Source: Octopus sinensis (Eukaryota). Taken from it: a stretch of 64,000 nucleotides of DNA. Of this stretch, positions 1 to 64,000 are shown one piece after another. The position numbers and the translations under genes are program-made. The notes under the pieces are model-generated. The model did no database searches. It was given only the letters and a program-made list of their open reading frames with translations, and was not told where the DNA came from. How positions within the stretch are numbered: the first letter of the stretch is position 1; each line of letters starts with the position of its first letter. The stretch is taken from contig NC_043020.1 of the NCBI RefSeq assembly GCF_006345805.1, positions 22,568,001-22,632,000 of the forward strand, read 5' to 3'.

Positions 1-699
1 AAATTTAAAAATAGACTTAACTCTCACTAAATGATGAAATCAATCACCAAAACTGCAACGAATGGCTTAACAGTCAATCTCTCAATAAATATGCACGAGA
101 TGTAGATGGGTCTCAAGTTCATAATATGCTGCTGGAGGCAATCAATTCAGAAGTAATCACATTTTTGAAAGGAGTGTTTTCAGTATAGCATATGTAATTG
201 AACTAACATAGATGCAGGCCTGGGTATGTGGTTAAGAGGTTTGCTTTGCAACCATATGTTTTGGGTTCCATCCTAGAATGCAGCACCCTGGGTAAGATTT
301 TTTTCTGTAACATACCTGGGCCAACCAATGTATTACGTTTGAATTTGTTCAACAGGAACTGTAGAAAGCTTGTCTTGTGTGTGAGAGGCTGTTGATATTC
401 ATTGTTTGCCCCTATTTAAGGGAAAATGTGTGGATGTTGGTATCTCAACTGGTTGCAGCCATGTTGGGGCTTTACCTTAAAGAATTTTAGTCAAACAGAT
501 TGACCCCTATACATTTTTTGTTTTTTAAGCCAGCAATTTATTTTATTGGTCTCTTGCTGAACAGCTAAGTTACAGGGACATAAACTCATCAAGTAATGGG
601 AGAGGTGGGGGCACTGGTAAAACGCCTTGGTTGTGATGGTCTCATCATATACACTCTGATCCTCATCTTTACTTGCCTGACCTTCATCAACTGATGAAG

Positions 700-1885
700 C
701 ACTGGGGCTAACATTTCTTGCACAAAGTCATTATACAGCTCATTGCCTTCCGTACCATCCATGGAATCTTGAGATCCCGCACTTCAAAAATGATGTCGTC
801 ACAAGTTCACTTGGCATTTCAGTTCATGAATCTATCACACATTGGCAAACCATCTTAAGGTCAGGGCATTTAAAGTTCCCAGCCCTTGTCACCATTAGTC
901 ATCCATTCATTCCTCTTGACACGCATGTTCACCTTAAAAGGCTGGTTCACCGACACGTCAAGTGGCTGAAGCACAGATGTACATCCACCTGAAATCACAG
1001 CTCAGTATGTACAATGCCCCTTTAATCTATTTTTTATGCTGTCGATCAGATGAGCCCTGAACATATCTCATACAAGAAGTGACTTTGAATTAATCATAGC
1101 CCCTGGGTGTCTGAACCACACGTCATTTAACCAGTTCATCAATATGGTTTCATCCACCCACCCTTTCTCCTGAACATACACCACTATGCCTTTCGGAAAC
1201 TTCTCTTTCAGGAAAGTCTTTCTTTTGAAAACAACAACCATGTTAATTTTCATAAGTCAGCCATACAAGCCAAAATTGTAGTGAAGTGGGCCTTGTTGCT
1301 CCCTGAAGTTTTTACTGAAGCTGTGTTTTTTTTCTTTAACGTCGACTGTTCGAGTTCCAACCATATCTAAAAAAGGGGTGTCTCATCCATATTACTGCTT
1401 GCTTCCAAGGTAGACTTGTGGTTCTTTTGTAGGTCTATTACATACCAATAGAAGGAATCGACTTTGCTCTCTGTCAGTGGGTAATTCATGTGTGATATGA
1501 GTCCTTTGTCTCAGCATAAGATTGTGGCATTTCATAAACCTTATACACCAGCCAGACGATGCATTAAAGTTGGATATATCATGTTCTTTAGTCACTGGAA
1601 AAGCCCACAATCTAATGATGTTTCTCATGACAAGTCCGTTTATGCATAGTTCAGTCACCCAGCCTCTCAAAATAGTCTCCATCTCCTCATTGGGACTCAT
1701 TCCTATCCCAATTTTCTTTAACGATTTGACATCAACGGATTTAATTTTTTCTTTCAAATGCCAATCCCTAACCATTTTTTCTGAGACCCCAAATTCTCTT
1801 TCTGCAACTCAATTTGAATGCGATTTCGCATATTCAACAACTTTCAGCTTGAAAGTCATATATGATTTCTTCTTTTTCTTCATGT
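700..1885 (-). mobile_element. Decayed pogo/Tigger-type DNA transposase (CENP-B-like HTH + DDE_1)
   Basis: Minus-strand pieces FKLKVVEYA..REFGVSEKMVRDW, FNASSGWCIRFMKCHNLMLRQRT, KGWVDETILMNWLNDVW, D.FRAH and GGCTSVLQPLDVSVNQPFK, broken by stops and frameshifts. Confidence 0.85.
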
Positions 1886-1896
1886 TAACTTATAAT

Positions 1897-2245
1897 ATCA
1901 TCATCATCATCATCGTTTAGCGTCCGCTTTCCATGCTAGCATGGGTTGGACGGTTCAACTGGGGTCTGGGAAGCCAGAAGCCTGCACCAGGCCCAGTCTG
2001 ATCTGGCAATGTTTCTACGGCTGGATGCCCTTCCTAACGCCAACCACTCCGTGAGTGTAGTGGGTGCTTTTTACGTGCCAGGGGAGGCTGGCAAACGGCT
2101 ACGATTGGATGGTGCTTTTTATGTGCCACCGGCACGCGGCCAGTTGGGGCAGCGCTGGCAACGGCCACATCTGGATGGTTCTCTAACATGCCACTGGCCC
2201 TGGTATCACAGCTGCAATTTCCATTGATGTTGATCGATTTCGATT
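1897..2245 (-). mobile_element. SINE-like repeat with (GAT)n tail (family B); other copies 15215-15735(+), 21915-22130, 22225-22315, 36293-36607, 41876-42290, 52611-52897, 55057-55607
   Basis: Shared (ATC)n-GTTTAACGTCCG..CCATGCTAGCATGGGTTGGACG..CTGGATGCCCTTCCTAACGCCAACC block, with internal subrepeats, at all listed sites. Confidence 0.85.
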
Positions 2246-2247
2246 CT

Positions 2248-2720
2248 ATAATAATAATAATGAAATTATTGTATACAGTGCTCAAGTGCACCACAACTTG
2301 TCAAAAGTGCGTATAAAGCATATGCAGTAATGTACAAATGTCTGGAAAGCGAACAGTGTATGAGTCAGATACATGCTTGCGTGTGTATGGAGGGGAGAAA
2401 ATCAGGTGTAGTGTTGGCGAATCTCAGGAAGTATGGAAGTTTTGAAGGATGCAATGCTCCAACAACTAACAACTGATGCCAGCAGTTTGTTCCATGCTTC
2501 AGCAACTCTTAGCGTGAAAAAATGTTTCCGAAAGTCATGGGAGCTGTGCTGTTTTCTGACTTTGTAAACATGTCCACAGGTGTTAGACAGGTGGAGTTTG
2601 AAAAGGTGCTCAGAGTTATTGTTTGTAAGATGGTTGATAATTTTATGGGTGTCTGCCAAGTCAGCTGCCAGATGTCAGAGTTTCAATGTATCCATGCCCA
2701 GAGAAGTAAGGTGTTCAGAA
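2248..2720 (-). mobile_element. CR1/L2-type LINE 3' fragment (RT C-terminus)
   Basis: ORF 2402-2659 contains GHVYKV..RKHFFTLRVAEAWNKL..SFK, the typical CR1-group ORF2 end, followed by a 3'UTR and (TTA)n tail. Confidence 0.8.
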
Positions 2721-2794
2721 TATGGCATCGAATTAAAGAAAGGCAGATAGGGTACAAAAACAAACAAGCATTAAACTGCAAGAGAAGTATTTAA

Positions 2795-3140
2795 TAATAA
2801 GCCATTGTACTTGGCATTTCTTGATCTGGAGAAAGCCTTCAACAGAGTACCTTGCTCTGTAATGTAGTGTTATCTTAGGAAACTAGGGATAGATGAATGG
2901 CTTGTGAAAGCAGTACAAGGCATCTACAGGGATGCGGTTAGTAAGGTAAGAGTTAGCTATCAGCACAGTGATGAATTGAGTGTTGAAGGCTTGGTCCTCG
3001 GGCCCTCTCCTATTCATCATCGTCTTCCAGGCCATAACAGGAATTTAAGACTGGCTGCCCAATAGAACTATCGTATACTGATGATGTTAGTCTGGTAGGA
3101 GAAAAGAAATTCCAAATGTGGAAACAAAACCCAGAATCAA
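2795..3140 (+). mobile_element. RTE-like LINE reverse-transcriptase relic; paralogous copies ~20890-21295 and ~31810-33070
   Basis: KPLYLAFLDLEKAFNRVP..LRKLGIDEWLVKAVQGIY..LGPLLFII..YTDDV, with stops; repeated as part of the duplicated gene unit. Confidence 0.75.
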
Positions 3141-4028
3141 AATAATTTAATCATTTAGAAATATTTTTAACTGAATGGGATTTCAAAAATATAAGTTGTA
3201 TGGACGGTAAGTATTTATATTTCATCTTTCTTTAAACAGACAATATTTTCATGTTTTTTTAAAATTATTCTCAAGTCGTTAATTTCCGTAAAAAAGGGCA
3301 CAGAAATATTTTTTAAAGTTTAAGAGAGGAGAAAGTGAAAGATGTATGTACAAATGTATGAAATGGACGTGTGTGTGAGAGAGAGTGAGTGAAGGGGTGT
3401 GTTGTCATGCATACGTACATACATCAATATATATACGTATATCTTTTTTGTATGTACGAGTGCATAGGTGTGTGAGAGAGAGAGTGAGTGAACGTATGTT
3501 CTCAGGTATGTGTAAATAGCACTCACTCACACTCATCTAGGCAAGACTTCCTTTTGTACCCCCACCCGTCGTCAAAACACCCCTTTTTAAAATTTAATTT
3601 TTTTCTGCACAAATCCCCGTTTTCGGCTACGAGAATACGAATCTGCAAAACAAATTTAGAAAAAATTGGTATTTTGAAATTACCCCCACCCCTAATTTCT
3701 TCATTTTTAACTTCTTTCAGAAACTTTTTTTTTTAAATTTGCGAAAAAATATGCAGATTATGATTGTGAAAAAAATTTCCAAAAATGTTTGTAAAATATT
3801 TCATTTCAGAATATGCAGAAAAATACGGAAATTATTATTCTGAAAAAATTTCCAAAAATTTTTCTAGTTAGGGTTAGGATAAAAAGTGAAAAATGAAGAA
3901 ATTGGGGGTAAGTGGGAGGGGACCAAGAAATTTCAACTGCATTGATTAAATTGGAAGGTAAAAGGCGTCCGTGACTCAGAGGAAGCGATATGTTAAATCA
4001 TATGTTGTGTCTTGGTTGTACCGTATCT

Positions 4029-4567
4029 GGATCTTTTAGGTTTGAGCGGCAGTTTTTAACATGATTTCTAGGTAACTAAAAAATGTTATACTTCGTACAC
4101 TGGTAGAATGTGTTTATAAAACATCTTTTTCTTTTGGCTTTATTGAGAAAATGGAAAACTTACAAATTACAATTTTCTCAAAAAAGCCAAGTGAAAATAA
4201 TGTTTTCTTTTGACACATTCTACCAGTATACGAAGTTTCAAATTGTTTAGTTAACTAGAAATTGGGTTGAATTCTGTCTATCAAAAGGAAAAGATCCTAG
4301 AAATTCTATAGTTTGTAAGATATTTGTTGTTTTTTTTTCTTCAATTTCAACCAATCACTGACGTCTATTGAGGTAAAAAAAAACATTCTGTGCCGTATGA
4401 ATATGTCCCTCGTTTAAGAAACAGATTAAGTTTATTTACATTTCTGAAGAAAAAAAGATACCCTAAAACAGATTGAAATGCAATAGATCGATACTAGGGT
4501 CATAATTATGGGTGACAATTTCATATGACACCGCTAGAAAAAAATGCCGTTCAAACCGAAAAGATCT
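4029..4567. mobile_element. MITE with GGATCTTTTCGGTTTGAACGGCAG termini and 8-bp TSD (Merlin-like); complete copy 43689-44101, partial copies ~23180-23440, 33450-33720, 42970-43316, 57170-57520, 61260-61495
   Basis: Terminal inverted repeats; flanks CCGTATCT/CCGTATTT (4021/4568) and GAATGCAA/GAATGCAG (43681/44102). Superfamily inferred only from the GG ends and 8-bp TSD. Confidence 0.8.
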
Positions 4568-4737
4568 CCGTATTTTTCGGCTGACTAAATTGAAAACCGC
4601 GCGTTTTTCTGCTGAGCAGCTCTCATTGGTTGAAATGGACATGGCACCACTATGCTAATGCGCGGCAACCCAAACGTGACTTCCCTACTCACTATAATTA
4701 TAATACCCAAAAACTGTTGTTATCAAAATTTCTTTGC

Positions 4738-4895
4738 CTGTGGTAAGTAGCTTGTTTACCAACCACATGGTTCCGGGTTCAATCCCACTGCGTGGCACCT
4801 TGCGCAAGTGTCTTCTACTATAGCCTCGGGCCGACCAAAGCCTTTGAGTGGATTTGGTAGACGGAAACTGAAAAGAAGCCCGTCATATATATATG

Positions 4896-4941
<46 letters not shown>

Positions 4942-6109
4942 CTACAAAATTAAGAATGGAGAACATACTTAAATCAATAAAACATCAACTATCCGATGAT
5001 ACCCAAAATCAATACTTAATACACCATTACATATGAGTAAAGCATTATATAAAATGAGATATACAGTAATAGTAAAAAGATAAAGAGATATAAGTAAAAA
5101 ATTTTTTTCAAATAATATGCAATTAAATCAAACTGACAGCTGTTTCGGCAGTGAGGGCAGTCATACCTCATTTAACCTCTTAGCCATAAGGCAGGTATAA
5201 ATGAGGCTTAACAAGGATGCCCACGGCTCTTCAGAGAATTAAATTAAATTTGTTATAATTGTGAAAATATAATATAAACCATATACATATAAATATAAAA
5301 ATATAAAATGTAAAATATAAAAATAAAAACTTATACATCATAATGCTACACTTATATAATATAATACTTATTGGTACAATAAAGGAAGGTAAACAGAACA
5401 AAATAAAACAAATATTATCAGTGTATACTAATATTATAAGTACCGATATTATACATATTTGGCTATATTTTTTTTTAAAAAAAAACTAACACATAGGGAG
5501 ATGAAAAATATAATTAAAACCATGTTCAGTTCATAAAATTCAAAGCTATGAAAGTTAATAAAAATTACTATTAATATTAATAATAATAATAATAATAAAA
5601 AAAATAATAATAATAGATACAGTTAAGTTAGCACCAAGTCCATCCTTTCAAGATCGAAATAACTATGAGTTTTAGAAATGCTGATCACTAGGTAAAGAAA
5701 TTTAGATTAATTCGATTGGCTATTGGTTTGAAATTTAAATCACAAAAGAAAATTATACGGTTGGTTAGTCACGGAACGCCAATATCACACACGCATCTAC
5801 AGATCAATCGCACATAGTTATATGTATATACATACCTTATACATACATAATCACAAGCAAACAGCACATAGATAAACAAAAAGAAGCAGCTATGCTCCAT
5901 TTAGTCCTTCAAATTATAACTGTGCTTCAAATAACGAAAAGAACCACCACCCTGCATTTCATAAAATATTTAATTTAGATATAATATATTTTTAATATCA
6001 ATATGTTACTAAGTCAGAAAATTAATTCATGGGTAACTTATATATATATATATCAGTAATGCAATGCAAGTATTGCCTTCCAGTAAAAGTAGCCATTTAT
6101 TTACTAATT

Positions 6110-6153
<44 letters not shown>

Positions 6154-6354
6154 CGTGTGTGTTTGTCCCCCTAGCATTGTTTGACAACCGATGCTGGTGT
6201 GTTTATGTCCCCGTTACTTAGCGGTTCGGCAAAAGACCGATAGAATAAGTACTAGGCTTACAAAAGAATAACCCCGGGGTCGAGTTGCTCGATTAAAGAC
6301 GGTGCTCCAGCATGGCCGCAGTCAAATGACTGAAACAAGTAAAAGAGTAAAGAG
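4738..6354 (+). mobile_element. tRNA-derived SINE (family A) split by a ~1.2-kb insert in its internal (TA)n; other copies 6487-6864(-), 22733-23107(+), 30741-31115(+), 45111-46034(+), 48858-49255(-), 51089-51230(-), 51695-52088(-), 54843-55763(-)
   Basis: Head GGCGCAGGAGTGGCTGTGTGGTAAG..GGTTCAGTCCC (Pol III A/B boxes), central (TA/TG)n, tail ..GACTGAAACAAGTAAAAGAG; highly similar across copies. Confidence 0.9.
5133..5236 (-). ncRNA. Hammerhead ribozyme motif (type I, C3-G8 core, long stem II), partly degenerate
   Basis: Minus strand: CUGAAGA - long hairpin (CCUCAUUUAUACCU/AGGUUAAAUGAGG) - C GAAAC AGCU GUC; stem III palindrome ACAGCUGU; stem I has only 2 clean pairs. Confidence 0.6.
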
Positions 6355-7028
6355 CATCTCCTTTCACGGAAAAATAACAGCCTCTCTATGTCTGACAATT
6401 GAATCAGAAGGGTGAAGCATGGGGAAATGGAAAATATTTCATGCAGAAGTTAATTTTGTGAAGAAGTTCATTAAAAGTATTTCAACTTACTCTTACTCTC
6501 TTTTACTTGTTTCAGTCATTTGACTGCGGCCATGCCGGAGCACCGCCTTTAGTCGAGCAAATCGACCCCGGGACTTATTCTTTGTAAGCCCAGTACTTAT
6601 TCTATCGGTGTCTTTTGCCAAACCGCTAGCTAACGGGGACGTAAACACACCAGCATCGGTTGTCAAGCAATGCTGGGGGGACAAACACAGACACAAACAT
6701 ATACGACGGGCTTCTTTCAGTTTCCGTCTACCAAATCCACTCACAAGGCATTGGTCAGCCCGGGGCTATAGCAGAAGACACTTGCCCAAGATGCCACGCA
6801 GTGGGACTGAACCCGGAATCATGTGGTTGGTTAGCATGCTACTTACCACACAGCCACTCCTGCGGATCTTTTCGGTTCGGTTTCAAACCGCAAAGACCCC
6901 AACCTACTGATATAATCTCATATTCATATATCCTAAAGAGTAGATAGACTTCTTTTGAAAATTTAGGTATTATATGTGATTTAAATATTTTATCTTTATG
7001 AAAAATCACATATCTAGTAGAAACACTG

Positions 7029-7279
7029 GGTACTACTAGCGAACAGTGGTCCCGGTGCGCGCACTCGCGTAGTCACGCATCCGCGCTAGCTAGTCGTGAC
7101 TAGTCGATCCTACAACGACTAACTAGCAAAGGAAATAAAACAGAAAATAAATAATTTTTTTTACACAAAGTAAATAAAATCCAAAAACACAAAGTAAGGA
7201 TCGACTAGTCATGACTAGCTGGCATTGATGCGCGACTACACGAGTGCGCGCACCGGGACCACTGTTCGCTAGTAGTACC
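7029..7279. mobile_element. MITE with long TIRs GGTACTACTAGCGAACAGTGGTCCCGGTGCGCG and 9-bp TSD; partial copies 9469-9675 and ~23623-23812
   Basis: Near-perfect ~75-bp inverted ends; TSD GAAACACTG at 7020-7028 and 7280-7288. Confidence 0.9.
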
Positions 7280-7353
7280 GAAACACTGCATTTCCTCGTT
7301 ACCTTAGAACACGTGGAAGGAGACACTACCATTGAGGGTATAATATTTGAGTT

Positions 7354-7555
7354 CGAAAGTGCGGCTGGAGACGAAATCAGCTTCACTCGTTCATAGTGAC
7401 ACGGGGTCATTGGAGAAGAAATAAGGAACTGGTTGAATGTCGATGTGGAAGGAAGACGATGAAAGGTTGCTAAACCTCGTTCTACCAATTAAATATTTGT
7501 TCTGATGGAAACGTATAACATACTGATTAAGTGTTTGCGTTTGAAAACGGTAAGT
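7354..7555 (+). promoter_or_regulatory. Putative promoter / non-coding exon 1 of ZNF gene 1, donor GT at 7550
   Basis: CGAAAGTGCGGCTGGAGACGAAATCAGCTTCACTCGTTC ... AAAACG|GTAAGTTGATAA, a block repeated upstream of every ZNF gene. Confidence 0.65.
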
Positions 7556-8387
7556 TGATAAACGTTCATTTTCAATGGTGTAATAATTCGTTTATTGGCC
7601 AAAAGGGCTGACAAAAATCAATTAAAACATAAAGGGACAAAACACAGGACGAAAGTTACAAAGGGTTTTGTCCGTTTGAAAAAGGTCCGTGTAAAAACAG
7701 TGTAACAACGAAATATAAGTAACAATTAAAACTCCCAATTAGGGAGAGGCGCTTCGAAAGTTTACACGTGGCAAAATCCATAAAAGCCACTGGAGCCTGG
7801 TCAGAAGGGGGGTAGAGAGCCCCTTTCTCCTTTTATATTTCCTTTTTAATTTTCACAGGTGTATCCTCAGAATTGGTCCGTTCATATTATAATAATATAC
7901 GTAAATAATAGAATTGTGGGGGCTCCTTTAGAAAGAAGCGCACCTCTCCAAGAAAAGGGCGCCAAATTTCTAAAAACAAATTATGAAAATGGGAAATATA
8001 TACAAGATCTATGAAGTATGCAAAAAATTAGGAAGATTCATTGATTTTTAAATATTTTATGCTAAAAAATAAAACCACGGAAACGGGCACTCGCGAATAT
8101 AAACAGGCATGTCAGGCGATTATTAAAGATACGAGGGGCCCCGACAGCAACGTTTACAAATTCTTGATTGTTTTTAATCAGATTTTTTACTGCGCACACT
8201 GGTTAGGGTTGAGTGGTGTGGATTCGCTTTATCTTCACCCATTTTATGATGTGATTCCGACGTGGACAAGGAAACTGTCCAGCACGCTATTGTACAATGT
8301 CGGGAGCTATCCAGCTTGATAAGTTACGTCGAACACTTGCTGTCGCATCTGGGACAAGTACAGCTGAATCTATGATAAAGATGATAC

Positions 8388-8601
8388 CTATTTCTTTATT
8401 ACACAGAAGGGACAAACAAGGACAGACATTGGTATTAAGTCTATTACATCGACCCAGTGCGTAACTGGTACTTAATTTATCGACCCCGAAAGGATGAAAG
8501 GCAAAGTCAACCTCGGCGAAATTTGAACTCAGAACGTAACGACAGACGAAATACCGCTAAGCATTTCGCCCGGCGTGCTAACGATTCTTCCAGCTCGCCT
8601 C
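8388..8601 (-). mobile_element. tRNA-derived SINE (family C); other copies 21635-21910 (inverted pair), 29479-29896 (dimer), 32326-32726 (dimer), 53722-54305 (trimer)
   Basis: Shared ..GAGTTCAAATTCCGCCGAGGTCGACTTTGCCTTTCATCCTTTCGGGGTCGATAAATTAAGTACCAG.. with B-box; the 29479 copy has TSD ACAACAGAATATA. Confidence 0.85.
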
Positions 8602-9121
8602 CCTATGATAAAGATGATACCGCCAACTGGACTCACAAAGGAAGGTATGGCATGTTTTTACTGCACGGTTGCAGTACTGAAAGAGTGTGTGTGGAGGACG
8701 AGAACGGAAGGTTCTGTGAAAGGGTCCGTCATCTCTGACCCCGGTTTGCTGTCTTACTTCAGATACCATTTGAAGAGCAAGGATATGAGAAACGATGGAA
8801 GGATGTGATGAGAAAGGTGGGTGTTAGTAACCCAGCTTTAATCATTGACGAAAGGAAAAGATCGTTGCTGGGCCTTTTCGGCTGCCGGGTTCAATCTTTT
8901 AATCTTTTTATTCGTTTTCTTGCTTTGTTTAAAAAAAAAAGTTCTAGTCTAAGGTTAAATGGCAATCTTACGGTTCTATTGCCGGTTAAATTAATGAATT
9001 ATATAAAATATATTTTAGTAAATTTTTAAAAGATATCATACGAACTCCTATATCATTTTTGTTTGTCTTGTGTTGTCCCATTCCGTATGAGATCGTTTTT
9101 TGATTCCATTTTATGATGTGA

Positions 9122-9442
9122 CTAGCAGTATCGCCCGGCGTTGCTCAGGTTTGTAAGGGAAATAACTATAAAGCATTTTTAGAGATGGTAAATTTTTTTT
9201 TTGAGAGTTAAAAAAGGTCGAGTTGCGTCCCCTAGACAGTCTGTGGTTTGTGTTTATCGATTTTTTTCAGAACTGGGGGAACTTTTCAAAATTTTCGCTG
9301 CGTTAGTTTTGAATTATGACATTGGGCTATGTGTGTGTCAAGTTTCATCAGAATCGGTTGAAAGCAGTGGTCAGGGTGAGGGTACAACCAAACAGACACA
9401 CAGAAACACACACAGACAAACTTTCGTTTATATAGAGAGAGA
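9122..9442 (-). mobile_element. Non-autonomous Helitron-like element
   Basis: Minus strand starts TC(TC)nTATATA and ends with a GC-rich subterminal hairpin then CTAG; inserted between A and T with no TSD; internal (CTGT/GT)n. Confidence 0.65.
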
Positions 9443-10612
9443 TAATTCCCGTTCAGGCACAAAATTTGGGTACTACTAGCGAACAGTGGTCCCGGTGCGC
9501 GTACTCGCGTATCCGCGCTAGCTAGTCATGACTAGTCGATCTTTACTTTGTGTTTTTGTGTTTTATTTACTTTGTTTAACAAAAATTATTTATGTTGTGT
9601 TTTATTTACTTTGCTAGGTAGTCATTGTAGGATCGACTGGGCGCGACTATGCGTGTGCGCGCACTGGGACCACCGTAATTTTTTCTAACAAGTAAGCGTC
9701 ACTTTCTTGGACAGGTGCGCTTCTAAAAAAGCGCTGAATTGTGTTTCACGTGGAGAATAAGGTAATTGATTATATTGGAGTAAAAACACATAAGAATGGG
9801 AAAAGATATTTCCTTTAAGAATACTAATTATTTTGTATTGGAAATAACTTTGTGGAAAAGAATTTCCATGTCTTGACTTTTATGTAGAGGATAATTCTTC
9901 CAAAATGAAATGATGGTTTCTATTGTTGAAACGAAAATAAAACAGGAAAAAAGTGCAACGGGTGTAAAAAAAAAAATGTCTATGGAACGAATATGAAAAC
10001 GAAGTTGCATACAAAGCAATGGAGGAGGGGGGCTGAGCATTGTTTTTGATTTTCCTTGAAGATACAATGACTGAAGTCACTTGTTCATATATGTGTAATC
10101 TCTCTTGTTTGTTGTAATATTGGTAATGTTTCACAACCTGAAGGTATATCTGTATTTAGTAAATGTGTTAACAAATTCAAATGTAAAGTTCAGTTGTTGA
10201 GGTGAATGTAGAATTGTAGTAAACTTTCAGTCATATCTCTGCTTTTTAATCTTCTTCAATATCTTACACTGTTTCTCTGTCGTTTCAGAATAACAGATGA
10301 CATTGGCACTAAAGCTATAGCATCAATATGTATCAACATTTATTGACAAAAGGAAGATTTTATACAAATCTACAATTCCGTTCCAATGAATTTACTGAGA
10401 GTTATTTCTTCTGAGTGAGACATTTCCAATCGTTGCCTACAAGGTGCAGGAGATGATTTTATGTTCCATCTAAATTTGGACAGATTTTCTAATGAACTTC
10501 CCACTGTCTTCTGATGCCAACAAAGATAACAATTGATGGAAATATTGCAGTATCATCAGTGCAGTAATAAATAGTGAAAACTATATCAATATAATTGTTG
10601 TGTTAACGAAGA

Positions 10613-11818
10613 ATGGATTTTCCTGAAGAATTACCAAAGGAGGTGAGAAAATCGTCATACCCCTGTGATATCTGTCACAAGACATTCTCTCTAAAAAGTA
10701 GCCTTATTAATCATAAAATCATTCTCTCGACTACAAACTTTAATTATTCACAAGCACATCCATACAGGAGAAGGGCCATATGGATGTGATACCTGTGGTC
10801 AATCATTCACTCTAAAAAGTCACCTGAAAGATCATAAATGTACTCATACTGATGAAAAACCATATCACTGTGATATCTGTGGTAAATTATTCACTGCAAA
10901 ACGCATATTAACAACACATAGACGTATCCATACAGGAGGGAAAGTGCATAGCTGTGTTACCTGTAGTAAAACATTCACTCAAAAAACTCACTTAAAAGAT
11001 CATAAATGTATCGATACAGGTGAAAAACCATATCACTATGATATCTGGTAAATCATTCTCCCGTACTCATCATTTAATTATTCACAAACGCATCCATACA
11101 GGTGAAAGGCCATATGGATGTGATATCTGTGGTAAATCATTCACTCTAAAAAGTCACTTAAAAGGTCACAAACGTACTCATACAAGTGAAAAACCATATC
11201 ATTGTGGTATCTGTGATAAATCATTCTCTTGGACTGATGGCCTAACTCGACACATACGTAGTCACACAGGTGAGAAGCCATATCAGTGTAACATTTGTGG
11301 TGAATCCTTTTCAGACAGAGGAAATTTAGCTAAACACAAGTTTATTCATACAGGTGAGAAGTCATATCGCTGCGATATCTGTGGAAAATCATTCTTTCAA
11401 AAAGTACATTTATATTCTCATATACGTATGCATACGGGAGAGAAACGATATCACTGTGATATCTGTGGTAAATCATTCTCTTATGGAACGGGATTAACTG
11501 CTCACAAACGTATTTACACGGGAGAAGAGCCTTACAACTGTGAAACCTGTGGTAAATCGTTTTCTCAAAGATGTTACTTAATTAACCATGTACCTATTCA
11601 TACAGGTGAGAAGTGATATCTGTGATAAATCATTCTCTCGTAGTACTGCCTTAATTAGACACAAACGTATTCATACAGGTGAGAAGCCATACCACTGTAA
11701 TGCCTGTGGTAAATCATTCTCATTAAAAGTTCAGTTAAGTAAGCACAAATACTCTCAAACTGGACAGATTCCCTATCTGTGTGTGCGTGTGTGTGTCACT
11801 GAAGCCATTCATACATAA
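10613..11818 (+). pseudogene. C2H2 zinc-finger pseudogene (ZNF gene 1)
   Basis: Starts [15 protein letters not shown] like genes 2/3; frameshifting deletions of 47 nt (~10724), 2 nt (~11046) and 11 nt (~11613); ORF remnants 11020-11616 and 11588-11818; acceptor AG at 10287-10288. Confidence 0.85.
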
Positions 11819-12446
11819 CCTCTCTCTTGCTTTTTCTCTGTCAATCACTCACACATTCATTCACTACAAAATGTGAATAAAAAATTTCAGTTATTTCTCT
11901 CTGTCTGTCTCATATACACACACAGCAGCAACATTAGTTTCTCTGTCTCTTCACACACACACTAACAAAAGCAATTCACATACATACCACACATTCTGTC
12001 TCACACACACACATCAATTCTTCCACTTAACGCCAACTTCAAAAGGTCCCCTTTCCTCCAACCCCATATTAAAAAAATTAAAATTTTTCACGGAAACTGA
12101 CAATCGTTTTCAAAAATGTAAATGAACACATGGTTTATAAGCAGTTTGTGAGTGACAGTCATGTGTTTCCATATCGAAAGATCGCCCACTGTTTTGATAA
12201 TTAGACAGAGGTCCAATAGTATTGCTCTCAGAAACAGACTACGTACAAATTCGTTCTTCACAACTCTTGAAGCTGTTTTTTCTGGCAAACGGGGTGGGGG
12301 TGGGGGGAGTCAGGAAATTTTCATACAGCTGAAACAGGACCCGAAAGGATACGGTTGACAAAAGCTATTACAGATTATGCCTGACCGAAAATGATCATAG
12401 CCACATCGTCCAAACAGACTGGGTGAAACCAGGATTAGCTGCAAAT

Positions 12447-15400
12447 ATATATATCATATATTTATGATATATATATGTATACACAGGTAAATTATTAGTA
12501 TCAATATCCTAGATACAATAAATTCTTACCTGTTTCAACTTTGTTCCTTTTAACACTCTTTGAATAGGAACCCTTAAGACCTCATTTAACTCTTGTGCGA
12601 GTATATATATCATATACACAGGTAAATTATTAGTATCAAAATCCTAAATACAATAAATTCTTACCTGTTTCAACTATGTTCCTTTTAACTCTCTTTGAAT
12701 AGGAACCCTTAAGACCTCATTTAACTCTTGTGCGAGTATATATATCATATACACAGGTAAATTATTAGTATCAAAATCCTAAATACAATAAATTCTTACC
12801 TGTTTCAACTTTGTTCCTTTTAACACTCTTTGAATAGGAACCCTTAAGACCTCATTTAACTCTTGTGCGAGTATATATATCATATACACAGGTAAATTAT
12901 TAGTATCAAAATCCTAAATACAATAATTCTTACCTGTTTCAACTATGTTCCTTTTAACTCTTGTGCGAGTTCTTTCCCCCTTCTTTTTTAACTCCTCTAA
13001 TCTCTTTTCGAGATTATCTATCTCTGGATCTGTTTCAGAAAGTATTTTTATACCACGACCAAAAGATGTTTCTCGATGCAGCACAAGCTCTAATTCTTCA
13101 TGAGTTGGTGCATACACAGGTAAATTATTAGTATCAAAATCCCAGATACAATAATTTCTTACCTGTTTCAATTTTGTTCCTTTTAACACTCTTTGAATAG
13201 GAACCCTTAAGACCTCATTGAACTCTTGTGCGAGTATATATATCATATATTTATGATAGATATTTGTATACACAGGTAAATTATTAGTATCAAAATCCTA
13301 GATACAATAATTTCTTACCTGTTTCAATTTTGTTCCTTTTAACTCTTGTGCAAGTATATATATATCATATATTTATGATATATATATGTATACACAGGTA
13401 AATTATTAGTATCAAAATCTTAGATACTATAATTTCTTACCTGTTTCAATTTTGTTCCTTTTAACACTCTTTGAATAGGAACCTTAAGACCTCATTAACT
13501 CTTGTGCGAGTATATATATCATATACACAGGTAAATTATTAGTATCAAAATCCTAAATACAATAAATTCTTACCTGTTTCAACTATGTTCCTTTTAACTC
13601 TCTTTGAATAGGAACCCTTAAGACCTCATTTAACTCTTGTGCGAGTATATATATCATATACACAGGTAAATTATTAGTATCAAAATCCTAAATACAATAA
13701 ATTCTTACCTGTTTCAACTTTGTTCCTTTTAACACTCTTTGTATAGGAACCCTTAAGACCTCATTTAACTCTTGTGCGAGTATATATATCATATACACAG
13801 GTAAATTATTAGTATCAAAATCCTAAATACAATAAATTCTTACCTGTTTCAACTATGTTCCTTTTAACTCTTGTGCGAGTTCTTTCCCCCTTCTTTTTTA
13901 ACTCCTCTAATCTCTTTTCGAGATTATCTATCTCTGGATCTGTTTCAGAAAGTATTTTTATACCACGACCAAAAGATGTTTCTCGATGCAGCACAAGCTC
14001 TAATTCTTCATGAGTTGGTGCATACACAGGTAAATTATTAGTATCAAAATCCTAGATACAATAATTCTTACCTGTTTCAATTTTGTTCTTTTAACACTCT
14101 TTGAATAGGAACCCTTAAGACCTCATTGAACTCTTGTGCGAGTATATATATCATATATTTATGATAGATATTGTATACACAGGTAAATATTAGTATCAAA
14201 ACCCTAGATACAATAATTTCTTACTGTTTCAATTTTGTTCCTTTTAACTCTTGTGCAAGTATATATATATCATATATTTATGATATATATATGTATACAC
14301 AGGTAAATTATTAGTATCAAAATCTTAGATACTATAATTTCTTACCTGTTTCAATTTTGTTCCTTTTAACACTCTTAGAATAGGAACCCTTAAGACCTCA
14401 TTTAACTCTTGTGCGAGTATATATCATATATTTATGATAGATATTTGTATACACAGGTAAATTATTAGTATCAAAATCCTAGATACAATAATTTCTTACC
14501 TGTTTCAATTTTGTTCCTTTTAACTCTCTTGAATAGGAACCCTTAAGACCTCATTTAACTCTTGTGCGAGTATATATATCATATTTATGATAGATATTGT
14601 ATACACAGGTAAATATTAGTATCAAAATCCTAGATACAATAATTTCTTACCTGTTTCAATTTTGTTCTTTTAACACTCTTTGAATAGGAACCCTTAAGAC
14701 CTCATTTAACTCTTGTGCGAGTATATATATCATATATTTATGATAGATATTTGTATACACAGGTAAATTATTAGTATCAAAATCCTAGATACAATAATTT
14801 CTTACCTGTTTCAATTTTGTTCCTTTTAACTCTCTTTGAATAGGAACCCTTAAGACCTCATTTAACTCTTGTGCGAGTATATATATCATATATTTATGAT
14901 AGATATTTGTATACACAGGTAAATTATTAGTATCAAAATCCTAGATACAATAATTTCTTACCTGTTTCAATTTTGTTCCTTTTAACTCTCTTTGAATAGG
15001 AACCCTTAAGACCTCATTTAACTCTTGTGTGAGTATATATATCATATATTTATGATATATATATGTATACACAGGTAAATTATTAGTATCAAAATCTTAG
15101 ATACTATAATTTCTTACCTGTTTCAATTTTGTTCCTTTTAACACTCTTTGAATAGGAACCCTTAAGACCTCATTTAACTCTTGTGCGAGTATATATATCA
15201 TATATTTATGATAACCAGCCAGGATCCCTGGTCTGGTGGTACGTAAAAAGCACTATCCGACTCGTGGCCGATGCCTCCACTGGCTTCCGTGCCGGTGGCA
15301 CGTAAAATACACCAATCTGACCGTATGACAGGCACCCATGCCAACCCCCTTGCTTGCGAAGACATGTTGGGGCAAGCGAAATCGAAATCGAATTGAACCA

Positions 15401-18204
15401 GCCAGGATACCTGGTCTGGTGGTACGTAAAAAGCACTATCCGACTCGTGGCCGATGCCAGTACCCCCTCGTTTGGCTTCCGTGCAGGTGGCACATAAAAT
15501 ACACCAATCCGACCGTGGCCGTTGCCAGCCTCGCCTGGCACCTGTGCAGGTGGCACGTAAAAACCACCCACTACACTCACGGAGTGGTTGACGTTAGGAA
15601 GGGCATCCAGCTGTAGAAACACTGCCAGATAAGACTGGAGCCTGGTGCAGCCTTCTGGCTTTCCAGATCCCCGGTCGAACCGTCCAACCCATGCTAGCAT
15701 GGAGAACGGACGTTAAACGATGATGATGATGATGATATATGTATACACAGGTAAATTATTAGTATCAAAATCCTAGATACAATAATTTCTTACCTGTTTC
15801 AACTTTGTTCCTTTTAACTCTCTTTGAATAGGAACCCTTAAGACCTCATTTAACTCTTGTGCGAGTATATATATCATATATTTATGATAGATATTCGTAT
15901 ACATAGGTAAATTATTAGTATCAAAATCCTAGATACAATAATTTCTTACCTGTTTCAACTTTGTTCCTTTTAACCCTCTTTGAATAGGAACCCTTAAGAC
16001 CTCATTTAACTCTTGTGCGAGTATATATATCATATATTTATGATATATGTATACACAGGTAAATTATTAGTATCAAAATCCTAGATACAATAAATTCTTA
16101 CCTGTTTCAACTTTGTTCCTTTTAACCCTCTTTGAATAGGAACCCTTAAGACCTCATTTAACTCTTGTGCGAGTATATATATCATATATTTATGATATAT
16201 ATCTATACACAGGTAAATTATTAGTATCAAAATCCTAGATACAATAAATTCTTACCTGTTTCAACTTTGTTCCTTTTAACTCTCTTTGAATAGGAACCCT
16301 TAAGACCTCATTTAACTCTTGTGCAAGTATATATATCATATATTTATGATAGATATTTGTATACACAGGTAAATTATTAGTATCAAAATCCTAAATACTA
16401 TTAATTCTTACCTGTTTCAACTTTGTTCCTTTTAACCCTCTTTGAATAGGAACCTGTAGTGACGTCGAGGGGGAGCTTTTGTATATAGGCGAGCAACCTT
16501 GAAAAAAAAATTTTTCGGCGGAGAGGAGCGTCTGCAGCATTACCGCTCAACTCTCTTAGTCTTCTCAAAAATTCAGATCGAGTCCTTTCTCCCAACTCCT
16601 CATCCGCCATTAATTCATTGAAGCGACTTTCTTCGCTTCTAGTGTTCCTCTTCTCCACTTCTAATTTAACAGACGCATAAGTGGCGTCTGGGCCAGGATC
16701 TGTGATAAGATCTCTGGCAGTAGTTGCAAGTTGAGGAGGCATACAACCATACAGGATTTGCAACTGCTGCTGGGAAGAAACATTATGTGCACAAAATTGT
16801 GCCTCTAGCTGCACAAACCACAGTGTGGCATCACCTGTGAAATTAGGTAATGATGTTAGAGACATTTTTATAGCTTTTAACTTTTAGATGATTCTGTCAG
16901 AGGAAAGGTAAACTGACAACGAATCAACGTTGAACAGACGCAACAAGGAAAAAGGGAAAAAGAAAGACCAGCAATTGAACATATATTCTTTATTTTCTTA
17001 TTCACAGAAAGAAGTAAGGTGGTATATTGGTATCCACTTGGTTCTGGTGTGGCAAGGCTGAACTTTAACACTTGTAAGAATCTTACAAGTTCAGCAGCAA
17101 AACAGAGCAGGTCAAATCTTAGCGTCCAGAGACAGTGGAGAAAATAGGTCCGCCACAATCTCGTATGAAGGCGTTCTGGTACTGCTGCTATGCGTGTCTC
17201 TCTGTGCCCTTGTTAAGGGAACGCTGTCCCTCGCCTATCAGCTAATGCCACATCAGCAATTCCTTCTTCAGTCTTCGCGCATGTCCGAGAGGGCACTTCC
17301 CTTCTGCCTTTCCAGAAGGCTCCAACCCCACACACGCACTGAAGAAGGACGTTCCGCACCCCACACTGAAAATGACGTTGCGCGCGCGCACTGTTGTATG
17401 ACGTCACTACAAACCCTTAGGACCTCATTTAACTCTTGTGCGAGTATATATATCATATATTTATGATAGATATTTGTATACACAGGTAAATTATTAGTAT
17501 CAAAATCCTAGATACAATAAATTCTTACCTGTTTCAACTTTGTTCCTTTTAACTCTCTTTGAATAGGAACCCTTAAGACCTCATTTAACTCTTGTGCGAG
17601 TATATATATCATATATTTATGATATATATATGTATACACAGGTAAATTATTAGTATCAAAATCCTAAATACAATAAATTCTTACTTGTTTCAATTTTGTT
17701 CCTTTTAACTCTCTTTGAATAGGAACCCTTAAGACCTCATTGAACTCTTGTGCGAGTATATATATCATATATTTATGATAGATATTTGTATACACAGGTA
17801 AATTATTAGTATCAAAATCCTAAATACAATAAATTCTTACCTGTTTCAATTTTGTTCCTTTTAACTCTCTTTGAATAGGAACCCTTAAGACCTCATTGAA
17901 CTCTTGTGCGAGTATATATATCATATATTTATGATAGATATTTGTATACACAGGTAAATTATTAGTATCAAAATCCTAAATACAATAAATTCTTACCTGT
18001 TTCAACTATGTTCCTTTTAACTCTTGTGCGAGTTCTTTCCCCCTTCTTTTTTAACTCCTCTAATCTCTTTTCGAGATTATCTATCTCTGGATCTGTTTCA
18101 GAAAGTATTTTTATACCACGACCAAAAGATGTTTCTCGATGCAGCACAAGCTCTAATTCTTCAGGAGTTGGTGCATTAACTTGGGCAATGAAGATTGAAA
18201 AATT
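12447..18204. repeat. Tandem satellite, units of 135 bp and ~152-156 bp, with a ~910-bp higher-order duplication; interrupted by a SINE and an LTR-derived element
   Basis: ACACAGGTAAATTATTAGTATCAAAATCC recurs at 12481, 12616, 12751, 12886 ... 14451, 14603, 14757, 14913; a longer variant segment recurs at 12971, 13881 and ~18034. Confidence 0.95.
16455..17411 (-). mobile_element. 957-bp Gypsy (CsRN1-like) derivative: LTR-type ends enclosing a gag N-terminal fragment
   Basis: Ends TGTAGTGACGTC/GACGTCACTACA; 4-bp TSD AACC (16451/17412); ORF from 16865 LPNFTGDATLWFVQLEAQF..Y..VK..LGERTRSEFLRRLRELS. Confidence 0.85.
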
Positions 18205-18614
18205 TTAGGAACATTCATGGCTTTATGGTCGCATTAATTTATACAAATATATTGCATTTGTTACTTATTTATTAGTGGAGGCATGTCAGCATCATGATCG
18301 TAAGATTGTGGTTTTGATTCCTGGACCAGGCGATGCATTGTGTTCTTGAGCAAAATACTTCATTTCACATTGCTCCAGTACACTCAGCTGGCAAAAATGA
18401 GTAACGCTGCAATGGACTGGCGTCCCGTCCAGCTGGGGAACACATATGCCTAAGAAACTGGGCCCATGAGCCTGGCTAGGCTTTTAAAGGGCGCATTTAT
18501 TTATTTTATTCATTTATTAACTGTTAATAAAATGACTTGTGTTTTAACAGAATCAAATTGTTGTTCACTTTTTCCATTTTATTAAATTCAATTATGTTTA
18601 ACATTATTTATTTT

Positions 18615-19987
18615 ACAGTGTGGAAGGGGTTTATAAGCCATTTAAGAAACACACAATAACCATTAGGTTCATTTCAACATTTAAATTTAATTTGTCTAAA
18701 TATTTTCGTCACTTTGAGACCGCGACCTGTTCACTGACAAAACTTCGTGCTGCATCTGAGAAAGTAACAGTTAGTTCATGATATATATTGATATGGAGGT
18801 CAATTCGGAATCAGTGCTATGACCTACTTTTGCTGGTTTGTAGTCTTGAAATCTGGGATATAAAGTTATTGCCTTTTGTTCTGCCAATTCCTGGAAAGAT
18901 TAACGAGCTTCGAAGAGACCTTTGCCCTTTTTCCGGTCAAAGAAGGGTCGAGGAAGCTACCATTTAAAAAGCAGGAGCTGTGAGTCTGTTGGTCAGTTTG
19001 GCCGGAGACAGTGAATTGGTAACAGGGCAGTTTAGGAGTTCTGCCTGAGACAGCAAAAGGGGCCGGAGGAGGCGGTCAGCTGGCGAGAGGAAGACAGGCA
19101 GATAGGATTAAGAAGAGCGATAGGCAATGACAACGTTGAGAAAGACACACAGAGGATTGAGGAGGTGAGGGAGATTACGGTGTGAAGGCATTGGCTCCTA
19201 TTGTAGTAGGAGCTCGTAACGGTATGTTTATTTATGTTTTGATGTGTTAAAGAAGGAAAAAGAATTGTTGAAATGTAAAAGATTGATGTGAAAAAAGGAG
19301 GAAGTACTGAATTAAAGAAATGAGATTATAAAGAACATTGTGAATTGTGTTACAGAGATGTTGAAACAGAAAGAGAAAGACTCTAATGTTGAACTCTGAA
19401 CTGTATCGTTAATGTGAACATTATTTGCCTTAATTTGATCTGAACTGTTGTCTCCAGACTGTATATTGTACCTGCATGCTTTGATCTTGTTAATTTTGTT
19501 GCATGTTATTCTCTTTGATGTACCTTACATTGTATTTGATGTCGTAATTGTCATAAACTGTTGTTAAACGTAAGCCAATTGCTTTCCACCGTGTCTCTTC
19601 CGGCTGTTGTTTGTTGTTGTTCTCTCCGGTTGCCGAGCTCGCTGCCACCTTCCCCCACCGAATTCTCTCTGGGTCCGTGGCGAATTCACCGGTCGATCGT
19701 CGTCGCTCGACTTGGTAGGGTCCCCAGTTTCCGAAGAGTTTGAGCGACGGCAGGTATTCGTAACAATATGTATGTGTGTGTGTATGTATGTGTGCATGCC
19801 TTTATGCATATATGTATGTACCTATGTACTTACGTATGTATGTGAGTATTTAGGAGAGTGTTTAGATGTGTCTGTGCGTTTGAACATGTGAATGTATGTT
19901 TATGTACTGATATGTGTCAGTTCAAGTTGTATACATGACTGTTACCTTGTTGAAGGTTGTATATATGTATACATATGTATACACACA
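18615..19987 (-). mobile_element. ~1.4-kb non-coding insert with a hammerhead-like motif near its 3' end (Penelope-like derivative)
   Basis: Absent from the paralogous site ~39955 (..ATTATGTTTAACATT..|ATCCTTATATTTGCAATC); its end matches the 62152-62369 element. Confidence 0.6.
18691..18741 (-). ncRNA. Hammerhead ribozyme variant, G3-C8 core
   Basis: UUUGUCA GUGAACA G GUCGC-ggucucaaa-GUGAC GAAA AUAU UU AGACAAA; same family as 62253-62303, with a mismatch at the first stem-I pair. Confidence 0.55.
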
Positions 19988-22900
19988 TCCTTATATTTGC
20001 AATCTGACTCATTCTCTGTTATGAACATTCACCAAAACTGTGCTTACTCCAATCCAACTTAAATAGAGCAAATGCATTCAGCTTCAGATTAGCACCAGTT
20101 GAGAAAAGAAAAAGATGAAAAGTATTCCAGGTATTTCTAAACTGAAGTTGAGAAAAGCTTTTATTAAAATTAATGTAATTTATGATGCATTTTATTCCAA
20201 TATAATACGATTCACAAAAACTTCTACTTTTAAGAATAATGCAATTTATAACAAATAAAAATCACAGTTGTTGCCAGAGGCCTTACCCTGAAAAGTGCAC
20301 AGCCTCACCTCTTTGTATTTAAGCCATCTACCTCAAGAAATTTCTATCCATATTTTGAATATGATCCCCTCTAAGATTAATCAAGTTTCACCAAGAGCTC
20401 ATAGTCTGTTTATAGCCTTGTTAAATGTCTCAGTATTAGAACATTACCAGGGATTAAAATGTTGTCACATGCTGGCTTTGAAAATTAAAAAATAGACTTA
20501 ACTCTCACTAAATGATGAAATCAATCACCAAAACTGCATCGAATGGCTTAACAGTCAATCTTTCACTGAATATGCACAGGTTGTAGATGGGTCTCAAGTT
20601 CATAATAGTCTGCTGGAGGCAATCAGTTCAGAAGTAATCACATTTTTGAAAGGAGTGTTTGAGTATAGAATGTCAAATTGAACTAACATAGACGCAGGCC
20701 TGGGTATGTGGTTAAGAGGTTTGCTTTGCAACCATATGTTTTGGGTTCCATCCTAGAATACAGCACCCTAATTATGCTTGACTTTTTCCTACAGGAACTG
20801 TAGAGAGCTTCTCTTGTGCGTGAGAGACTGTTGATATTCACTGTTTGCCCCTGTTTCAGTGAAGCCGTGCGGATGTTGGTATCTCAACATATATGAAGGG
20901 CTGTTAAATGTGAAGATTGGAAGAGAATCATCCCTATGTGAATCCAACAAAGGGACCAGGTATCTTGGTTGACAGCAGTATGATAGATAAGGCAATTAAA
21001 GGTATGAACACGGAAAGCCCCTGGTCCACAAGGAGTCACTACTGAAATGCTTAAAAATATCTGGTAGAGTAGGATATGGTCTTCTCACCTGTATAGTTGT
21101 TCAGGAAGGCATTAATTCCAGAGACTGGTGTAGCATCATCATAGCAGCTACAAGGCCTTAGAAGTAATTATGGCAGCATCAAATTACTGGACCAGGTAAG
21201 TTGTGAGAGTTACAGCCCAATTAAGTAGTCTATAAAGAATGCAGTGTGGTTTTATGCCTGGGAGAAGCACTACTCAGGCTATTTTCATAGGCAACTATGG
21301 GATTCGAGGGCCCACAAGCTCTTTAATATCTTCATGAAAAACTTGAGAGACATTTATAGGGTGGCTGTAAATGTCTTAAAAAAAGAACTGGATCTCCTAC
21401 TTTCAAGAGTCCCTCGTGAACCAACTTCATTTCAGGAAATGCAAATGAAGATAGCAATGGCAAGTTCCTAACTATGGAAGGAGGATTAACGAAGATGCTG
21501 CAACATCACTGGCAGTGCTTCAGTATGGCCACAGCTCTTGAGTTGAAAATAAAGATTAAAAGAGATATGTATATATATAAAAATATAAACACACACATAT
21601 ATATCATCAAGCGGATGTTAAATGATGATGATATATATTTCTTTACTGCCCACATGGGGCTAAACATAGAGGGGACAAGCAAGGACAGATGAAGGGATTG
21701 AGTTGATTATATCGCCCCCCGCCCCCCGTGCAAAACAGGTACTTTATTTATCGACCCCGAAAGGATGAAAGGCGAGGTCAACTTTGCCTTTCATCCTTTC
21801 GGGGTCGATAAGTAAAGTACCAGTTTCGCACTGGGGGGGGGGCGATATAATCGACTCAATCCCTTTTTTTGTCCCCTCTGTGTTTAGCCCCATGTGGGCA
21901 GTAAATAAATATATATCATCATCATTTAACGTCTGCTAGCATGGGTTGGACGATTTGACTGAGGTCTGGCGAATCAGACTCCAATCTGATCTGGCAGAGT
22001 TTCTACAGCTGCATGCCCTTCCTAACGCCAACCACTCCGAGAGTGTAGTTGGTGCTTTTATATCCCACCAGCATGAGGGCCAGTTTGGTGGTACTGGCAA
22101 CGGCCATGCCCAAATAGTGCTTTTTACGTGCCATATATATATACATAAATCTATTCCTCCAATCTGAATGTGTCACTCAAACTACTGCCTCAATTTACCT
22201 GGGATTATATTTAAAGGGTTATACATCATCATCATCATCGTTTAACGTCTGTTTTTCATGCTGACATGGGTTGGACAGTTTGACTGAGGTCTGGAAAGCC
22301 AGCAGCTACACCACAGGCAAAGCGCCATACCCCCCAGAACAATATGAACTTTATTTTTCTATCTACTGTTTTATTCTATTTACTATGAATTCTCTGGAAC
22401 TTTCCTGCATGCATGCTTTGTCTCTGATGATGGTATCTACAGTGTAAGGAGATTTTGACCCATCACCTGTAAGACATTAATTAATTGCACTGCCCCTTTT
22501 TTGATTCACCTTATTCTAATAAAATACTCTAAATGACCTGAGATGCTCGTTCTGCTTTGGTTTTGCTTTCCTTTTTAATATTTACCTGCTGACTTGGGAG
22601 AAGCCTACTATGGATGTCTAGCTCCAGCCTCTGCTGTGAACTTGGAACTTAACAGATGACCAATTATAGCACTTACATAGTGTACCTGTTGGTTTAGACC
22701 ATCAGTGAACTAAACCCCTCATATTCTATATGTAGCTTGCTTACGAACCACATGGTTCCGGGTTCAATCCCACTGCATGGCACCTTGGGCAAGTGTCTTC
22801 TACTATAGCCTTGGGCCAGTGTCTTCTACTATAGCCTTGGGCTGACCAAAGCCTTGTGAGTGGATTTGGTAGACGGAAACTGAAAGAAGCCCATCGTATA

Positions 22901-23511
22901 TATATATATATATGCGTGTTTGTCCCCCCAACATCGCTTGACAACCGATGCTGGTGTGTTTACGTCCCCGTAACTTAGCGGTTCGGCAAAAGAGACCGAT
23001 AAAATAAGTGCTAGGCTTACAAAGAATAAGTCCTGGGGTTGATTTGCTTAACTAAAGGCAGTGCTCCAGCATGGCCACAGTCAAATGACTGAAACAAGTA
23101 AAAGAGTATATGTGTGTGTATATTTACATGTGTGAAAGCACATGGCTACGATATGAGCTACAACAAGTAGCACAGATTAATTGTCACCCATAATTATAAA
23201 CCTAGAATCGATCTATTGCATTTCAATCTGTTTTAGATTTAGGGGTGGGAGGAAGGGTATCTTTTTTTTTCTTCAGAAATGTAAATAAACCCAATCTGTT
23301 TCTTAAACGAGGGACATATACATACGGCACAGAATGTTTTTTACCTCAATAGACGTCAGTGATTGGTTGAAATTGAAGGAAAAAAACAACAAATATCTTA
23401 CAAACTATAGAATTTTCTCAATAAAGCCAAGAGAAAAACACCGTGTATACCCTAATTACCTTATGATATCTGGAATTAGACACTACTATTGCGGGTGTAA
23501 TATTTGTTGAT

Positions 23512-23899
23512 CGAAAGTGCGGCTGGCGACGAAATCAGCTTCACTCGTTCATAGGCGATATGTTATTGGAGAAGAAATAAGGAAATGCTTGAATGTCGAT
23601 GTAGAATGAGGTGGATAAAACGGGTGCTACTGGCGAACAGTGGTCCCGGTGCGCGCATCCGTGCTAGCTAGTCGTGACTAGTCGATCCTACAACGACTAC
23701 GCAGCAAAGTAAATAAAACACAAAATAAATCATTTTTTTACACAAAGTAAGGATCGACTTGTCATGACTAGCTGGCGCAGATGCGCACCTGGACCACTGT
23801 TCGCTAGTAGTTGCTAAACCTCATTTTAACAATTAAATATTCACTTTGATAAAAACGTATAACATATTGATTAAGTGTTTGCATTTGAAAATGGTAAGT
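23512..23899 (+). promoter_or_regulatory. Putative promoter / non-coding exon 1 of ZNF gene 2 (contains a MITE insertion), donor GT at 23894
   Basis: Same CGAAAGTGCGGCTGG block and G|GTAAGTTGATAA donor; acceptor at 27402-27403. Confidence 0.65.
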
Positions 23900-24518
23900 T
23901 GATAAACGTTAATTTCAATGGTGTAGTAATATATGTAAATTATAGAATTGCGTTTCATTTCGCGGATAAGGTATTTATATTGGAGCGAAAACATAAGAAT
24001 GGGAAAAGATATTTGGCATTCCTTTGATATAGCTCGACATGGTCGAGACATTTCACTTCGGGTATTTCCTTGGGTATAGATATAACGAAATTATGCCAGC
24101 AATGTCTCATTTTAAACTTGAAGAAAAAAGCAGCCTTGCATATTTGTTCTAACCTGTTTCATGTGCGTGTATGTAAAATCCGCGCAAATTTCCTAGCAGA
24201 ACACAGAATCGAACTTTCATTTGCTTCCACGGATATACCCGGTGAAGTGTTTTGATTTTTGTCGAGTTATATCGAAAGAATGCCAGATATTTCTTTCAGA
24301 CACAGTAATTATATAAATGTGAAAACAGCAACATGGGTAAAAGACATTTCTTTAAAAAAAATACTAATTATTTTGCACTGGAAATAAATAACAACTTCGT
24401 GAAAGAAAAATTTCCATGTCTTGACTTTCATGTAGGGGATAAATACTTCCAAATTGAAATGATCTTTTTTATTGTTGAAAATATCCTTTAAATAATTAAC
24501 TTACAAAACGGGAATAGA

Positions 24519-24877
24519 AATTACCGCATTTTAACGTGTATAAGGAACTCCCTAATTTGGGGGGAAGGGGTTAAAATTTGAAAAAACAAAAAAGGTTTTG
24601 TAAGGGATTATAAGTTTAAAATATTTTAGTTACAAAGAAATTATTTTTTAAAAATCTGCCGGTCAAAGCGAAAATATCCGATTATAATATTATCCATGTA
24701 TAAGAAACTCCCATATTTCCTGAACCTAATTTTTGATTAAAAAAGGGGCGGAGGTAAAGAATACGTACACCTCCTATTTTCGGTGTGACAAAAACCCTAA
24801 CCCTAAACACCGGGTGTACGTATTCTTTACTTTCGCCAAAAGGGGTTCAATATACTACACGTTAAAATACGGTAATT
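24519..24877. mobile_element. MITE-like element with a nested ~90-bp MITE (24747-24837)
   Basis: Outer IR AATTACCGCATTTTAACGTGTA/TACACGTTAAAATACGGTAATT; inner IR GGCGGAGGTAAAGAATACGTACACC/GGTGTACGTATTCTTTACTTTCGCC. Confidence 0.6.
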
Positions 24878-25439
24878 GAAAAATATATAATTATGTTTCT
24901 TTATTAGCTACACGGACGGGACACATTACAAAGTAGAGCTTTTCTTTTTTGGGGGGAAAAAATGGGGTAGGTTTTCGATCAAAAGGGAAAGAAAAAGAAA
25001 CAAAAACGATCAATAGGGATCGTGTATCACAGAAATGTCAGAATGTAAAGTGTAAAGGGGGAAGCAGATAAGGTTTATCCGTGGAAAGAAAAGCCTACGT
25101 GACGTATCTGTAGTGAGATAGGAAGAGATCTCTTTTATTGCTGTGGCAGACTTCAGTCATTCAGAGCTGGAAGTGTAATAATACTAGTAGTAATATTGCG
25201 TCCCTTATTTGAATAGGTCGGCAATTAGGGATTTGATGCCTTTCAGGAACCGTTGAGTTGTTTAACATGTCATATTTTCTGTGTTACCACCAATTACTCG
25301 CGGTTCATTTGATGAACATCAACTTCCACTCTGCTTCATATAAACCTCAGTGTATATAGTAAGTCATGCGATTTTTCCTTTGTTGTATACACATATATTT
25401 GGTTCCCTTTCGTATGCAAGATTATTCGGTTAAACTCTT

Positions 25440-26110
25440 GTGTTTGACCCGAGCAAAAAAAAAAGAAAAAAATGTGCAATAGGTGTAAAAAAAACGTAGT
25501 AAACGAATATGAAAAAAAAAGGGCGCTGGCGAACGGGAAGGGGGTGACGACTCGGAAAATTCACATCTGGAATGTTCCGAGTCCTCTCACCACTTCGTCG
25601 GCGAAATTTCTTTTCCTTCATATTCGTTTACACCTATTATACTATATTTTTTTTCATTTTTGTGACCGGGTCTCGAAGTGGGGTTACTGGATCGTGTGAT
25701 TTATCCGAGTTCGCAGCCCACCCACCCGCATCACAAATGTTTTTAAAAAAATAGTGTACTAGGTGTAAAATAATGTGTAGTTAACGAATATGAAGAAGAA
25801 AAAAATGGTTAATGTTTACAACTTGACGCGGAAACGAAAATCAGAAAAAAATAGTGCAACAGGTGTAAAGAAATGTATAGGAATTGAATATGAAAAAAAA
25901 ATGCGCGCAAAGCAACGCGATGTGGGGAGAGGACCTCGGAAAATTCACAAGATCCGAGTTTCCCCTCATAACTTTTAGGTTTTTTTCAATTTAATTTTAT
26001 ATAAAATACCTTTCAAACGGCATACATTACAATTATAAGGTAATTTGTGAAGAAAATCTTGGAGTGGGAAGAAGAATTTCGGAAAATTCCCAAGATCAGA
26101 ATTTTTCCTT
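25440..26110. repeat. Dispersed repeat with subrepeats in both orientations (ATAGGTGTAAA..ACGAATATGAAAAAA..GGAGAGGACTCGGAAAATTCAC); also ~9940-10040, 35925-36080, 59815-60640
   Basis: Recurrent motif blocks within the introns of ZNF genes 1, 2, 3 and 5; class unknown. Confidence 0.6.
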
Positions 26111-26518
26111 GTTATATTCCGAAATCACATTCAACTTTCTACAGATACCCTAGGGTAGCACTACTACACTACGTAGCGTTTATTTCTACCCACTTTCAAT
26201 AATTTTAATGTTTTGCCTTCAATTTTGTTTCATTTTATTTTCAATTATTTTTACACTTTTTTAAAACCCTTTCGTCGATATTCTCATTCACTCGTTATTA
26301 CTTTATAAATATATAGAGAGATAGATGGGGACATACATATTTAAACATATATATATGTATATATATATAAATAGATGAGTGTATTTTTACCTTGTTAACA
26401 ATTAACACGGAAAAATAAATAAATAGTTACCAGGGCAGCAAAAATCTCACAAGTAAAGGTGTTGTAACTCCTTGTTTATAAAGGTAGAAACTTCGTATTT
26501 ACGTTGAATATTTTATTC

Positions 26519-26575
<57 letters not shown>

Positions 26576-26576
26576 C

Positions 26577-27148
26577 GCGAGAAAGAAGCAACAAGAATGG
26601 ATAGGTTTTTAGTACGATCGTTTCATACAAGGACAGGTTTTATTAAAAGTTGCAAAGATTACAGCATATAAACGAGTCCCGTACTCATCAGCTAAAATAC
26701 ATGTGAGTTCTCTAGACATCCTAGTGTTTGAGGCTATACTCATGAAGTAATGTAGATAATTAAGTAACATAAACAGATTTCCAAAGTTCTTTAAAGTTCT
26801 TTAAAGAACTTTAATGAACTTTGGAAATCTGTTTATGTTACTTAATTATCTACATTACTTCATGAGTATAGCCTCAAACACTAGGATGTCTAGAGAACTC
26901 ACATGTATTTTAGCTGATGAGTACGGGACTCGTTTATATGCTGTAATCTTTGCAACTTTTAATAAAACCTGTCCTTGTATGAAACGATCGTACTAAAAAC
27001 CTATCCATTCTTGTTGCTTCTTTCTCGCTTATAATCACCCCGCATTACTGTATTGTTAAATCAGTATAGTTTTTTTTTGGTGCATCTAAGTTAGGTACCA
27101 TATTCAAGTAAATTCATTTAAATTAACTTGAATCTTTATTGCTCTTTT
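26577..27148 (+). mobile_element. Fold-back element: 452-bp spacerless palindrome (26577-27028) plus ~120-bp tail, within (TA)n; Penelope-like derivative
   Basis: The 226-bp arms are reverse complements with one mismatch seen (26790/26815); a hammerhead motif in each arm; microsatellite on both sides. Confidence 0.8.
26908..26998 (+). ncRNA. Hammerhead ribozyme (type I, canonical core); mirror copy on the minus strand at 26607-26697
   Basis: UUUUAG CUGAUGA GUACGGGAC..GUCCUUGUAU GAAAC GAUC GUA^CUAAAA: 6-bp stem I, ~9-bp stem II, palindromic stem III ACGAUCGU; predicted cut after 26992. Confidence 0.8.
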
Positions 27149-27731
27149 ATATATATATATATATACACTCACAAACACATATATCCAGTTAGAGGGGAAA
27201 ATCGGATCTTGTGAATTTTTCGAAGTCCTCTCCCCACAACTTGGTAAAGATTTTTCCGACAAATTTGTTTATAATCGTAATGTATGCCTTTTGAAAAGTA
27301 AAGCTCAGTTGTTGAGGTAAATGTAGAATTGTAGTAAACTTTCAGTCATATCTCTGCTTTTTAATCATCTTCAATAACTTAATCTGTTTCTCTGTCATTT
27401 CAGAATAACAGATGACATTGGCACTAAAGCTATAGCATCAATATGTATCAACATTTATTGACAAAAGGAAGATTTTATACAGAAGAACTTACAACTTCAT
27501 TGCAATAAATTTACTGAGAGTTAGTTCTTCGGAGTGAGACATTTCCAATCATTGCCAACAAGGTTCAGGAGATGATTTTATGTTCCATCTAAATTTGGAC
27601 AGATTTTCTAATGAATTTGCTACTGTTTTCTGATGCCAACAAAGATAACAATTGATGGAAATATTGCAGTATCATCAGTGCAGTAATAAATAGTGAAAAC
27701 TATATCAATATAATTGTTGTGTTAACGAAGA

Positions 27732-29282
27732 ATGGATTTTCCTGAAGAATTACCAAAGGAGGTGAGAAAATCGTCATACCCCTGTGATATCTGTCACAAG
27801 ACATTCTCTCTGAAAAGTACCCTTATTAATCATAAAATCATTCACACAGGAGAGAAACCATTTCAGTGTGATATCTGTGATAAATCATTCTCTCGATTAC
27901 AAACCTTAATTAATCACAAGCACATCCATACAGGTGAAAGGCCATATGGATGTGATACCTGTGGTAAATCATTCACTCTAAAAAATCACTTAGAAGATCA
28001 TAAACGTACTCATACAGGTGAAAAACCATATCCTTGTGATATCTGTGGTAAATCATTCACTGCAAAACGCACATTAACAGGACATAGACGTATCCATTCA
28101 GGAGAGAAAGTGCATAGCTGTGTTACCTGTAGTAAAACATTCACTCAAAAAAGTGACTTAGAAGATCATAAACTTACTCATACAGGTGAAGAACCATATC
28201 AGTGTGATACCTGTGATAAATCATTCTCTCGAATACAGGCCTTAATTACTCACAAACATATCCATACTAGAGAAAAGCCACGTAAAACCCATGGTAAGTC
28301 ATTGACTGTAAGACATCTCTTGGAAGATCATAAAGATATTCCTACAGGTGGAAAACCATATCAGTGTGATATCTGTGGTGAATCATTCTCTGCAAAACGC
28401 ACATTAACTGGACACAGACGTAAACATACAGGTGAGAAAGCGCATAAGTGTGATATTTGCGGTAAATCATTCTCCCGTACAGATCATTTAATTACTCACA
28501 AACGCATCCATACAGGTGAAAGGCCATATGAATGTAATATCTGTGGTAAATCATTCTCTCTAAGAGGTCACTTAGACAGTCACAAACGTACTCACACAGG
28601 TGAAAAACCATATCATTGTGGTATCTGTGATAAATCATTCTCTTGGACTGATGGCCTAACTCGACACATACGTAGTCACACAGGTGAGAAGCCATATCAG
28701 TGTAATATTTGTGGTGAATCCTTTTCAGACAAAGGTAATTTAGCTAAACACAAGTTTATTCATACAGGTGAGAAGTCATATCGCTGTGATATCTGTGGAA
28801 AATCATTCTTTCAAAAAGTGCATTTATATTCTCACATACGTATGCATACAGGAGAGAAACCATATCACTGTGATATCTGTGGAAAATCATTCTCTTATGG
28901 AACGGGATTAACTGTTCACAAACGTATTCACACAGGAGAAAAGCCATACAACTGTGATACCTGTGGTAAATCGTTTTCCCGAAGATCTGGCCTAATTAGC
29001 CATGTATATATTCATATAGGTGAGAAGCCATATCACTGTGATATCTGTGGTAAATCATTCTCTCTTAGTACTGTCTTAATTAGACACAAACGTATTCATA
29101 CAGGTGAGAAGTCATATCACTGTGATACCTGTGGAAAATCATTTTTGCGAAAAGCACATTTACTTTCTCACACACGTATTCATACTGGAGAGAAACCATA
29201 TCATTGTGATATCTGTGGTAAATCATTCTCTTATGGAAGAGGTTTAACCGTTCACAAACGTATTCACACAGAAGAACCATAG
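27732..29282 (+). CDS. Tandem C2H2 zinc-finger protein (ZNF gene 2), 516 aa, 17 intact + 1 degenerate finger, no KRAB/BTB
   Basis: Uninterrupted ORF of CxxC-x12-HxxxH repeats with TGEKP linkers; in-frame stop three codons upstream of the ATG. Confidence 0.95.
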
Positions 29283-31258
29283 AAGTATGGTAAATCATTT
29301 TCTCAAAGAGCTGGCCTAATTAACCATGTACCTATTCATACAGGTGAGAAGCCATATCACTGTGATAGATCATGCTCTCAAACAGGAGAGATGCCCTATC
29401 AGTGTGGTATTTGCAGTAAATATTTCTGTGAAAATAGTGATGTAACTAAGCACACTTGCATTCATACAACAGAATATATTTATTTCTTTACTACCCACAA
29501 GGGGTTAAACACAGAGGGGACTAACAAGGACGGAAAAATGGATTAAGTCGATTACATCAACCCCAGTGCGTAACTGGTACTTAATTTATCGACCCCGAAA
29601 GGATGAAAGGAAAAGTCGACCTCGGTGGAATTTGAATTCGGAACATAGCGGCAGACGAAATACCTATTTCTTTACTACCCACAAGGGGCTAAACACAGAG
29701 GGGACAAACAAGGACGGACAAATGGATTAAGTCGATTACATCAACACCAGTGCATAACTGGTACTTAATTTATCGACCCCGAAAGGATGAAAGGAAAAGT
29801 CGACCTTGGTGAAATTTGAACCCGGAACGTAACGGCAGACGAAATACGGCTATGTATTTCGGCCGGGGTGCTAACGTTTCTGCCAGCTCACCACCTTTAC
29901 AACAGAATATACCACTGTAGTATACATGGTACATGATCTATTATATAAAATAGACCTGTGTGTGTATTCACTTTTCCCACAAATTGGCTCCATACTTGGG
30001 ATGCATGAATAATTTGACCTCAGATACACAATAGGGTCTTCATTTTATTTTTCTATTAAAAATATTGTTTTATATATATATGATTCATTTCTTTAAAAAG
30101 GTTTTTCATCTTTAGCTTCCACATAGCAGCTACTTAAACAATATTAATTTGCTGCAGGCAGAATTTTCTGTTTACATTAAAATAGTCTCTCACTCTCTAT
30201 TTTAATGTTTTCATTCACTATTTGCTAACAACTATGATAAATTTCAGAAAGAAATATTTACTAAGCGAGATTTTTTTTTAAATTGAAGTTTTCAAGAAAA
30301 TTTGCTTTCTGAACTTCTTTTTATTATTGACTATTTCAAGTTCACAAATTTAAATAAAACAAGATAGTTTTTAACGAGCTTTTATTTATATAATTTTTTC
30401 ATTCATTGTTTGCAATCTTCTCTCCTCTGTCCAAAAAAATTTGTGAATTCTTTTGCTTGGACCCACATGCTTCGTTAATTTCCATAACAGTTTTTTATTT
30501 AATTACATGTTCAGCTCTATTTATTTGTAGTCAGTCACACATGTGTTTTTGTATGTACACTTATATACATTTGTGAGTGTGCATGAAAGAGGGAGAGAGA
30601 GTGTGTGTTGTGTGCGTAAAGGGTTGTGTTATATATACGTACATAAATACATATGAATACATCTTTTTTGTATGTGTGCATGTGAAAGAGAGAGAGTGAT
30701 GTCTAAGTGGTACTCTATCTCACACATGCACATACACATAGGCGCAGGAGTGGCTGTGTGGTAAGTAGCTTGCCTACCAACCACATGGTTCTGGGTTCAG
30801 TCCCACTGCGTGGCATCTTGGGAAAGTGTCTTCTGCTATAGCCCCGGGCCGACCAATGCCTTGTGAGTGGATTTGGTAGACGGAAACTGAAAGAAGCCTG
30901 TCGTATATATGTATATATATGTGTGTGTTTGTGTGTCTGTGTTTGTCCCCCTAGCATTGCTTGACAACCGATACTGGTGTGTTTACGTCCCCGTAACTTA
31001 GCGGTTCGGCAAAAGAGACCGATAGAATAAGTCCCGGGTTCGATTTGCTCGACTAAAGGCGGTGCTCCAGCATGGCCACAGTCAAATGACTGAAACAAGT
31101 AAAAGGGTAAAAGAGAGAGATATACAAAAAAGATGTATGCATATTTACGTATGTACATATATACATTACAAAACACCCCCTTCACTCTCTCCCTTTCTCA
31201 CACATCCATTTCATATACACATACATCTTTCACTTTAAAACAAAAGTAAATAAACATT

Positions 31259-31560
31259 GTAAAGTATACTAGCCATCTCAATATGGCTAACCACTAGGGG
31301 TTGGTGTTACTGTAGCTTTTTAGCCCCAGGAGATCATTGTCTCCAGCTGGCTTTAGACACAATTTCTGTGCTCTTATGATATTTGCCCTTATCATAAGGG
31401 CACAGAAATTGTGTCTAAAGCCAGCTGGAGACAATGATCTCCTGGGGCTAAAAAGCTACAGTAACACCAACCCCTAGTGGTTAGCCATATTGAGATGGCT
31501 AGTATACTTTACGTTGTTGAGCGCTTACTGTTTACATCTCGCTCAGAAATTTATTATTGC
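31259..31560 (+). mobile_element. Fold-back insert: 123-bp inverted arms, 8-nt spacer, 48-bp tail, 12-bp TSD
   Basis: Arms 31259-31381/31390-31512 (one mismatch seen); TSD TAAATAAACATT at 31247 and 31561. Confidence 0.85.
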
Positions 31561-34135
31561 TAAATAAACATTTTTTTATGGAAATTAACGAACAAAACCA
31601 GCTGTTCATTTTGGCATTTCTGCCTGTTCAACTGAAAGAATTAATGCAGCACCCGGGGTAAGTCTATCCTTGAATTTGTTCTACAGGAATTGTAAAAAGC
31701 TGTTGATATTCGTTATTTGTTCCTGTTTAAGTGAAACTGTGCAGATGTTGGTATCTGAACTGGTTGCAACCATGTTGGGACAAGACACACATGTAGATGT
31801 GTGTATACAAGAAGGGCTGTTAAACATGAAGATTGGAAGAGAATCTTCCCTATGTGAATCCAACAAAGGGACCAAGTATCCTAGTTGACAGCAGTATGAT
31901 AGATAAGGCAATTAAAGGTATGAACACAAGGAAAGCCCCTGGTCCACAAGGAGTCACTACTGAAATGCTTAAAAATATCTGGTAGAGTAGGATATGGTCT
32001 TCTCACCTGCATAGTTGTTCAGGAAGGCATTAGTTCCAGAGACTGGTGTAATATCATCATAGCAGCTACAAGGCCTTAGAAGTAATTATGGCAGCATCAA
32101 ATTGCTGGACCAGGTAAGTTGTGAGAGTTACAGCCTAATTAAGTAGTCTATAAAGAATGCAGTGTGGCTTTGTGCCTGGGAGAAGCACCCTGCTGGTTAT
32201 TTTCAGAGGCAACTGCGAGAGAAGTATTTAGCTAAGAAGCTATTGTACTTGGCATTTGCTGATCCGGAGAAAGCCTTCAACAGACTGCCTTGCTCTTTAA
32301 TGTGGTCTTATCTGAAACTAGGAATATATTTCTTTACTACCCACAAGGGGATAAACATAGAGGGGACAAACAAGGACAGACAAAGGGATTAAGTCAATTA
32401 CATCGACCCCAGTGTGTAACTGGTAGTTAATTTATCGACCATGAAAGGTAAAGTCGACCTCGGCAGAATTTGAAATCAGAACGTAAAGACAGACGAAATA
32501 CCTATTTCTTTACTACCCACAAGGGTGCTAAACACAGAGAGGACAAACAAAGGGATTAAGTCGATTACATCGACCCCAGTGCGTAACTGGTACTTAATTT
32601 ATCGACCCCAAAAGGATGAAAGGCAAAGTCGACCTCGGCGGAATTTGAACTTGGAACGTAACGACAGACGAAATACGGCTACGCATCTTGCCTGGCGTGC
32701 TAACATTTCTGCCAGTTCACCGCCTAACTAGGAAACTAGGGATAGGTAAATGATTTGTGAAAGCAGTACAGGCCATCTACAGGAATGCAGTTAGTAAGGT
32801 AAGATTTAGCTACCATCACCATGATAATTTGAGTATTCAGGTAGGTGTTCAAGGCTTGGTCCTCAGGCCTCCACATATTCATCATCATCTTCCAGGCCAT
32901 AATAGGAATTTAAGACTGGGTTGCCCAATAGAACTATTGTATATTGATGATGTTAGTCTGGTAGCAGAATCTGTAACAACTGGAAAAGAAATACCAGATG
33001 TGGAAACAAAACCTAGAATCAAAGGGCCCTAAAATTAACTTAATAAAAGACCAAAGTCTTAGAAAGAAAGAAAATGGACAAGATGTATAACATAAGGTAT
33101 ACATCTTTAATGATTCATTTCACTTTACTCTTCGATATAATTTACCTTTCGCCATACCCACACAATGGTGTCACCGTTATGAAACCAGGATTTTTTATAC
33201 TTGAAGAATTTCAGCATTGGTTTGGAGCCTGACAATGTTGATAGCCCAAAACTCGGGTTGAGTACTTCTCTGGAAATACCCTATCTGTATACCCTACAAG
33301 GACCTAAGATAACTTAAGATATATATGCTTATATGTGTAAGTGTGCACGTACGTATGTATCGAAACAATGAATGATTATAAAACTCTAAAACGGTTGTTA
33401 TCAAAGTTTTGTTGCCGAGCAATTAAATCAGAGGAGTGGAATACAGAAAAAGGATCTTTTCAATCTGAGCGACAGATTTTTTAATTATTATTTTTTTTTA
33501 ACTAAAAACTTTGAAACTTCGGGTACTGGTAGAATGTGTCACACAGAACAGGGTTTACTCTTAACGTTTTTGACAAAATTTTTTATTTTTAGAAGTCATT
33601 TCGTGTTAAAGTTGTCGTATTTCGGTAATTTCAACCAATCAGTGATGTGTATTCAACTGAAGAAAATTACTGCTGCTGTTTGCAAACAACAACTTCTGGG
33701 TCCACTCCCCTAACAAAACCCTTCTTTAATAACCAGAGGTGTTTTTATAGCAACATAGTTTTGCTGTATTAGGGGTCATTTGAGGCTAAATAACAAAATT
33801 ATTACTGAGACAGACCAACGACGGAGCCTGCTAGAAAAAGTAGCTAGACAGAAATTTCCGTCTTCAAGAAAAAAAAATGCAAGTTTATATTATTTTATAA
33901 GGGAATCCCAATATTTGGAATATGGATACTTGCCATCTTTTATTCTTTCAACTTTTTTTTAACTTTAGCTTCATCATTCAGTGAAGAATATTGTTTTAAC
34001 CACAGGATATCTCTGATTGTAATGGGTCTGTGAGAAAAGGCGTTCCAGCCATGACATTTTGTCTTATTCTTTTCTAGAAGTAATGAATTCCTAAGCGAAC
34101 ATTATAGAATAATGTAAACTTGCATTATTATTTTT

Positions 34136-34287
34136 GGCGATCCTTCGGTATAGGTACCGGAAGTGGCTTTGTTTACATTTCTGAAGATAACAGAAACCCT
34201 TTTCTCCCACCCCTAACCCTCCATATATATATATATAAAAAAAACACTTTCTTGAAATGTATCCGGTACCTATACCGAAGTTACGCC
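34136..34287. mobile_element. Short MITE, TIR GGCGATCCTTCGGTATAGGTAC; second copy 44506-44663
   Basis: Inverted ends, two ~155-bp copies; near-identical 8-bp flanks TTATTTTT/TTATTTAT in the first copy. Confidence 0.75.
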
Positions 34288-34628
34288 TTATTTATTTTTT
34301 TTTCTTGGAGACGAAAATTTCATTTTTCTTTTTGTCAGGAAGATTTGGTTGCTCTTTCTAGCAACTCGAGCGACCAGGTAAAGACTCTCTCGTTGCCTCG
34401 TCTCGTTCCCTCGTCTCGTTCCCTCGTCTCGTTCCCTTCGTCTCTTGTTGTTTAGTCCCGAGTTGGATCTGATCGAACAGATATGATTAAAGACCATTCC
34501 GTCTTTCTGTGACCATTCCGTCTTTCTTCCCAGACATAATGGACTCTACGTGTATATCTGTCGGTCAGATTGAAAAGATCCGAAACACCGAATGTTCCCT
34601 TTGACATTGTTGGTGTAATATTTGTGAT

Positions 34629-34833
34629 CGAAAGTGCGGCTGGAGACGAAGTCAGCTTCACTCGTTCGTAGTAATAGGTCAAGGGGTCATTGTTGAAGGA
34701 ATAAGGAACTCCTGGAATGTCAGTGTAGAATGAGATCGATAAAACATTGGTAAACCTCATTCTAAGAAAATATTCACTTTGATAAAAAAGGTATAACATA
34801 TTGGTTAAGTGTTTGCATTTGAAAAAGGTAAGT
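34629..34833 (+). promoter_or_regulatory. Putative promoter / non-coding exon 1 of ZNF gene 3, donor GT at 34828
   Basis: Conserved motif and donor; acceptor at 37151-37152. Confidence 0.65.
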
Positions 34834-37458
34834 TGATAAATGTTCATTTCAATGGTGTAATAATAATATATGTAAATGATAGACCTGTGTTTCACTTGGA
34901 GGATAACGTAATTATATTGAAAGGAAAACATGTAACAATTGGGGGAAAAAAAAGCCATCTTTCGTTTTGACTTGCGGAAATATCATTGTCGTTCTCTCTC
35001 GCTTTCTTTCTCTCACTTTCTCTCACGCACGCACATGCACACAAATACAAAATAGATTTATATATATATATGTATTTAGGTACAAAAAATTCAGGGTGAA
35101 TACTTGATAATTGTAAGCACCTGTATATGCCAGCTAGTGGTATAGGTGATAGGATATATGTATCAAAAGAAAAACAGGACGCAAAGGATTTTGCGGTACA
35201 TATGTTTCTGGCTTTATTGAACAATTTATATCAGTGCATAATTGATATAACAGATAGGTCAAAAGCCTTCTTCAGCCGCGTACAATTACCACACCAAAGA
35301 CATGTATTACATTATAGCAGGTTTGGGAAAAAACCGAGTTTCATTGGGAAAGTAAGTCCTCATAGGCGTATATGGCATTGCGAGACACCAAAACAAAACG
35401 TCCATACCGTTTTTTCACTCAATAAAGAAAATATGTATTTATGTATATGAAAGATAATGGGTGTTTATGTGTGACTGAACACGGCGCTCGTGCTGCATGT
35501 TAAGAACGGACCCTAGCCACTTATACATACATGCAAAAAGATACATGACAATACACACCTTCATCTATTCATTCATTCATTCTCACACACACACACGTTC
35601 TTGTCATATACACGTACATACATTTCGCTTCGCATTCTACTCGCTTTCACTTTCTGCTCTCACTTCAAAGTAAATATCGCCTTCTACACGTCATGAAAAC
35701 AAGAGTAAAAAATTTTTATGGAAATTAAGGAACAAAAGCAGCTGATCCAAATGTCAGTTGTGCAAGTCAAGACGAAGGATGACCGAAAAAGACATTTCTT
35801 TCAGAAAACACAGCGACGTCAGTAAAAGATATTTCTTTTAAGAATACTAATTATTTTGGACTGGAAATAAATAACAAGTTTGTGAAAAAACAATTCGGTC
35901 ACCAAAACAAACAAACAAATAAATAAAGTGTAATAGGTGTTAAAAAAAAAATGTGTATTAAAAACGAATATACAAGATCCGAGTTTTCCCCTCATAACTT
36001 TTAGGAAAATGGATATCTTTTATTGAAATTTTATATAAATACCTTTCAAACGGCACAGATTGCGATTATAAAGAAATTTAGGAGAAATTTATTTATCGTT
36101 TGAGTAATAGAAAAAGGTTTTTAAAAAATATCCCAACAGTGGAGATGTGCTAAAAACAACTGCTAAATCGCCCTTAACTTTTTTTTTCCATAGTGAAACC
36201 GTATTCAACACCTTATTTATGAATCTGTTTCTCTCACCATGACAACAAGAAAAAATGATTACAAAAATAGCGATTCTCACTTTGAAAGTAACATCATCAT
36301 CATCATCATCATCATCATCGTTTAGCGTCCGTTTTCCATGCTAGCATGGGTTGGACGGTTCTACTGGGGTCTGTGAAGCCAGAAGGCTTCATCAGGCCCA
36401 GTCAAATCTGGCAGTGTTTCTACGGCTGGATGCCCTTCCTAACGCCAACCACTCCGTGAGTGTAGTGGGTGCTTTTTACGTGCCACCCGCACAGATGCCA
36501 GACAGAGCTGGCAAACGGCCACGAACGGATGGTGCTTTTTATGTGCCACCGGCACGAGGGCCAGGCGAGACTGGCAACGGACACGAAACGGGGCGGTGCT
36601 GGCAACGAATTGTAAAAAAAACTTTTTAGATTACGGAACAGCCTGCTCTCACGTATCCATGATTAAAATTTCAGCGCAATCGGATGAACAATACTTGAGT
36701 TATAAGCACACAAACAGACAGACAGAATGGAATTTGTATATTAAGATATATACATATATATATATCCTGGTTGAAGTGAAATAAAGTAGTGGCATCACAA
36801 ACAGAATACTAAATGAGGAGAATATCCTTGATATGGACACTGGGAACAATGTACTCGTATGGATTTAGTAAAGGATTCAGTTCCAAATTCTCAGAATGTA
36901 ACTGAATATCAGAGACGGCCTAAAGATACAATGACTGAAATCACTTGTTCATATATGCGTAATCATTATTGTTTGTTGTAATATTGGTAATGTTTCATAA
37001 CCTGAAGGTGTATTTGTATTTAGTAAATGTGTTAACAAATTCAAAAGTAAAGTTCAGTTGTTGAGGTGAATGTAGAATTGTAGTAAACTTTCAGTCATAT
37101 CTCTGCTTTTTAATCTTCTTCAATATCTTACACTGTTTCTCTGTCATTTCAGAATATCAGATGACATTGGCATTAAAGCTATAGCATCAATATGTATCAA
37201 CATTTATTGACAAAAGGAAGATTTTATACAGAAGAACTTACAACTTCATTGCAATAAATTTACTGAGAGTTAGTTCTTCGGAGTGAGACATTTCCAATCA
37301 TTGCCTACAAGGTGCAGGAGATTTTCTAATGAACTTCCTACTGTTTTCCAATGCCAACAAAGATAACGATTGATGGAGATATTGCAGTAGAAGGATTTTC
37401 ATCAGTGCAGTAATAAATAGTGAAAACTATATCAATATAATTGTTGTGTTAACGAAGA

Positions 37459-39012
37459 ATGGATTTTCCTGAAGAATTACCAAAGGAGGTGAGAAAATCG
37501 TCATACCCCTGTGATATCTGTCACAAGACATTCTCTCTGAAAAGTACCCTTATTAATCATAAAATTATTCACACAGGAGAGAAACCATTTCAGTGTGATA
37601 TCTGTGATAAATCATTCTCTCGATTACAAACCTTAATTAATCACAAGCACATCCATACAGGTGAAAGGCCATATGGATGTGATACCTGTGGTAAATCATT
37701 CACCCTAAAAAATCACTTAGAAGATCATAAACGTACTCATACAGGTGAAAAACCATATCCTTGTGATAACTGTGGTAAATCATTTGCAGCAAAACGCACA
37801 TTAACAGGACATAGACGTATCCATTCAGGAGAGAAAGTGCATAGCTGTGTTACCTGTAGTAAAACATTCACTCAAAAAAGTGACTTAGAAGATCATAAAC
37901 TTACTCATACAGGTGAAAAATCATATCAGTGTGATACCTGTGGTAAATCATTTGCTACGAAAAGCACGTTAACAGGACACAGGTGTATACATGTAGGAGA
38001 GAAAGCGCATAACTGTGATATTTGTGGTAAATCATTTTCCCGTGCACATCATTTAATTACTCACAAACACACCCATACAGGAGAAGGGCCACATGGATGT
38101 GATACCTGTGGTAAATCATTCACTCAAAAAAGTCACTTAGCAGATCATAAGCATACTCATACAGGTGAAAAACCATATCAGTGTGATACCTGTGGTAAAT
38201 CATTTGCTGCAAAAGTCACATTAAAAGGACATAAACGTATCCATACAGGTGAGAAAGCGCATAGGTGTGATATCTGTGGTAAATCATTCTCCCGTACTCA
38301 TGATTTAATTATCCACAAACGCATCCATACAGGTGAAAGGCCATATGGATGTGATATCTGCGGTCAATCATTCACTCTAAAAAGTCACTTGAAAGATCAT
38401 AAACGTACTCATACAGGTGATAAGCCATATCACTGTGATACCTGTGGTAAATCATTCTCTCAGACTTATAGCCTAACTCGCCACATACGTATTCATACAG
38501 GTGAGAAACCATATCAGTGTGACATTTGTGGTGAATCATTCTCAGACAGAGGTAATCTAACTAAACACAAGTTTATTCATACAGGTGAGAAGTCGTATCG
38601 CTGTGATATCTGTGGAAAATCATTCTTTCAAAAAGTACATTTACTTTCTCACATACGTATACATACAGGAGAGAAACCATATCACTGTGATATCTGTGGT
38701 AAATCATTCTCTTATGGAACAGGATTAACTGTTCACAAACGTATTCACACAGGAGAAAAGCCATACAACTGTGATACCTGTGGTAAATTGTTTTCTCAAA
38801 GATCTGGCCTAATTAGCCATGTACATATTCATACAGGTGAGAAGCCATATCACTGTGATATCTGTGGAAAATCATTCTCTCAAAGCTCTGTCTTAATTAG
38901 ACACAAAATTATTCATACAGGTAAGAAGCCATGTCACTGTAATATCTGTGGTAAATCATTCTCGCTAAAAATTCAGTTAAGTAAACACAAATACTCTCAT
39001 ACTGGACAGTAG
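37459..39012 (+). CDS. Tandem C2H2 zinc-finger protein (ZNF gene 3), 517 aa, 18 fingers
   Basis: Intact ORF; first five fingers almost identical to gene 2. Confidence 0.95.
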
Positions 39013-39120
39013 CCGTATCACTGTGATGTCTGTGATAGATCATTCTCTCAAACAAGGCAGATACCCTATCTGTGATATTTGCAGTAGAAATACTGATGTA
39101 GCTAAGCCAACTGCATTCAT

Positions 39121-39419
39121 AGTGGAGGCATATAGCCTAGTGGTTAGAGCAGCGGACTCGCGGTCGAGAGATCGTATGTTCGAATCTCAGACCGGGCGAT
39201 GTGTGTGTTTATGAGCGAAAACACCTAAGCTCCACGCGGCTCTGGCAGAAGGTAATGGCGAACTTCTGCTGACCCTTTCGCCACAACTTTCTCTCACTCT
39301 TTCCTCCTGCATCTTGCAGCTCACCTGCGACGGACCGGCGTCCTGTCCAGGTGGGGAACCTATACGCCAAGGAAACTGGCCCTTATGTGCCAGGCATGGC
39401 TCGAGAAGAAACAAACTAT
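39121..39419 (+). mobile_element. tRNA-derived SINE (family D); second copy ~56052-56317(-), related element ~18275-18510
   Basis: A box TAGCCTAGTGG, B box GTTCGAATC; 12-bp TSD AACTGCATTCAT (39109/39420). Confidence 0.85.
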
Positions 39420-39448
39420 AACTGCATTCATGATATGTCAGTCATTAA

Positions 39449-39667
39449 CCCTTTAGTATTTAAACCGGCTATATCCGGCCAAAATATTTAATCTGTTTTA
39501 TGTTCAAACCGACCAGATCCAGGCCCTCACACCTACCCTACAATGTTATTCTACATTAGGTAATTACACCATCAAGATCTTGAAGATATGAGATAATGCA
39601 TGATTTATTCAAATCAATGTGAATCAATAAGCATTATGTTTGATAGAATAATCAGAACACTAAAGGG
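39449..39667. mobile_element. piggyBac-like MITE; second copy 46651-46869
   Basis: TTAA|CCCTTTAG ... CTAAAGGG|TTAA; two 219-bp copies. Confidence 0.75.
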
Positions 39668-40436
39668 TTAAAACAGTACAATGAAATAGACGATATGTCA
39701 GGTAGGCAGTCATTAAAACCATCCAACAAAAATGGAAAATAGAAGTGAAGTGTTTTTCCTGACTCATTGAGGATTTTGAATGAAGCTTTCCTTTTTGTTG
39801 TGGTAGCATTAATTATTAATTTATTAAATATATTGTATTGGTTATTGATTGATTAGCTATTATTAAAATTACTTGTGTTTTAACAAGATTGAATTGTTGT
39901 TCACTTTCGTTTTCCATTTTATTGAATTCAATTATGTTTAACATTTACTTATTTTAGTTATCCTTATATTTGCAATCTGACTCATTCTCTCTTATGAACA
40001 TTCACTAAAACTGTGCTTACTCCAATGCAACTTAAATAGAGCTAACACATTCAGCTTCAGACTAGCCCCAGTTGAGAAAAGAATAAGATGAAAAGTATTC
40101 CAATTATTTCTAAATTGAAGTTGAGAAATGCTTTTATTAAAATTAATGTAAGATGCATTTTATTCCAATATAATACAATTCACAAAAATTTCTACTTTTG
40201 GGAACAATACAATTTATGACCATTAAAAATGACAGTTGGTGCCAGAGGTCTTAACCTGAAAAGTGCACAGCCTCACCTCCTGGTATTTAAGCCATCTACC
40301 TCAAGAAATTAAAGAATTTCTATTCACATTTTTAATACGATTCCCTCTAAGATTAATAAAGTTTCACCAAGAGCTCATAGTCTGTTTATAACCTTTTTAA
40401 ATATCTCAATATTAGAACATTACCATGGATTAAAAT

Positions 40437-42650
40437 GTCCGACTGCTGTTTCTCCTTTTTCGTCTCCAGTAGCATCTGTATTGTTGGATCTTAATTCGAT
40501 GCAAGCAGCTACTCTTTAACTGGAGAGGTCAAACTTTTACATGCTGCATGGAATTATTCACCTCACTGAGGGGCATACAGTCGTTCTTTCTCTCCTGCCT
40601 CTTCATTGACCCACGGCTGGTATCATAGACATTTTGGTGCTGCTGCCCAGAAATGTACTCAACCATGTACTTGAGTCAGGGAAACGCCACAGTGGGACAC
40701 TGAGCACAACAGCTGTTCCCTGTTCGTATCCTCATAATCGTGGTTTTTCATCAAGGACTTGAAGAAAGGCTGAGGACGCTTGACCTTTATTCTCTAGAAA
40801 AACGACAACGCCGTGCTGATCTCATTCTCGCTCACAACATCATAAGCGGAAAGTGTAACCTCTCGAAAGAGCTGTTCTTCACTCCTACTCCAGAGTGTCG
40901 GCTGCGGGGTCACTCCGAAAAGCTCTATCTGTGACGATTTCATATTAATCGAAGGAGAGAGGCTTTCTCCGTCCGGGTTGCGGATCCGTGGAATAAGCTG
41001 CCGGACGAGATAATGAAGATGCCGATGACCACTCGGTTCAAAGTCTCTCTTGACCAGAAATGGCCTGAACTCTTTGCATGAACACCCTCCCTGTACATAA
41101 CTCCATGTCCCCCTACATGGCCTTGCTTTTGCTTTTTGAGACAAAAAATTAACTTAACTTTTTCTTGAGTTTGGTGCTGCCTGCAGTATTTGGCCAGTTA
41201 AATTCGCCAGAAAGAAACCTCTTTCTGCAATCACCTTGCAAGCTGTGAATCACTCGCCTATACAGACGTATGGTCAAATCTCTCTTTCTTTGGATTTAGC
41301 TCTGCAAAGAGATTTCAAATGGATTTCCATCATCACTGACTTGCCTTACCCAATCCTCAGTGCAAATTTTCTGCATCATTAATCTCTTTTTGTTGATGCT
41401 TGTAAACAGTGGCTTTTAGACAGTACAACAGAATTTGCTATTTTTTGACAAAAGTCGAGTACTCCGTCGGTTAGCCCGGTATTCTTTATCACAGCGACTG
41501 GAAACCCATCTCAATCAATTTGGCTCTGCAAAGTGATTTCGGATGGATTTTCATCATTGCCGACCTGCCTTATGCAATTGTCGGTGCAGATTTTCTGCAT
41601 CACTACTCTTTTTTTCATTGATGTTCATAACCAGCAGCTTTTAGACAACACAATAAGATCTTGCTACTTTTGGACAAAAGTCAAGTACTCTGTTGGATAG
41701 CCCAGTATTCTTTATTGCAGCAACTGGAAACCCATATCAGTCGATTTTGGACTCCTTCCTGAAGCTCACCCAGCTAAATTTCCAAGTGAGTAATCCTGCT
41801 CACTCTACAGAACATTGTATCTCTCTGATTAGTGCTCTAGTGTTTTCACGTCCTCGTCGTTTTCCTCCAGAGAAGATCATCATCATCGTTTTAACATCTG
41901 TCTTCCATGCTAGCATGGGTGGGACAATTTCACAAGAGCTGGCCAGGCAGAAGCCTGCACCAAATTTCTGGGACTTTTGGCAGAATTCTTACAGCTGGAT
42001 GCCCTTCCTAACACCAACCACTCAGCAGAGTGGACTTAGTGCTTTTTTATGTGGCACAAGCACAGGCGAGGTAGTTATAATAAGGCTTTTACTGCTGGAT
42101 GCCCTTCCTAACACCAACCATTTTACAGTGTGGACTGGGTGCTTTTAAGTGGCACCTGCACTGACAGGGTCACCAAGTACTTGTAAGACCAAAAAAAAAA
42201 GACTTTCAAGAGGGGTGGTAACATTGGAGGAGGTAATCTTGTGTTGAATGATGAAAAGCTATACCTGGCCAGTAGGTGTTGATCATTCCAATAAGTTGGA
42301 CTTGTAGTGACGGCATTCTTCAGTGTGCGTGTGCAGGGCTGGAACATTCTGGAAAGGCCTAAGGAAGTTCCCTAATGCACATGCGCTAAAAACTGGGAAC
42401 GAGAATTCTATGGTGTTCGTTGAAGAGAGAAGACGTGTTCTCAGCCTATTCTCCTGTCCCAGACGTTTGGGATTTGACCGGCTCTGTTGCTGCTGGAGTT
42501 GTGAGGTTTATCTTTACAAATCTTTAACTTCAGTCTTGCTGTACCTACACCAAGTGGTTACCAAGTTACTAACGTGCCTTCTTTATGTAAATAACGAAAT
42601 AAAGTGTCATTTTTTTTAAGGTTGTTTTCTTGTTCCTGACACCGGTAGGT
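40437..42650 (+). mobile_element. Decayed Gypsy element (CsRN1-like): gag C-terminus, protease/RT-start fragments and an LTR from 42303
   Basis: WYHRHFGAAAQKCTQPC (CHCC-type knuckle remnant), LQAVNHSPIQTYG, LPYPILSANFLHH (duplicated in tandem), FSRPRRFPPEK; the LTR starts TGTAGTGACG and resembles 17411-16990. Confidence 0.75.
40755..41160 (+). mobile_element. CR1-type LINE 3' fragment nested in the Gypsy relic
   Basis: EERLRTLDLYSLEKRQRRADLI..LRGHSEKL..FSVRVADPWNKLP. Confidence 0.85.
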
Positions 42651-43382
42651 TTTGGAAACAAAGAAGGAAATTGTGTTGCACCCAAACAGTGCAAAAGACA
42701 CAACCTGTTCCAGACAGATCCTTTACCGACTAAAAGAGAATCCCAAATCCAACATTTATCAAATTTTGGAGAGAAAAACCTATCACTTACCACATAACAT
42801 TCAATAACTGTGGACAAAAGTCCTACTAATTAAGTGAATACATCAGGAGCCAATAATATACATTAGAAAAAGCGGAAGAGGAGCAACCATGATGAGTCAC
42901 TTTCCCAGGTCTAGTATACGGTGATTCACCCATAGGAAGAGAAGCAATCAAGAAGAGCAACTTTCCCAGTATCGATCTATTGCATTTCAATCTGTTTTAG
43001 GGTTAGGAGTGGGGGGAAGGTATCTTTTTTTTCTTCACAAATGTAAATAAACCTGATCTGTTTCTTAAACGAGGAACATATTCATACGGCACAGAATGTT
43101 TTTTTTTTTTACCTCAATAGACGTCATTGATTGGTTGAAATTGCAGAAATTGAAGAAGAAAAAAACCAACAAATATCTTACAAACTATAGAATTTTCTCA
43201 ATAAAGCCAACAGAAAAAAATGTTTTATAAACACATTGTACCAGTATACGAAGTTTTAAAGTGTTTAGTTACGTGGAAATTATTTTAAAAAACTGCCGTT
43301 CAAACCGAAAAGATCTTTAAAATGTCTCCATTAGAAAATACTCAACGCAAACTAGACGCTTTCATTGAAGTAGTATTGAGTT

Positions 43383-43586
43383 CGAAAGTGCGGCTCGAAA
43401 TATAAAGTCAGCAGCACTTGTTCATTGTGACAAATTATGATTTCACTGTGGAAGAAATTAGCAGTTTCTTGACTAAGTTGATAAAATATTGGTAAAGCTC
43501 GTTCTAAGAGTCAGATATCTACTTTGGTAGTTTTTGTGGAGACGTATAAGACGTTAACTCACTGTTTACATTTGGAAACGGTAAGC
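43383..43586 (+). promoter_or_regulatory. Putative promoter / non-coding exon 1 of ZNF gene 4, donor GT at 43581
   Basis: CGAAAGTGCGGCT.. and GGAAACG|GTAAGCTGA; acceptor at 47015-47016. Confidence 0.6.
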
Positions 43587-45292
43587 TGAAAAACGGGTTT
43601 TTTCGATGTTGTTATAATGTGTGTAATTAATTTCTTTCAGATACAGTAATTATATAAATGTGAAAACACATTCCCGACAAGAATGCAAGGATCTTTTCGG
43701 TTTGAAAGGCAGTTTTTAACATAATTTCCACGTAACTAAACACTTTTAAACTTCGTATACTGGTACAATGTGTTTATAAAACATCTTTTTCTCTTGGCTT
43801 TATTGAGAAAATTATATAGTTTGTAAGGTATTTGTTGTTGTTTTTCAGTTTCTGCAATTTCAACCAATCAATGACGTCTATTGAGGTAAAAAAAACATTC
43901 TGCGCCGTATGAATATGTCCCTCGTTTAAGAAACAGATCAGGTTTATTTACATTTGTGAAGAAAAAAAGATGCCCTTCCCCCCCCCATCCCTAACCCTAA
44001 AACAGATTGAAATGCAATAGATCGATACTAGGGTCATAAATATGGGTGACAATTTCATATGACACCGCTAGAAAAAACTGCCGTTCAAACTGAAAAGATC
44101 CGAATGCAGTTAATAATATTGAACTGAAAATATATAAGTTTTATGAAAAAATATCTCCATGTTCCAACGTTCACGCACACAGTAATATTTTCAAATTGAA
44201 ATGGTAATATCTAATTTTGAAAATAGTCTTCAAAAATAACTTGGAAACGAAAAACTAGAAACTAATTGACTGTTATATTAACAAAACGAAAATATTTCCT
44301 TTGTAAATGTTCCCAGTTTTAGGTTTTGGCTTGAATAGTTACAAGGTCATTCAAAACAGAGATGCCACATCAAATAAGGAGATAGATAACATTGTCCCAT
44401 TCAGTATTGGATGAAGTTGCGAAAAACAAATGTAAGAGCATCTGGAAGGATTTATCTCAGCCATCAGCGATCTAGCTTCTCTCTTGTATAATTACGTAGA
44501 AGAGTGGCGATCCTTCGGTATAGGTACTGTAAGTACCGGAAGTTTACATTTCTGAAGATAACAGAAACCCTTTTCTCCTAACGCAAACCCTAAACCTAAC
44601 CCCCCATATATATATATAAACACTTTCTTGAAATGTATCCTGTACCTATACCGAAGTTACGCCAATAATACATTTATTAATTGTTAGGGTTTCAGATGCA
44701 TTTTATTTTGTTAATGTTTTTTTTTTCTTTATTCATAATATTTCTTGTTCGATATGTAATCGTAGCACTGATGAAAACGACTTTGATTATAGGCTGCTCA
44801 GCTACGGCTGATTTGGCGAGAAAACCGCAAGAATGAACCAATGAGATGGAAACTGTAGTCACTCAACCTTCATGAAATAGCAGCTAAATGTCTTTCATAT
44901 TCCACTTAATCATTTTAAAGAGGATGACAAAGTGTAGGATTGGACACTAGACAACGTATTCTTAGATACACGATGGCAGTGTTGTGATGGAATGTGCTTG
45001 GTCATATATCTGCATAGTAAGGAATGACCAGGGATTACGTAACCGTGACAATGGATGAGAGGAGAATGCTATTGTCCTCCATTCAGTAAATTTTGGTATT
45101 GTGAATATAAGCGTGGCTGTGTGGTAAGTAGCTTGTTTACCAAACCACATGGTTCCGGGTTCAGTCCCACTGCGTGGCACCTTGGGCAAGTGTCTTCTAC
45201 TATAGCCTCGGGCCGACCAAAGCCTTGTGAGTGGATTTGGTAGACGGAAACTGAAAGAAGCCAGTCGTATGTATGTATGTATGTATATATAT

Positions 45293-45810
45293 ATATATAT
45301 GAAAAAACAAGTCAAAAATAGAAAATGCTAAGATGATTTTATAGTGAATCTTTCAGTACCGGTTTCGGTCATTTTGAGACCTTTTCAACTGTAACGATTA
45401 AATAATTAAATTTAGAAAAATTTAGAAAAATTAGAAGAAAGGTTTTTTTAAAGGAATACTTCCATAGTAGTGTTCAGATATAGGTGGCATTCTGCCTTTC
45501 TCTGACTCCCTTGTTTGCACTTGTGTATTCGAGGTCGAATACACAACGACCTCGAATACACAAGTGCAAACAAGGGAGTCAGAGAAAGGCAGAATGCCAC
45601 CTATATCTGAACACTACTATGGAAGTATTCCTTTAAAAAAACCTTTCTTCTAATTTTTCTAAATTTAATTATTTAATCATTACAGTTGAAAAGGTCTCAA
45701 AATGACCGAAACCGGTACTGAAAGATTCACTATAAAATCATCTTAGCATTTTCTATTTTTGACTTGTTTTTTCATATATATCAACTCGTGTGTTCCTTTC
45801 CACCCTTATA
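45293..45810 (+). mobile_element. Fold-back element (~240-bp arms, 9-nt spacer, short tail) in the (TA)n of a SINE; Penelope-like derivative
   Basis: Arms ~45293-45537/45547-45781; the left arm has one extra TTTAGAAAAA; a hammerhead variant in each arm. Confidence 0.8.
45683..45720 (+). ncRNA. Minimal hammerhead ribozyme variant, U3-A8 core; mirror copy 45354-45391(-)
   Basis: CAG UUGAAAA GGUC-ucaaaau-GACC GAAAC CG GUA^CUG; stem III palindrome ACCGGU. Confidence 0.7.
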
Positions 45811-47333
45811 CATATATATATATATATATATATGCGTGTGTGTGTTTGTCCCCCTAGCATTGCTTGACAACCGATGCTGGTGTGTTTATGTCCCCGTAAC
45901 TTAGCGGTTTGGCAAAAGAGACTGATAGAATAAGTACTGGGCTTACAAAAGAATAAGTCCCGGTGTCGAGTTGCTCGATTAAAGGCGGTGTTCCAGCATG
46001 GCCGCAGTCAAATGACTGAAACAAGTAAAAGAGTAGATTAAATGTTAGGTGTAATATTTTATGTTGTGGGACTGAGTAAGGATACACATACACACACACC
46101 GATTGAAGTATAATGTACAAGTGGTATCACAAATAGTTGAATAGTATAGTTTTTAGGTAGCATAGTGTGATATATATTTCTTAAATATTATGTAAAACCA
46201 AACCCTGCAAGTTATAAAATTTAATACATGTTGATGTTAGCAGTGGTACCTGGTATTTCAATATTTCAGGTGTAGGAGTCTTTCTTGGGGAAATTTATGG
46301 AGAAAAAGTGTTTGTTAGCTGATGTCTTTGTAGTGTGTGTGAAGGAAGGTTTGATTTGTATTGCTATTAGTCTCCAATCGGCTATACGCAAATAGAACAA
46401 CTCCATCTGGTATGGACAGTGGAATGAGAACAATGTATCCCTGTGGATTTTATAAAGGGTTCAATACCAGACCCAGAACGTTTCTGAATGTGAGAGGCAC
46501 CTGAAGAAGTCCTGAAGGTACAATGACCAAATACACTAGTCCAGATATAATGTATAATCAACAGTATTTATTGTAATATATGTAATCTACAGGTGTATGT
46601 GTAGTTTGTAAATATGTAAACTTGACACAATTTTGTATGATGATATATAACCCTTTAGTATTTAAACCTGTCATATCCGGCCAAAATATTTAATCTGTTT
46701 TATGTTCAAACTGACCAGATCCAGGCTCTCACACCTACCCTACAATGTTATTCTATATTAAGTAATTACACCATCAAGATCTTGAAGATGTGAGATAATG
46801 CATGATTAATTCAAATCAATGGGAATCAATAAGCATTATGTTTGATAGAATAATCTGAACAGTAAAGGGTTAAATAGCATGTTCTAAAGTGAAGTTCACT
46901 TCTTGAGGTGGAAGTTTACAGTTTATCCGTATAGAATTGTTGTAAAATTTCACTATTGAATCTCAATTTTTTTTTAATTATCTTCAATACCTTACACTAT
47001 TTCTCTATCATTTCAGAATACCAAAATATTTGGCCTTAAAGATATATCATCAATATATCAATATATATTTCCATTTACTGTCAAAGGAAGATTTTATGCA
47101 GAAGAGCTACAACTGTTTCTATAAATTTATCATGGAGTTACTGAAAGTTAGTTCTTTAGATTGAGACATTTCTTATCATTGTCTACCAGGTGTACGAGAC
47201 GATTTTATATTCCAACTAAATTTGGACAGATTTTCCAATGAGTTCGCTACCATTTTTTGATACCAACAGGGACAACAGTTGATGGAAATATTGCTGTAGA
47301 AGTGTTTGCATCAGTTCTGTAATAATTTATAGA

Positions 47334-48845
47334 ATGATGAATTTTTCTGAAGAATTGCCGAAGGAGGAGAGAAAATCATCATATCACTGTGATGTCTGTG
47401 AAAAGACATTCTCTCTGAGAAGCAGCCTCACAAATCATAAACGTATTCACACAGGAGAGAAACCATACAACTGTGATATCTGTGGTAAATCATTCACCAT
47501 CAGAAGAAACTTCACTGAACATAGATATACACATACAGGGGAGAAACCCCATAACTGTGATGTCTGTGGTAAATCATTCTCTCAAATGCATACCTTAACT
47601 ACTCACAAACGCATTCATACTGGAGAGAAACCATATGAATGTGATATATGTGCTAAATCATTCTCTGTAAGAAGTAACTTAGCCAAACATATACGTACTC
47701 ATACGGGTGAAAAACCATATCACTGTGATATCTGTGGTAAATCATTTTCTGAAAGCGATAGCCTAACTAGCCACATTCGTATTCATACAGGTGAGAAGCC
47801 ATATCAGTGTGATATCTGTGGTAAATCATTCTCTGAAAGATGTAACTTGGCTACACACAAACACATTCATACAGGAGAGAAGTCATATCACTGTGATATC
47901 TGTGGTAAATCATTCTTTCAAAAAGTTCACTTAAATACTCATAGGCGTATTCACACAGGAGAGAAACCGTATCACTGCAATATCTGTGGTAAATCATATG
48001 CTGAAGGAAACAGCTTAAACAAACACAAACTTGTTCACACAGGAGAAAAACCATATCAGTGTGATATCTGTGGTAAAGCATTCAGTTACAGAAGTTCGCT
48101 AATTGTTCACAAACATATTCATACAGGAAAGAAGCCGTATAACTGTGATGCTTGTGGTAAATCATTCAGGGAGGCAAGTCAGTTGGCAATACACAAAACC
48201 TGCATTCATACGAGAGAGAAACCTTATCATTGCGATATCTGTGGCAAATCGTTCTCCAGTGGGAGTTCGTTAATTGCTCACAAACGTATTCACACAGGGG
48301 AAAAACCATATCAGTGTGACATCTGTGGTAAGTCATTCTCTGAAACGTATAATTTAACTAAACACAAATCTACACATACGGGAGAGAAGCCATACCACTG
48401 TGGTGTCTGTGGTAAGTCCTTCTCTCAAACAGCTCATCTGAGTGTTCACAACCGTGTTCACACAGGCGAGAAACCATATCACTGTGATATCTGTGGCAAA
48501 TCATTCTCTCAAACAAGTCATTTAACCATTCACAGACGTATTCATACAGGGGAGAAACCCTATCAGTGTGAAATTTGTGGTAAATCTTTCTTCCAAAATA
48601 GCGATGTGACTAAACACAAACGCATTCATACGGGAGAAAAGCCATATGGCTGTGATATCTGTGGTAAATCCTTCTCTGGAAGTAGTGCTTTAACGACTCA
48701 CAAGAACATCCATATAGGAGAAAAACCATATTGGTGTGATATCTGTGGTAAATCGTTTTTTCAAAATAGTGATTTGACCAAACACAGATATATTCATTCT
48801 GAGAATCGGTTTTCTTCTGACTCAACCACAGATTGCAGGCATTAA
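47334..48845 (+). CDS. Tandem C2H2 zinc-finger protein (ZNF gene 4), 503 aa, 17 fingers
   Basis: Intact ORF; N-terminus [16 protein letters not shown] homologous to the other genes; one HX4H finger. Confidence 0.95.
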
Positions 48846-49850
48846 CCTTTCGCATGCACTCTTTTTTACTCTTTTTACTTGTTTCAGTCATTTGACTGCG
48901 GCCATGCTGGAGCACCGCCTTTAATCGAGCAACTCGACCCCAGGACTTATTCTTTTGTAAGCCCAGTACTTATGTTATCGGTCTCTTTTGCCGAACCGCT
49001 AAGTGACGGGGACATAAACACACCAGCATTGGTTGTCAAGCAATGCTAGGGGGACAGACACACACACACACATATATATATATACATATATACGACGGGC
49101 TTCTTTCAGTTTCCGTCTACCAAATCCACTCACAAGGCTTTGGTCGGCCCGAGGCTATAGTAGAAGACACTTGCCCAAGATGCCACGCAGTGGGACTGAA
49201 CCCGGAACCATGTGGCTGGCAAGCAAGCTACTTACCACACAGCCACTCCTGCGCCTATTTATAATCTCTGTGAAAAGTCTTTAATGAAGGTGGTTGAATG
49301 AAATATCACTTTCTGTCATTTTCTGTAACAAGTGACTCATCTGCTTAGATACATACATTGTGTGAGGTGGGTCGCAAAGGAACAGAGGCACCATGCCACA
49401 ACAGATAAAATGTTGGCACAGTCCTGTGACTTTCCAGCTCTTGTCAAACCATCCGACCCATGCCAGCATGGAAAAATGAATGTTAAATGATGATAATGAT
49501 AGCATATTTTGATTATGTCATACTTTGCAATCTGATTCATTCTGAGTTTTGCTTATTCCAACACAAATAGAGCTAACGCATTTAACCCCAGGTTGGCTTT
49601 GATTGAGATCAAAGTATCATGAATAACATTCCAACAGTTTTCAAATTCAAATTTCAACTGAAATTTAAAAAAAAAAACTTTTAACAAAATTTATGATGTT
49701 TTATTCCAATACTATTTATGAATTATGAGAATATATATTGTAATAAAAAAAATCTGTTTTTTAATTGGTTTGGAGTATGTAACTGTTACAATAAGAATGC
49801 AATTAAAATCTACAATATCTAGCAAATTGTTATAAATTGCCATTTTAATA

Positions 49851-50920
49851 TCAGGCTGAGTAAAAAGTAAGCAACGTTTTGAAACATGAAATTCATCACA
49901 ATATATTTCAACAATGTGGAAATTTTATTCATCTAAGTAAGCATCGTTACTATCAACACATTACAAGTTTGTTTTTTCTGGTAATATAAAAATCTGGAGT
50001 TCTGGAGCTGATGAACTCTTTGAAAGTATGTTCAGCATCGGTTTGATTTTTGAACTCCTTCTCTCGCAGGACACCATCAAGGTGCTTGAAAAAGGGGTAG
50101 TTGGTAGGAGAAAGGGCTGGGGAAGAACTTCATAGCCAAGTTCCCTCAACTTCTGGAGTGTCGTTAGTGAAACGTGTGGTTGAACACTCAGCACTCATGA
50201 AGAATTATTGGCCCTCTTCTGTTGACCAATCTGGGATGAAGGAGTAGCAGTTTTTTTTTTGTTCATTTTGGAAAATTCATGGCAATATGTTTCTGCAGTA
50301 ATGAGTTTTCTGGGTTTTAAGAAGTTATAGTGGATGAATCCAGCAGTACATCACCAAATAGTCACCATAACCTTCTTTTTGAAGGGCTCAGGTTTAGAGA
50401 AGGTTTTCGGTGCTTCCTTTTGGTCCAACCACTGTGAAGAACGCTTTTATTATTGTACAGAATTCACTTTTCATTGCAAGTTACAATACGGTCGAGAAAT
50501 GGCTTGGTCTGGTTACGAAGAAGAAGCAATGAGCAAATTTCATATCTGCACATTTTCTGATTTTCATTGAAATTGTGTGGTACCCATTTGTTGAGCTTTT
50601 TTGATTTTACGATCACATAGAAATGGTCGCAGGCAATTTTCTGTTTGATTCGAAATTTTTTTTGCCAGTGGTTTTACATGGTCTTTAATTGACTGTCATT
50701 GATGACAGATGGGCGTCCACTATGCTCATAAACTTCCAGGCTCAGTTCTTCACTGTTAAATTGTTTAAATCATTTTTGAGCTGACCACTTGCTGGTCATT
50801 TCCTCATCAAATATTTCGTTGATATTGCAATCAGTTTCATTTGCTTTACATCTTCTTTTGATGTTGAATAGCAAAATTGCTTGAATATCACGCTTTGACA
50901 GTTCCATTTCAGATTGTAAG
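49851..50920 (-). mobile_element. Decayed mariner transposase
   Basis: KLRELGYEVLPQP..PTNYPFFKHLD..F..FI.SR.PDFY, plus an upstream VMVTIW..AGFIHYNFL motif; frameshifted. Confidence 0.75.
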
Positions 50921-52979
50921 AACAGTAAAAAAAAAAAAATATCAATGTTAATTTATTGATTCATTTGGGTAAGCCCATGTCTGTGTTATCAGACAATTGC
51001 AAAAATATATTTAAAAAAATTTCAAACCTGCAAAAATCCAATACAAATTCTTCATGGTTCAAAATGGTGCTTTTTATTCAACCTAATATACTCTTTTACT
51101 TGTTTCAGTCATTTGACTGCGGCCATGCTGGAGCACCGCCTTTAGTCGAGCAAATCGACCTCAGGACTTATTCTTTGTAAGCCCAGTACTTATTCTATCG
51201 GTCTCTTTTTGCCGAACCGCTAAGTGACGGCAAAATATATTATTTTATCACACAGATTTCAAAATTCTTTTACTGAAAATTTTAACTTAAATGATTGAAT
51301 CACAACTAATTTTGTTCACTGTCACATAGTTATTTTTCGCTGTGAGATAGTGATTTCTAACATTACTGTTTATGCTTCAACATAATATTACCCTGCTCCC
51401 TATCTGTGTTTTGTTATAGCTTTCTGACGAATGGATATTTTTTTAGTTGCATGTTCTATACACTAACTCTTAGTATAGATTACAATTGTTTTGTAATTAA
51501 ATGTGTGGGGGACAGATGCAAATAATTCATGCACATGGAGATTTTTTTTCTCATGTTTTAATATAGATTAATTCAATTTAAAACCAAAAATCTATTACTC
51601 TTGAGGACTATTCCATCCTTTCTTGAAAACTGACTTTGAGGAATTTTTGTAGAAAGTTAAGTGCAATGGTAATTTGAATTACTGAATGTTCTCTCTCTTT
51701 TACTCTTTTACTTGTTTCAGTCATTTGACTGCGGCCATGCTGGAGCACCGCCTTTAATCGAGCAACTCGACCCCGGGACTTATTCTTTTGTAAGCCCAGT
51801 ACTTATTCTATCAGTCTCTTTTGCCGAACTGCTAAGTAACAGGGACATAAACACACCAGCATCGGTTGTCAAGCAATGCTAGGGGGGACAAACACAGACA
51901 CACAAACACACATATATATATTATACGACGGGCTTCTTTCAGTTTTCGTCTACCAAATCCACTCACAAGGCTTTGGTCGGCCTGAGGCTATAATAGAAGA
52001 CGCTTGCCCAAGGTCCCATGCATTGGGACTGAACCCGGAACCATGTGGTTGGTAAGCAAGCTACTTACCACACAGCCACTCGTGTGCCTGAAATATATAT
52101 TTCATTATTTTATTGCAGTCTTAATCTCTCTCGTTTGAAGAACTCAAAGGTAGCCCATCCTCTGTGTGGTTGTTTAGTATGCTAGAAATAGCATGGATCA
52201 CAAGGGTCTCAAAAATAATTGTTTTTTTCAACATAATTGTGATGTACATCATCAAAATGCACGAGGAAATAAAGTTGAGATGCATGATATATTCAACCCC
52301 AGCTTATTTTATTCATCACATTATATTCCAACAGAGTCGCAGTAATCTATACCGTCTCAATGTATTGGAAGAAAATTTCAGTAAAAATAGATCTATTTCA
52401 AAAAGATATAAGGAAAAGTAAGGGAAGGGGGACAATTCTGGCATTCATCATATTTTATGGACTCGACCATGTTCTAAAATAAGTCGAAAGGTAAGCTACT
52501 ATAAATCAGCACAAACTTTCCGGACAACCCAATAATATTTTCTGATATGGCACACCTAATTTCCATTTGAATCGTTTATTTGTCAAATAGTCTTCACTCA
52601 CTCAGTAAATATCATCATCATCGTTTAGTGTCCGCTTTCCATGCTAGCATGGGTTGGACAGTTCAACTGGGTTCTGGGAAGCCAGAAGCCGTACCAGGCG
52701 CAGTCTGATCTGGCAATGTTTCTACGGCTCAATGCCCTTCCTAACACCAACCACTCCTTGAGTGTAGTGGGAGCTTTTTACGTGCCACTGGCACAGGTGC
52801 CAGACGAGGCTGGCAAACGGCCACGATCGGATGGTGCTTTTTACGGGCCCGGCGAAGCTGGCAATGGCCACGATCGGATGGTGCTTTTTACGTGCCCATG
52901 TCCTGAATTTATTTACTGAGTGAGTGAAGACTATTTGACAAACGATTCAAATGGAAATAAGGTGTGCCATATCAGAAAA

Positions 52980-53547
52980 TATTGGGTTGTCTGGAAAGTT
53001 CGTGCTGATTTATAGTAGCTTACCTTTCGACTTTTTTTAGAACATGGTTGGGTCCATAAAATAGGATTTGACTAGACCTCCATTTAGAGCACAGTTTAAG
53101 CTATCTTTTCTTGGGAGAAGGTTTACGTTCCTATAACCTGTGTTAATTCTGTAACCCTTTAAAATGGAAGATAAGAAAGTTCATTTTCAGCACTTGATGC
53201 TTTGGGAACCAGACAAAAATTGCTGCAGCTTGGCTGGGATGTGTTACCCCAGCCTCCATATTCAGCAGATATTGCTCCTTCGGATTTCCACTTGTTCAGG
53301 TCTCTGCAGATAGTCTTAATGGTAAAAATTTCAATTCCTTGGATGACATAAAATGATACTTTGATGAATTCTTTGCAATGAAACCCCTCAAATCTGGGAA
53401 GAGGGTATTTCCAAGTTAAAGGAAAGATGGAGACGCATTGTGCAACAAAATGGTTCATATTTGGCTGATTAAAAATGTAATGGCAAGTATTTATTGACCT
53501 TTTTCTTTCCTTTAAAAATCAGCACAAACTTTTCGGACAACCCAATA
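52980..53547 (+). mobile_element. Internally deleted mariner element with both TIRs
   Basis: TATTGGGTTGTCTGGAAAGTTCGTGCTGATTT / AAATCAGCACAAACTTTTCGGACAACCCAATA; internal LGWDVLPQPPYSADIAPSDFHLFRSLQ (YSPDLAP motif). Confidence 0.9.
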
Positions 53548-56500
53548 ATTATGCAAATTGGGAGTCTAATATATAGCAATTAGCAGAAAACCGCATGAAG
53601 AGTGATCTTTCTGCATGTTTAGGATGAATCATAACTGTTGACAGAGTTCTTAGCCTGAAAAGTGTTTTAGCTTCACCTTTTATTCAAACACATATACCTT
53701 AAGAACTTATTTTGTTAATATATATTTCTTTACTACCCACAAGGGGCTAAACACAGAGGGGACAAAGAAGGACAGACAAAGGGATTAAGTCGATTACATT
53801 GACCCCCAGTGTGTAACTGGTACTTAATTTATCGACCCCGAAAGGATGAAAGGCAAAGTCGACCTTGGCGGAATTTGAACTCAGAACGTAGCGGCAGATG
53901 AAATACCTATTTCTTTACTACCCAGAAGGGGCTAGACACAGAGGGGACAAACGGATTAAGTCGATTACATTGACCCCAGTGCGTAACTGGTACTTAATTT
54001 ATCGACCCCGAAAGGATGAAAGGCAAAGTCGATCTCGGCGGAATTTGAACTCAGAACGTAGCGGCAGATGAAATACCTATTTCTTTACTACCCACAAGGG
54101 GCTAGACACAGAGGGGACAAACAAGGACAAACGGATTAAGTCGATTACATTGACCCCAGTGCGTAACTGGTACTTAATTTATCGACCACGAAAGGATGAA
54201 AGGCAAAGTCAACCTTGGTGGAATTTGAACTCAGAACCTAACGGCAGACGAAATATGGCTATGCATTTCGCCCAGCGTGCTAATGTTTCTGCCAGCTCGC
54301 CACCTTTATTTTGTTAATATAGTTCCCTCTGAAATTAATTAAACCCTACCAGGGATATTGTTTGGCTTATATCTTTGTTAAATATCCCAATACTACAACT
54401 ATAATAGGGACTGAAATTTTGTTATATGGTGACACTGAAAAGGAAAAAATAGACTCAGCTGTCACTAAATGGACTTAATCACCAAGAATGTATCACTTGA
54501 CTTGTGAACCTCTCAGTAAGTATGCTGAGGATGTAGACGGGTGTAGCAGTGATGATGCTGATTTTTGACTGGTGTCTGTGTTTTCAAACGCCTTTGATAG
54601 AAAGAAAAACTGCTTGAAACAAAGGTAGGTATTATTAGAAAAAGCATCTGTCCAATCCATTCTAGTATGGACGAAACAGGCATTAAATGTGTGATTGGTG
54701 AATAAACATGCGTTTGCACATCGTGATGTCTGAGTTATAAATGTGTCATAAGACAAAGATGCAGTGAGCAAAATGATGGCAAAGAGCTGAGTGAGGGATT
54801 TTGGTTGCAATTAAGTATTCATCAAGGCCTCATGTTATTTAATCTTTTACTTGTTTCAGTCATTTGACTGTGGCTATGCTGGAGCACCGCCTTTAGTCGA
54901 GCAAATCGACTCCAGGACTTATTCTTTGTAAGCCTAGTAGTACTTATTCTACCGGTCTCTATTGTTGAACTGCTAAGTTACGGGGACGTAAACATACCAT
55001 CGACTGTCAAGCGATGTTGGGGGACAAACACAGACACAAACATATACACACATACATCATCATCATCATCATCATCATCATCGTTTAACGTCCGTTCTCC
55101 ATGCTACCATGGGTTGGACGGTTCGACCGGGGATCTGGGAAGCCAGAAGGCTGCACCAGGCTCCAGTCTAATCTGGCAATGTTTCTACAGCTGGATGCCC
55201 TTCCTAACGCCAACCACTCCGTGAGTGTAGTGGGTGCTTTTTACGTGCCACCTGCACAGGTGCCAGGTGAGGCTGGCAACGGTCGGATTGGTGTATTTTA
55301 TGTGCCACCGGCACGGAAGCCAGTCGAGGCGGTGCTGGCATCGACCACGAGTCGGATAGTGCTTTTTACGTACCACCAGACCAGGGATCCTGGCTGGTTC
55401 AATTCGATTTCGATTTCATTTGCCCCAACATGTCTTCACAAGCAAAGGGGGTTGGCATGGGTGCCTGTCGTACGGACGGATTGGAGTATTTTACGTGCCA
55501 CCGGCACGGAAGCCAGTCGAAGTGGCGCTGGCATCGGCCACGAGTCGGATAGTGCTTTTTACGTACCACCAGACCAGGGATCCTGGCTGGTTCAATTCGG
55601 TTTCGATTTATATGTATATATATGTATATATATATGTATGTGTATGTATATGTGTATGTATATATATATGTATATGTATATGTATGTGTATGTATATATA
55701 TATGTATATGTATATGTATGTATATATATATGTATATATATATACATATATACGACAGGCTTAGTTCTTATTGCACAGATAGCGAAGGATTTAGCAAATA
55801 AATTTGTAGAAACAATTTAGATTCAAGATTTCTCTGTAGACTTAAGTGGGGGTGCTGAAAAATTCCTGGCTTTAAGGGTACCACAAAAGGCTTGGTTGGA
55901 GACACAACCTTCTGAGTTTTTTTTTACAGGGCTTAGAAAAACTGAAGGACCACTGTAGTAAGTTTGTGAATCTGGGAGGAGAAATAACTGGTCCACCTGT
56001 ATTTTCTTTTACCCAAAGCCAGGAACTTTTTAGCACCTTGTATAAAAAGGTATTTGTTTGTTCCTTCTCGAGCCATGCCTGGCTCGTAAGGGCCAGTTTC
56101 TTGGTGTATAGGTTCCCCACCTGGACAGGACGCCAGTCCATCGCAGGTGAGCTGCAAGATGCAGGAAGAAAGAGTGAGAGAAAGTTGTGAAAGAGTCAGC
56201 AGAAGTTTCACCATTACCTTCTGCCGGAGCCGCTTATATTTCACTCATAAACACACACATCGTCCAGTCTGAGATTTGAACCTGCGATTCCTCAACCACT
56301 AGGCCATATGCCTCCACTTTAAAAAAGGTATAGTTTTAGTAACTATAAATGAAGACAGAATTCTGATATCATCAGGGAAAATGGTGATGCTTATTGTGTA
56401 GAGATGAAGTAGATAAGAATTTTGTTGAGTATGTTCAGTATAATCTGCTGGTGCACAGATGTAGTGGAATCAAAGATATGCTAAAATTTGAATAAAAAGT

Positions 56501-57745
56501 TCAATATTTCTCTTGTAAAAAGAATTGTAAAATTAATTTGGTTGTATCTGGGGAGAATCATTTTTTTGTGCCTTATAATGTAACGCACACACCGGTAAAA
56601 TTTCCACTCATTACTTATTTTTATTTTCCTAAAATTTTCGTTGTATCTTGAAACCTTTTCAATAGTCTTGACTCTGTCCATTATTTACACTGCATTCCTT
56701 TTTGTTTGTTTGTGCGTGGTCAGTGTGTGTGTGTGCATATGCTAAAATTTGAATAAAAAGTTCGATTGTGGCTGATACACATTAGTAGTCAGCACTCAGA
56801 GTACCAGTAAAATGAACTGCTTGCAATACTGAAATGGGATTATACAAGTGGTTGATAGTATCTGTGTGGTAACTTGATCAGCTGTGGAAGAAGGAGTTTT
56901 GAAAGCATAGTAACCAGAAGAAGAATAAGGCAAAAATAATCACGAGATATTTCTATCTAATGCTCTAACAGTTTTGTCTGTTAACTAACCTGAAGATTTG
57001 CATCATAATTTTCAAATTTCTGAGAACAGGTTTTTAACTGATGCAATCTCAGGTCAAATACATTAACTGCAGACATGCACTATTTCTCACATCTCTTTAA
57101 ATGTTTGACCATCAAGGTGTTTTATGAATGTGACTGATTGAATTATCACTTTCTGTCAGGTCACATATGGGATCTTTTCGGTTTGAACGGCAGTTTTTTA
57201 AAATAATTTCCCCGTAACTAAATACTTTTAAACTTCGTATACTGGTAGAATGTGTTTATAAAACATCTTTTTCTCTTGGCTTTATTGAGAAAATTCTATA
57301 GTTTGTAAGATATTTGTTGTTTTTTTTTCATCAATTTCTGCAATTTCAACCAATCAATAACGTCTATTGAGGTGAAAACATTCAGTGCCGTATGAATATG
57401 TCCCTCTTTTAAGAAACAGATTAGGTTTATTTTCATTTGTGAAGAAAAATAGATACCCTCCACTTACCATTAACCCTCACCCTAAAACAGATTGAAATGC
57501 AATAGATCGATATAGGATCATTCCGTATCATTCCACCACCACCTCACCCTAGGTCTTGTTGGGACTTTGCACTAGCCCTAACTTGGTCTGTGATACCCAG
57601 TAAACTATTCTTAAATAAGAATTATATTGTGAGTGACTTTTAAAGTTTGGCCAGCCAAGCCATCAACGGATTATAGCTGAAACTTGTTAAAGAATAATTA
57701 ATTTGTACTCAACCAAATGTACATTAATATATATATATATAAATA

Positions 57746-57779
<34 letters not shown>

Positions 57780-57897
57780 TATCACGTGATCACGTGACCG
57801 ACCAAACCATCAGATGTTGTTACACGTCGCTGGTCACAATGCGTTCACATTGTTTAGCCTTCGAATGACGCCACCCCGCTGGCTAAGCGAGCAGGCC

Positions 57898-57916
57898 ATA
57901 TATATATATATATATT

Positions 57917-57952
<36 letters not shown>

Positions 57953-58211
57953 CATATATATACATACATATATATATACATACATATATTATATGTATAT
58001 ATATACATATATATATATATATATTATATATATACATATATATAGTATATATATAATATATATATATATAATATATATACATACATATATATATATATAT
58101 ACATACATACATATATATATATACATACATACATATATATATATATATACATACATACATATATATTATACATACATACATATATATATATACATACATA
58201 CATATATATAT

Positions 58212-58244
<33 letters not shown>

Positions 58245-58596
58245 CATACATATATATATATATACATACATATATATATTATATACATACATATATATAT
58301 ATATTACATACATATTATATATATATATATATATATACATACATATATATATTATATACATATATATATACATACAATATATATATATATATACATACAT
58401 ATATATATACATACATATATATATACATAATATATATATATATATACATATATATACATACATATATTATATATACATATATATATATATATATATAACA
58501 TATATATATATACAACATATATATATATAATATATATATATATACAATATATATATATACAATATATATATATATACATACATATATATAATATAT

Positions 58597-58635
<39 letters not shown>

Positions 58636-58870
58636 CATATATTATATATACATATATATATACATACATATATATATATATATATACATACATATATATA
58701 TACATACATATATATATATATACATATATATATATACATACATATATATATTATAATATACATTATATATATATATATATATATATATAATAATATATAT
58801 ATATATGTATATATATACATATACACACACACACACACACACAACACACACACACATATATATATATATA
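57898..58870. repeat. ~1-kb compound (TA)n/(TACA)n/(CA)n microsatellite
   Basis: Directly visible; shorter tracts at 4885, 6110, 26520, 55610, 59105 and 62020. Confidence 0.97.
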
Positions 58871-58878
58871 GTTATATC

Positions 58879-59050
58879 GGAGTAAACACATAAATGTGAA
58901 ACAAGGTGGAAAAAAGAGTACTCAAATACCAGTGGTAGAGTAATATGCTTTATTTAAAGCAGCAGAAAATTCAACAAAACCTGTTACGGCAACGGGAAAC
59001 TCAGAGTAAAAGGTTTTGTTGAATTTTCTGCTGCTTTAAATAAAGTATAT
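58879..59050. mobile_element. Short fold-back insert whose spacer holds the 3' half of a hammerhead
   Basis: Arms 58943-58987/59006-59050; spacer CG-GCAA-CG G GAAAC UCAGA GUA; TATATAGTTATATC repeated on both flanks. Confidence 0.6.
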
Positions 59051-59104
59051 AGTTATATCTGTAAATGGCGAAGTTATCTTACCGTTTTTATCAATATACA
59101 TAAT

Positions 59105-59175
<71 letters not shown>

Positions 59176-59334
59176 AATTAGAAAAAAAAACACCTTTTAT
59201 CAATTCAAAATTTGATTTAGTATTTCTAAATTGATTTTTTTCCCTTGTAAGTTTGGATTTTATTCCCTCAATTAATAAACATTATATATATATATGCAAG
59301 GGAACGTTACCGCTGAGTTTGTTCTATTCGAGAT

Positions 59335-59527
59335 CGAAAGTGCGGCTGGAGACACTGAGCCAGCTTCACTCTAGATTCTATTGTTGAGCTTGTTTGGAGC
59401 TTTGCGTCGCCGAGAAAGGAATCCTTGGACAATTCTCTCGTTTCCAGCAATCAGAATATTTACTGGCGGAGTTCGACGACAACGCAGAACACAATTCATT
59501 CGTTGTTTACATCTGCCAACGGTAAGT
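59335..59527 (+). promoter_or_regulatory. Putative promoter / non-coding exon 1 of ZNF gene 5, donor GT at 59522; donor-less duplicate at 62718-62918
   Basis: CGAAAGTGCGGCTGGAGAC.. and CAACG|GTAAGTTGATAA; acceptor at 63524-63525. Confidence 0.6.
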
Positions 59528-62029
59528 TGATAAATGTTTGTTTTAATGCTGTAGTAATATCATTTAAATAATAGAATTGTGTCCCACTTGTCTGATAAGG
59601 TAATCATGGTAATTGTATGAATGGGGACAAAATATATAAACGGCATTGGTAAAAGATGTTTTCTTCAAGAATACAGGAATTATACTGAACTGAAAATAAT
59701 AACAATGTGAAGTATATTTGTCGTGCAGTTATTGTCTATACCTCGTTCAGAGATTTATTATTAAAATAATAACAATTTGGGGGAAAATATTTCCATATTC
59801 TTTTCTATAGATCTTATGATCAGAGCAAAAAAATTGTGCAATAGGTGTAAAACAACTTGCTCTAAACGAATATGAAAAAAAAAAAAAACGCGCGCTCGCG
59901 AAAGGGGTGGGGGGAGAGGACTTGGTAAAAAATAACATCGTGAATGTTTCGAGCCGCTTCACCGGGGCCAAGAAACAAAATAAAAATAAAAATAGCGTAA
60001 TATATGTAAAACTACTTGCTGTATACGAATACGACAAAAAAAAAAAATAATAAAACGATCGTGAAAGTGTGAGGGAGAGGGGGTGAGAGGACTCGGAAAA
60101 TTCACATCGTCAAACTATGGCCTTTAAATTATAGTGTTTGACTCGAGCCGGGAAAAAAATAGTGTAATTGGTGTAAAACTATTTGCTCTATACGAATATG
60201 ACAAAAAAAAAAAAAAATGCGCGCTCACGAAGGGGTGGGGGCTCGGAACCATCACGGTGTGAATTTTCCGAGTCCTCTCCCCCACCCCCTTTCGCGAGCG
60301 CGCATTTTTTTCATATTCGTTTAGAGCAAGTTGTTTTACACGTATTACACTATTTTTCTTTTGTTTTTTTGCTCGGGTAACAATCCTGCTTAGATGCTGT
60401 AGATTCAGAGTCCATAGAGATTTATTGGATACAATTTCCCAAACGGTTGGGGAGAGGAGTTTCGGAAAATTCACGCGATCTGACTTTTTTCCCACATAAC
60501 TTTCAGGAAAATGGATATCTTTTAATGAAAATCTATACAAATACTTTTCGAACGGCACAGATTATGAATTTGTGGGGAAAATTTCTTCCTAGTGGGGAGG
60601 AAGAGGAGTATCGGGAAAATGGTGTTTCGGATGAAGACCACGGAATTTCTCAACAAACCCTCGGTTGTTTCCGTGAAAACTCGACAATTCACTTCGGGTA
60701 TCTTCGTCACAGTTGTCTGTGTCTGTGCGTGCTTACACTCACACACACACAGACAAGAACAAGCATGCACACACACACATAAACGCACAAGCACGCACGC
60801 AAACACACACAGACAAGAACAAGCACGCACACACACACAACCCAGTTGCTTCTTCTCTCATTTTAGCAGCTGTTTGTATAAAAACTACCCTAACGTTACT
60901 GTGGCTATTTTAGCAGGGACTTTATGGCTGGATGCTCTTCCTAACCTCAATCACACGACAGAGTGGGCTCTGTGCTTGTTACGTGACACTAGCACTGGTG
61001 AGGTTAGTTTTGGCATGGTTTTTACAACTGGATGCCCTTCCAAATACCAACCACATTACAGTGTGGAGTGGATGCTTTTGACTTGGCAGCAGCCATGTAT
61101 ATCAATACAAAATTGTTAAGTTTCAATGTTGAATGTCTACACTTAGTCTGGCCTTGTCTCACGTATCACTCCACCACTACGTCACCCTAGGTCTGGTTGG
61201 GACTTTGCACCAGCCCTAAATTTGGTCTGTGATACCCAGTAAACTATTCTTGTTGGGGTTTTTTTTCTGCAATTTCAACCAATCAGTGACGTCTATTGAA
61301 GTAAAAAGCATTCTGTGCCTCGTTTAAGAAACAGATTGGGTTTATTTACATTTGTGAAGAAAATAAAGATACCCTTCCCTCCACCCCTAACCCTAAAACA
61401 TATTGAAATGCAATAGATCGATACTAGGGTTATAATTATGGGTGACAATTTCATATGACACTGCTAGAAAAACTGCCGTTCAAACCGAAAAGTTCCCTAT
61501 CCTTTAATACGAATAATATTAAGAATGACTGTTAAAGTTTTGGCTAGCCATCAACGGATTATAGCTGAAACTTTGATGTCGCCGTCAATATTTTCCTTGT
61601 TAAAGAATAATTAATTTGGTTGTATCTGGGGAGAGTCATTTTCTTTTTGTGCCTTATAATGTAACACACTCACCGGTAAAATTTCCACTCATTTCTTATT
61701 TTTATTTTCCTAAAATTTCCGTTGCGTCTTGCAACCTTTTCAATAGTCTTGACTCTGTCCGTTATTTACACTGCATTCCTTTTTGTTTGTTTGTGCGCAT
61801 TTGTGTGGGTCAGTGTGTGTGTGTGTAGCTATATACCATGCAAGTTTTGGCTAGATAGCCATCAACGGATTGTGGCTGAAACTTTGATGTCGCTGTCAAT
61901 ATTTTTCTTGTTAAAGAATAATAAATTTGTACTCTACCAAATGTACATTAATATATATATATATACTACTGAACACTACTTGGTAAAATTATTAATTAAT
62001 TTTACCCTTTTATTATTGACTATATATAT

Positions 62030-62079
<50 letters not shown>

Positions 62080-62084
62080 TATAT

Positions 62085-62369
62085 ATTTATTTATTTACGG
62101 AGATGCACTTGCATAGCGAGTGAATTGATCTGAGATCGTGTGCTGAAACGAAAACAATTGCAGCGTGGAAGATGTTTATAAGCCATTTAAGAAACACCCA
62201 AAAACCGTTAGATTCACTTCAACATTTAAATTTAAGAGATGGAGCACGGAGTTTTGTCAGTGAACAGGTCGCGGTCTCAAAGCGACGAAAGTATTTTGAC
62301 AAATTAAATTTAAATGTTGAAGTGTGTTTCTTAAATGGCTCATAAACACCTTCCACGCTGCAATTGTTT
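62085..62369. mobile_element. Fold-back insert in (TA)n; arms 62152-62235/62304-62369, with a hammerhead variant in the spacer
   Basis: AAACAATTGCAGCGTGGAAG.. / ..CTTCCACGCTGCAATTGTTT; same family as 18615-18757. Confidence 0.75.
62253..62303 (+). ncRNA. Minimal hammerhead ribozyme variant, G3-C8 core
   Basis: UUUGUCA GUGAACA G GUCGC-ggucucaaa-GCGAC GAAA GUAU UU^UGACAAA: perfect 7-bp stem I, 5-bp stem II, one extra G after A9. Confidence 0.65.
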
Positions 62370-63766
62370 ATATATATATATATATACACAATATACATTT
62401 ATACATGTGTGTATGGATGCATCAAGGCAAGAAATGAGTGTAATACTCTAAAACAGTGGTGGCGATTAAACTTTTGTTGGTGAACATGTTCTTTCACCTA
62501 AAATTTGCACCCAAATTAGTCCAAAAAAATCGGAAGGAGCAGGGAAAGACATGAGTTCATTCACGAAAGAGAAGCTAGGTTTGCTCAGTGGTTTATCATC
62601 GGAATTTGCGTCTGTTAATACCACCACGTCCTATTCATATTTTAGAGATTAAAATAATTTATTGAAAATGTTTGATACTTCTTGAAATATTCAACGTCCC
62701 CTTGTGACCTTATGACATATGCAAGGGAACGTTATCGTTGAGTTTGTTCTATTCGAGATCGAAAGTGCGGCTGTAGACATTGAGCCAGCTTCACTCTAGA
62801 TTCTATTGTTGAGCTTGTTTGGAGCTTTGCGTCGCCGAGAAAGGAATCCTTGGACAATTCTCTCGTTTCCAGCAATCAGAATATTTACTGGCGGAGTTCG
62901 ATGACAACGCAGAACACATCGATTATGATTACAAAGAAATTTGTGGCGAAAATTTTTTTCTGGTGGGGAGGGAGAGGAGTATCGGAATTCCTCCGTTCTG
63001 ACGGGGGGAATTTCCAAATTCCAATGCTTATTTCACCAGCTTTCGAAATGATCTTTTTTTTCACCCCTTTTCCACTCCAGCAATTTTAGCTTTTTTTTTT
63101 TTTTTTTCCGCTAGGCACTTAAAAACATGAAGCCTTTTTGGTAAAAAAAAAAAGTTGTAACTATTTACAGAGAAAATGTGTGAATTAAATGAGGATTTGG
63201 CTGTTGTTTCTAGCACATCCCAAGACTACCCTCCATGTTTTTTTCTATATTTTTCTCCTCATTAACACATGTTATAAAAAAATTTCTTAAATTTATTTTT
63301 TGGAACCCCACTTCCTGTGCCCCGATTGTTTCTGTTAATAATTTCAACTTTAAAATATTAGAGAATCGCCTTTTGGGGTCGATAAATTTATGCGTACTTA
63401 AATTTACTGGATGCTTTTAACATGGCAGCAGCCTTGTATATCGATACAAAATTGCTAAGTTTTAATGTTGAATGTTTACTCTTTAAATATCCTTAATATC
63501 TTATACTATTTCTATCTCATTTCAGAATATTGGATGGCATTGGCATTTAAGGGATATACCATCAATATTTATCACTTCTAGATAAAAGGAAGATTTTATA
63601 CAGACGTGAAATATTTCTAGAGTGAGACATTGCTCTTCTACATTGTCTGGAATTTGTAGATTCCTTTTTATTCTAATAAAATTTGGACAGATTTTCAAAG
63701 GAGTTTGCCACCGTTTCAATCAATCCAGGAATATATAAAAAGCAGTAAAAATATCCTTACAGAAGT

Positions 63767-64000
63767 ATGGATTTTTCTGAAGAATTGCCTAAGGAGGCAG
63801 AAGAATCTTCATTCTCTTTAGAATGTACCCTTGCTACTCAAAAGGATATGGATACAGAAGAGAAATTATATGAATGTGATATTTGTGGTAAATCATACTC
63901 TAAAAAACATATTTTAACTAATCACAGACGCATTCATTCCAGGAAAAAGTCACTTGAATGTAATATCTGTGGTAAATTATTCTATTACAAAAGTTATTTA
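63767..64000 (+). CDS. C2H2 zinc-finger protein (ZNF gene 5), 5' part; continues beyond the window
   Basis: 78 open codons [78 protein letters not shown]; not in the ORF track because there is no stop in the window. Confidence 0.85.
   Translation, partial: MDFSEELPKEAEESSFSLECTLATQKDMDTEEKLYECDICGKSYSKKHILTNHRRIHSRKKSLECNICGKLFYYKSYL

Follow-up and report, generated by a model that had tools for sequence, protein, structure and literature searches.

The terminal repeats (pLTRs) of metazoan Penelope-like elements (PLEs) carry minimal type-I hammerhead ribozymes (Cervera and de la Pena, 2014; PMC4209133). In the parts of that paper drawn on here, these motifs have an extra base between positions 9 and 10.1 and a palindromic helix III, and they are mostly solo, with opposite-strand pairs 100-700 bp apart also described; ~1,300 matches in S. 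mansoni have a U3-A8 core, UUGAAAA. For small PLE-associated hammerheads with a diminished palindromic stem III, cleavage in dimeric form is reported (Lunse et al., 2017; PMC5785218). In Poseidon PAc of Anolis, the hammerhead is located at the pLTR, an optional tail of 30-40 bp arises from two internal starts of reverse transcription, nicking is in AT-rich DNA, and cleavage is protein-assisted; an engineered C3G/G8C double mutant gave partial rescue (Frangieh et al., 2024; PMC11167929). Cleavage by PLE hammerheads is poor, and insertion in vitro still takes place with mutants (PMC4209133; PMC11167929). PLE insertions are described as having an inverted 5'-truncated copy, a 30-40-bp tail at one end and a bias towards (TA)n (Craig et al., 2021; PMC8557442). 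Metazoan non-LTR retrozymes, which are small and ORF-less, also carry a type-I hammerhead and are thought to be mobilised by PLEs (PMC7761336). These descriptions, and the comparisons below, refer to excerpts of the papers cited.

Motifs of this kind are present in a 64-kb window of Octopus sinensis DNA, the window being the whole stretch that was analysed. They lie in six inserts, assigned to five families (A to E), in a region that also contains zinc-finger exons:

26576..26802, minus strand: family A, left arm; inverted, lacks the tail, full ribozyme with its core from 26691, stops in (TA)n
26803..27060, plus strand: family A, right arm; full ribozyme; tail from 27030, its end not defined
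26908..26980, plus strand: family A ribozyme, 5' half; stem I 26908-26913, C3-G8 core CUGAUGA 26914-26920, stem II domain 26921-26980
26981..26998, plus strand: family A ribozyme, 3' half; GAAA 26981-26984, palindrome 26984-26991, A17 26992, stem I 26993-26998
45293..45537, minus strand: family B, left arm; inverted, lacks the tail, full ribozyme with its core from 45388, stops in (TA)n
45547..45811, plus strand: family B, right arm; full ribozyme; 30-nt tail 45782-45811, then (TA)n
45686..45717, plus strand: family B ribozyme; U3-A8 core UUGAAAA 45686-45692, stem II 45693-45707, GAAA 45708-45711, palindrome 45711-45716, A17 45717
18613..18781, minus strand: family C, 18.7-kb copy without fold-back; core (G3-C8) at 18734-18728, then an extra G and stem II; palindrome AAUAUU, U17 18698
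62098..62235, minus strand: family C, left arm; ribozyme-free 3' portion of the element, whose 54-nt tail (62098-62151) runs out into (TAAA)n and (TA)n
62236..62369, plus strand: family C, right arm; ribozyme in the fold-back loop; tail-less end in (TA)n
62253..62286, plus strand: family C ribozyme at 62 kb, 5' half; stem I 62253-62259, G3-C8 core GUGAACA 62260-62266, extra G, stem II 62268-62286
62287..62303, plus strand: family C ribozyme at 62 kb, 3' half; GAAA 62287-62290, stem III 62290-62295, U17 62296, stem I 62297-62303
4941..5240, minus strand: family D insert; imperfect motif, no fold-back, 5' boundary undefined
5234..5135, minus strand: family D ribozyme; C3-G8 core CUGAAGA 5234-5228, GAAA 5146-5143, palindrome 5143-5136, C17 5135
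58879..59045, both strands: family E fold-back; left arm (minus) with a 69-nt tail 58879-58947, right arm (plus) with a half ribozyme
58996..59008, plus strand: family E half ribozyme; GAAA 58996-58999, near-palindromic stem III 58999-59007, A17 59008
10996-11616, 27726-29282, 37453-39012 and 47283-48845: C2H2 zinc-finger exons

The layout is N3 U G A N N8 A...GAAA...UH, with a Watson-Crick pair at positions 3 and 8 that is C-G in A and D, U-A in B and G-C in C; E has the second box of the core only. Stems I and II close the core in A (stem I 6 bp; stem II domain 60 nt, with 7 basal pairs including 3 G-U; stem III palindrome ACGAUCGU), in B (stem I 3 bp, stem II 4 bp, palindrome ACCGGU) and in the 62-kb copy of C (stem I 7 bp, stem II 5 bp, stem III AGUAUU, one mismatch off a palindrome). 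They are imperfect in the 18.7-kb copy of C, where the palindrome is perfect and the first pair of stem I is broken at 18697, and in D, which has an 81-nt stem II hairpin (z -3.3) that is irregular at its base, a stem I of just 2 bp and the palindrome ACAGCUGU. The sequence-only reading had claimed at least four complete minimal type-I hammerheads in unrelated inserts, plus a half motif at 58987. Each of the six coordinates it gave falls on the edge of a stem I or of a box in a hammerhead-like motif, and the half motif is indeed present, as GAAA, stem III and UA at 58996-59008 without a CUGAnGA box. Since D and the 18.7-kb copy fail a strict descriptor, the word complete applies to A, B and the 62-kb copy of C. 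The inserts are unrelated as claimed, the five families having only AT-rich words of 11-19 nt in common.

A strict minimal-hammerhead descriptor with a Watson-Crick-paired 3-8 core matched three independent loci in the window (A, B and C at 62 kb), against 46 matches in 1000 dinucleotide-preserving block shuffles, i.e., 0.046 per window by chance; two matches in one shuffled window occurred in none of the 1000. These are real hammerhead-like layouts, as first observed. That they are chance matches within MITE-like or other hairpin repeats is hardly credible. In its favor, other fold-backs in the window have no hammerhead motif, and no insert reaches the gathering score of an Rfam hammerhead model, the sole match being HH9 for B (23 bits vs. 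52, E 0.3); these models appear to fit minimal forms poorly. Besides the shuffles, however, the majority letters of family C in public runs improve its stems, and the tails are one-sided rather than symmetric terminal repeats; together with the metagenome and viral counts given below, this has largely refuted an origin by chance.

Like the motifs of Cervera and de la Pena (PMC4209133), those of the window have a short stem I, G10.1-C11.1, a palindromic helix III and an extra base after A9 (in family C), they occur as solo and opposite-strand copies, and many unrelated families are found per genome; the core of family B is the U3-A8 core of S. mansoni. In contrast, the 56 motifs aligned there include neither a G3-C8 core nor a cephalopod, and the stem II domains of A and D (60-81 nt) exceed those listed. 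The diminished palindromic stem III and PLE association recall the hammerheads of Lunse et al. (PMC5785218), whose dimer model is applied here by analogy: the palindromes of A, B and D are computed to form self-duplexes of -8 to -11 kcal/mol and to be unable to fold into monomer hairpins. With Poseidon PAc, the inserts share a pLTR hammerhead, a tail at one end and AT-rich targets, but G3-C8 is natural here, tails measure 30-69 nt, and no ORF start is evident inside the ribozyme (PMC11167929). The Naiad PLEs of octopus likewise have (TA)n targets, a tail and inverted copies but, as described, no canonical hammerheads (Craig et al., 2021; PMC8557442). In the supplement of that paper, as far as it was searched, Naiad 3' ends compared by eye did not match the window families, and words from the ribozymes of A, D and E were absent. 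Like retrozymes, the inserts are small and ORF-less with a type-I hammerhead. Retrozymes, however, consist of monomers in tandem, have the classical tertiary contacts and give circular RNAs, whereas the motifs here are minimal and the inserts are tailed fragments in inverted arrangement (PMC7761336).

The insertion anatomy was earlier read as mostly inverted duplications with a short tail in (TA)n. A (TA)4+ run lies within ~12 nt of an end in all six inserts (random positions: 0.06 within 15 nt); fold-backs with an inverted truncated copy were found in four of the six (A, B, C at 62 kb and E), but not in D, whose ~190 nt of 3' sequence stop at (TA)n 4904-4937, or in the 18.7-kb copy of C, which abuts (TA)n and has no tail. 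One-sided tails measure 30 nt in B, 54 nt in C, 69 nt in E and ~30 nt in A, with an undefined end. A 14-nt direct repeat flanking E (58865-58878 and 59046-59059) is likely a target-site duplication. The right arm of B is part of a stretch that 20 public runs from 12 studies contain, no RNA run being on record among those listed. An AG that resembles a splice acceptor lies at stem I or close to it in A, B and C, where it may correspond to the PLE intron end near helix I. No tandem copies of the inserts were found in the window.

The inserts are probably short ORF-less pLTRs of at least five PLE families, each with the minimal hammerhead of its parent and one with a likely compensatory G3-C8 swap. 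This is supported by the excess of descriptor matches over chance, by the palindromes that pair with each other rather than form monomer hairpins, and by an anatomy that equals the published one. Against it, no remnant of reverse transcriptase (RT) or GIY-YIG was found in the 64-kb window (best tblastn E 0.16 with the L187 and L191 metagenome proteins described below), so that PLE membership is deduced from architecture, and the Pfam scores of L187 are below cut-offs. Pfam and homolog searches with the reading frames adjoining the motifs were blank or spurious; the 63-aa arm frame of A has no homolog, and the 40-aa frame of B matches only two repeat-rich unrelated proteins. The earlier proposal of Penelope-dependent ORF-less elements has partial support, from anatomy and from linkage in another organism. 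It was overstated insofar as U3-A8 cores, diverse families, copies paired on opposite strands and dispersed copies without an ORF were already reported (PMC4209133); leftover ends of Penelope-type elements, the likely nature of these inserts by analogy, are a known phenomenon.

A PLE protein encoded elsewhere would nick AT-rich DNA, and reverse transcription would begin at either of two internal sites on the element RNA, yielding copies with or without a tail. A second, inverted priming event would give the fold-back, and early termination would leave just the 130-270 nt around the ribozyme. A dimer would form in the parent RNA through the palindromic stem III of two ribozymes, and cleavage would take place in this dimer, probably with help from the PLE protein.

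The arms of A and B are 99-100% identical and form near-perfect hairpins of 230-245 bp among zinc-finger exons, which might suggest domestication by the host as regulators of these genes, either as self-cleaving switches or as long double-stranded RNA for editing. We consider this very improbable: in a read-through transcript, the ribozymes are buried, 80/80 nt of A and 33/33 nt of B being paired to the opposite arm, and the identity of the arms indicates young insertions. Family C is abundant elsewhere, and its presence here needs no special cause.

In public run X1, the ribozyme segment of family C has a summed contig depth of 1.4-1.9 million, vs. 27-99 in the listed single-locus contigs, contig depth not being equal to copy number. 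At 18697 and 18711, the majority letter in four public runs allows pairing (in X1, with 96% of depth at 18697), and no variant at core position 3 or 8 is among those listed; G3-C8 is the majority core of the family in public runs. The 54-nt tail matches loose ends before 18616 in public-run contigs, and six of the 15 listed joints are opposite-strand. The palindrome AAUAUU has a computed self-duplex of merely -0.2 kcal/mol and the cleavage triplet is UUU, so catalytic activity may be very low. The exact family C pattern had no match in metagenome contigs. The profile of run X14, which is RNA by guess, mirrors that of DNA and was left out of the evidence.

Immediately upstream of stem I, depth drops ~2000-fold within ~50 nt (1.9 million to 770), and loose ends among those listed in X1 pile up at 18755 (41 contigs), 18757 (51) and 18788 (44), which argues against random 5' truncation. 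Possibly, but rather doubtfully, family C, and perhaps other families too, is no longer debris of truncation but an independent non-autonomous element that has fixed ends, is ~200-230 nt long and is amplified in a SINE- or retrozyme-like manner by a PLE protein in trans, perhaps from spliced and unspliced short leader RNA. The right arm at 62 kb begins at the 18757-class end, and a putative 3' splice site (18781-18756, resembling branch point, pyrimidine tract and AG) stops exactly at this class; a head-to-tail joint has a depth of 1587 in X4 and 95 in X3, and SINE-like tandem hammerhead repeats were noted in D. willistoni (PMC4209133). However, this rests on 24 listed loose ends, with 879 further ones outside the listing, and on contig depth, which is not copy number; PLEs, too, normally show a steep 3' bias, and no tertiary-contact motif between stems I and II of the classical retrozyme kind was seen. 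Such an element would differ from a pLTR fragment in the origin of its copies, not in ribozyme ancestry. The 980 nt upstream of the 18.7-kb copy (18789-19765) were considered as a PLE body and rejected: they have TG...CA ends with ATAT on both sides, a depth ~500-fold below that of the ribozyme segment and no notable protein or Pfam match, and are likely a solo LTR inside a microsatellite.

A generic scan for G3-C8 cores in metagenome contigs found stems I and II formed at 16/121 loci, against 0/363 for three non-canonical cores in viral contigs. As viral contigs are nearly devoid of minimal hammerheads (C3-G8: 1/120), the latter scan gives a background rate rather than a test of the 3-8 pair; matches of the loose pattern there are unspecific. 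At two metagenome loci, L187 and L191, a G3-C8 hammerhead is linked to an RT and GIY-YIG frame. In L187, a 318-aa frame with RT and then GIY-YIG motifs (Pfam RVT_1 E 2.5e-4 and GIY-YIG E 3.2e-3, scores under curated cut-offs) precedes the hammerhead, and an inverted tailed copy lies at its 5' break. In Atlas, its neighbours (0.95-0.96) belong to eukaryotic clusters that carry HTH_animal, GIY-YIG and RVT_1; a PDB search gave a best E of 0.09. An avoidance of C17 by G3-C8 cores is unsupported, since L157-type and L221 motifs carry C17 (the pattern allowed C or U only). This metagenome family has no sequence in common with family C. Given the G3-C8 majority in abundant family C and the unrelated G3-C8 at an RT/GIY-YIG frame, G3-C8 is a natural PLE core and probably arose more than once.

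Position 8 of the hammerhead supplies a 2'-OH, and its pairing with position 3 keeps it in place, so that the active fold is maintained by C-G, by U-A and by G-C alike. The sequence-only reading took 3-8 covariation as a sign of selection on catalysis. Among the family-level motifs seen in this analysis and the 56 rows aligned in PMC4209133, every non-canonical core is indeed Watson-Crick at 3-8. Inside the window, however, the covariation is weak: it involves two non-canonical families, and of the four independent matches to a descriptor free of the 3-8 requirement three were paired, against 46/200 chance matches (p ~0.04), the fourth, at 59592, having C-A at 3-8 and probably being a chance match. 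The G3-C8 swap in one abundant family likely reflects selection for RNA cleavage. Improbably, the motifs might instead be ribozyme-shaped but unselected for cleavage, e.g., a protein-binding or splice-related pLTR fold with 3-8 swaps through drift or an overlapping frame. The frame of L191 does read through its G3-C8 core, hammerhead mutants of the anole element inserted unaffected in vitro, with no reads ending at the cleavage site in the data described (PMC11167929), and Naiads proliferate without canonical hammerheads (PMC8557442); yet the consistent pairing preserves an active-fold contact, and two G3-C8 families have no common sequence. Selection can have acted on progenitor elements only, as the ribozymes of A and B are fully paired with the antisense arm in a read-through transcript and 18 distinct inserted copies of the metagenome family showed no compensatory changes. 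Purifying selection would then concern the transposing parents, most inserted copies probably being inert.

Minimal hammerheads, fold-backs, tails and U3-A8 are known biology in one more genome; the added result is G3-C8, for which literature searches returned engineered mutants and no natural ribozyme, although Lunse et al. (2017; PMC5785218) may list such cores or octopus families. With less than even confidence, we propose that natural G3-C8 cores were fixed independently in several PLE lineages, including the abundant SINE-like 200-nt family here, were missed by CUGAnGA and U3-A8 descriptors, and offer comparative proof of in vivo selection on PLE hammerhead catalysis despite its dispensability for insertion in vitro. 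A natural G3-C8 core that persists in unrelated successful families, and that takes two changes via an inactive intermediate to arise, is what selection on the active fold would be expected to leave, and natural G3-C8 families would be ready constructs for testing the role of PLE hammerheads. CUGAnGA descriptors do overlook the UUGAAAA and GUGAACA families, as anticipated, whereas descriptors widened to any Watson-Crick 3-8 pair recover whole abundant families and may serve as a marker to class short unannotated repeats as PLE-derived.

An earlier sequence-only reading had placed hammerhead motifs in several unrelated inserts. Its six motif coordinates are all correct, and sequence comparison separates the inserts into five families (A-E) without kinship to one another. 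The descriptor used for a minimal type-I hammerhead left core positions 3 and 8, which pair in the hammerhead, unconstrained; it demanded a stem II of at least four pairs starting with G-Y, a stem III palindrome with no more than a single mismatch, UH, and a stem I of at least three pairs. It gave six matches, representing four independent loci in the window. The complete layout originally described holds for families A and B and for the 62-kb copy of family C (C-62kb), but families D and E and the second C copy, at 18.7 kb, fall short of it.

Hammerhead motifs in the window
26914 (+), core of family A, mirror at 26691 (-); C3-G8, the canonical pair; descriptor match
45686 (+), core of family B, mirror at 45388 (-); U3-A8; descriptor match
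62260 (+), core of family C; G3-C8; descriptor match
59592, match with an unpaired C-A at positions 3 and 8; descriptor match
5234-5228 (-), core of family D; imperfect, misses the descriptor
18734-18728 (-), core of the second copy of family C; imperfect, misses the descriptor
58996-59008, family E; second hammerhead box only

Since 1000 block shuffles, which yielded 200 descriptor matches, 46 of them with a paired core, never gave two paired cores in one window, the motifs are far above chance level. Three of the four loci have a paired 3-8 core, versus a fraction of 0.23 among the shuffle matches; pairing alone is modest evidence for the covariation claimed earlier (p ~0.04). Rfam matched the window with HH9 at family B alone, below threshold.

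Families A, B and E and the C-62kb insert form fold-backs. The arms of A and B are 99-100% identical, and these insertions are therefore young. One arm only carries an extra tail (~30 nt in A, 30 in B, 54 in C and 69 in E), (TA)n lies within ~12 nt of one end in all six inserts, and the family E insert is flanked by a 14-nt direct repeat. Inverted 5'-truncated copies and a (TA)n bias are known from Penelope-like elements (PLEs) (PMC8557442). According to the folding computations, the stem III palindromes cannot form a hairpin in a monomer and pair with themselves instead (-10.0 kcal/mol in A, -8.3 in B, -11.1 in D, only -0.2 in C), which, as modelled, is a dimer design. PLE hammerheads are described as cleaving as dimers, with low activity (PMC4209133, PMC6765202). 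In read-through RNA, the ribozymes of A (80/80 nt) and B (33/33 nt) are predicted to be fully paired with the antisense arm; that of C is predicted to lie in the fold-back loop, with 0/38 nt paired to the other arm. A splice-acceptor-like AG follows a pyrimidine-rich tract at stem I in A (26906-26913) and B (45679-45685), and one is found in C ~15 nt before stem I (18781-18756, -), where it coincides with one class of 5' ends. This resembles Penelope, in which an intron ends at helix I.

Other repeats share the window, whose zinc-finger exons and repeats suggest that the DNA comes from an octopus. In the fold-back at 31253-31518, the arms are 129 nt long (98%) and one side extends further, as in the PLE inserts; no hammerhead box was found in it, and it may be another PLE-type end. 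The arms of a fold-back at 21610-21937, which we take to be SINE-like, are ~85% alike. Two related GC-rich elements (7029-7279 and 23627-23810) are MITE-like, their A-rich centre being enclosed by long inverted repeats at the termini, and degenerate inverted-repeat elements at 4029-4297, 25499-25631 and 59829-60368 are DNA-transposon-like. A ~190-nt tandem repeat (16300-17800) is broken by a presumably gag-like frame (16401-16883, -), with a related copy at 12914-13297. Judged by eye from translation, 1392-1808 (-) is presumably a Pogo/Tigger-like transposase fragment, and ~20500-21550 (+) presumably holds LINE RT remnants.

Contigs of four public sequencing runs were aligned to 18490-19750 at 80% likeness. 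In one run (X1), summed contig depth, which is not copy number, reached 1.4-1.9 million over 18619-18747, against 130-190 in the left flank, 450-7900 in the right flank and 27-99 in single-locus contigs among those listed. This contrast marks family C as a very abundant repeat, and it is present in all three DNA-like runs. The majority letters repair the first stem I pair of the 18.7-kb copy (96% of depth) and give a stem II G-C pair (87% of depth); core positions 3 and 8 show no variant among the 40 rows listed, with 68 more existing. As 6 of the 15 joints listed are opposite-strand, family C forms fold-backs at other loci too; one head-to-tail joint is multi-copy. Among the 24 loose ends listed, with 879 more existing, there is a concentration 20-50 nt upstream of the C core, which suggests a less likely alternative, that family C is a short element with fixed ends. 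The stretch at 18789-19765, upstream of the 18.7-kb copy, is a repeat of ~980 nt bounded by TG...CA and flanked by ATAT at either end; it is moderately multi-copy in the public runs and probably represents an unrelated solo LTR that landed in a microsatellite.

Searches of the 64-kb window for RT or GIY-YIG remnants came back negative, and the G3-C8 core was therefore sought in PLEs generally. A generic pattern found at least 121 loci in metagenome contigs, 16 of 121 forming stems I and II (two on one contig); in viral contigs, a different collection, the counts were 0/363 for three non-canonical cores and 1/120 for the canonical one. Among the loci listed, one family has at least 20 distinct loci and a sister family at least four.

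G3-C8 hammerhead loci in metagenome contigs
L187:2405-3910, L191:3-617 and 18 further loci, main family
L157, L170, L181 and L239, sister family
L221, further minimal hammerhead locus

The contigs look eukaryotic and many motifs lie in tailed fold-backs; 8 of the 26 loci compared are fold-backs. L187 encodes a 318-aa frame in which RT motifs (Pfam E 2.5e-4) precede GIY-YIG motifs (E 3.2e-3), both scoring below cut-offs. Its neighbours in the Atlas, at 0.95-0.96, belong to eukaryotic clusters in which 92-96% of members have HTH_animal and 12-28% have GIY-YIG and RVT_1. The G3-C8 hammerhead follows ~300 nt downstream, and the 5' break carries an inverted tailed copy. In L191, the endonuclease frame continues through the ribozyme. 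Three copies outside the pattern's picks kept G3-C8 in two cases and had A3-C8 in one. Inserted copies of the metagenome family showed no compensatory changes, as expected under neutral decay. Since this family shares no sequence with family C, the swap, judged from sequence, probably arose at least twice.

The proposed dependence on PLEs is consistent with the insert anatomy and with L187. Most probably, the inserts are fragments of the PLE terminal repeat (pLTR) and were produced by a PLE protein whose gene lies elsewhere. In another PLE, nicking is AT-rich, two internal RT starts explain the tail, and hammerhead cleavage is assisted by the protein, although insertion in vitro did not need cleavage (PMC11167929). 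By analogy, a PLE protein from another locus would nick AT-rich DNA and start reverse transcription at either of two internal sites, with or without the tail, and the parent RNAs of the window families would undergo protein-assisted and dimer cleavage. In the published PLE, C3G or G8C abolishes activity and the double change rescues it partly (PMC11167929). Selection on catalysis, if real, would lie with the parent elements and not with the window copies.

The finding in the window is real and largely known already: PMC4209133 describes minimal hammerheads of PLEs, how diverse they are, pairs on opposite strands, and U3-A8, and natural U3-A8 is also found in PMC3088659. Penelope-like families are annotated in an octopus genome as well (PMC13282606). 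G3-C8 is absent among the 56 aligned motifs of PMC4209133 and, in the excerpts available from the literature searched, occurs in engineered mutants only (PMC3884650, PMC8495972); a 2017 survey of PLE hammerheads, outside that search, may contain natural ones. The novel part, a modest one, is that PLE-type families unrelated to one another carry G3-C8 as a natural core.

Follow-up and report, generated by a model that had tools for sequence, protein, structure and literature searches.

Positions 26577–27028 of the window, by which we mean the whole 64,000-nucleotide stretch of Octopus sinensis DNA under analysis, form a palindrome of 452 bp that consists of two 226-bp arms joined with no spacer, the center lying between 26802 and 26803. 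The right arm (26798–27028, plus strand) bears the hammerhead strand in the sense direction and is a 5′-truncated family sequence, and the left arm (26577–26802, minus strand) is an inverted, tail-less copy of the 3′ end of the same sequence, similar to the pLTR of a Penelope-like element (PLE). Aligned with blastn, the arms are 99.6% identical (E 5e-115) and differ at a single place, the T at 26790 in the left arm standing opposite the T at 26815; no further copy of the arm is found elsewhere in the 64-kb window. The description of a 452-bp spacerless near-perfect palindrome in the first-pass annotation, with one mismatch in 226 bp, is thereby borne out. The right arm is followed by a tail of 119 bp (27029–27147, plus strand), which is family sequence present on this arm only. 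The end coordinate of 27148 that had been assigned earlier is beyond the end of the palindrome at 27028, but it does coincide with the end of the whole insertion, where the tail, reaching 27147, gives way to (TA)9.

Both flanks are microsatellites and constitute the likely insertion target, (TA)n(CA)n(TA)n at 26519–26575 on the left and (TA)9 at 27148–27165 on the right. No target-site duplication can be read at these borders. The segments 26504–26558 and 27128–27184 are 81% identical over 57 nt, which may reflect a decayed target duplication or a chance similarity between microsatellites.

A cluster of animal C2H2 zinc-finger genes makes up the window, and repeats of 84 bp are located in it near 10.7, 27.8, 37.5, and 47.4 kb. 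The tandem cluster occupies 10715–11750, 27726–29282, 37453–39012, 47283–48845, and 63749–64000 on the plus strand, with open frames of 518–520 aa at three of the sites; the copy at 10.7 kb looks broken, because its open frame has only 206 aa. The paralogues have in common some 500 bp preceding the fingers (73–94% identity) as well as a putative splice acceptor (27403), and the insertion lies about 255 bp upstream of the latter. An empty site was sought in these paralogues and none was found, the alignments beginning only at 27291. The insertion is bracketed by an older inverted-repeat pair (25921–26104 and 27187–27300), whose arms are 94% alike over 47 bp and 81% alike over 54 bp; the segment 27187–27300 is in its turn repeated in high copy in the four sequencing runs described below, and related pieces are present near 35.9 and 60.3 kb.

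The window is rich in other dispersed repeats. A satellite at 12440–18200, with units of 135–156 bp that are 95–97% alike, is split into several blocks by other repeats, one of which matches 55065–55592 in inverted orientation (93%). Tandem units of 170–184 bp, 83–93% alike, at 29476–29899, 32324–32725, and 53717–54308 are SINE-like and resemble octopus SINEs. In addition, a degenerate (AT)n stretch of about 925 bp is found at 57898–58823, and a fragment of a Tc5/pogo-type transposase DNA-binding domain at 1395–1808 on the minus strand (PF03221, E 3e-07).

Each arm of the palindrome contains one hammerhead motif. On the plus strand (26908–26998), a PLE-like type I hammerhead has the core elements CUGAUGA at 26914–26920 and GAAA at 26981–26984 and the GUA site at 26990–26992, with the cut predicted after 26992. 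Helix I is made of 6 bp (26908–13 paired with 26993–98), and helix II spans 26921 to 26980 and is long, with an insert of about 40 nt. Helix III has 2 bp and a palindromic loop, inside ACGATCGT (26984–91), and is thus of the dimer type. The mirror motif is at 26607–26697 on the minus strand, and its predicted cut is between 26613 and 26612. The conserved core and the three helices of a type I hammerhead are therefore all present, with a G-U as the 10.1–11.1 pair. Of the earlier claim that each arm carries a canonical, textbook hammerhead, the type I core and the GUA site stand for both arms, but helix II opens with this G-U rather than with a G-C pair, and its length and the 2-bp helix III also depart from the canonical form.

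Searched with a motif descriptor, the window gives only two matches, namely these two mirror hammerheads; when first-order Markov resamples of the window are searched instead, the loose descriptor finds a match in 11 of 200 and the strict one in 0 of 200. At the gathering score, an Rfam scan of the window returns no match. Compared with a 131-nt slice, the Hammerhead_1 model (RF00163) aligns from end to end with 22 bits (E 0.0021), the gathering score being 34. Hammerhead pattern scans gave no match in viral contigs and none in metagenome contigs. The miRNA and sRNA matches that Rfam reports in E-value mode on 901 nt were rejected as sub-cut-off, hairpin-driven artefacts of the palindrome. A short hairpin directly 3′ of CUGAUGA was also considered as helix II and was discarded, as no GAAA comes after it; it represents a competing fold.

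The insertion belongs to a repeat family of high copy number and has (TA)n on either side, which supports the proposal that the palindrome entered the locus by insertion. Parts of 26803–27290 occur in 20 public runs (nine studies, five organism labels), and for four of these, designated X1, X2, X13, and X8 (three organism labels), all contigs were aligned on 26760–27300. In all four runs the contigs show that the family spans at least 26798–27136, with thousands of contigs in X1 and with members also in X13, a 5-Mb contig set, whose contigs differ from the right arm at 0 of 80 nt and at 1 of 150 nt. Upstream of 26798 the family goes on in all four runs (10, 2, 1, and 4 contigs) with letters unlike those of the left arm, which means that the arms are 5′-truncated. 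The 350 nt in the window copy and the 61 nt upstream in X13 give a unit of at least 410 nt. Roughly two private changes are found in the about 570 bp of the insertion, at 26790 and at 27042, where 98–100% of the family depth is A. It is thus plausible that the insertion is recent, even though arms can homogenize after insertion.

At the other end, the tail is covered by family contigs up to 27136 in all four runs; positions 27137–27184 were skipped as a repeat, and the long end near 27147 is thus known from the window only. Other copies end on (TA)n at 27027 (6 contigs in X1 and 3 in X8) or at 27033 (19 in X1 and 15 in X2), such that this short end is found in three of the four runs, and the outer end of the left arm is 1–2 nt from the short end at 27027. 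The simple-graph depth of X13 is 14.9 in the arm vs 5.1–7.6 in the tail, and this drop of about two- to three-fold hints at copies with two arms and a single tail as the predominant form, depth not being the same as copy number. As read off the fold, the common variants 26930 T>A, 26944 T>C, 26952 G>A, and 26967 A>G keep or improve the pairing of helix II, the variant at 26948 affects a loop, and with 26989 C>T the dimer helix is left with G-U pairs. The tail in X8 (27004–27136) is dominated by the contig of a diverged subfamily, with 10 other letters, 5 gaps, and a depth of 96. One X8 contig extends at least 255 nt past 27117 and offers a possible route to the ORF of the element.

The inversion is centered on a native 10-bp palindrome, TCTTTAAAGA (26798–26807), flanked by 10-mers that together span 26783–26822. 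The center had been described as built of short re-copies, a view that has to be revised for the two right-hand 10-mers, which are native to the family (an X13 contig covers 26798–26877 with 0 differences). Palindromes of at least 6 nt exist at only 10 of the 349 possible centers of the unit, and the longest of them is TCTTTAAAGA, at the center of the inversion. A second inversion junction, in one X1 contig, is likewise centered on a native palindrome, TTGCAA at 26950–26955; the rule that inversion centers sit on palindromes rests on these two cases, with 19 of 157 loose ends listed. The mismatch 26790/26815 perfects a native tandem of 10-mers that is otherwise imperfect; only about 2 of 1,356 random changes would have this effect, and for this reason the mismatch is likely to be the result of polymerase stutter.

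On the basis of these features, we consider it highly probable that the palindrome and its one-sided tail represent a heavily 5′-truncated PLE insertion, consisting of the hammerhead-bearing end (pLTR) of the element, with the mirror arm built during integration. The traits shared with PLEs are the inverted 5′-truncated copy adjacent to the 5′ end, the palindrome at the inverted junction, the type I hammerhead in a terminal repeat, the AT-rich/(TA)n target, and a tail at one end associated with two fixed 3′ ends in the family, the length of 119 bp being atypical. We infer PLE membership from this anatomy, the contigs supplying 30 letters upstream of the truncated copy. No ORF with reverse transcriptase (RT) or GIY-YIG domains is found in the arm, and a Pfam search of 106 stop-to-stop frames of at least 75 aa elsewhere in the window, selected outside the zinc-finger arrays, the satellite, and low-complexity sequence, yields no RT and no GIY-YIG, only 2 of the 106 frames being matched (Tc5 HTH and zinc finger). 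The copy cannot be self-mobile, since it has no ORF.

Integration may be envisaged as follows. The endonuclease of the element would nick the (TA)n target, and reverse transcription would begin at the distal end of the tail (~27147), run for about 350 nt, and stop near 26798. The end of the cDNA could then fold back on the native TCTTTAAAGA and prime the synthesis of the mirror strand, which probably stutters once on the adjacent 10-mers; this would account for the single mismatch. Finally, the second fixed end of the family, 27027–27033, would serve to link the mirror arm to the target. Alternatively, in twin priming, two cDNAs started from the two fixed ends would be joined at the self-complementary site. 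Twin priming and fold-back (snap-back) synthesis fit the data equally well. The literature on PLEs describes insertions with an inverted 5′-truncated copy, a one-sided tail, and a (TA)n bias (PMC8557442), palindromes at inverted junctions that were interpreted as self-priming (PMC3846280), and a tail lying between two start sites of reverse transcription, with both target strands cut at AT-rich sites and extended and with a dimer predicted (PMC11167929). How PLEs make inverted ends is treated as still open in PMC8557442 and PMC11167929.

We have also considered that the family is a non-LTR retrozyme, i.e., a short, non-coding, tandem element with a circular RNA, and that the present copy is a fragment inverted on or after insertion. 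The type I hammerhead, the low GC content, the high copy number, and the lack of any visible ORF are all compatible with such an assignment, and retrozymes are reported to be non-autonomous PLE derivatives (10.64898/2026.07.22.740005), so that PLE enzymes could yield the same ends. We nevertheless regard it as improbable, because the head-to-tail joint of a tandem element is absent at the locus and in all four runs within 26760–27300, and because an inverted arm with a one-sided tail is the anatomy of a PLE. The size is also unfavorable, a unit of at least 410 nt and the X8 contig that runs at least 255 nt past 27117 comparing with about 150–450 bp in the published examples (PMC7229834).

Two further explanations concern the left arm alone. 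Near-perfect spacerless palindromes are a known artefact of long reads, and the left arm might accordingly have been introduced into the assembly by fold-back (chimeric) reads; among the contigs listed, none bridges the center with 31 letters per side. A fold-back read, however, would mirror the tail and the right flank as well, and the mirror stops instead at the short end of the family, where the left arm passes into another (TA)n flank in the manner of other copies. The second inversion junction in the X1 contigs, together with the depth of 53.2 in the left-arm bin 26760–26778 of X1 vs 51.2 for a flank contig (27208–27300, 0 differences), is also suggestive evidence against an assembly artefact, X1 being possibly the source sample; the depth in the same bin is 0 in X2, X13, and X8. 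An artefact is thus unlikely, and we would give it hardly any credence. Equally faint is the chance that a sense copy was inserted first and that the mirror arm was added later, through template switching in replication or snap-back repair by polymerase theta at the native palindrome. Host repair polymerases do generate fold-back insertions, and the stutter looks templated, only 2 of about 1,356 single substitutions in the 452 bp being able to perfect the 10-mer tandem. Yet the mirror arm stops at a fixed end that is family-wide and that host repair would not know, and the depth step between arm and tail suggests that two-armed copies are the rule.

The reading as a PLE insertion can be compared with the known systems. 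EN+ PLE insertions (PMC3846280, PMC8557442) share with the window copy the head-to-head inverted 5′-truncated arms of about 200 bp, the junction palindrome, the extension at one end, the (TA)n target with no readable target-site duplication, and the hammerhead in the repeat. The window copy differs in being the repeat alone, with no ORF, and in its tail of 119 bp vs the 30–40 bp that have been published. Neptune, Hydra, and Naiad elements all prefer (TA)n targets, but the Naiads do not have canonical hammerheads, so that a Neptune-like or Hydra-like element is the better guess for the clade. The minimal type I motifs described for metazoan PLEs (PMC4209133) have the same CUGANGA and GAAA core, a long helix II, a short and palindromic helix III that lends itself to dimer formation, and an arrangement in opposite-strand pairs, published as 100–700 bp apart. 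The window motif, in contrast, has G-U in place of the conserved G10.1–C11.1 and no conserved extra base before helix II, and it has a GUA site, a helix I of 6 bp, and a helix II with the ~40-nt insert that includes a small hairpin.

The Poseidon element PAc of Anolis (PMC11167929) is similar in that two fixed 3′ ends delimit its tail and its targets are AT-rich. However, the ORF of PAc starts in helix II, whereas the frame opened by the ATG in the core of the window motif ends at 9 codons, and the unit is not traversed by any long frame. Non-LTR retrozymes (PMC7229834, 10.64898/2026.07.22.740005) are alike as short, AT-rich, high-copy, non-coding animal repeats with a type I hammerhead; unlike them, the window copy is inverted with a tail rather than tandem, and no circular junction is seen in it. 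A literature search on hammerhead ribozymes in octopus and on Penelope in cephalopods returned no paper on the family, judged by the titles and the beginnings of the abstracts listed; the family may be catalogued in Repbase or Dfam. Its motifs are absent from one supplementary file of PMC8557442 and two of PMC4209133.

The locus had been put forward as the best candidate for an active ribozyme, a claim that is not supported. In the monomer, the hammerhead fold has an energy of −9.8 kcal/mol vs −16.3 kcal/mol for the best fold, i.e., it is 6.5 above the minimum (tertiary contacts being outside the model). The double hammerhead is calculated at −34.4; for comparison, two free monomers have −32.6 and the best fold of two strands has −39.7. 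The unconstrained folds of the hammerhead region are no better than those of shuffles (z −1.1 to +1.7). A tandem dimer of the two hammerheads is impossible, because they are on opposite strands. Read-through from either side yields the antisense arm before the hammerhead strand, and pairing with this arm is predicted for 91 of the 91 hammerhead bases; the ribozyme is accordingly predicted to be sequestered in a long hairpin instead of cutting. Any transcript across the locus would form a duplex of 226 bp that hides the ribozyme and feeds ADAR editing and small-RNA pathways. A transcript begun within an arm would avoid the sequestration, and a partner in trans or a protein would still be required. 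This is in line with two studies, which describe metazoan PLE hammerheads as having no detectable cleavage as single motifs (PMC4209133) and the PAc motif as requiring the protein of the element (PMC11167929).

A pattern that resembles RNA editing is seen in X8, which we guess to be an RNA run and which comes from a sample different from those of the DNA runs; only its contigs were used. The changed places are A>G or T>C in 31 of 43 cases in X8, compared to 6 of 21 in X1, 6 of 21 in X2, and 1 of 9 in X13, and the excess of X8 over X1 is significant (Fisher p 0.0013). Differences are called private to X8 when they amount to less than 0.05% in X1 and X2 and are absent in X13. With 40 of 50 differences listed, at least 18 such differences are found, and these 18 consist entirely of A>G (5) and T>C (13); two T>G changes fall just outside the privacy cut, at 0.11% and 0.3% in X1. 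Among these same listed differences, 17 of the 18 are located within 26922–27011 and none in 26798–26921, the X8 contigs of the tail being few. One of the A>G sites is the hammerhead core A at 26984 (A15.1). The bias of the 5′ neighbor is weak, with A/U at 15 of 17 sites vs a background of 71% (p 0.09).

Judged by its sequence signature, the X8 pattern resembles ADAR hyper-editing that affects the two strands of the family hairpin duplex. The editing-like signal is that of the family and not demonstrably that of this locus, because no X8 contig covers positions left of 26798. Precedents reported in the literature include a hyper-edited Penelope of a lizard and the very high level of editing in octopus (PMC5625713) as well as, in flies, siRNAs derived from the inverted repeats of Penelope (PMC3681739). 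We found no literature that joins the hammerhead, A-to-I editing, and Penelope. The most far-reaching reading of these data would be a young and very abundant PLE family with an unusually long tail (~119 bp) that integrates by twin priming, the two cDNAs being joinable only where the sequence is self-complementary and nearly every insertion being a ready spacerless hairpin and a source of hyper-edited dsRNA, with A15.1 at 26984 among the edited sites; as a whole we hold it to be rather doubtful. If it were true, the many natural junctions of the PLE family would directly test snap-back vs twin priming.

At the locus itself, the hairpin could affect the transcript of the neighboring zinc-finger gene, whose acceptor is about 255 bp downstream. 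The single locus is otherwise ordinary, and its value lies in the family, which offers many natural integration products for testing PLE models. An editing-like signal that lies almost wholly in the arms would, in addition, link the geometry of PLE insertions to ADAR hyper-editing.
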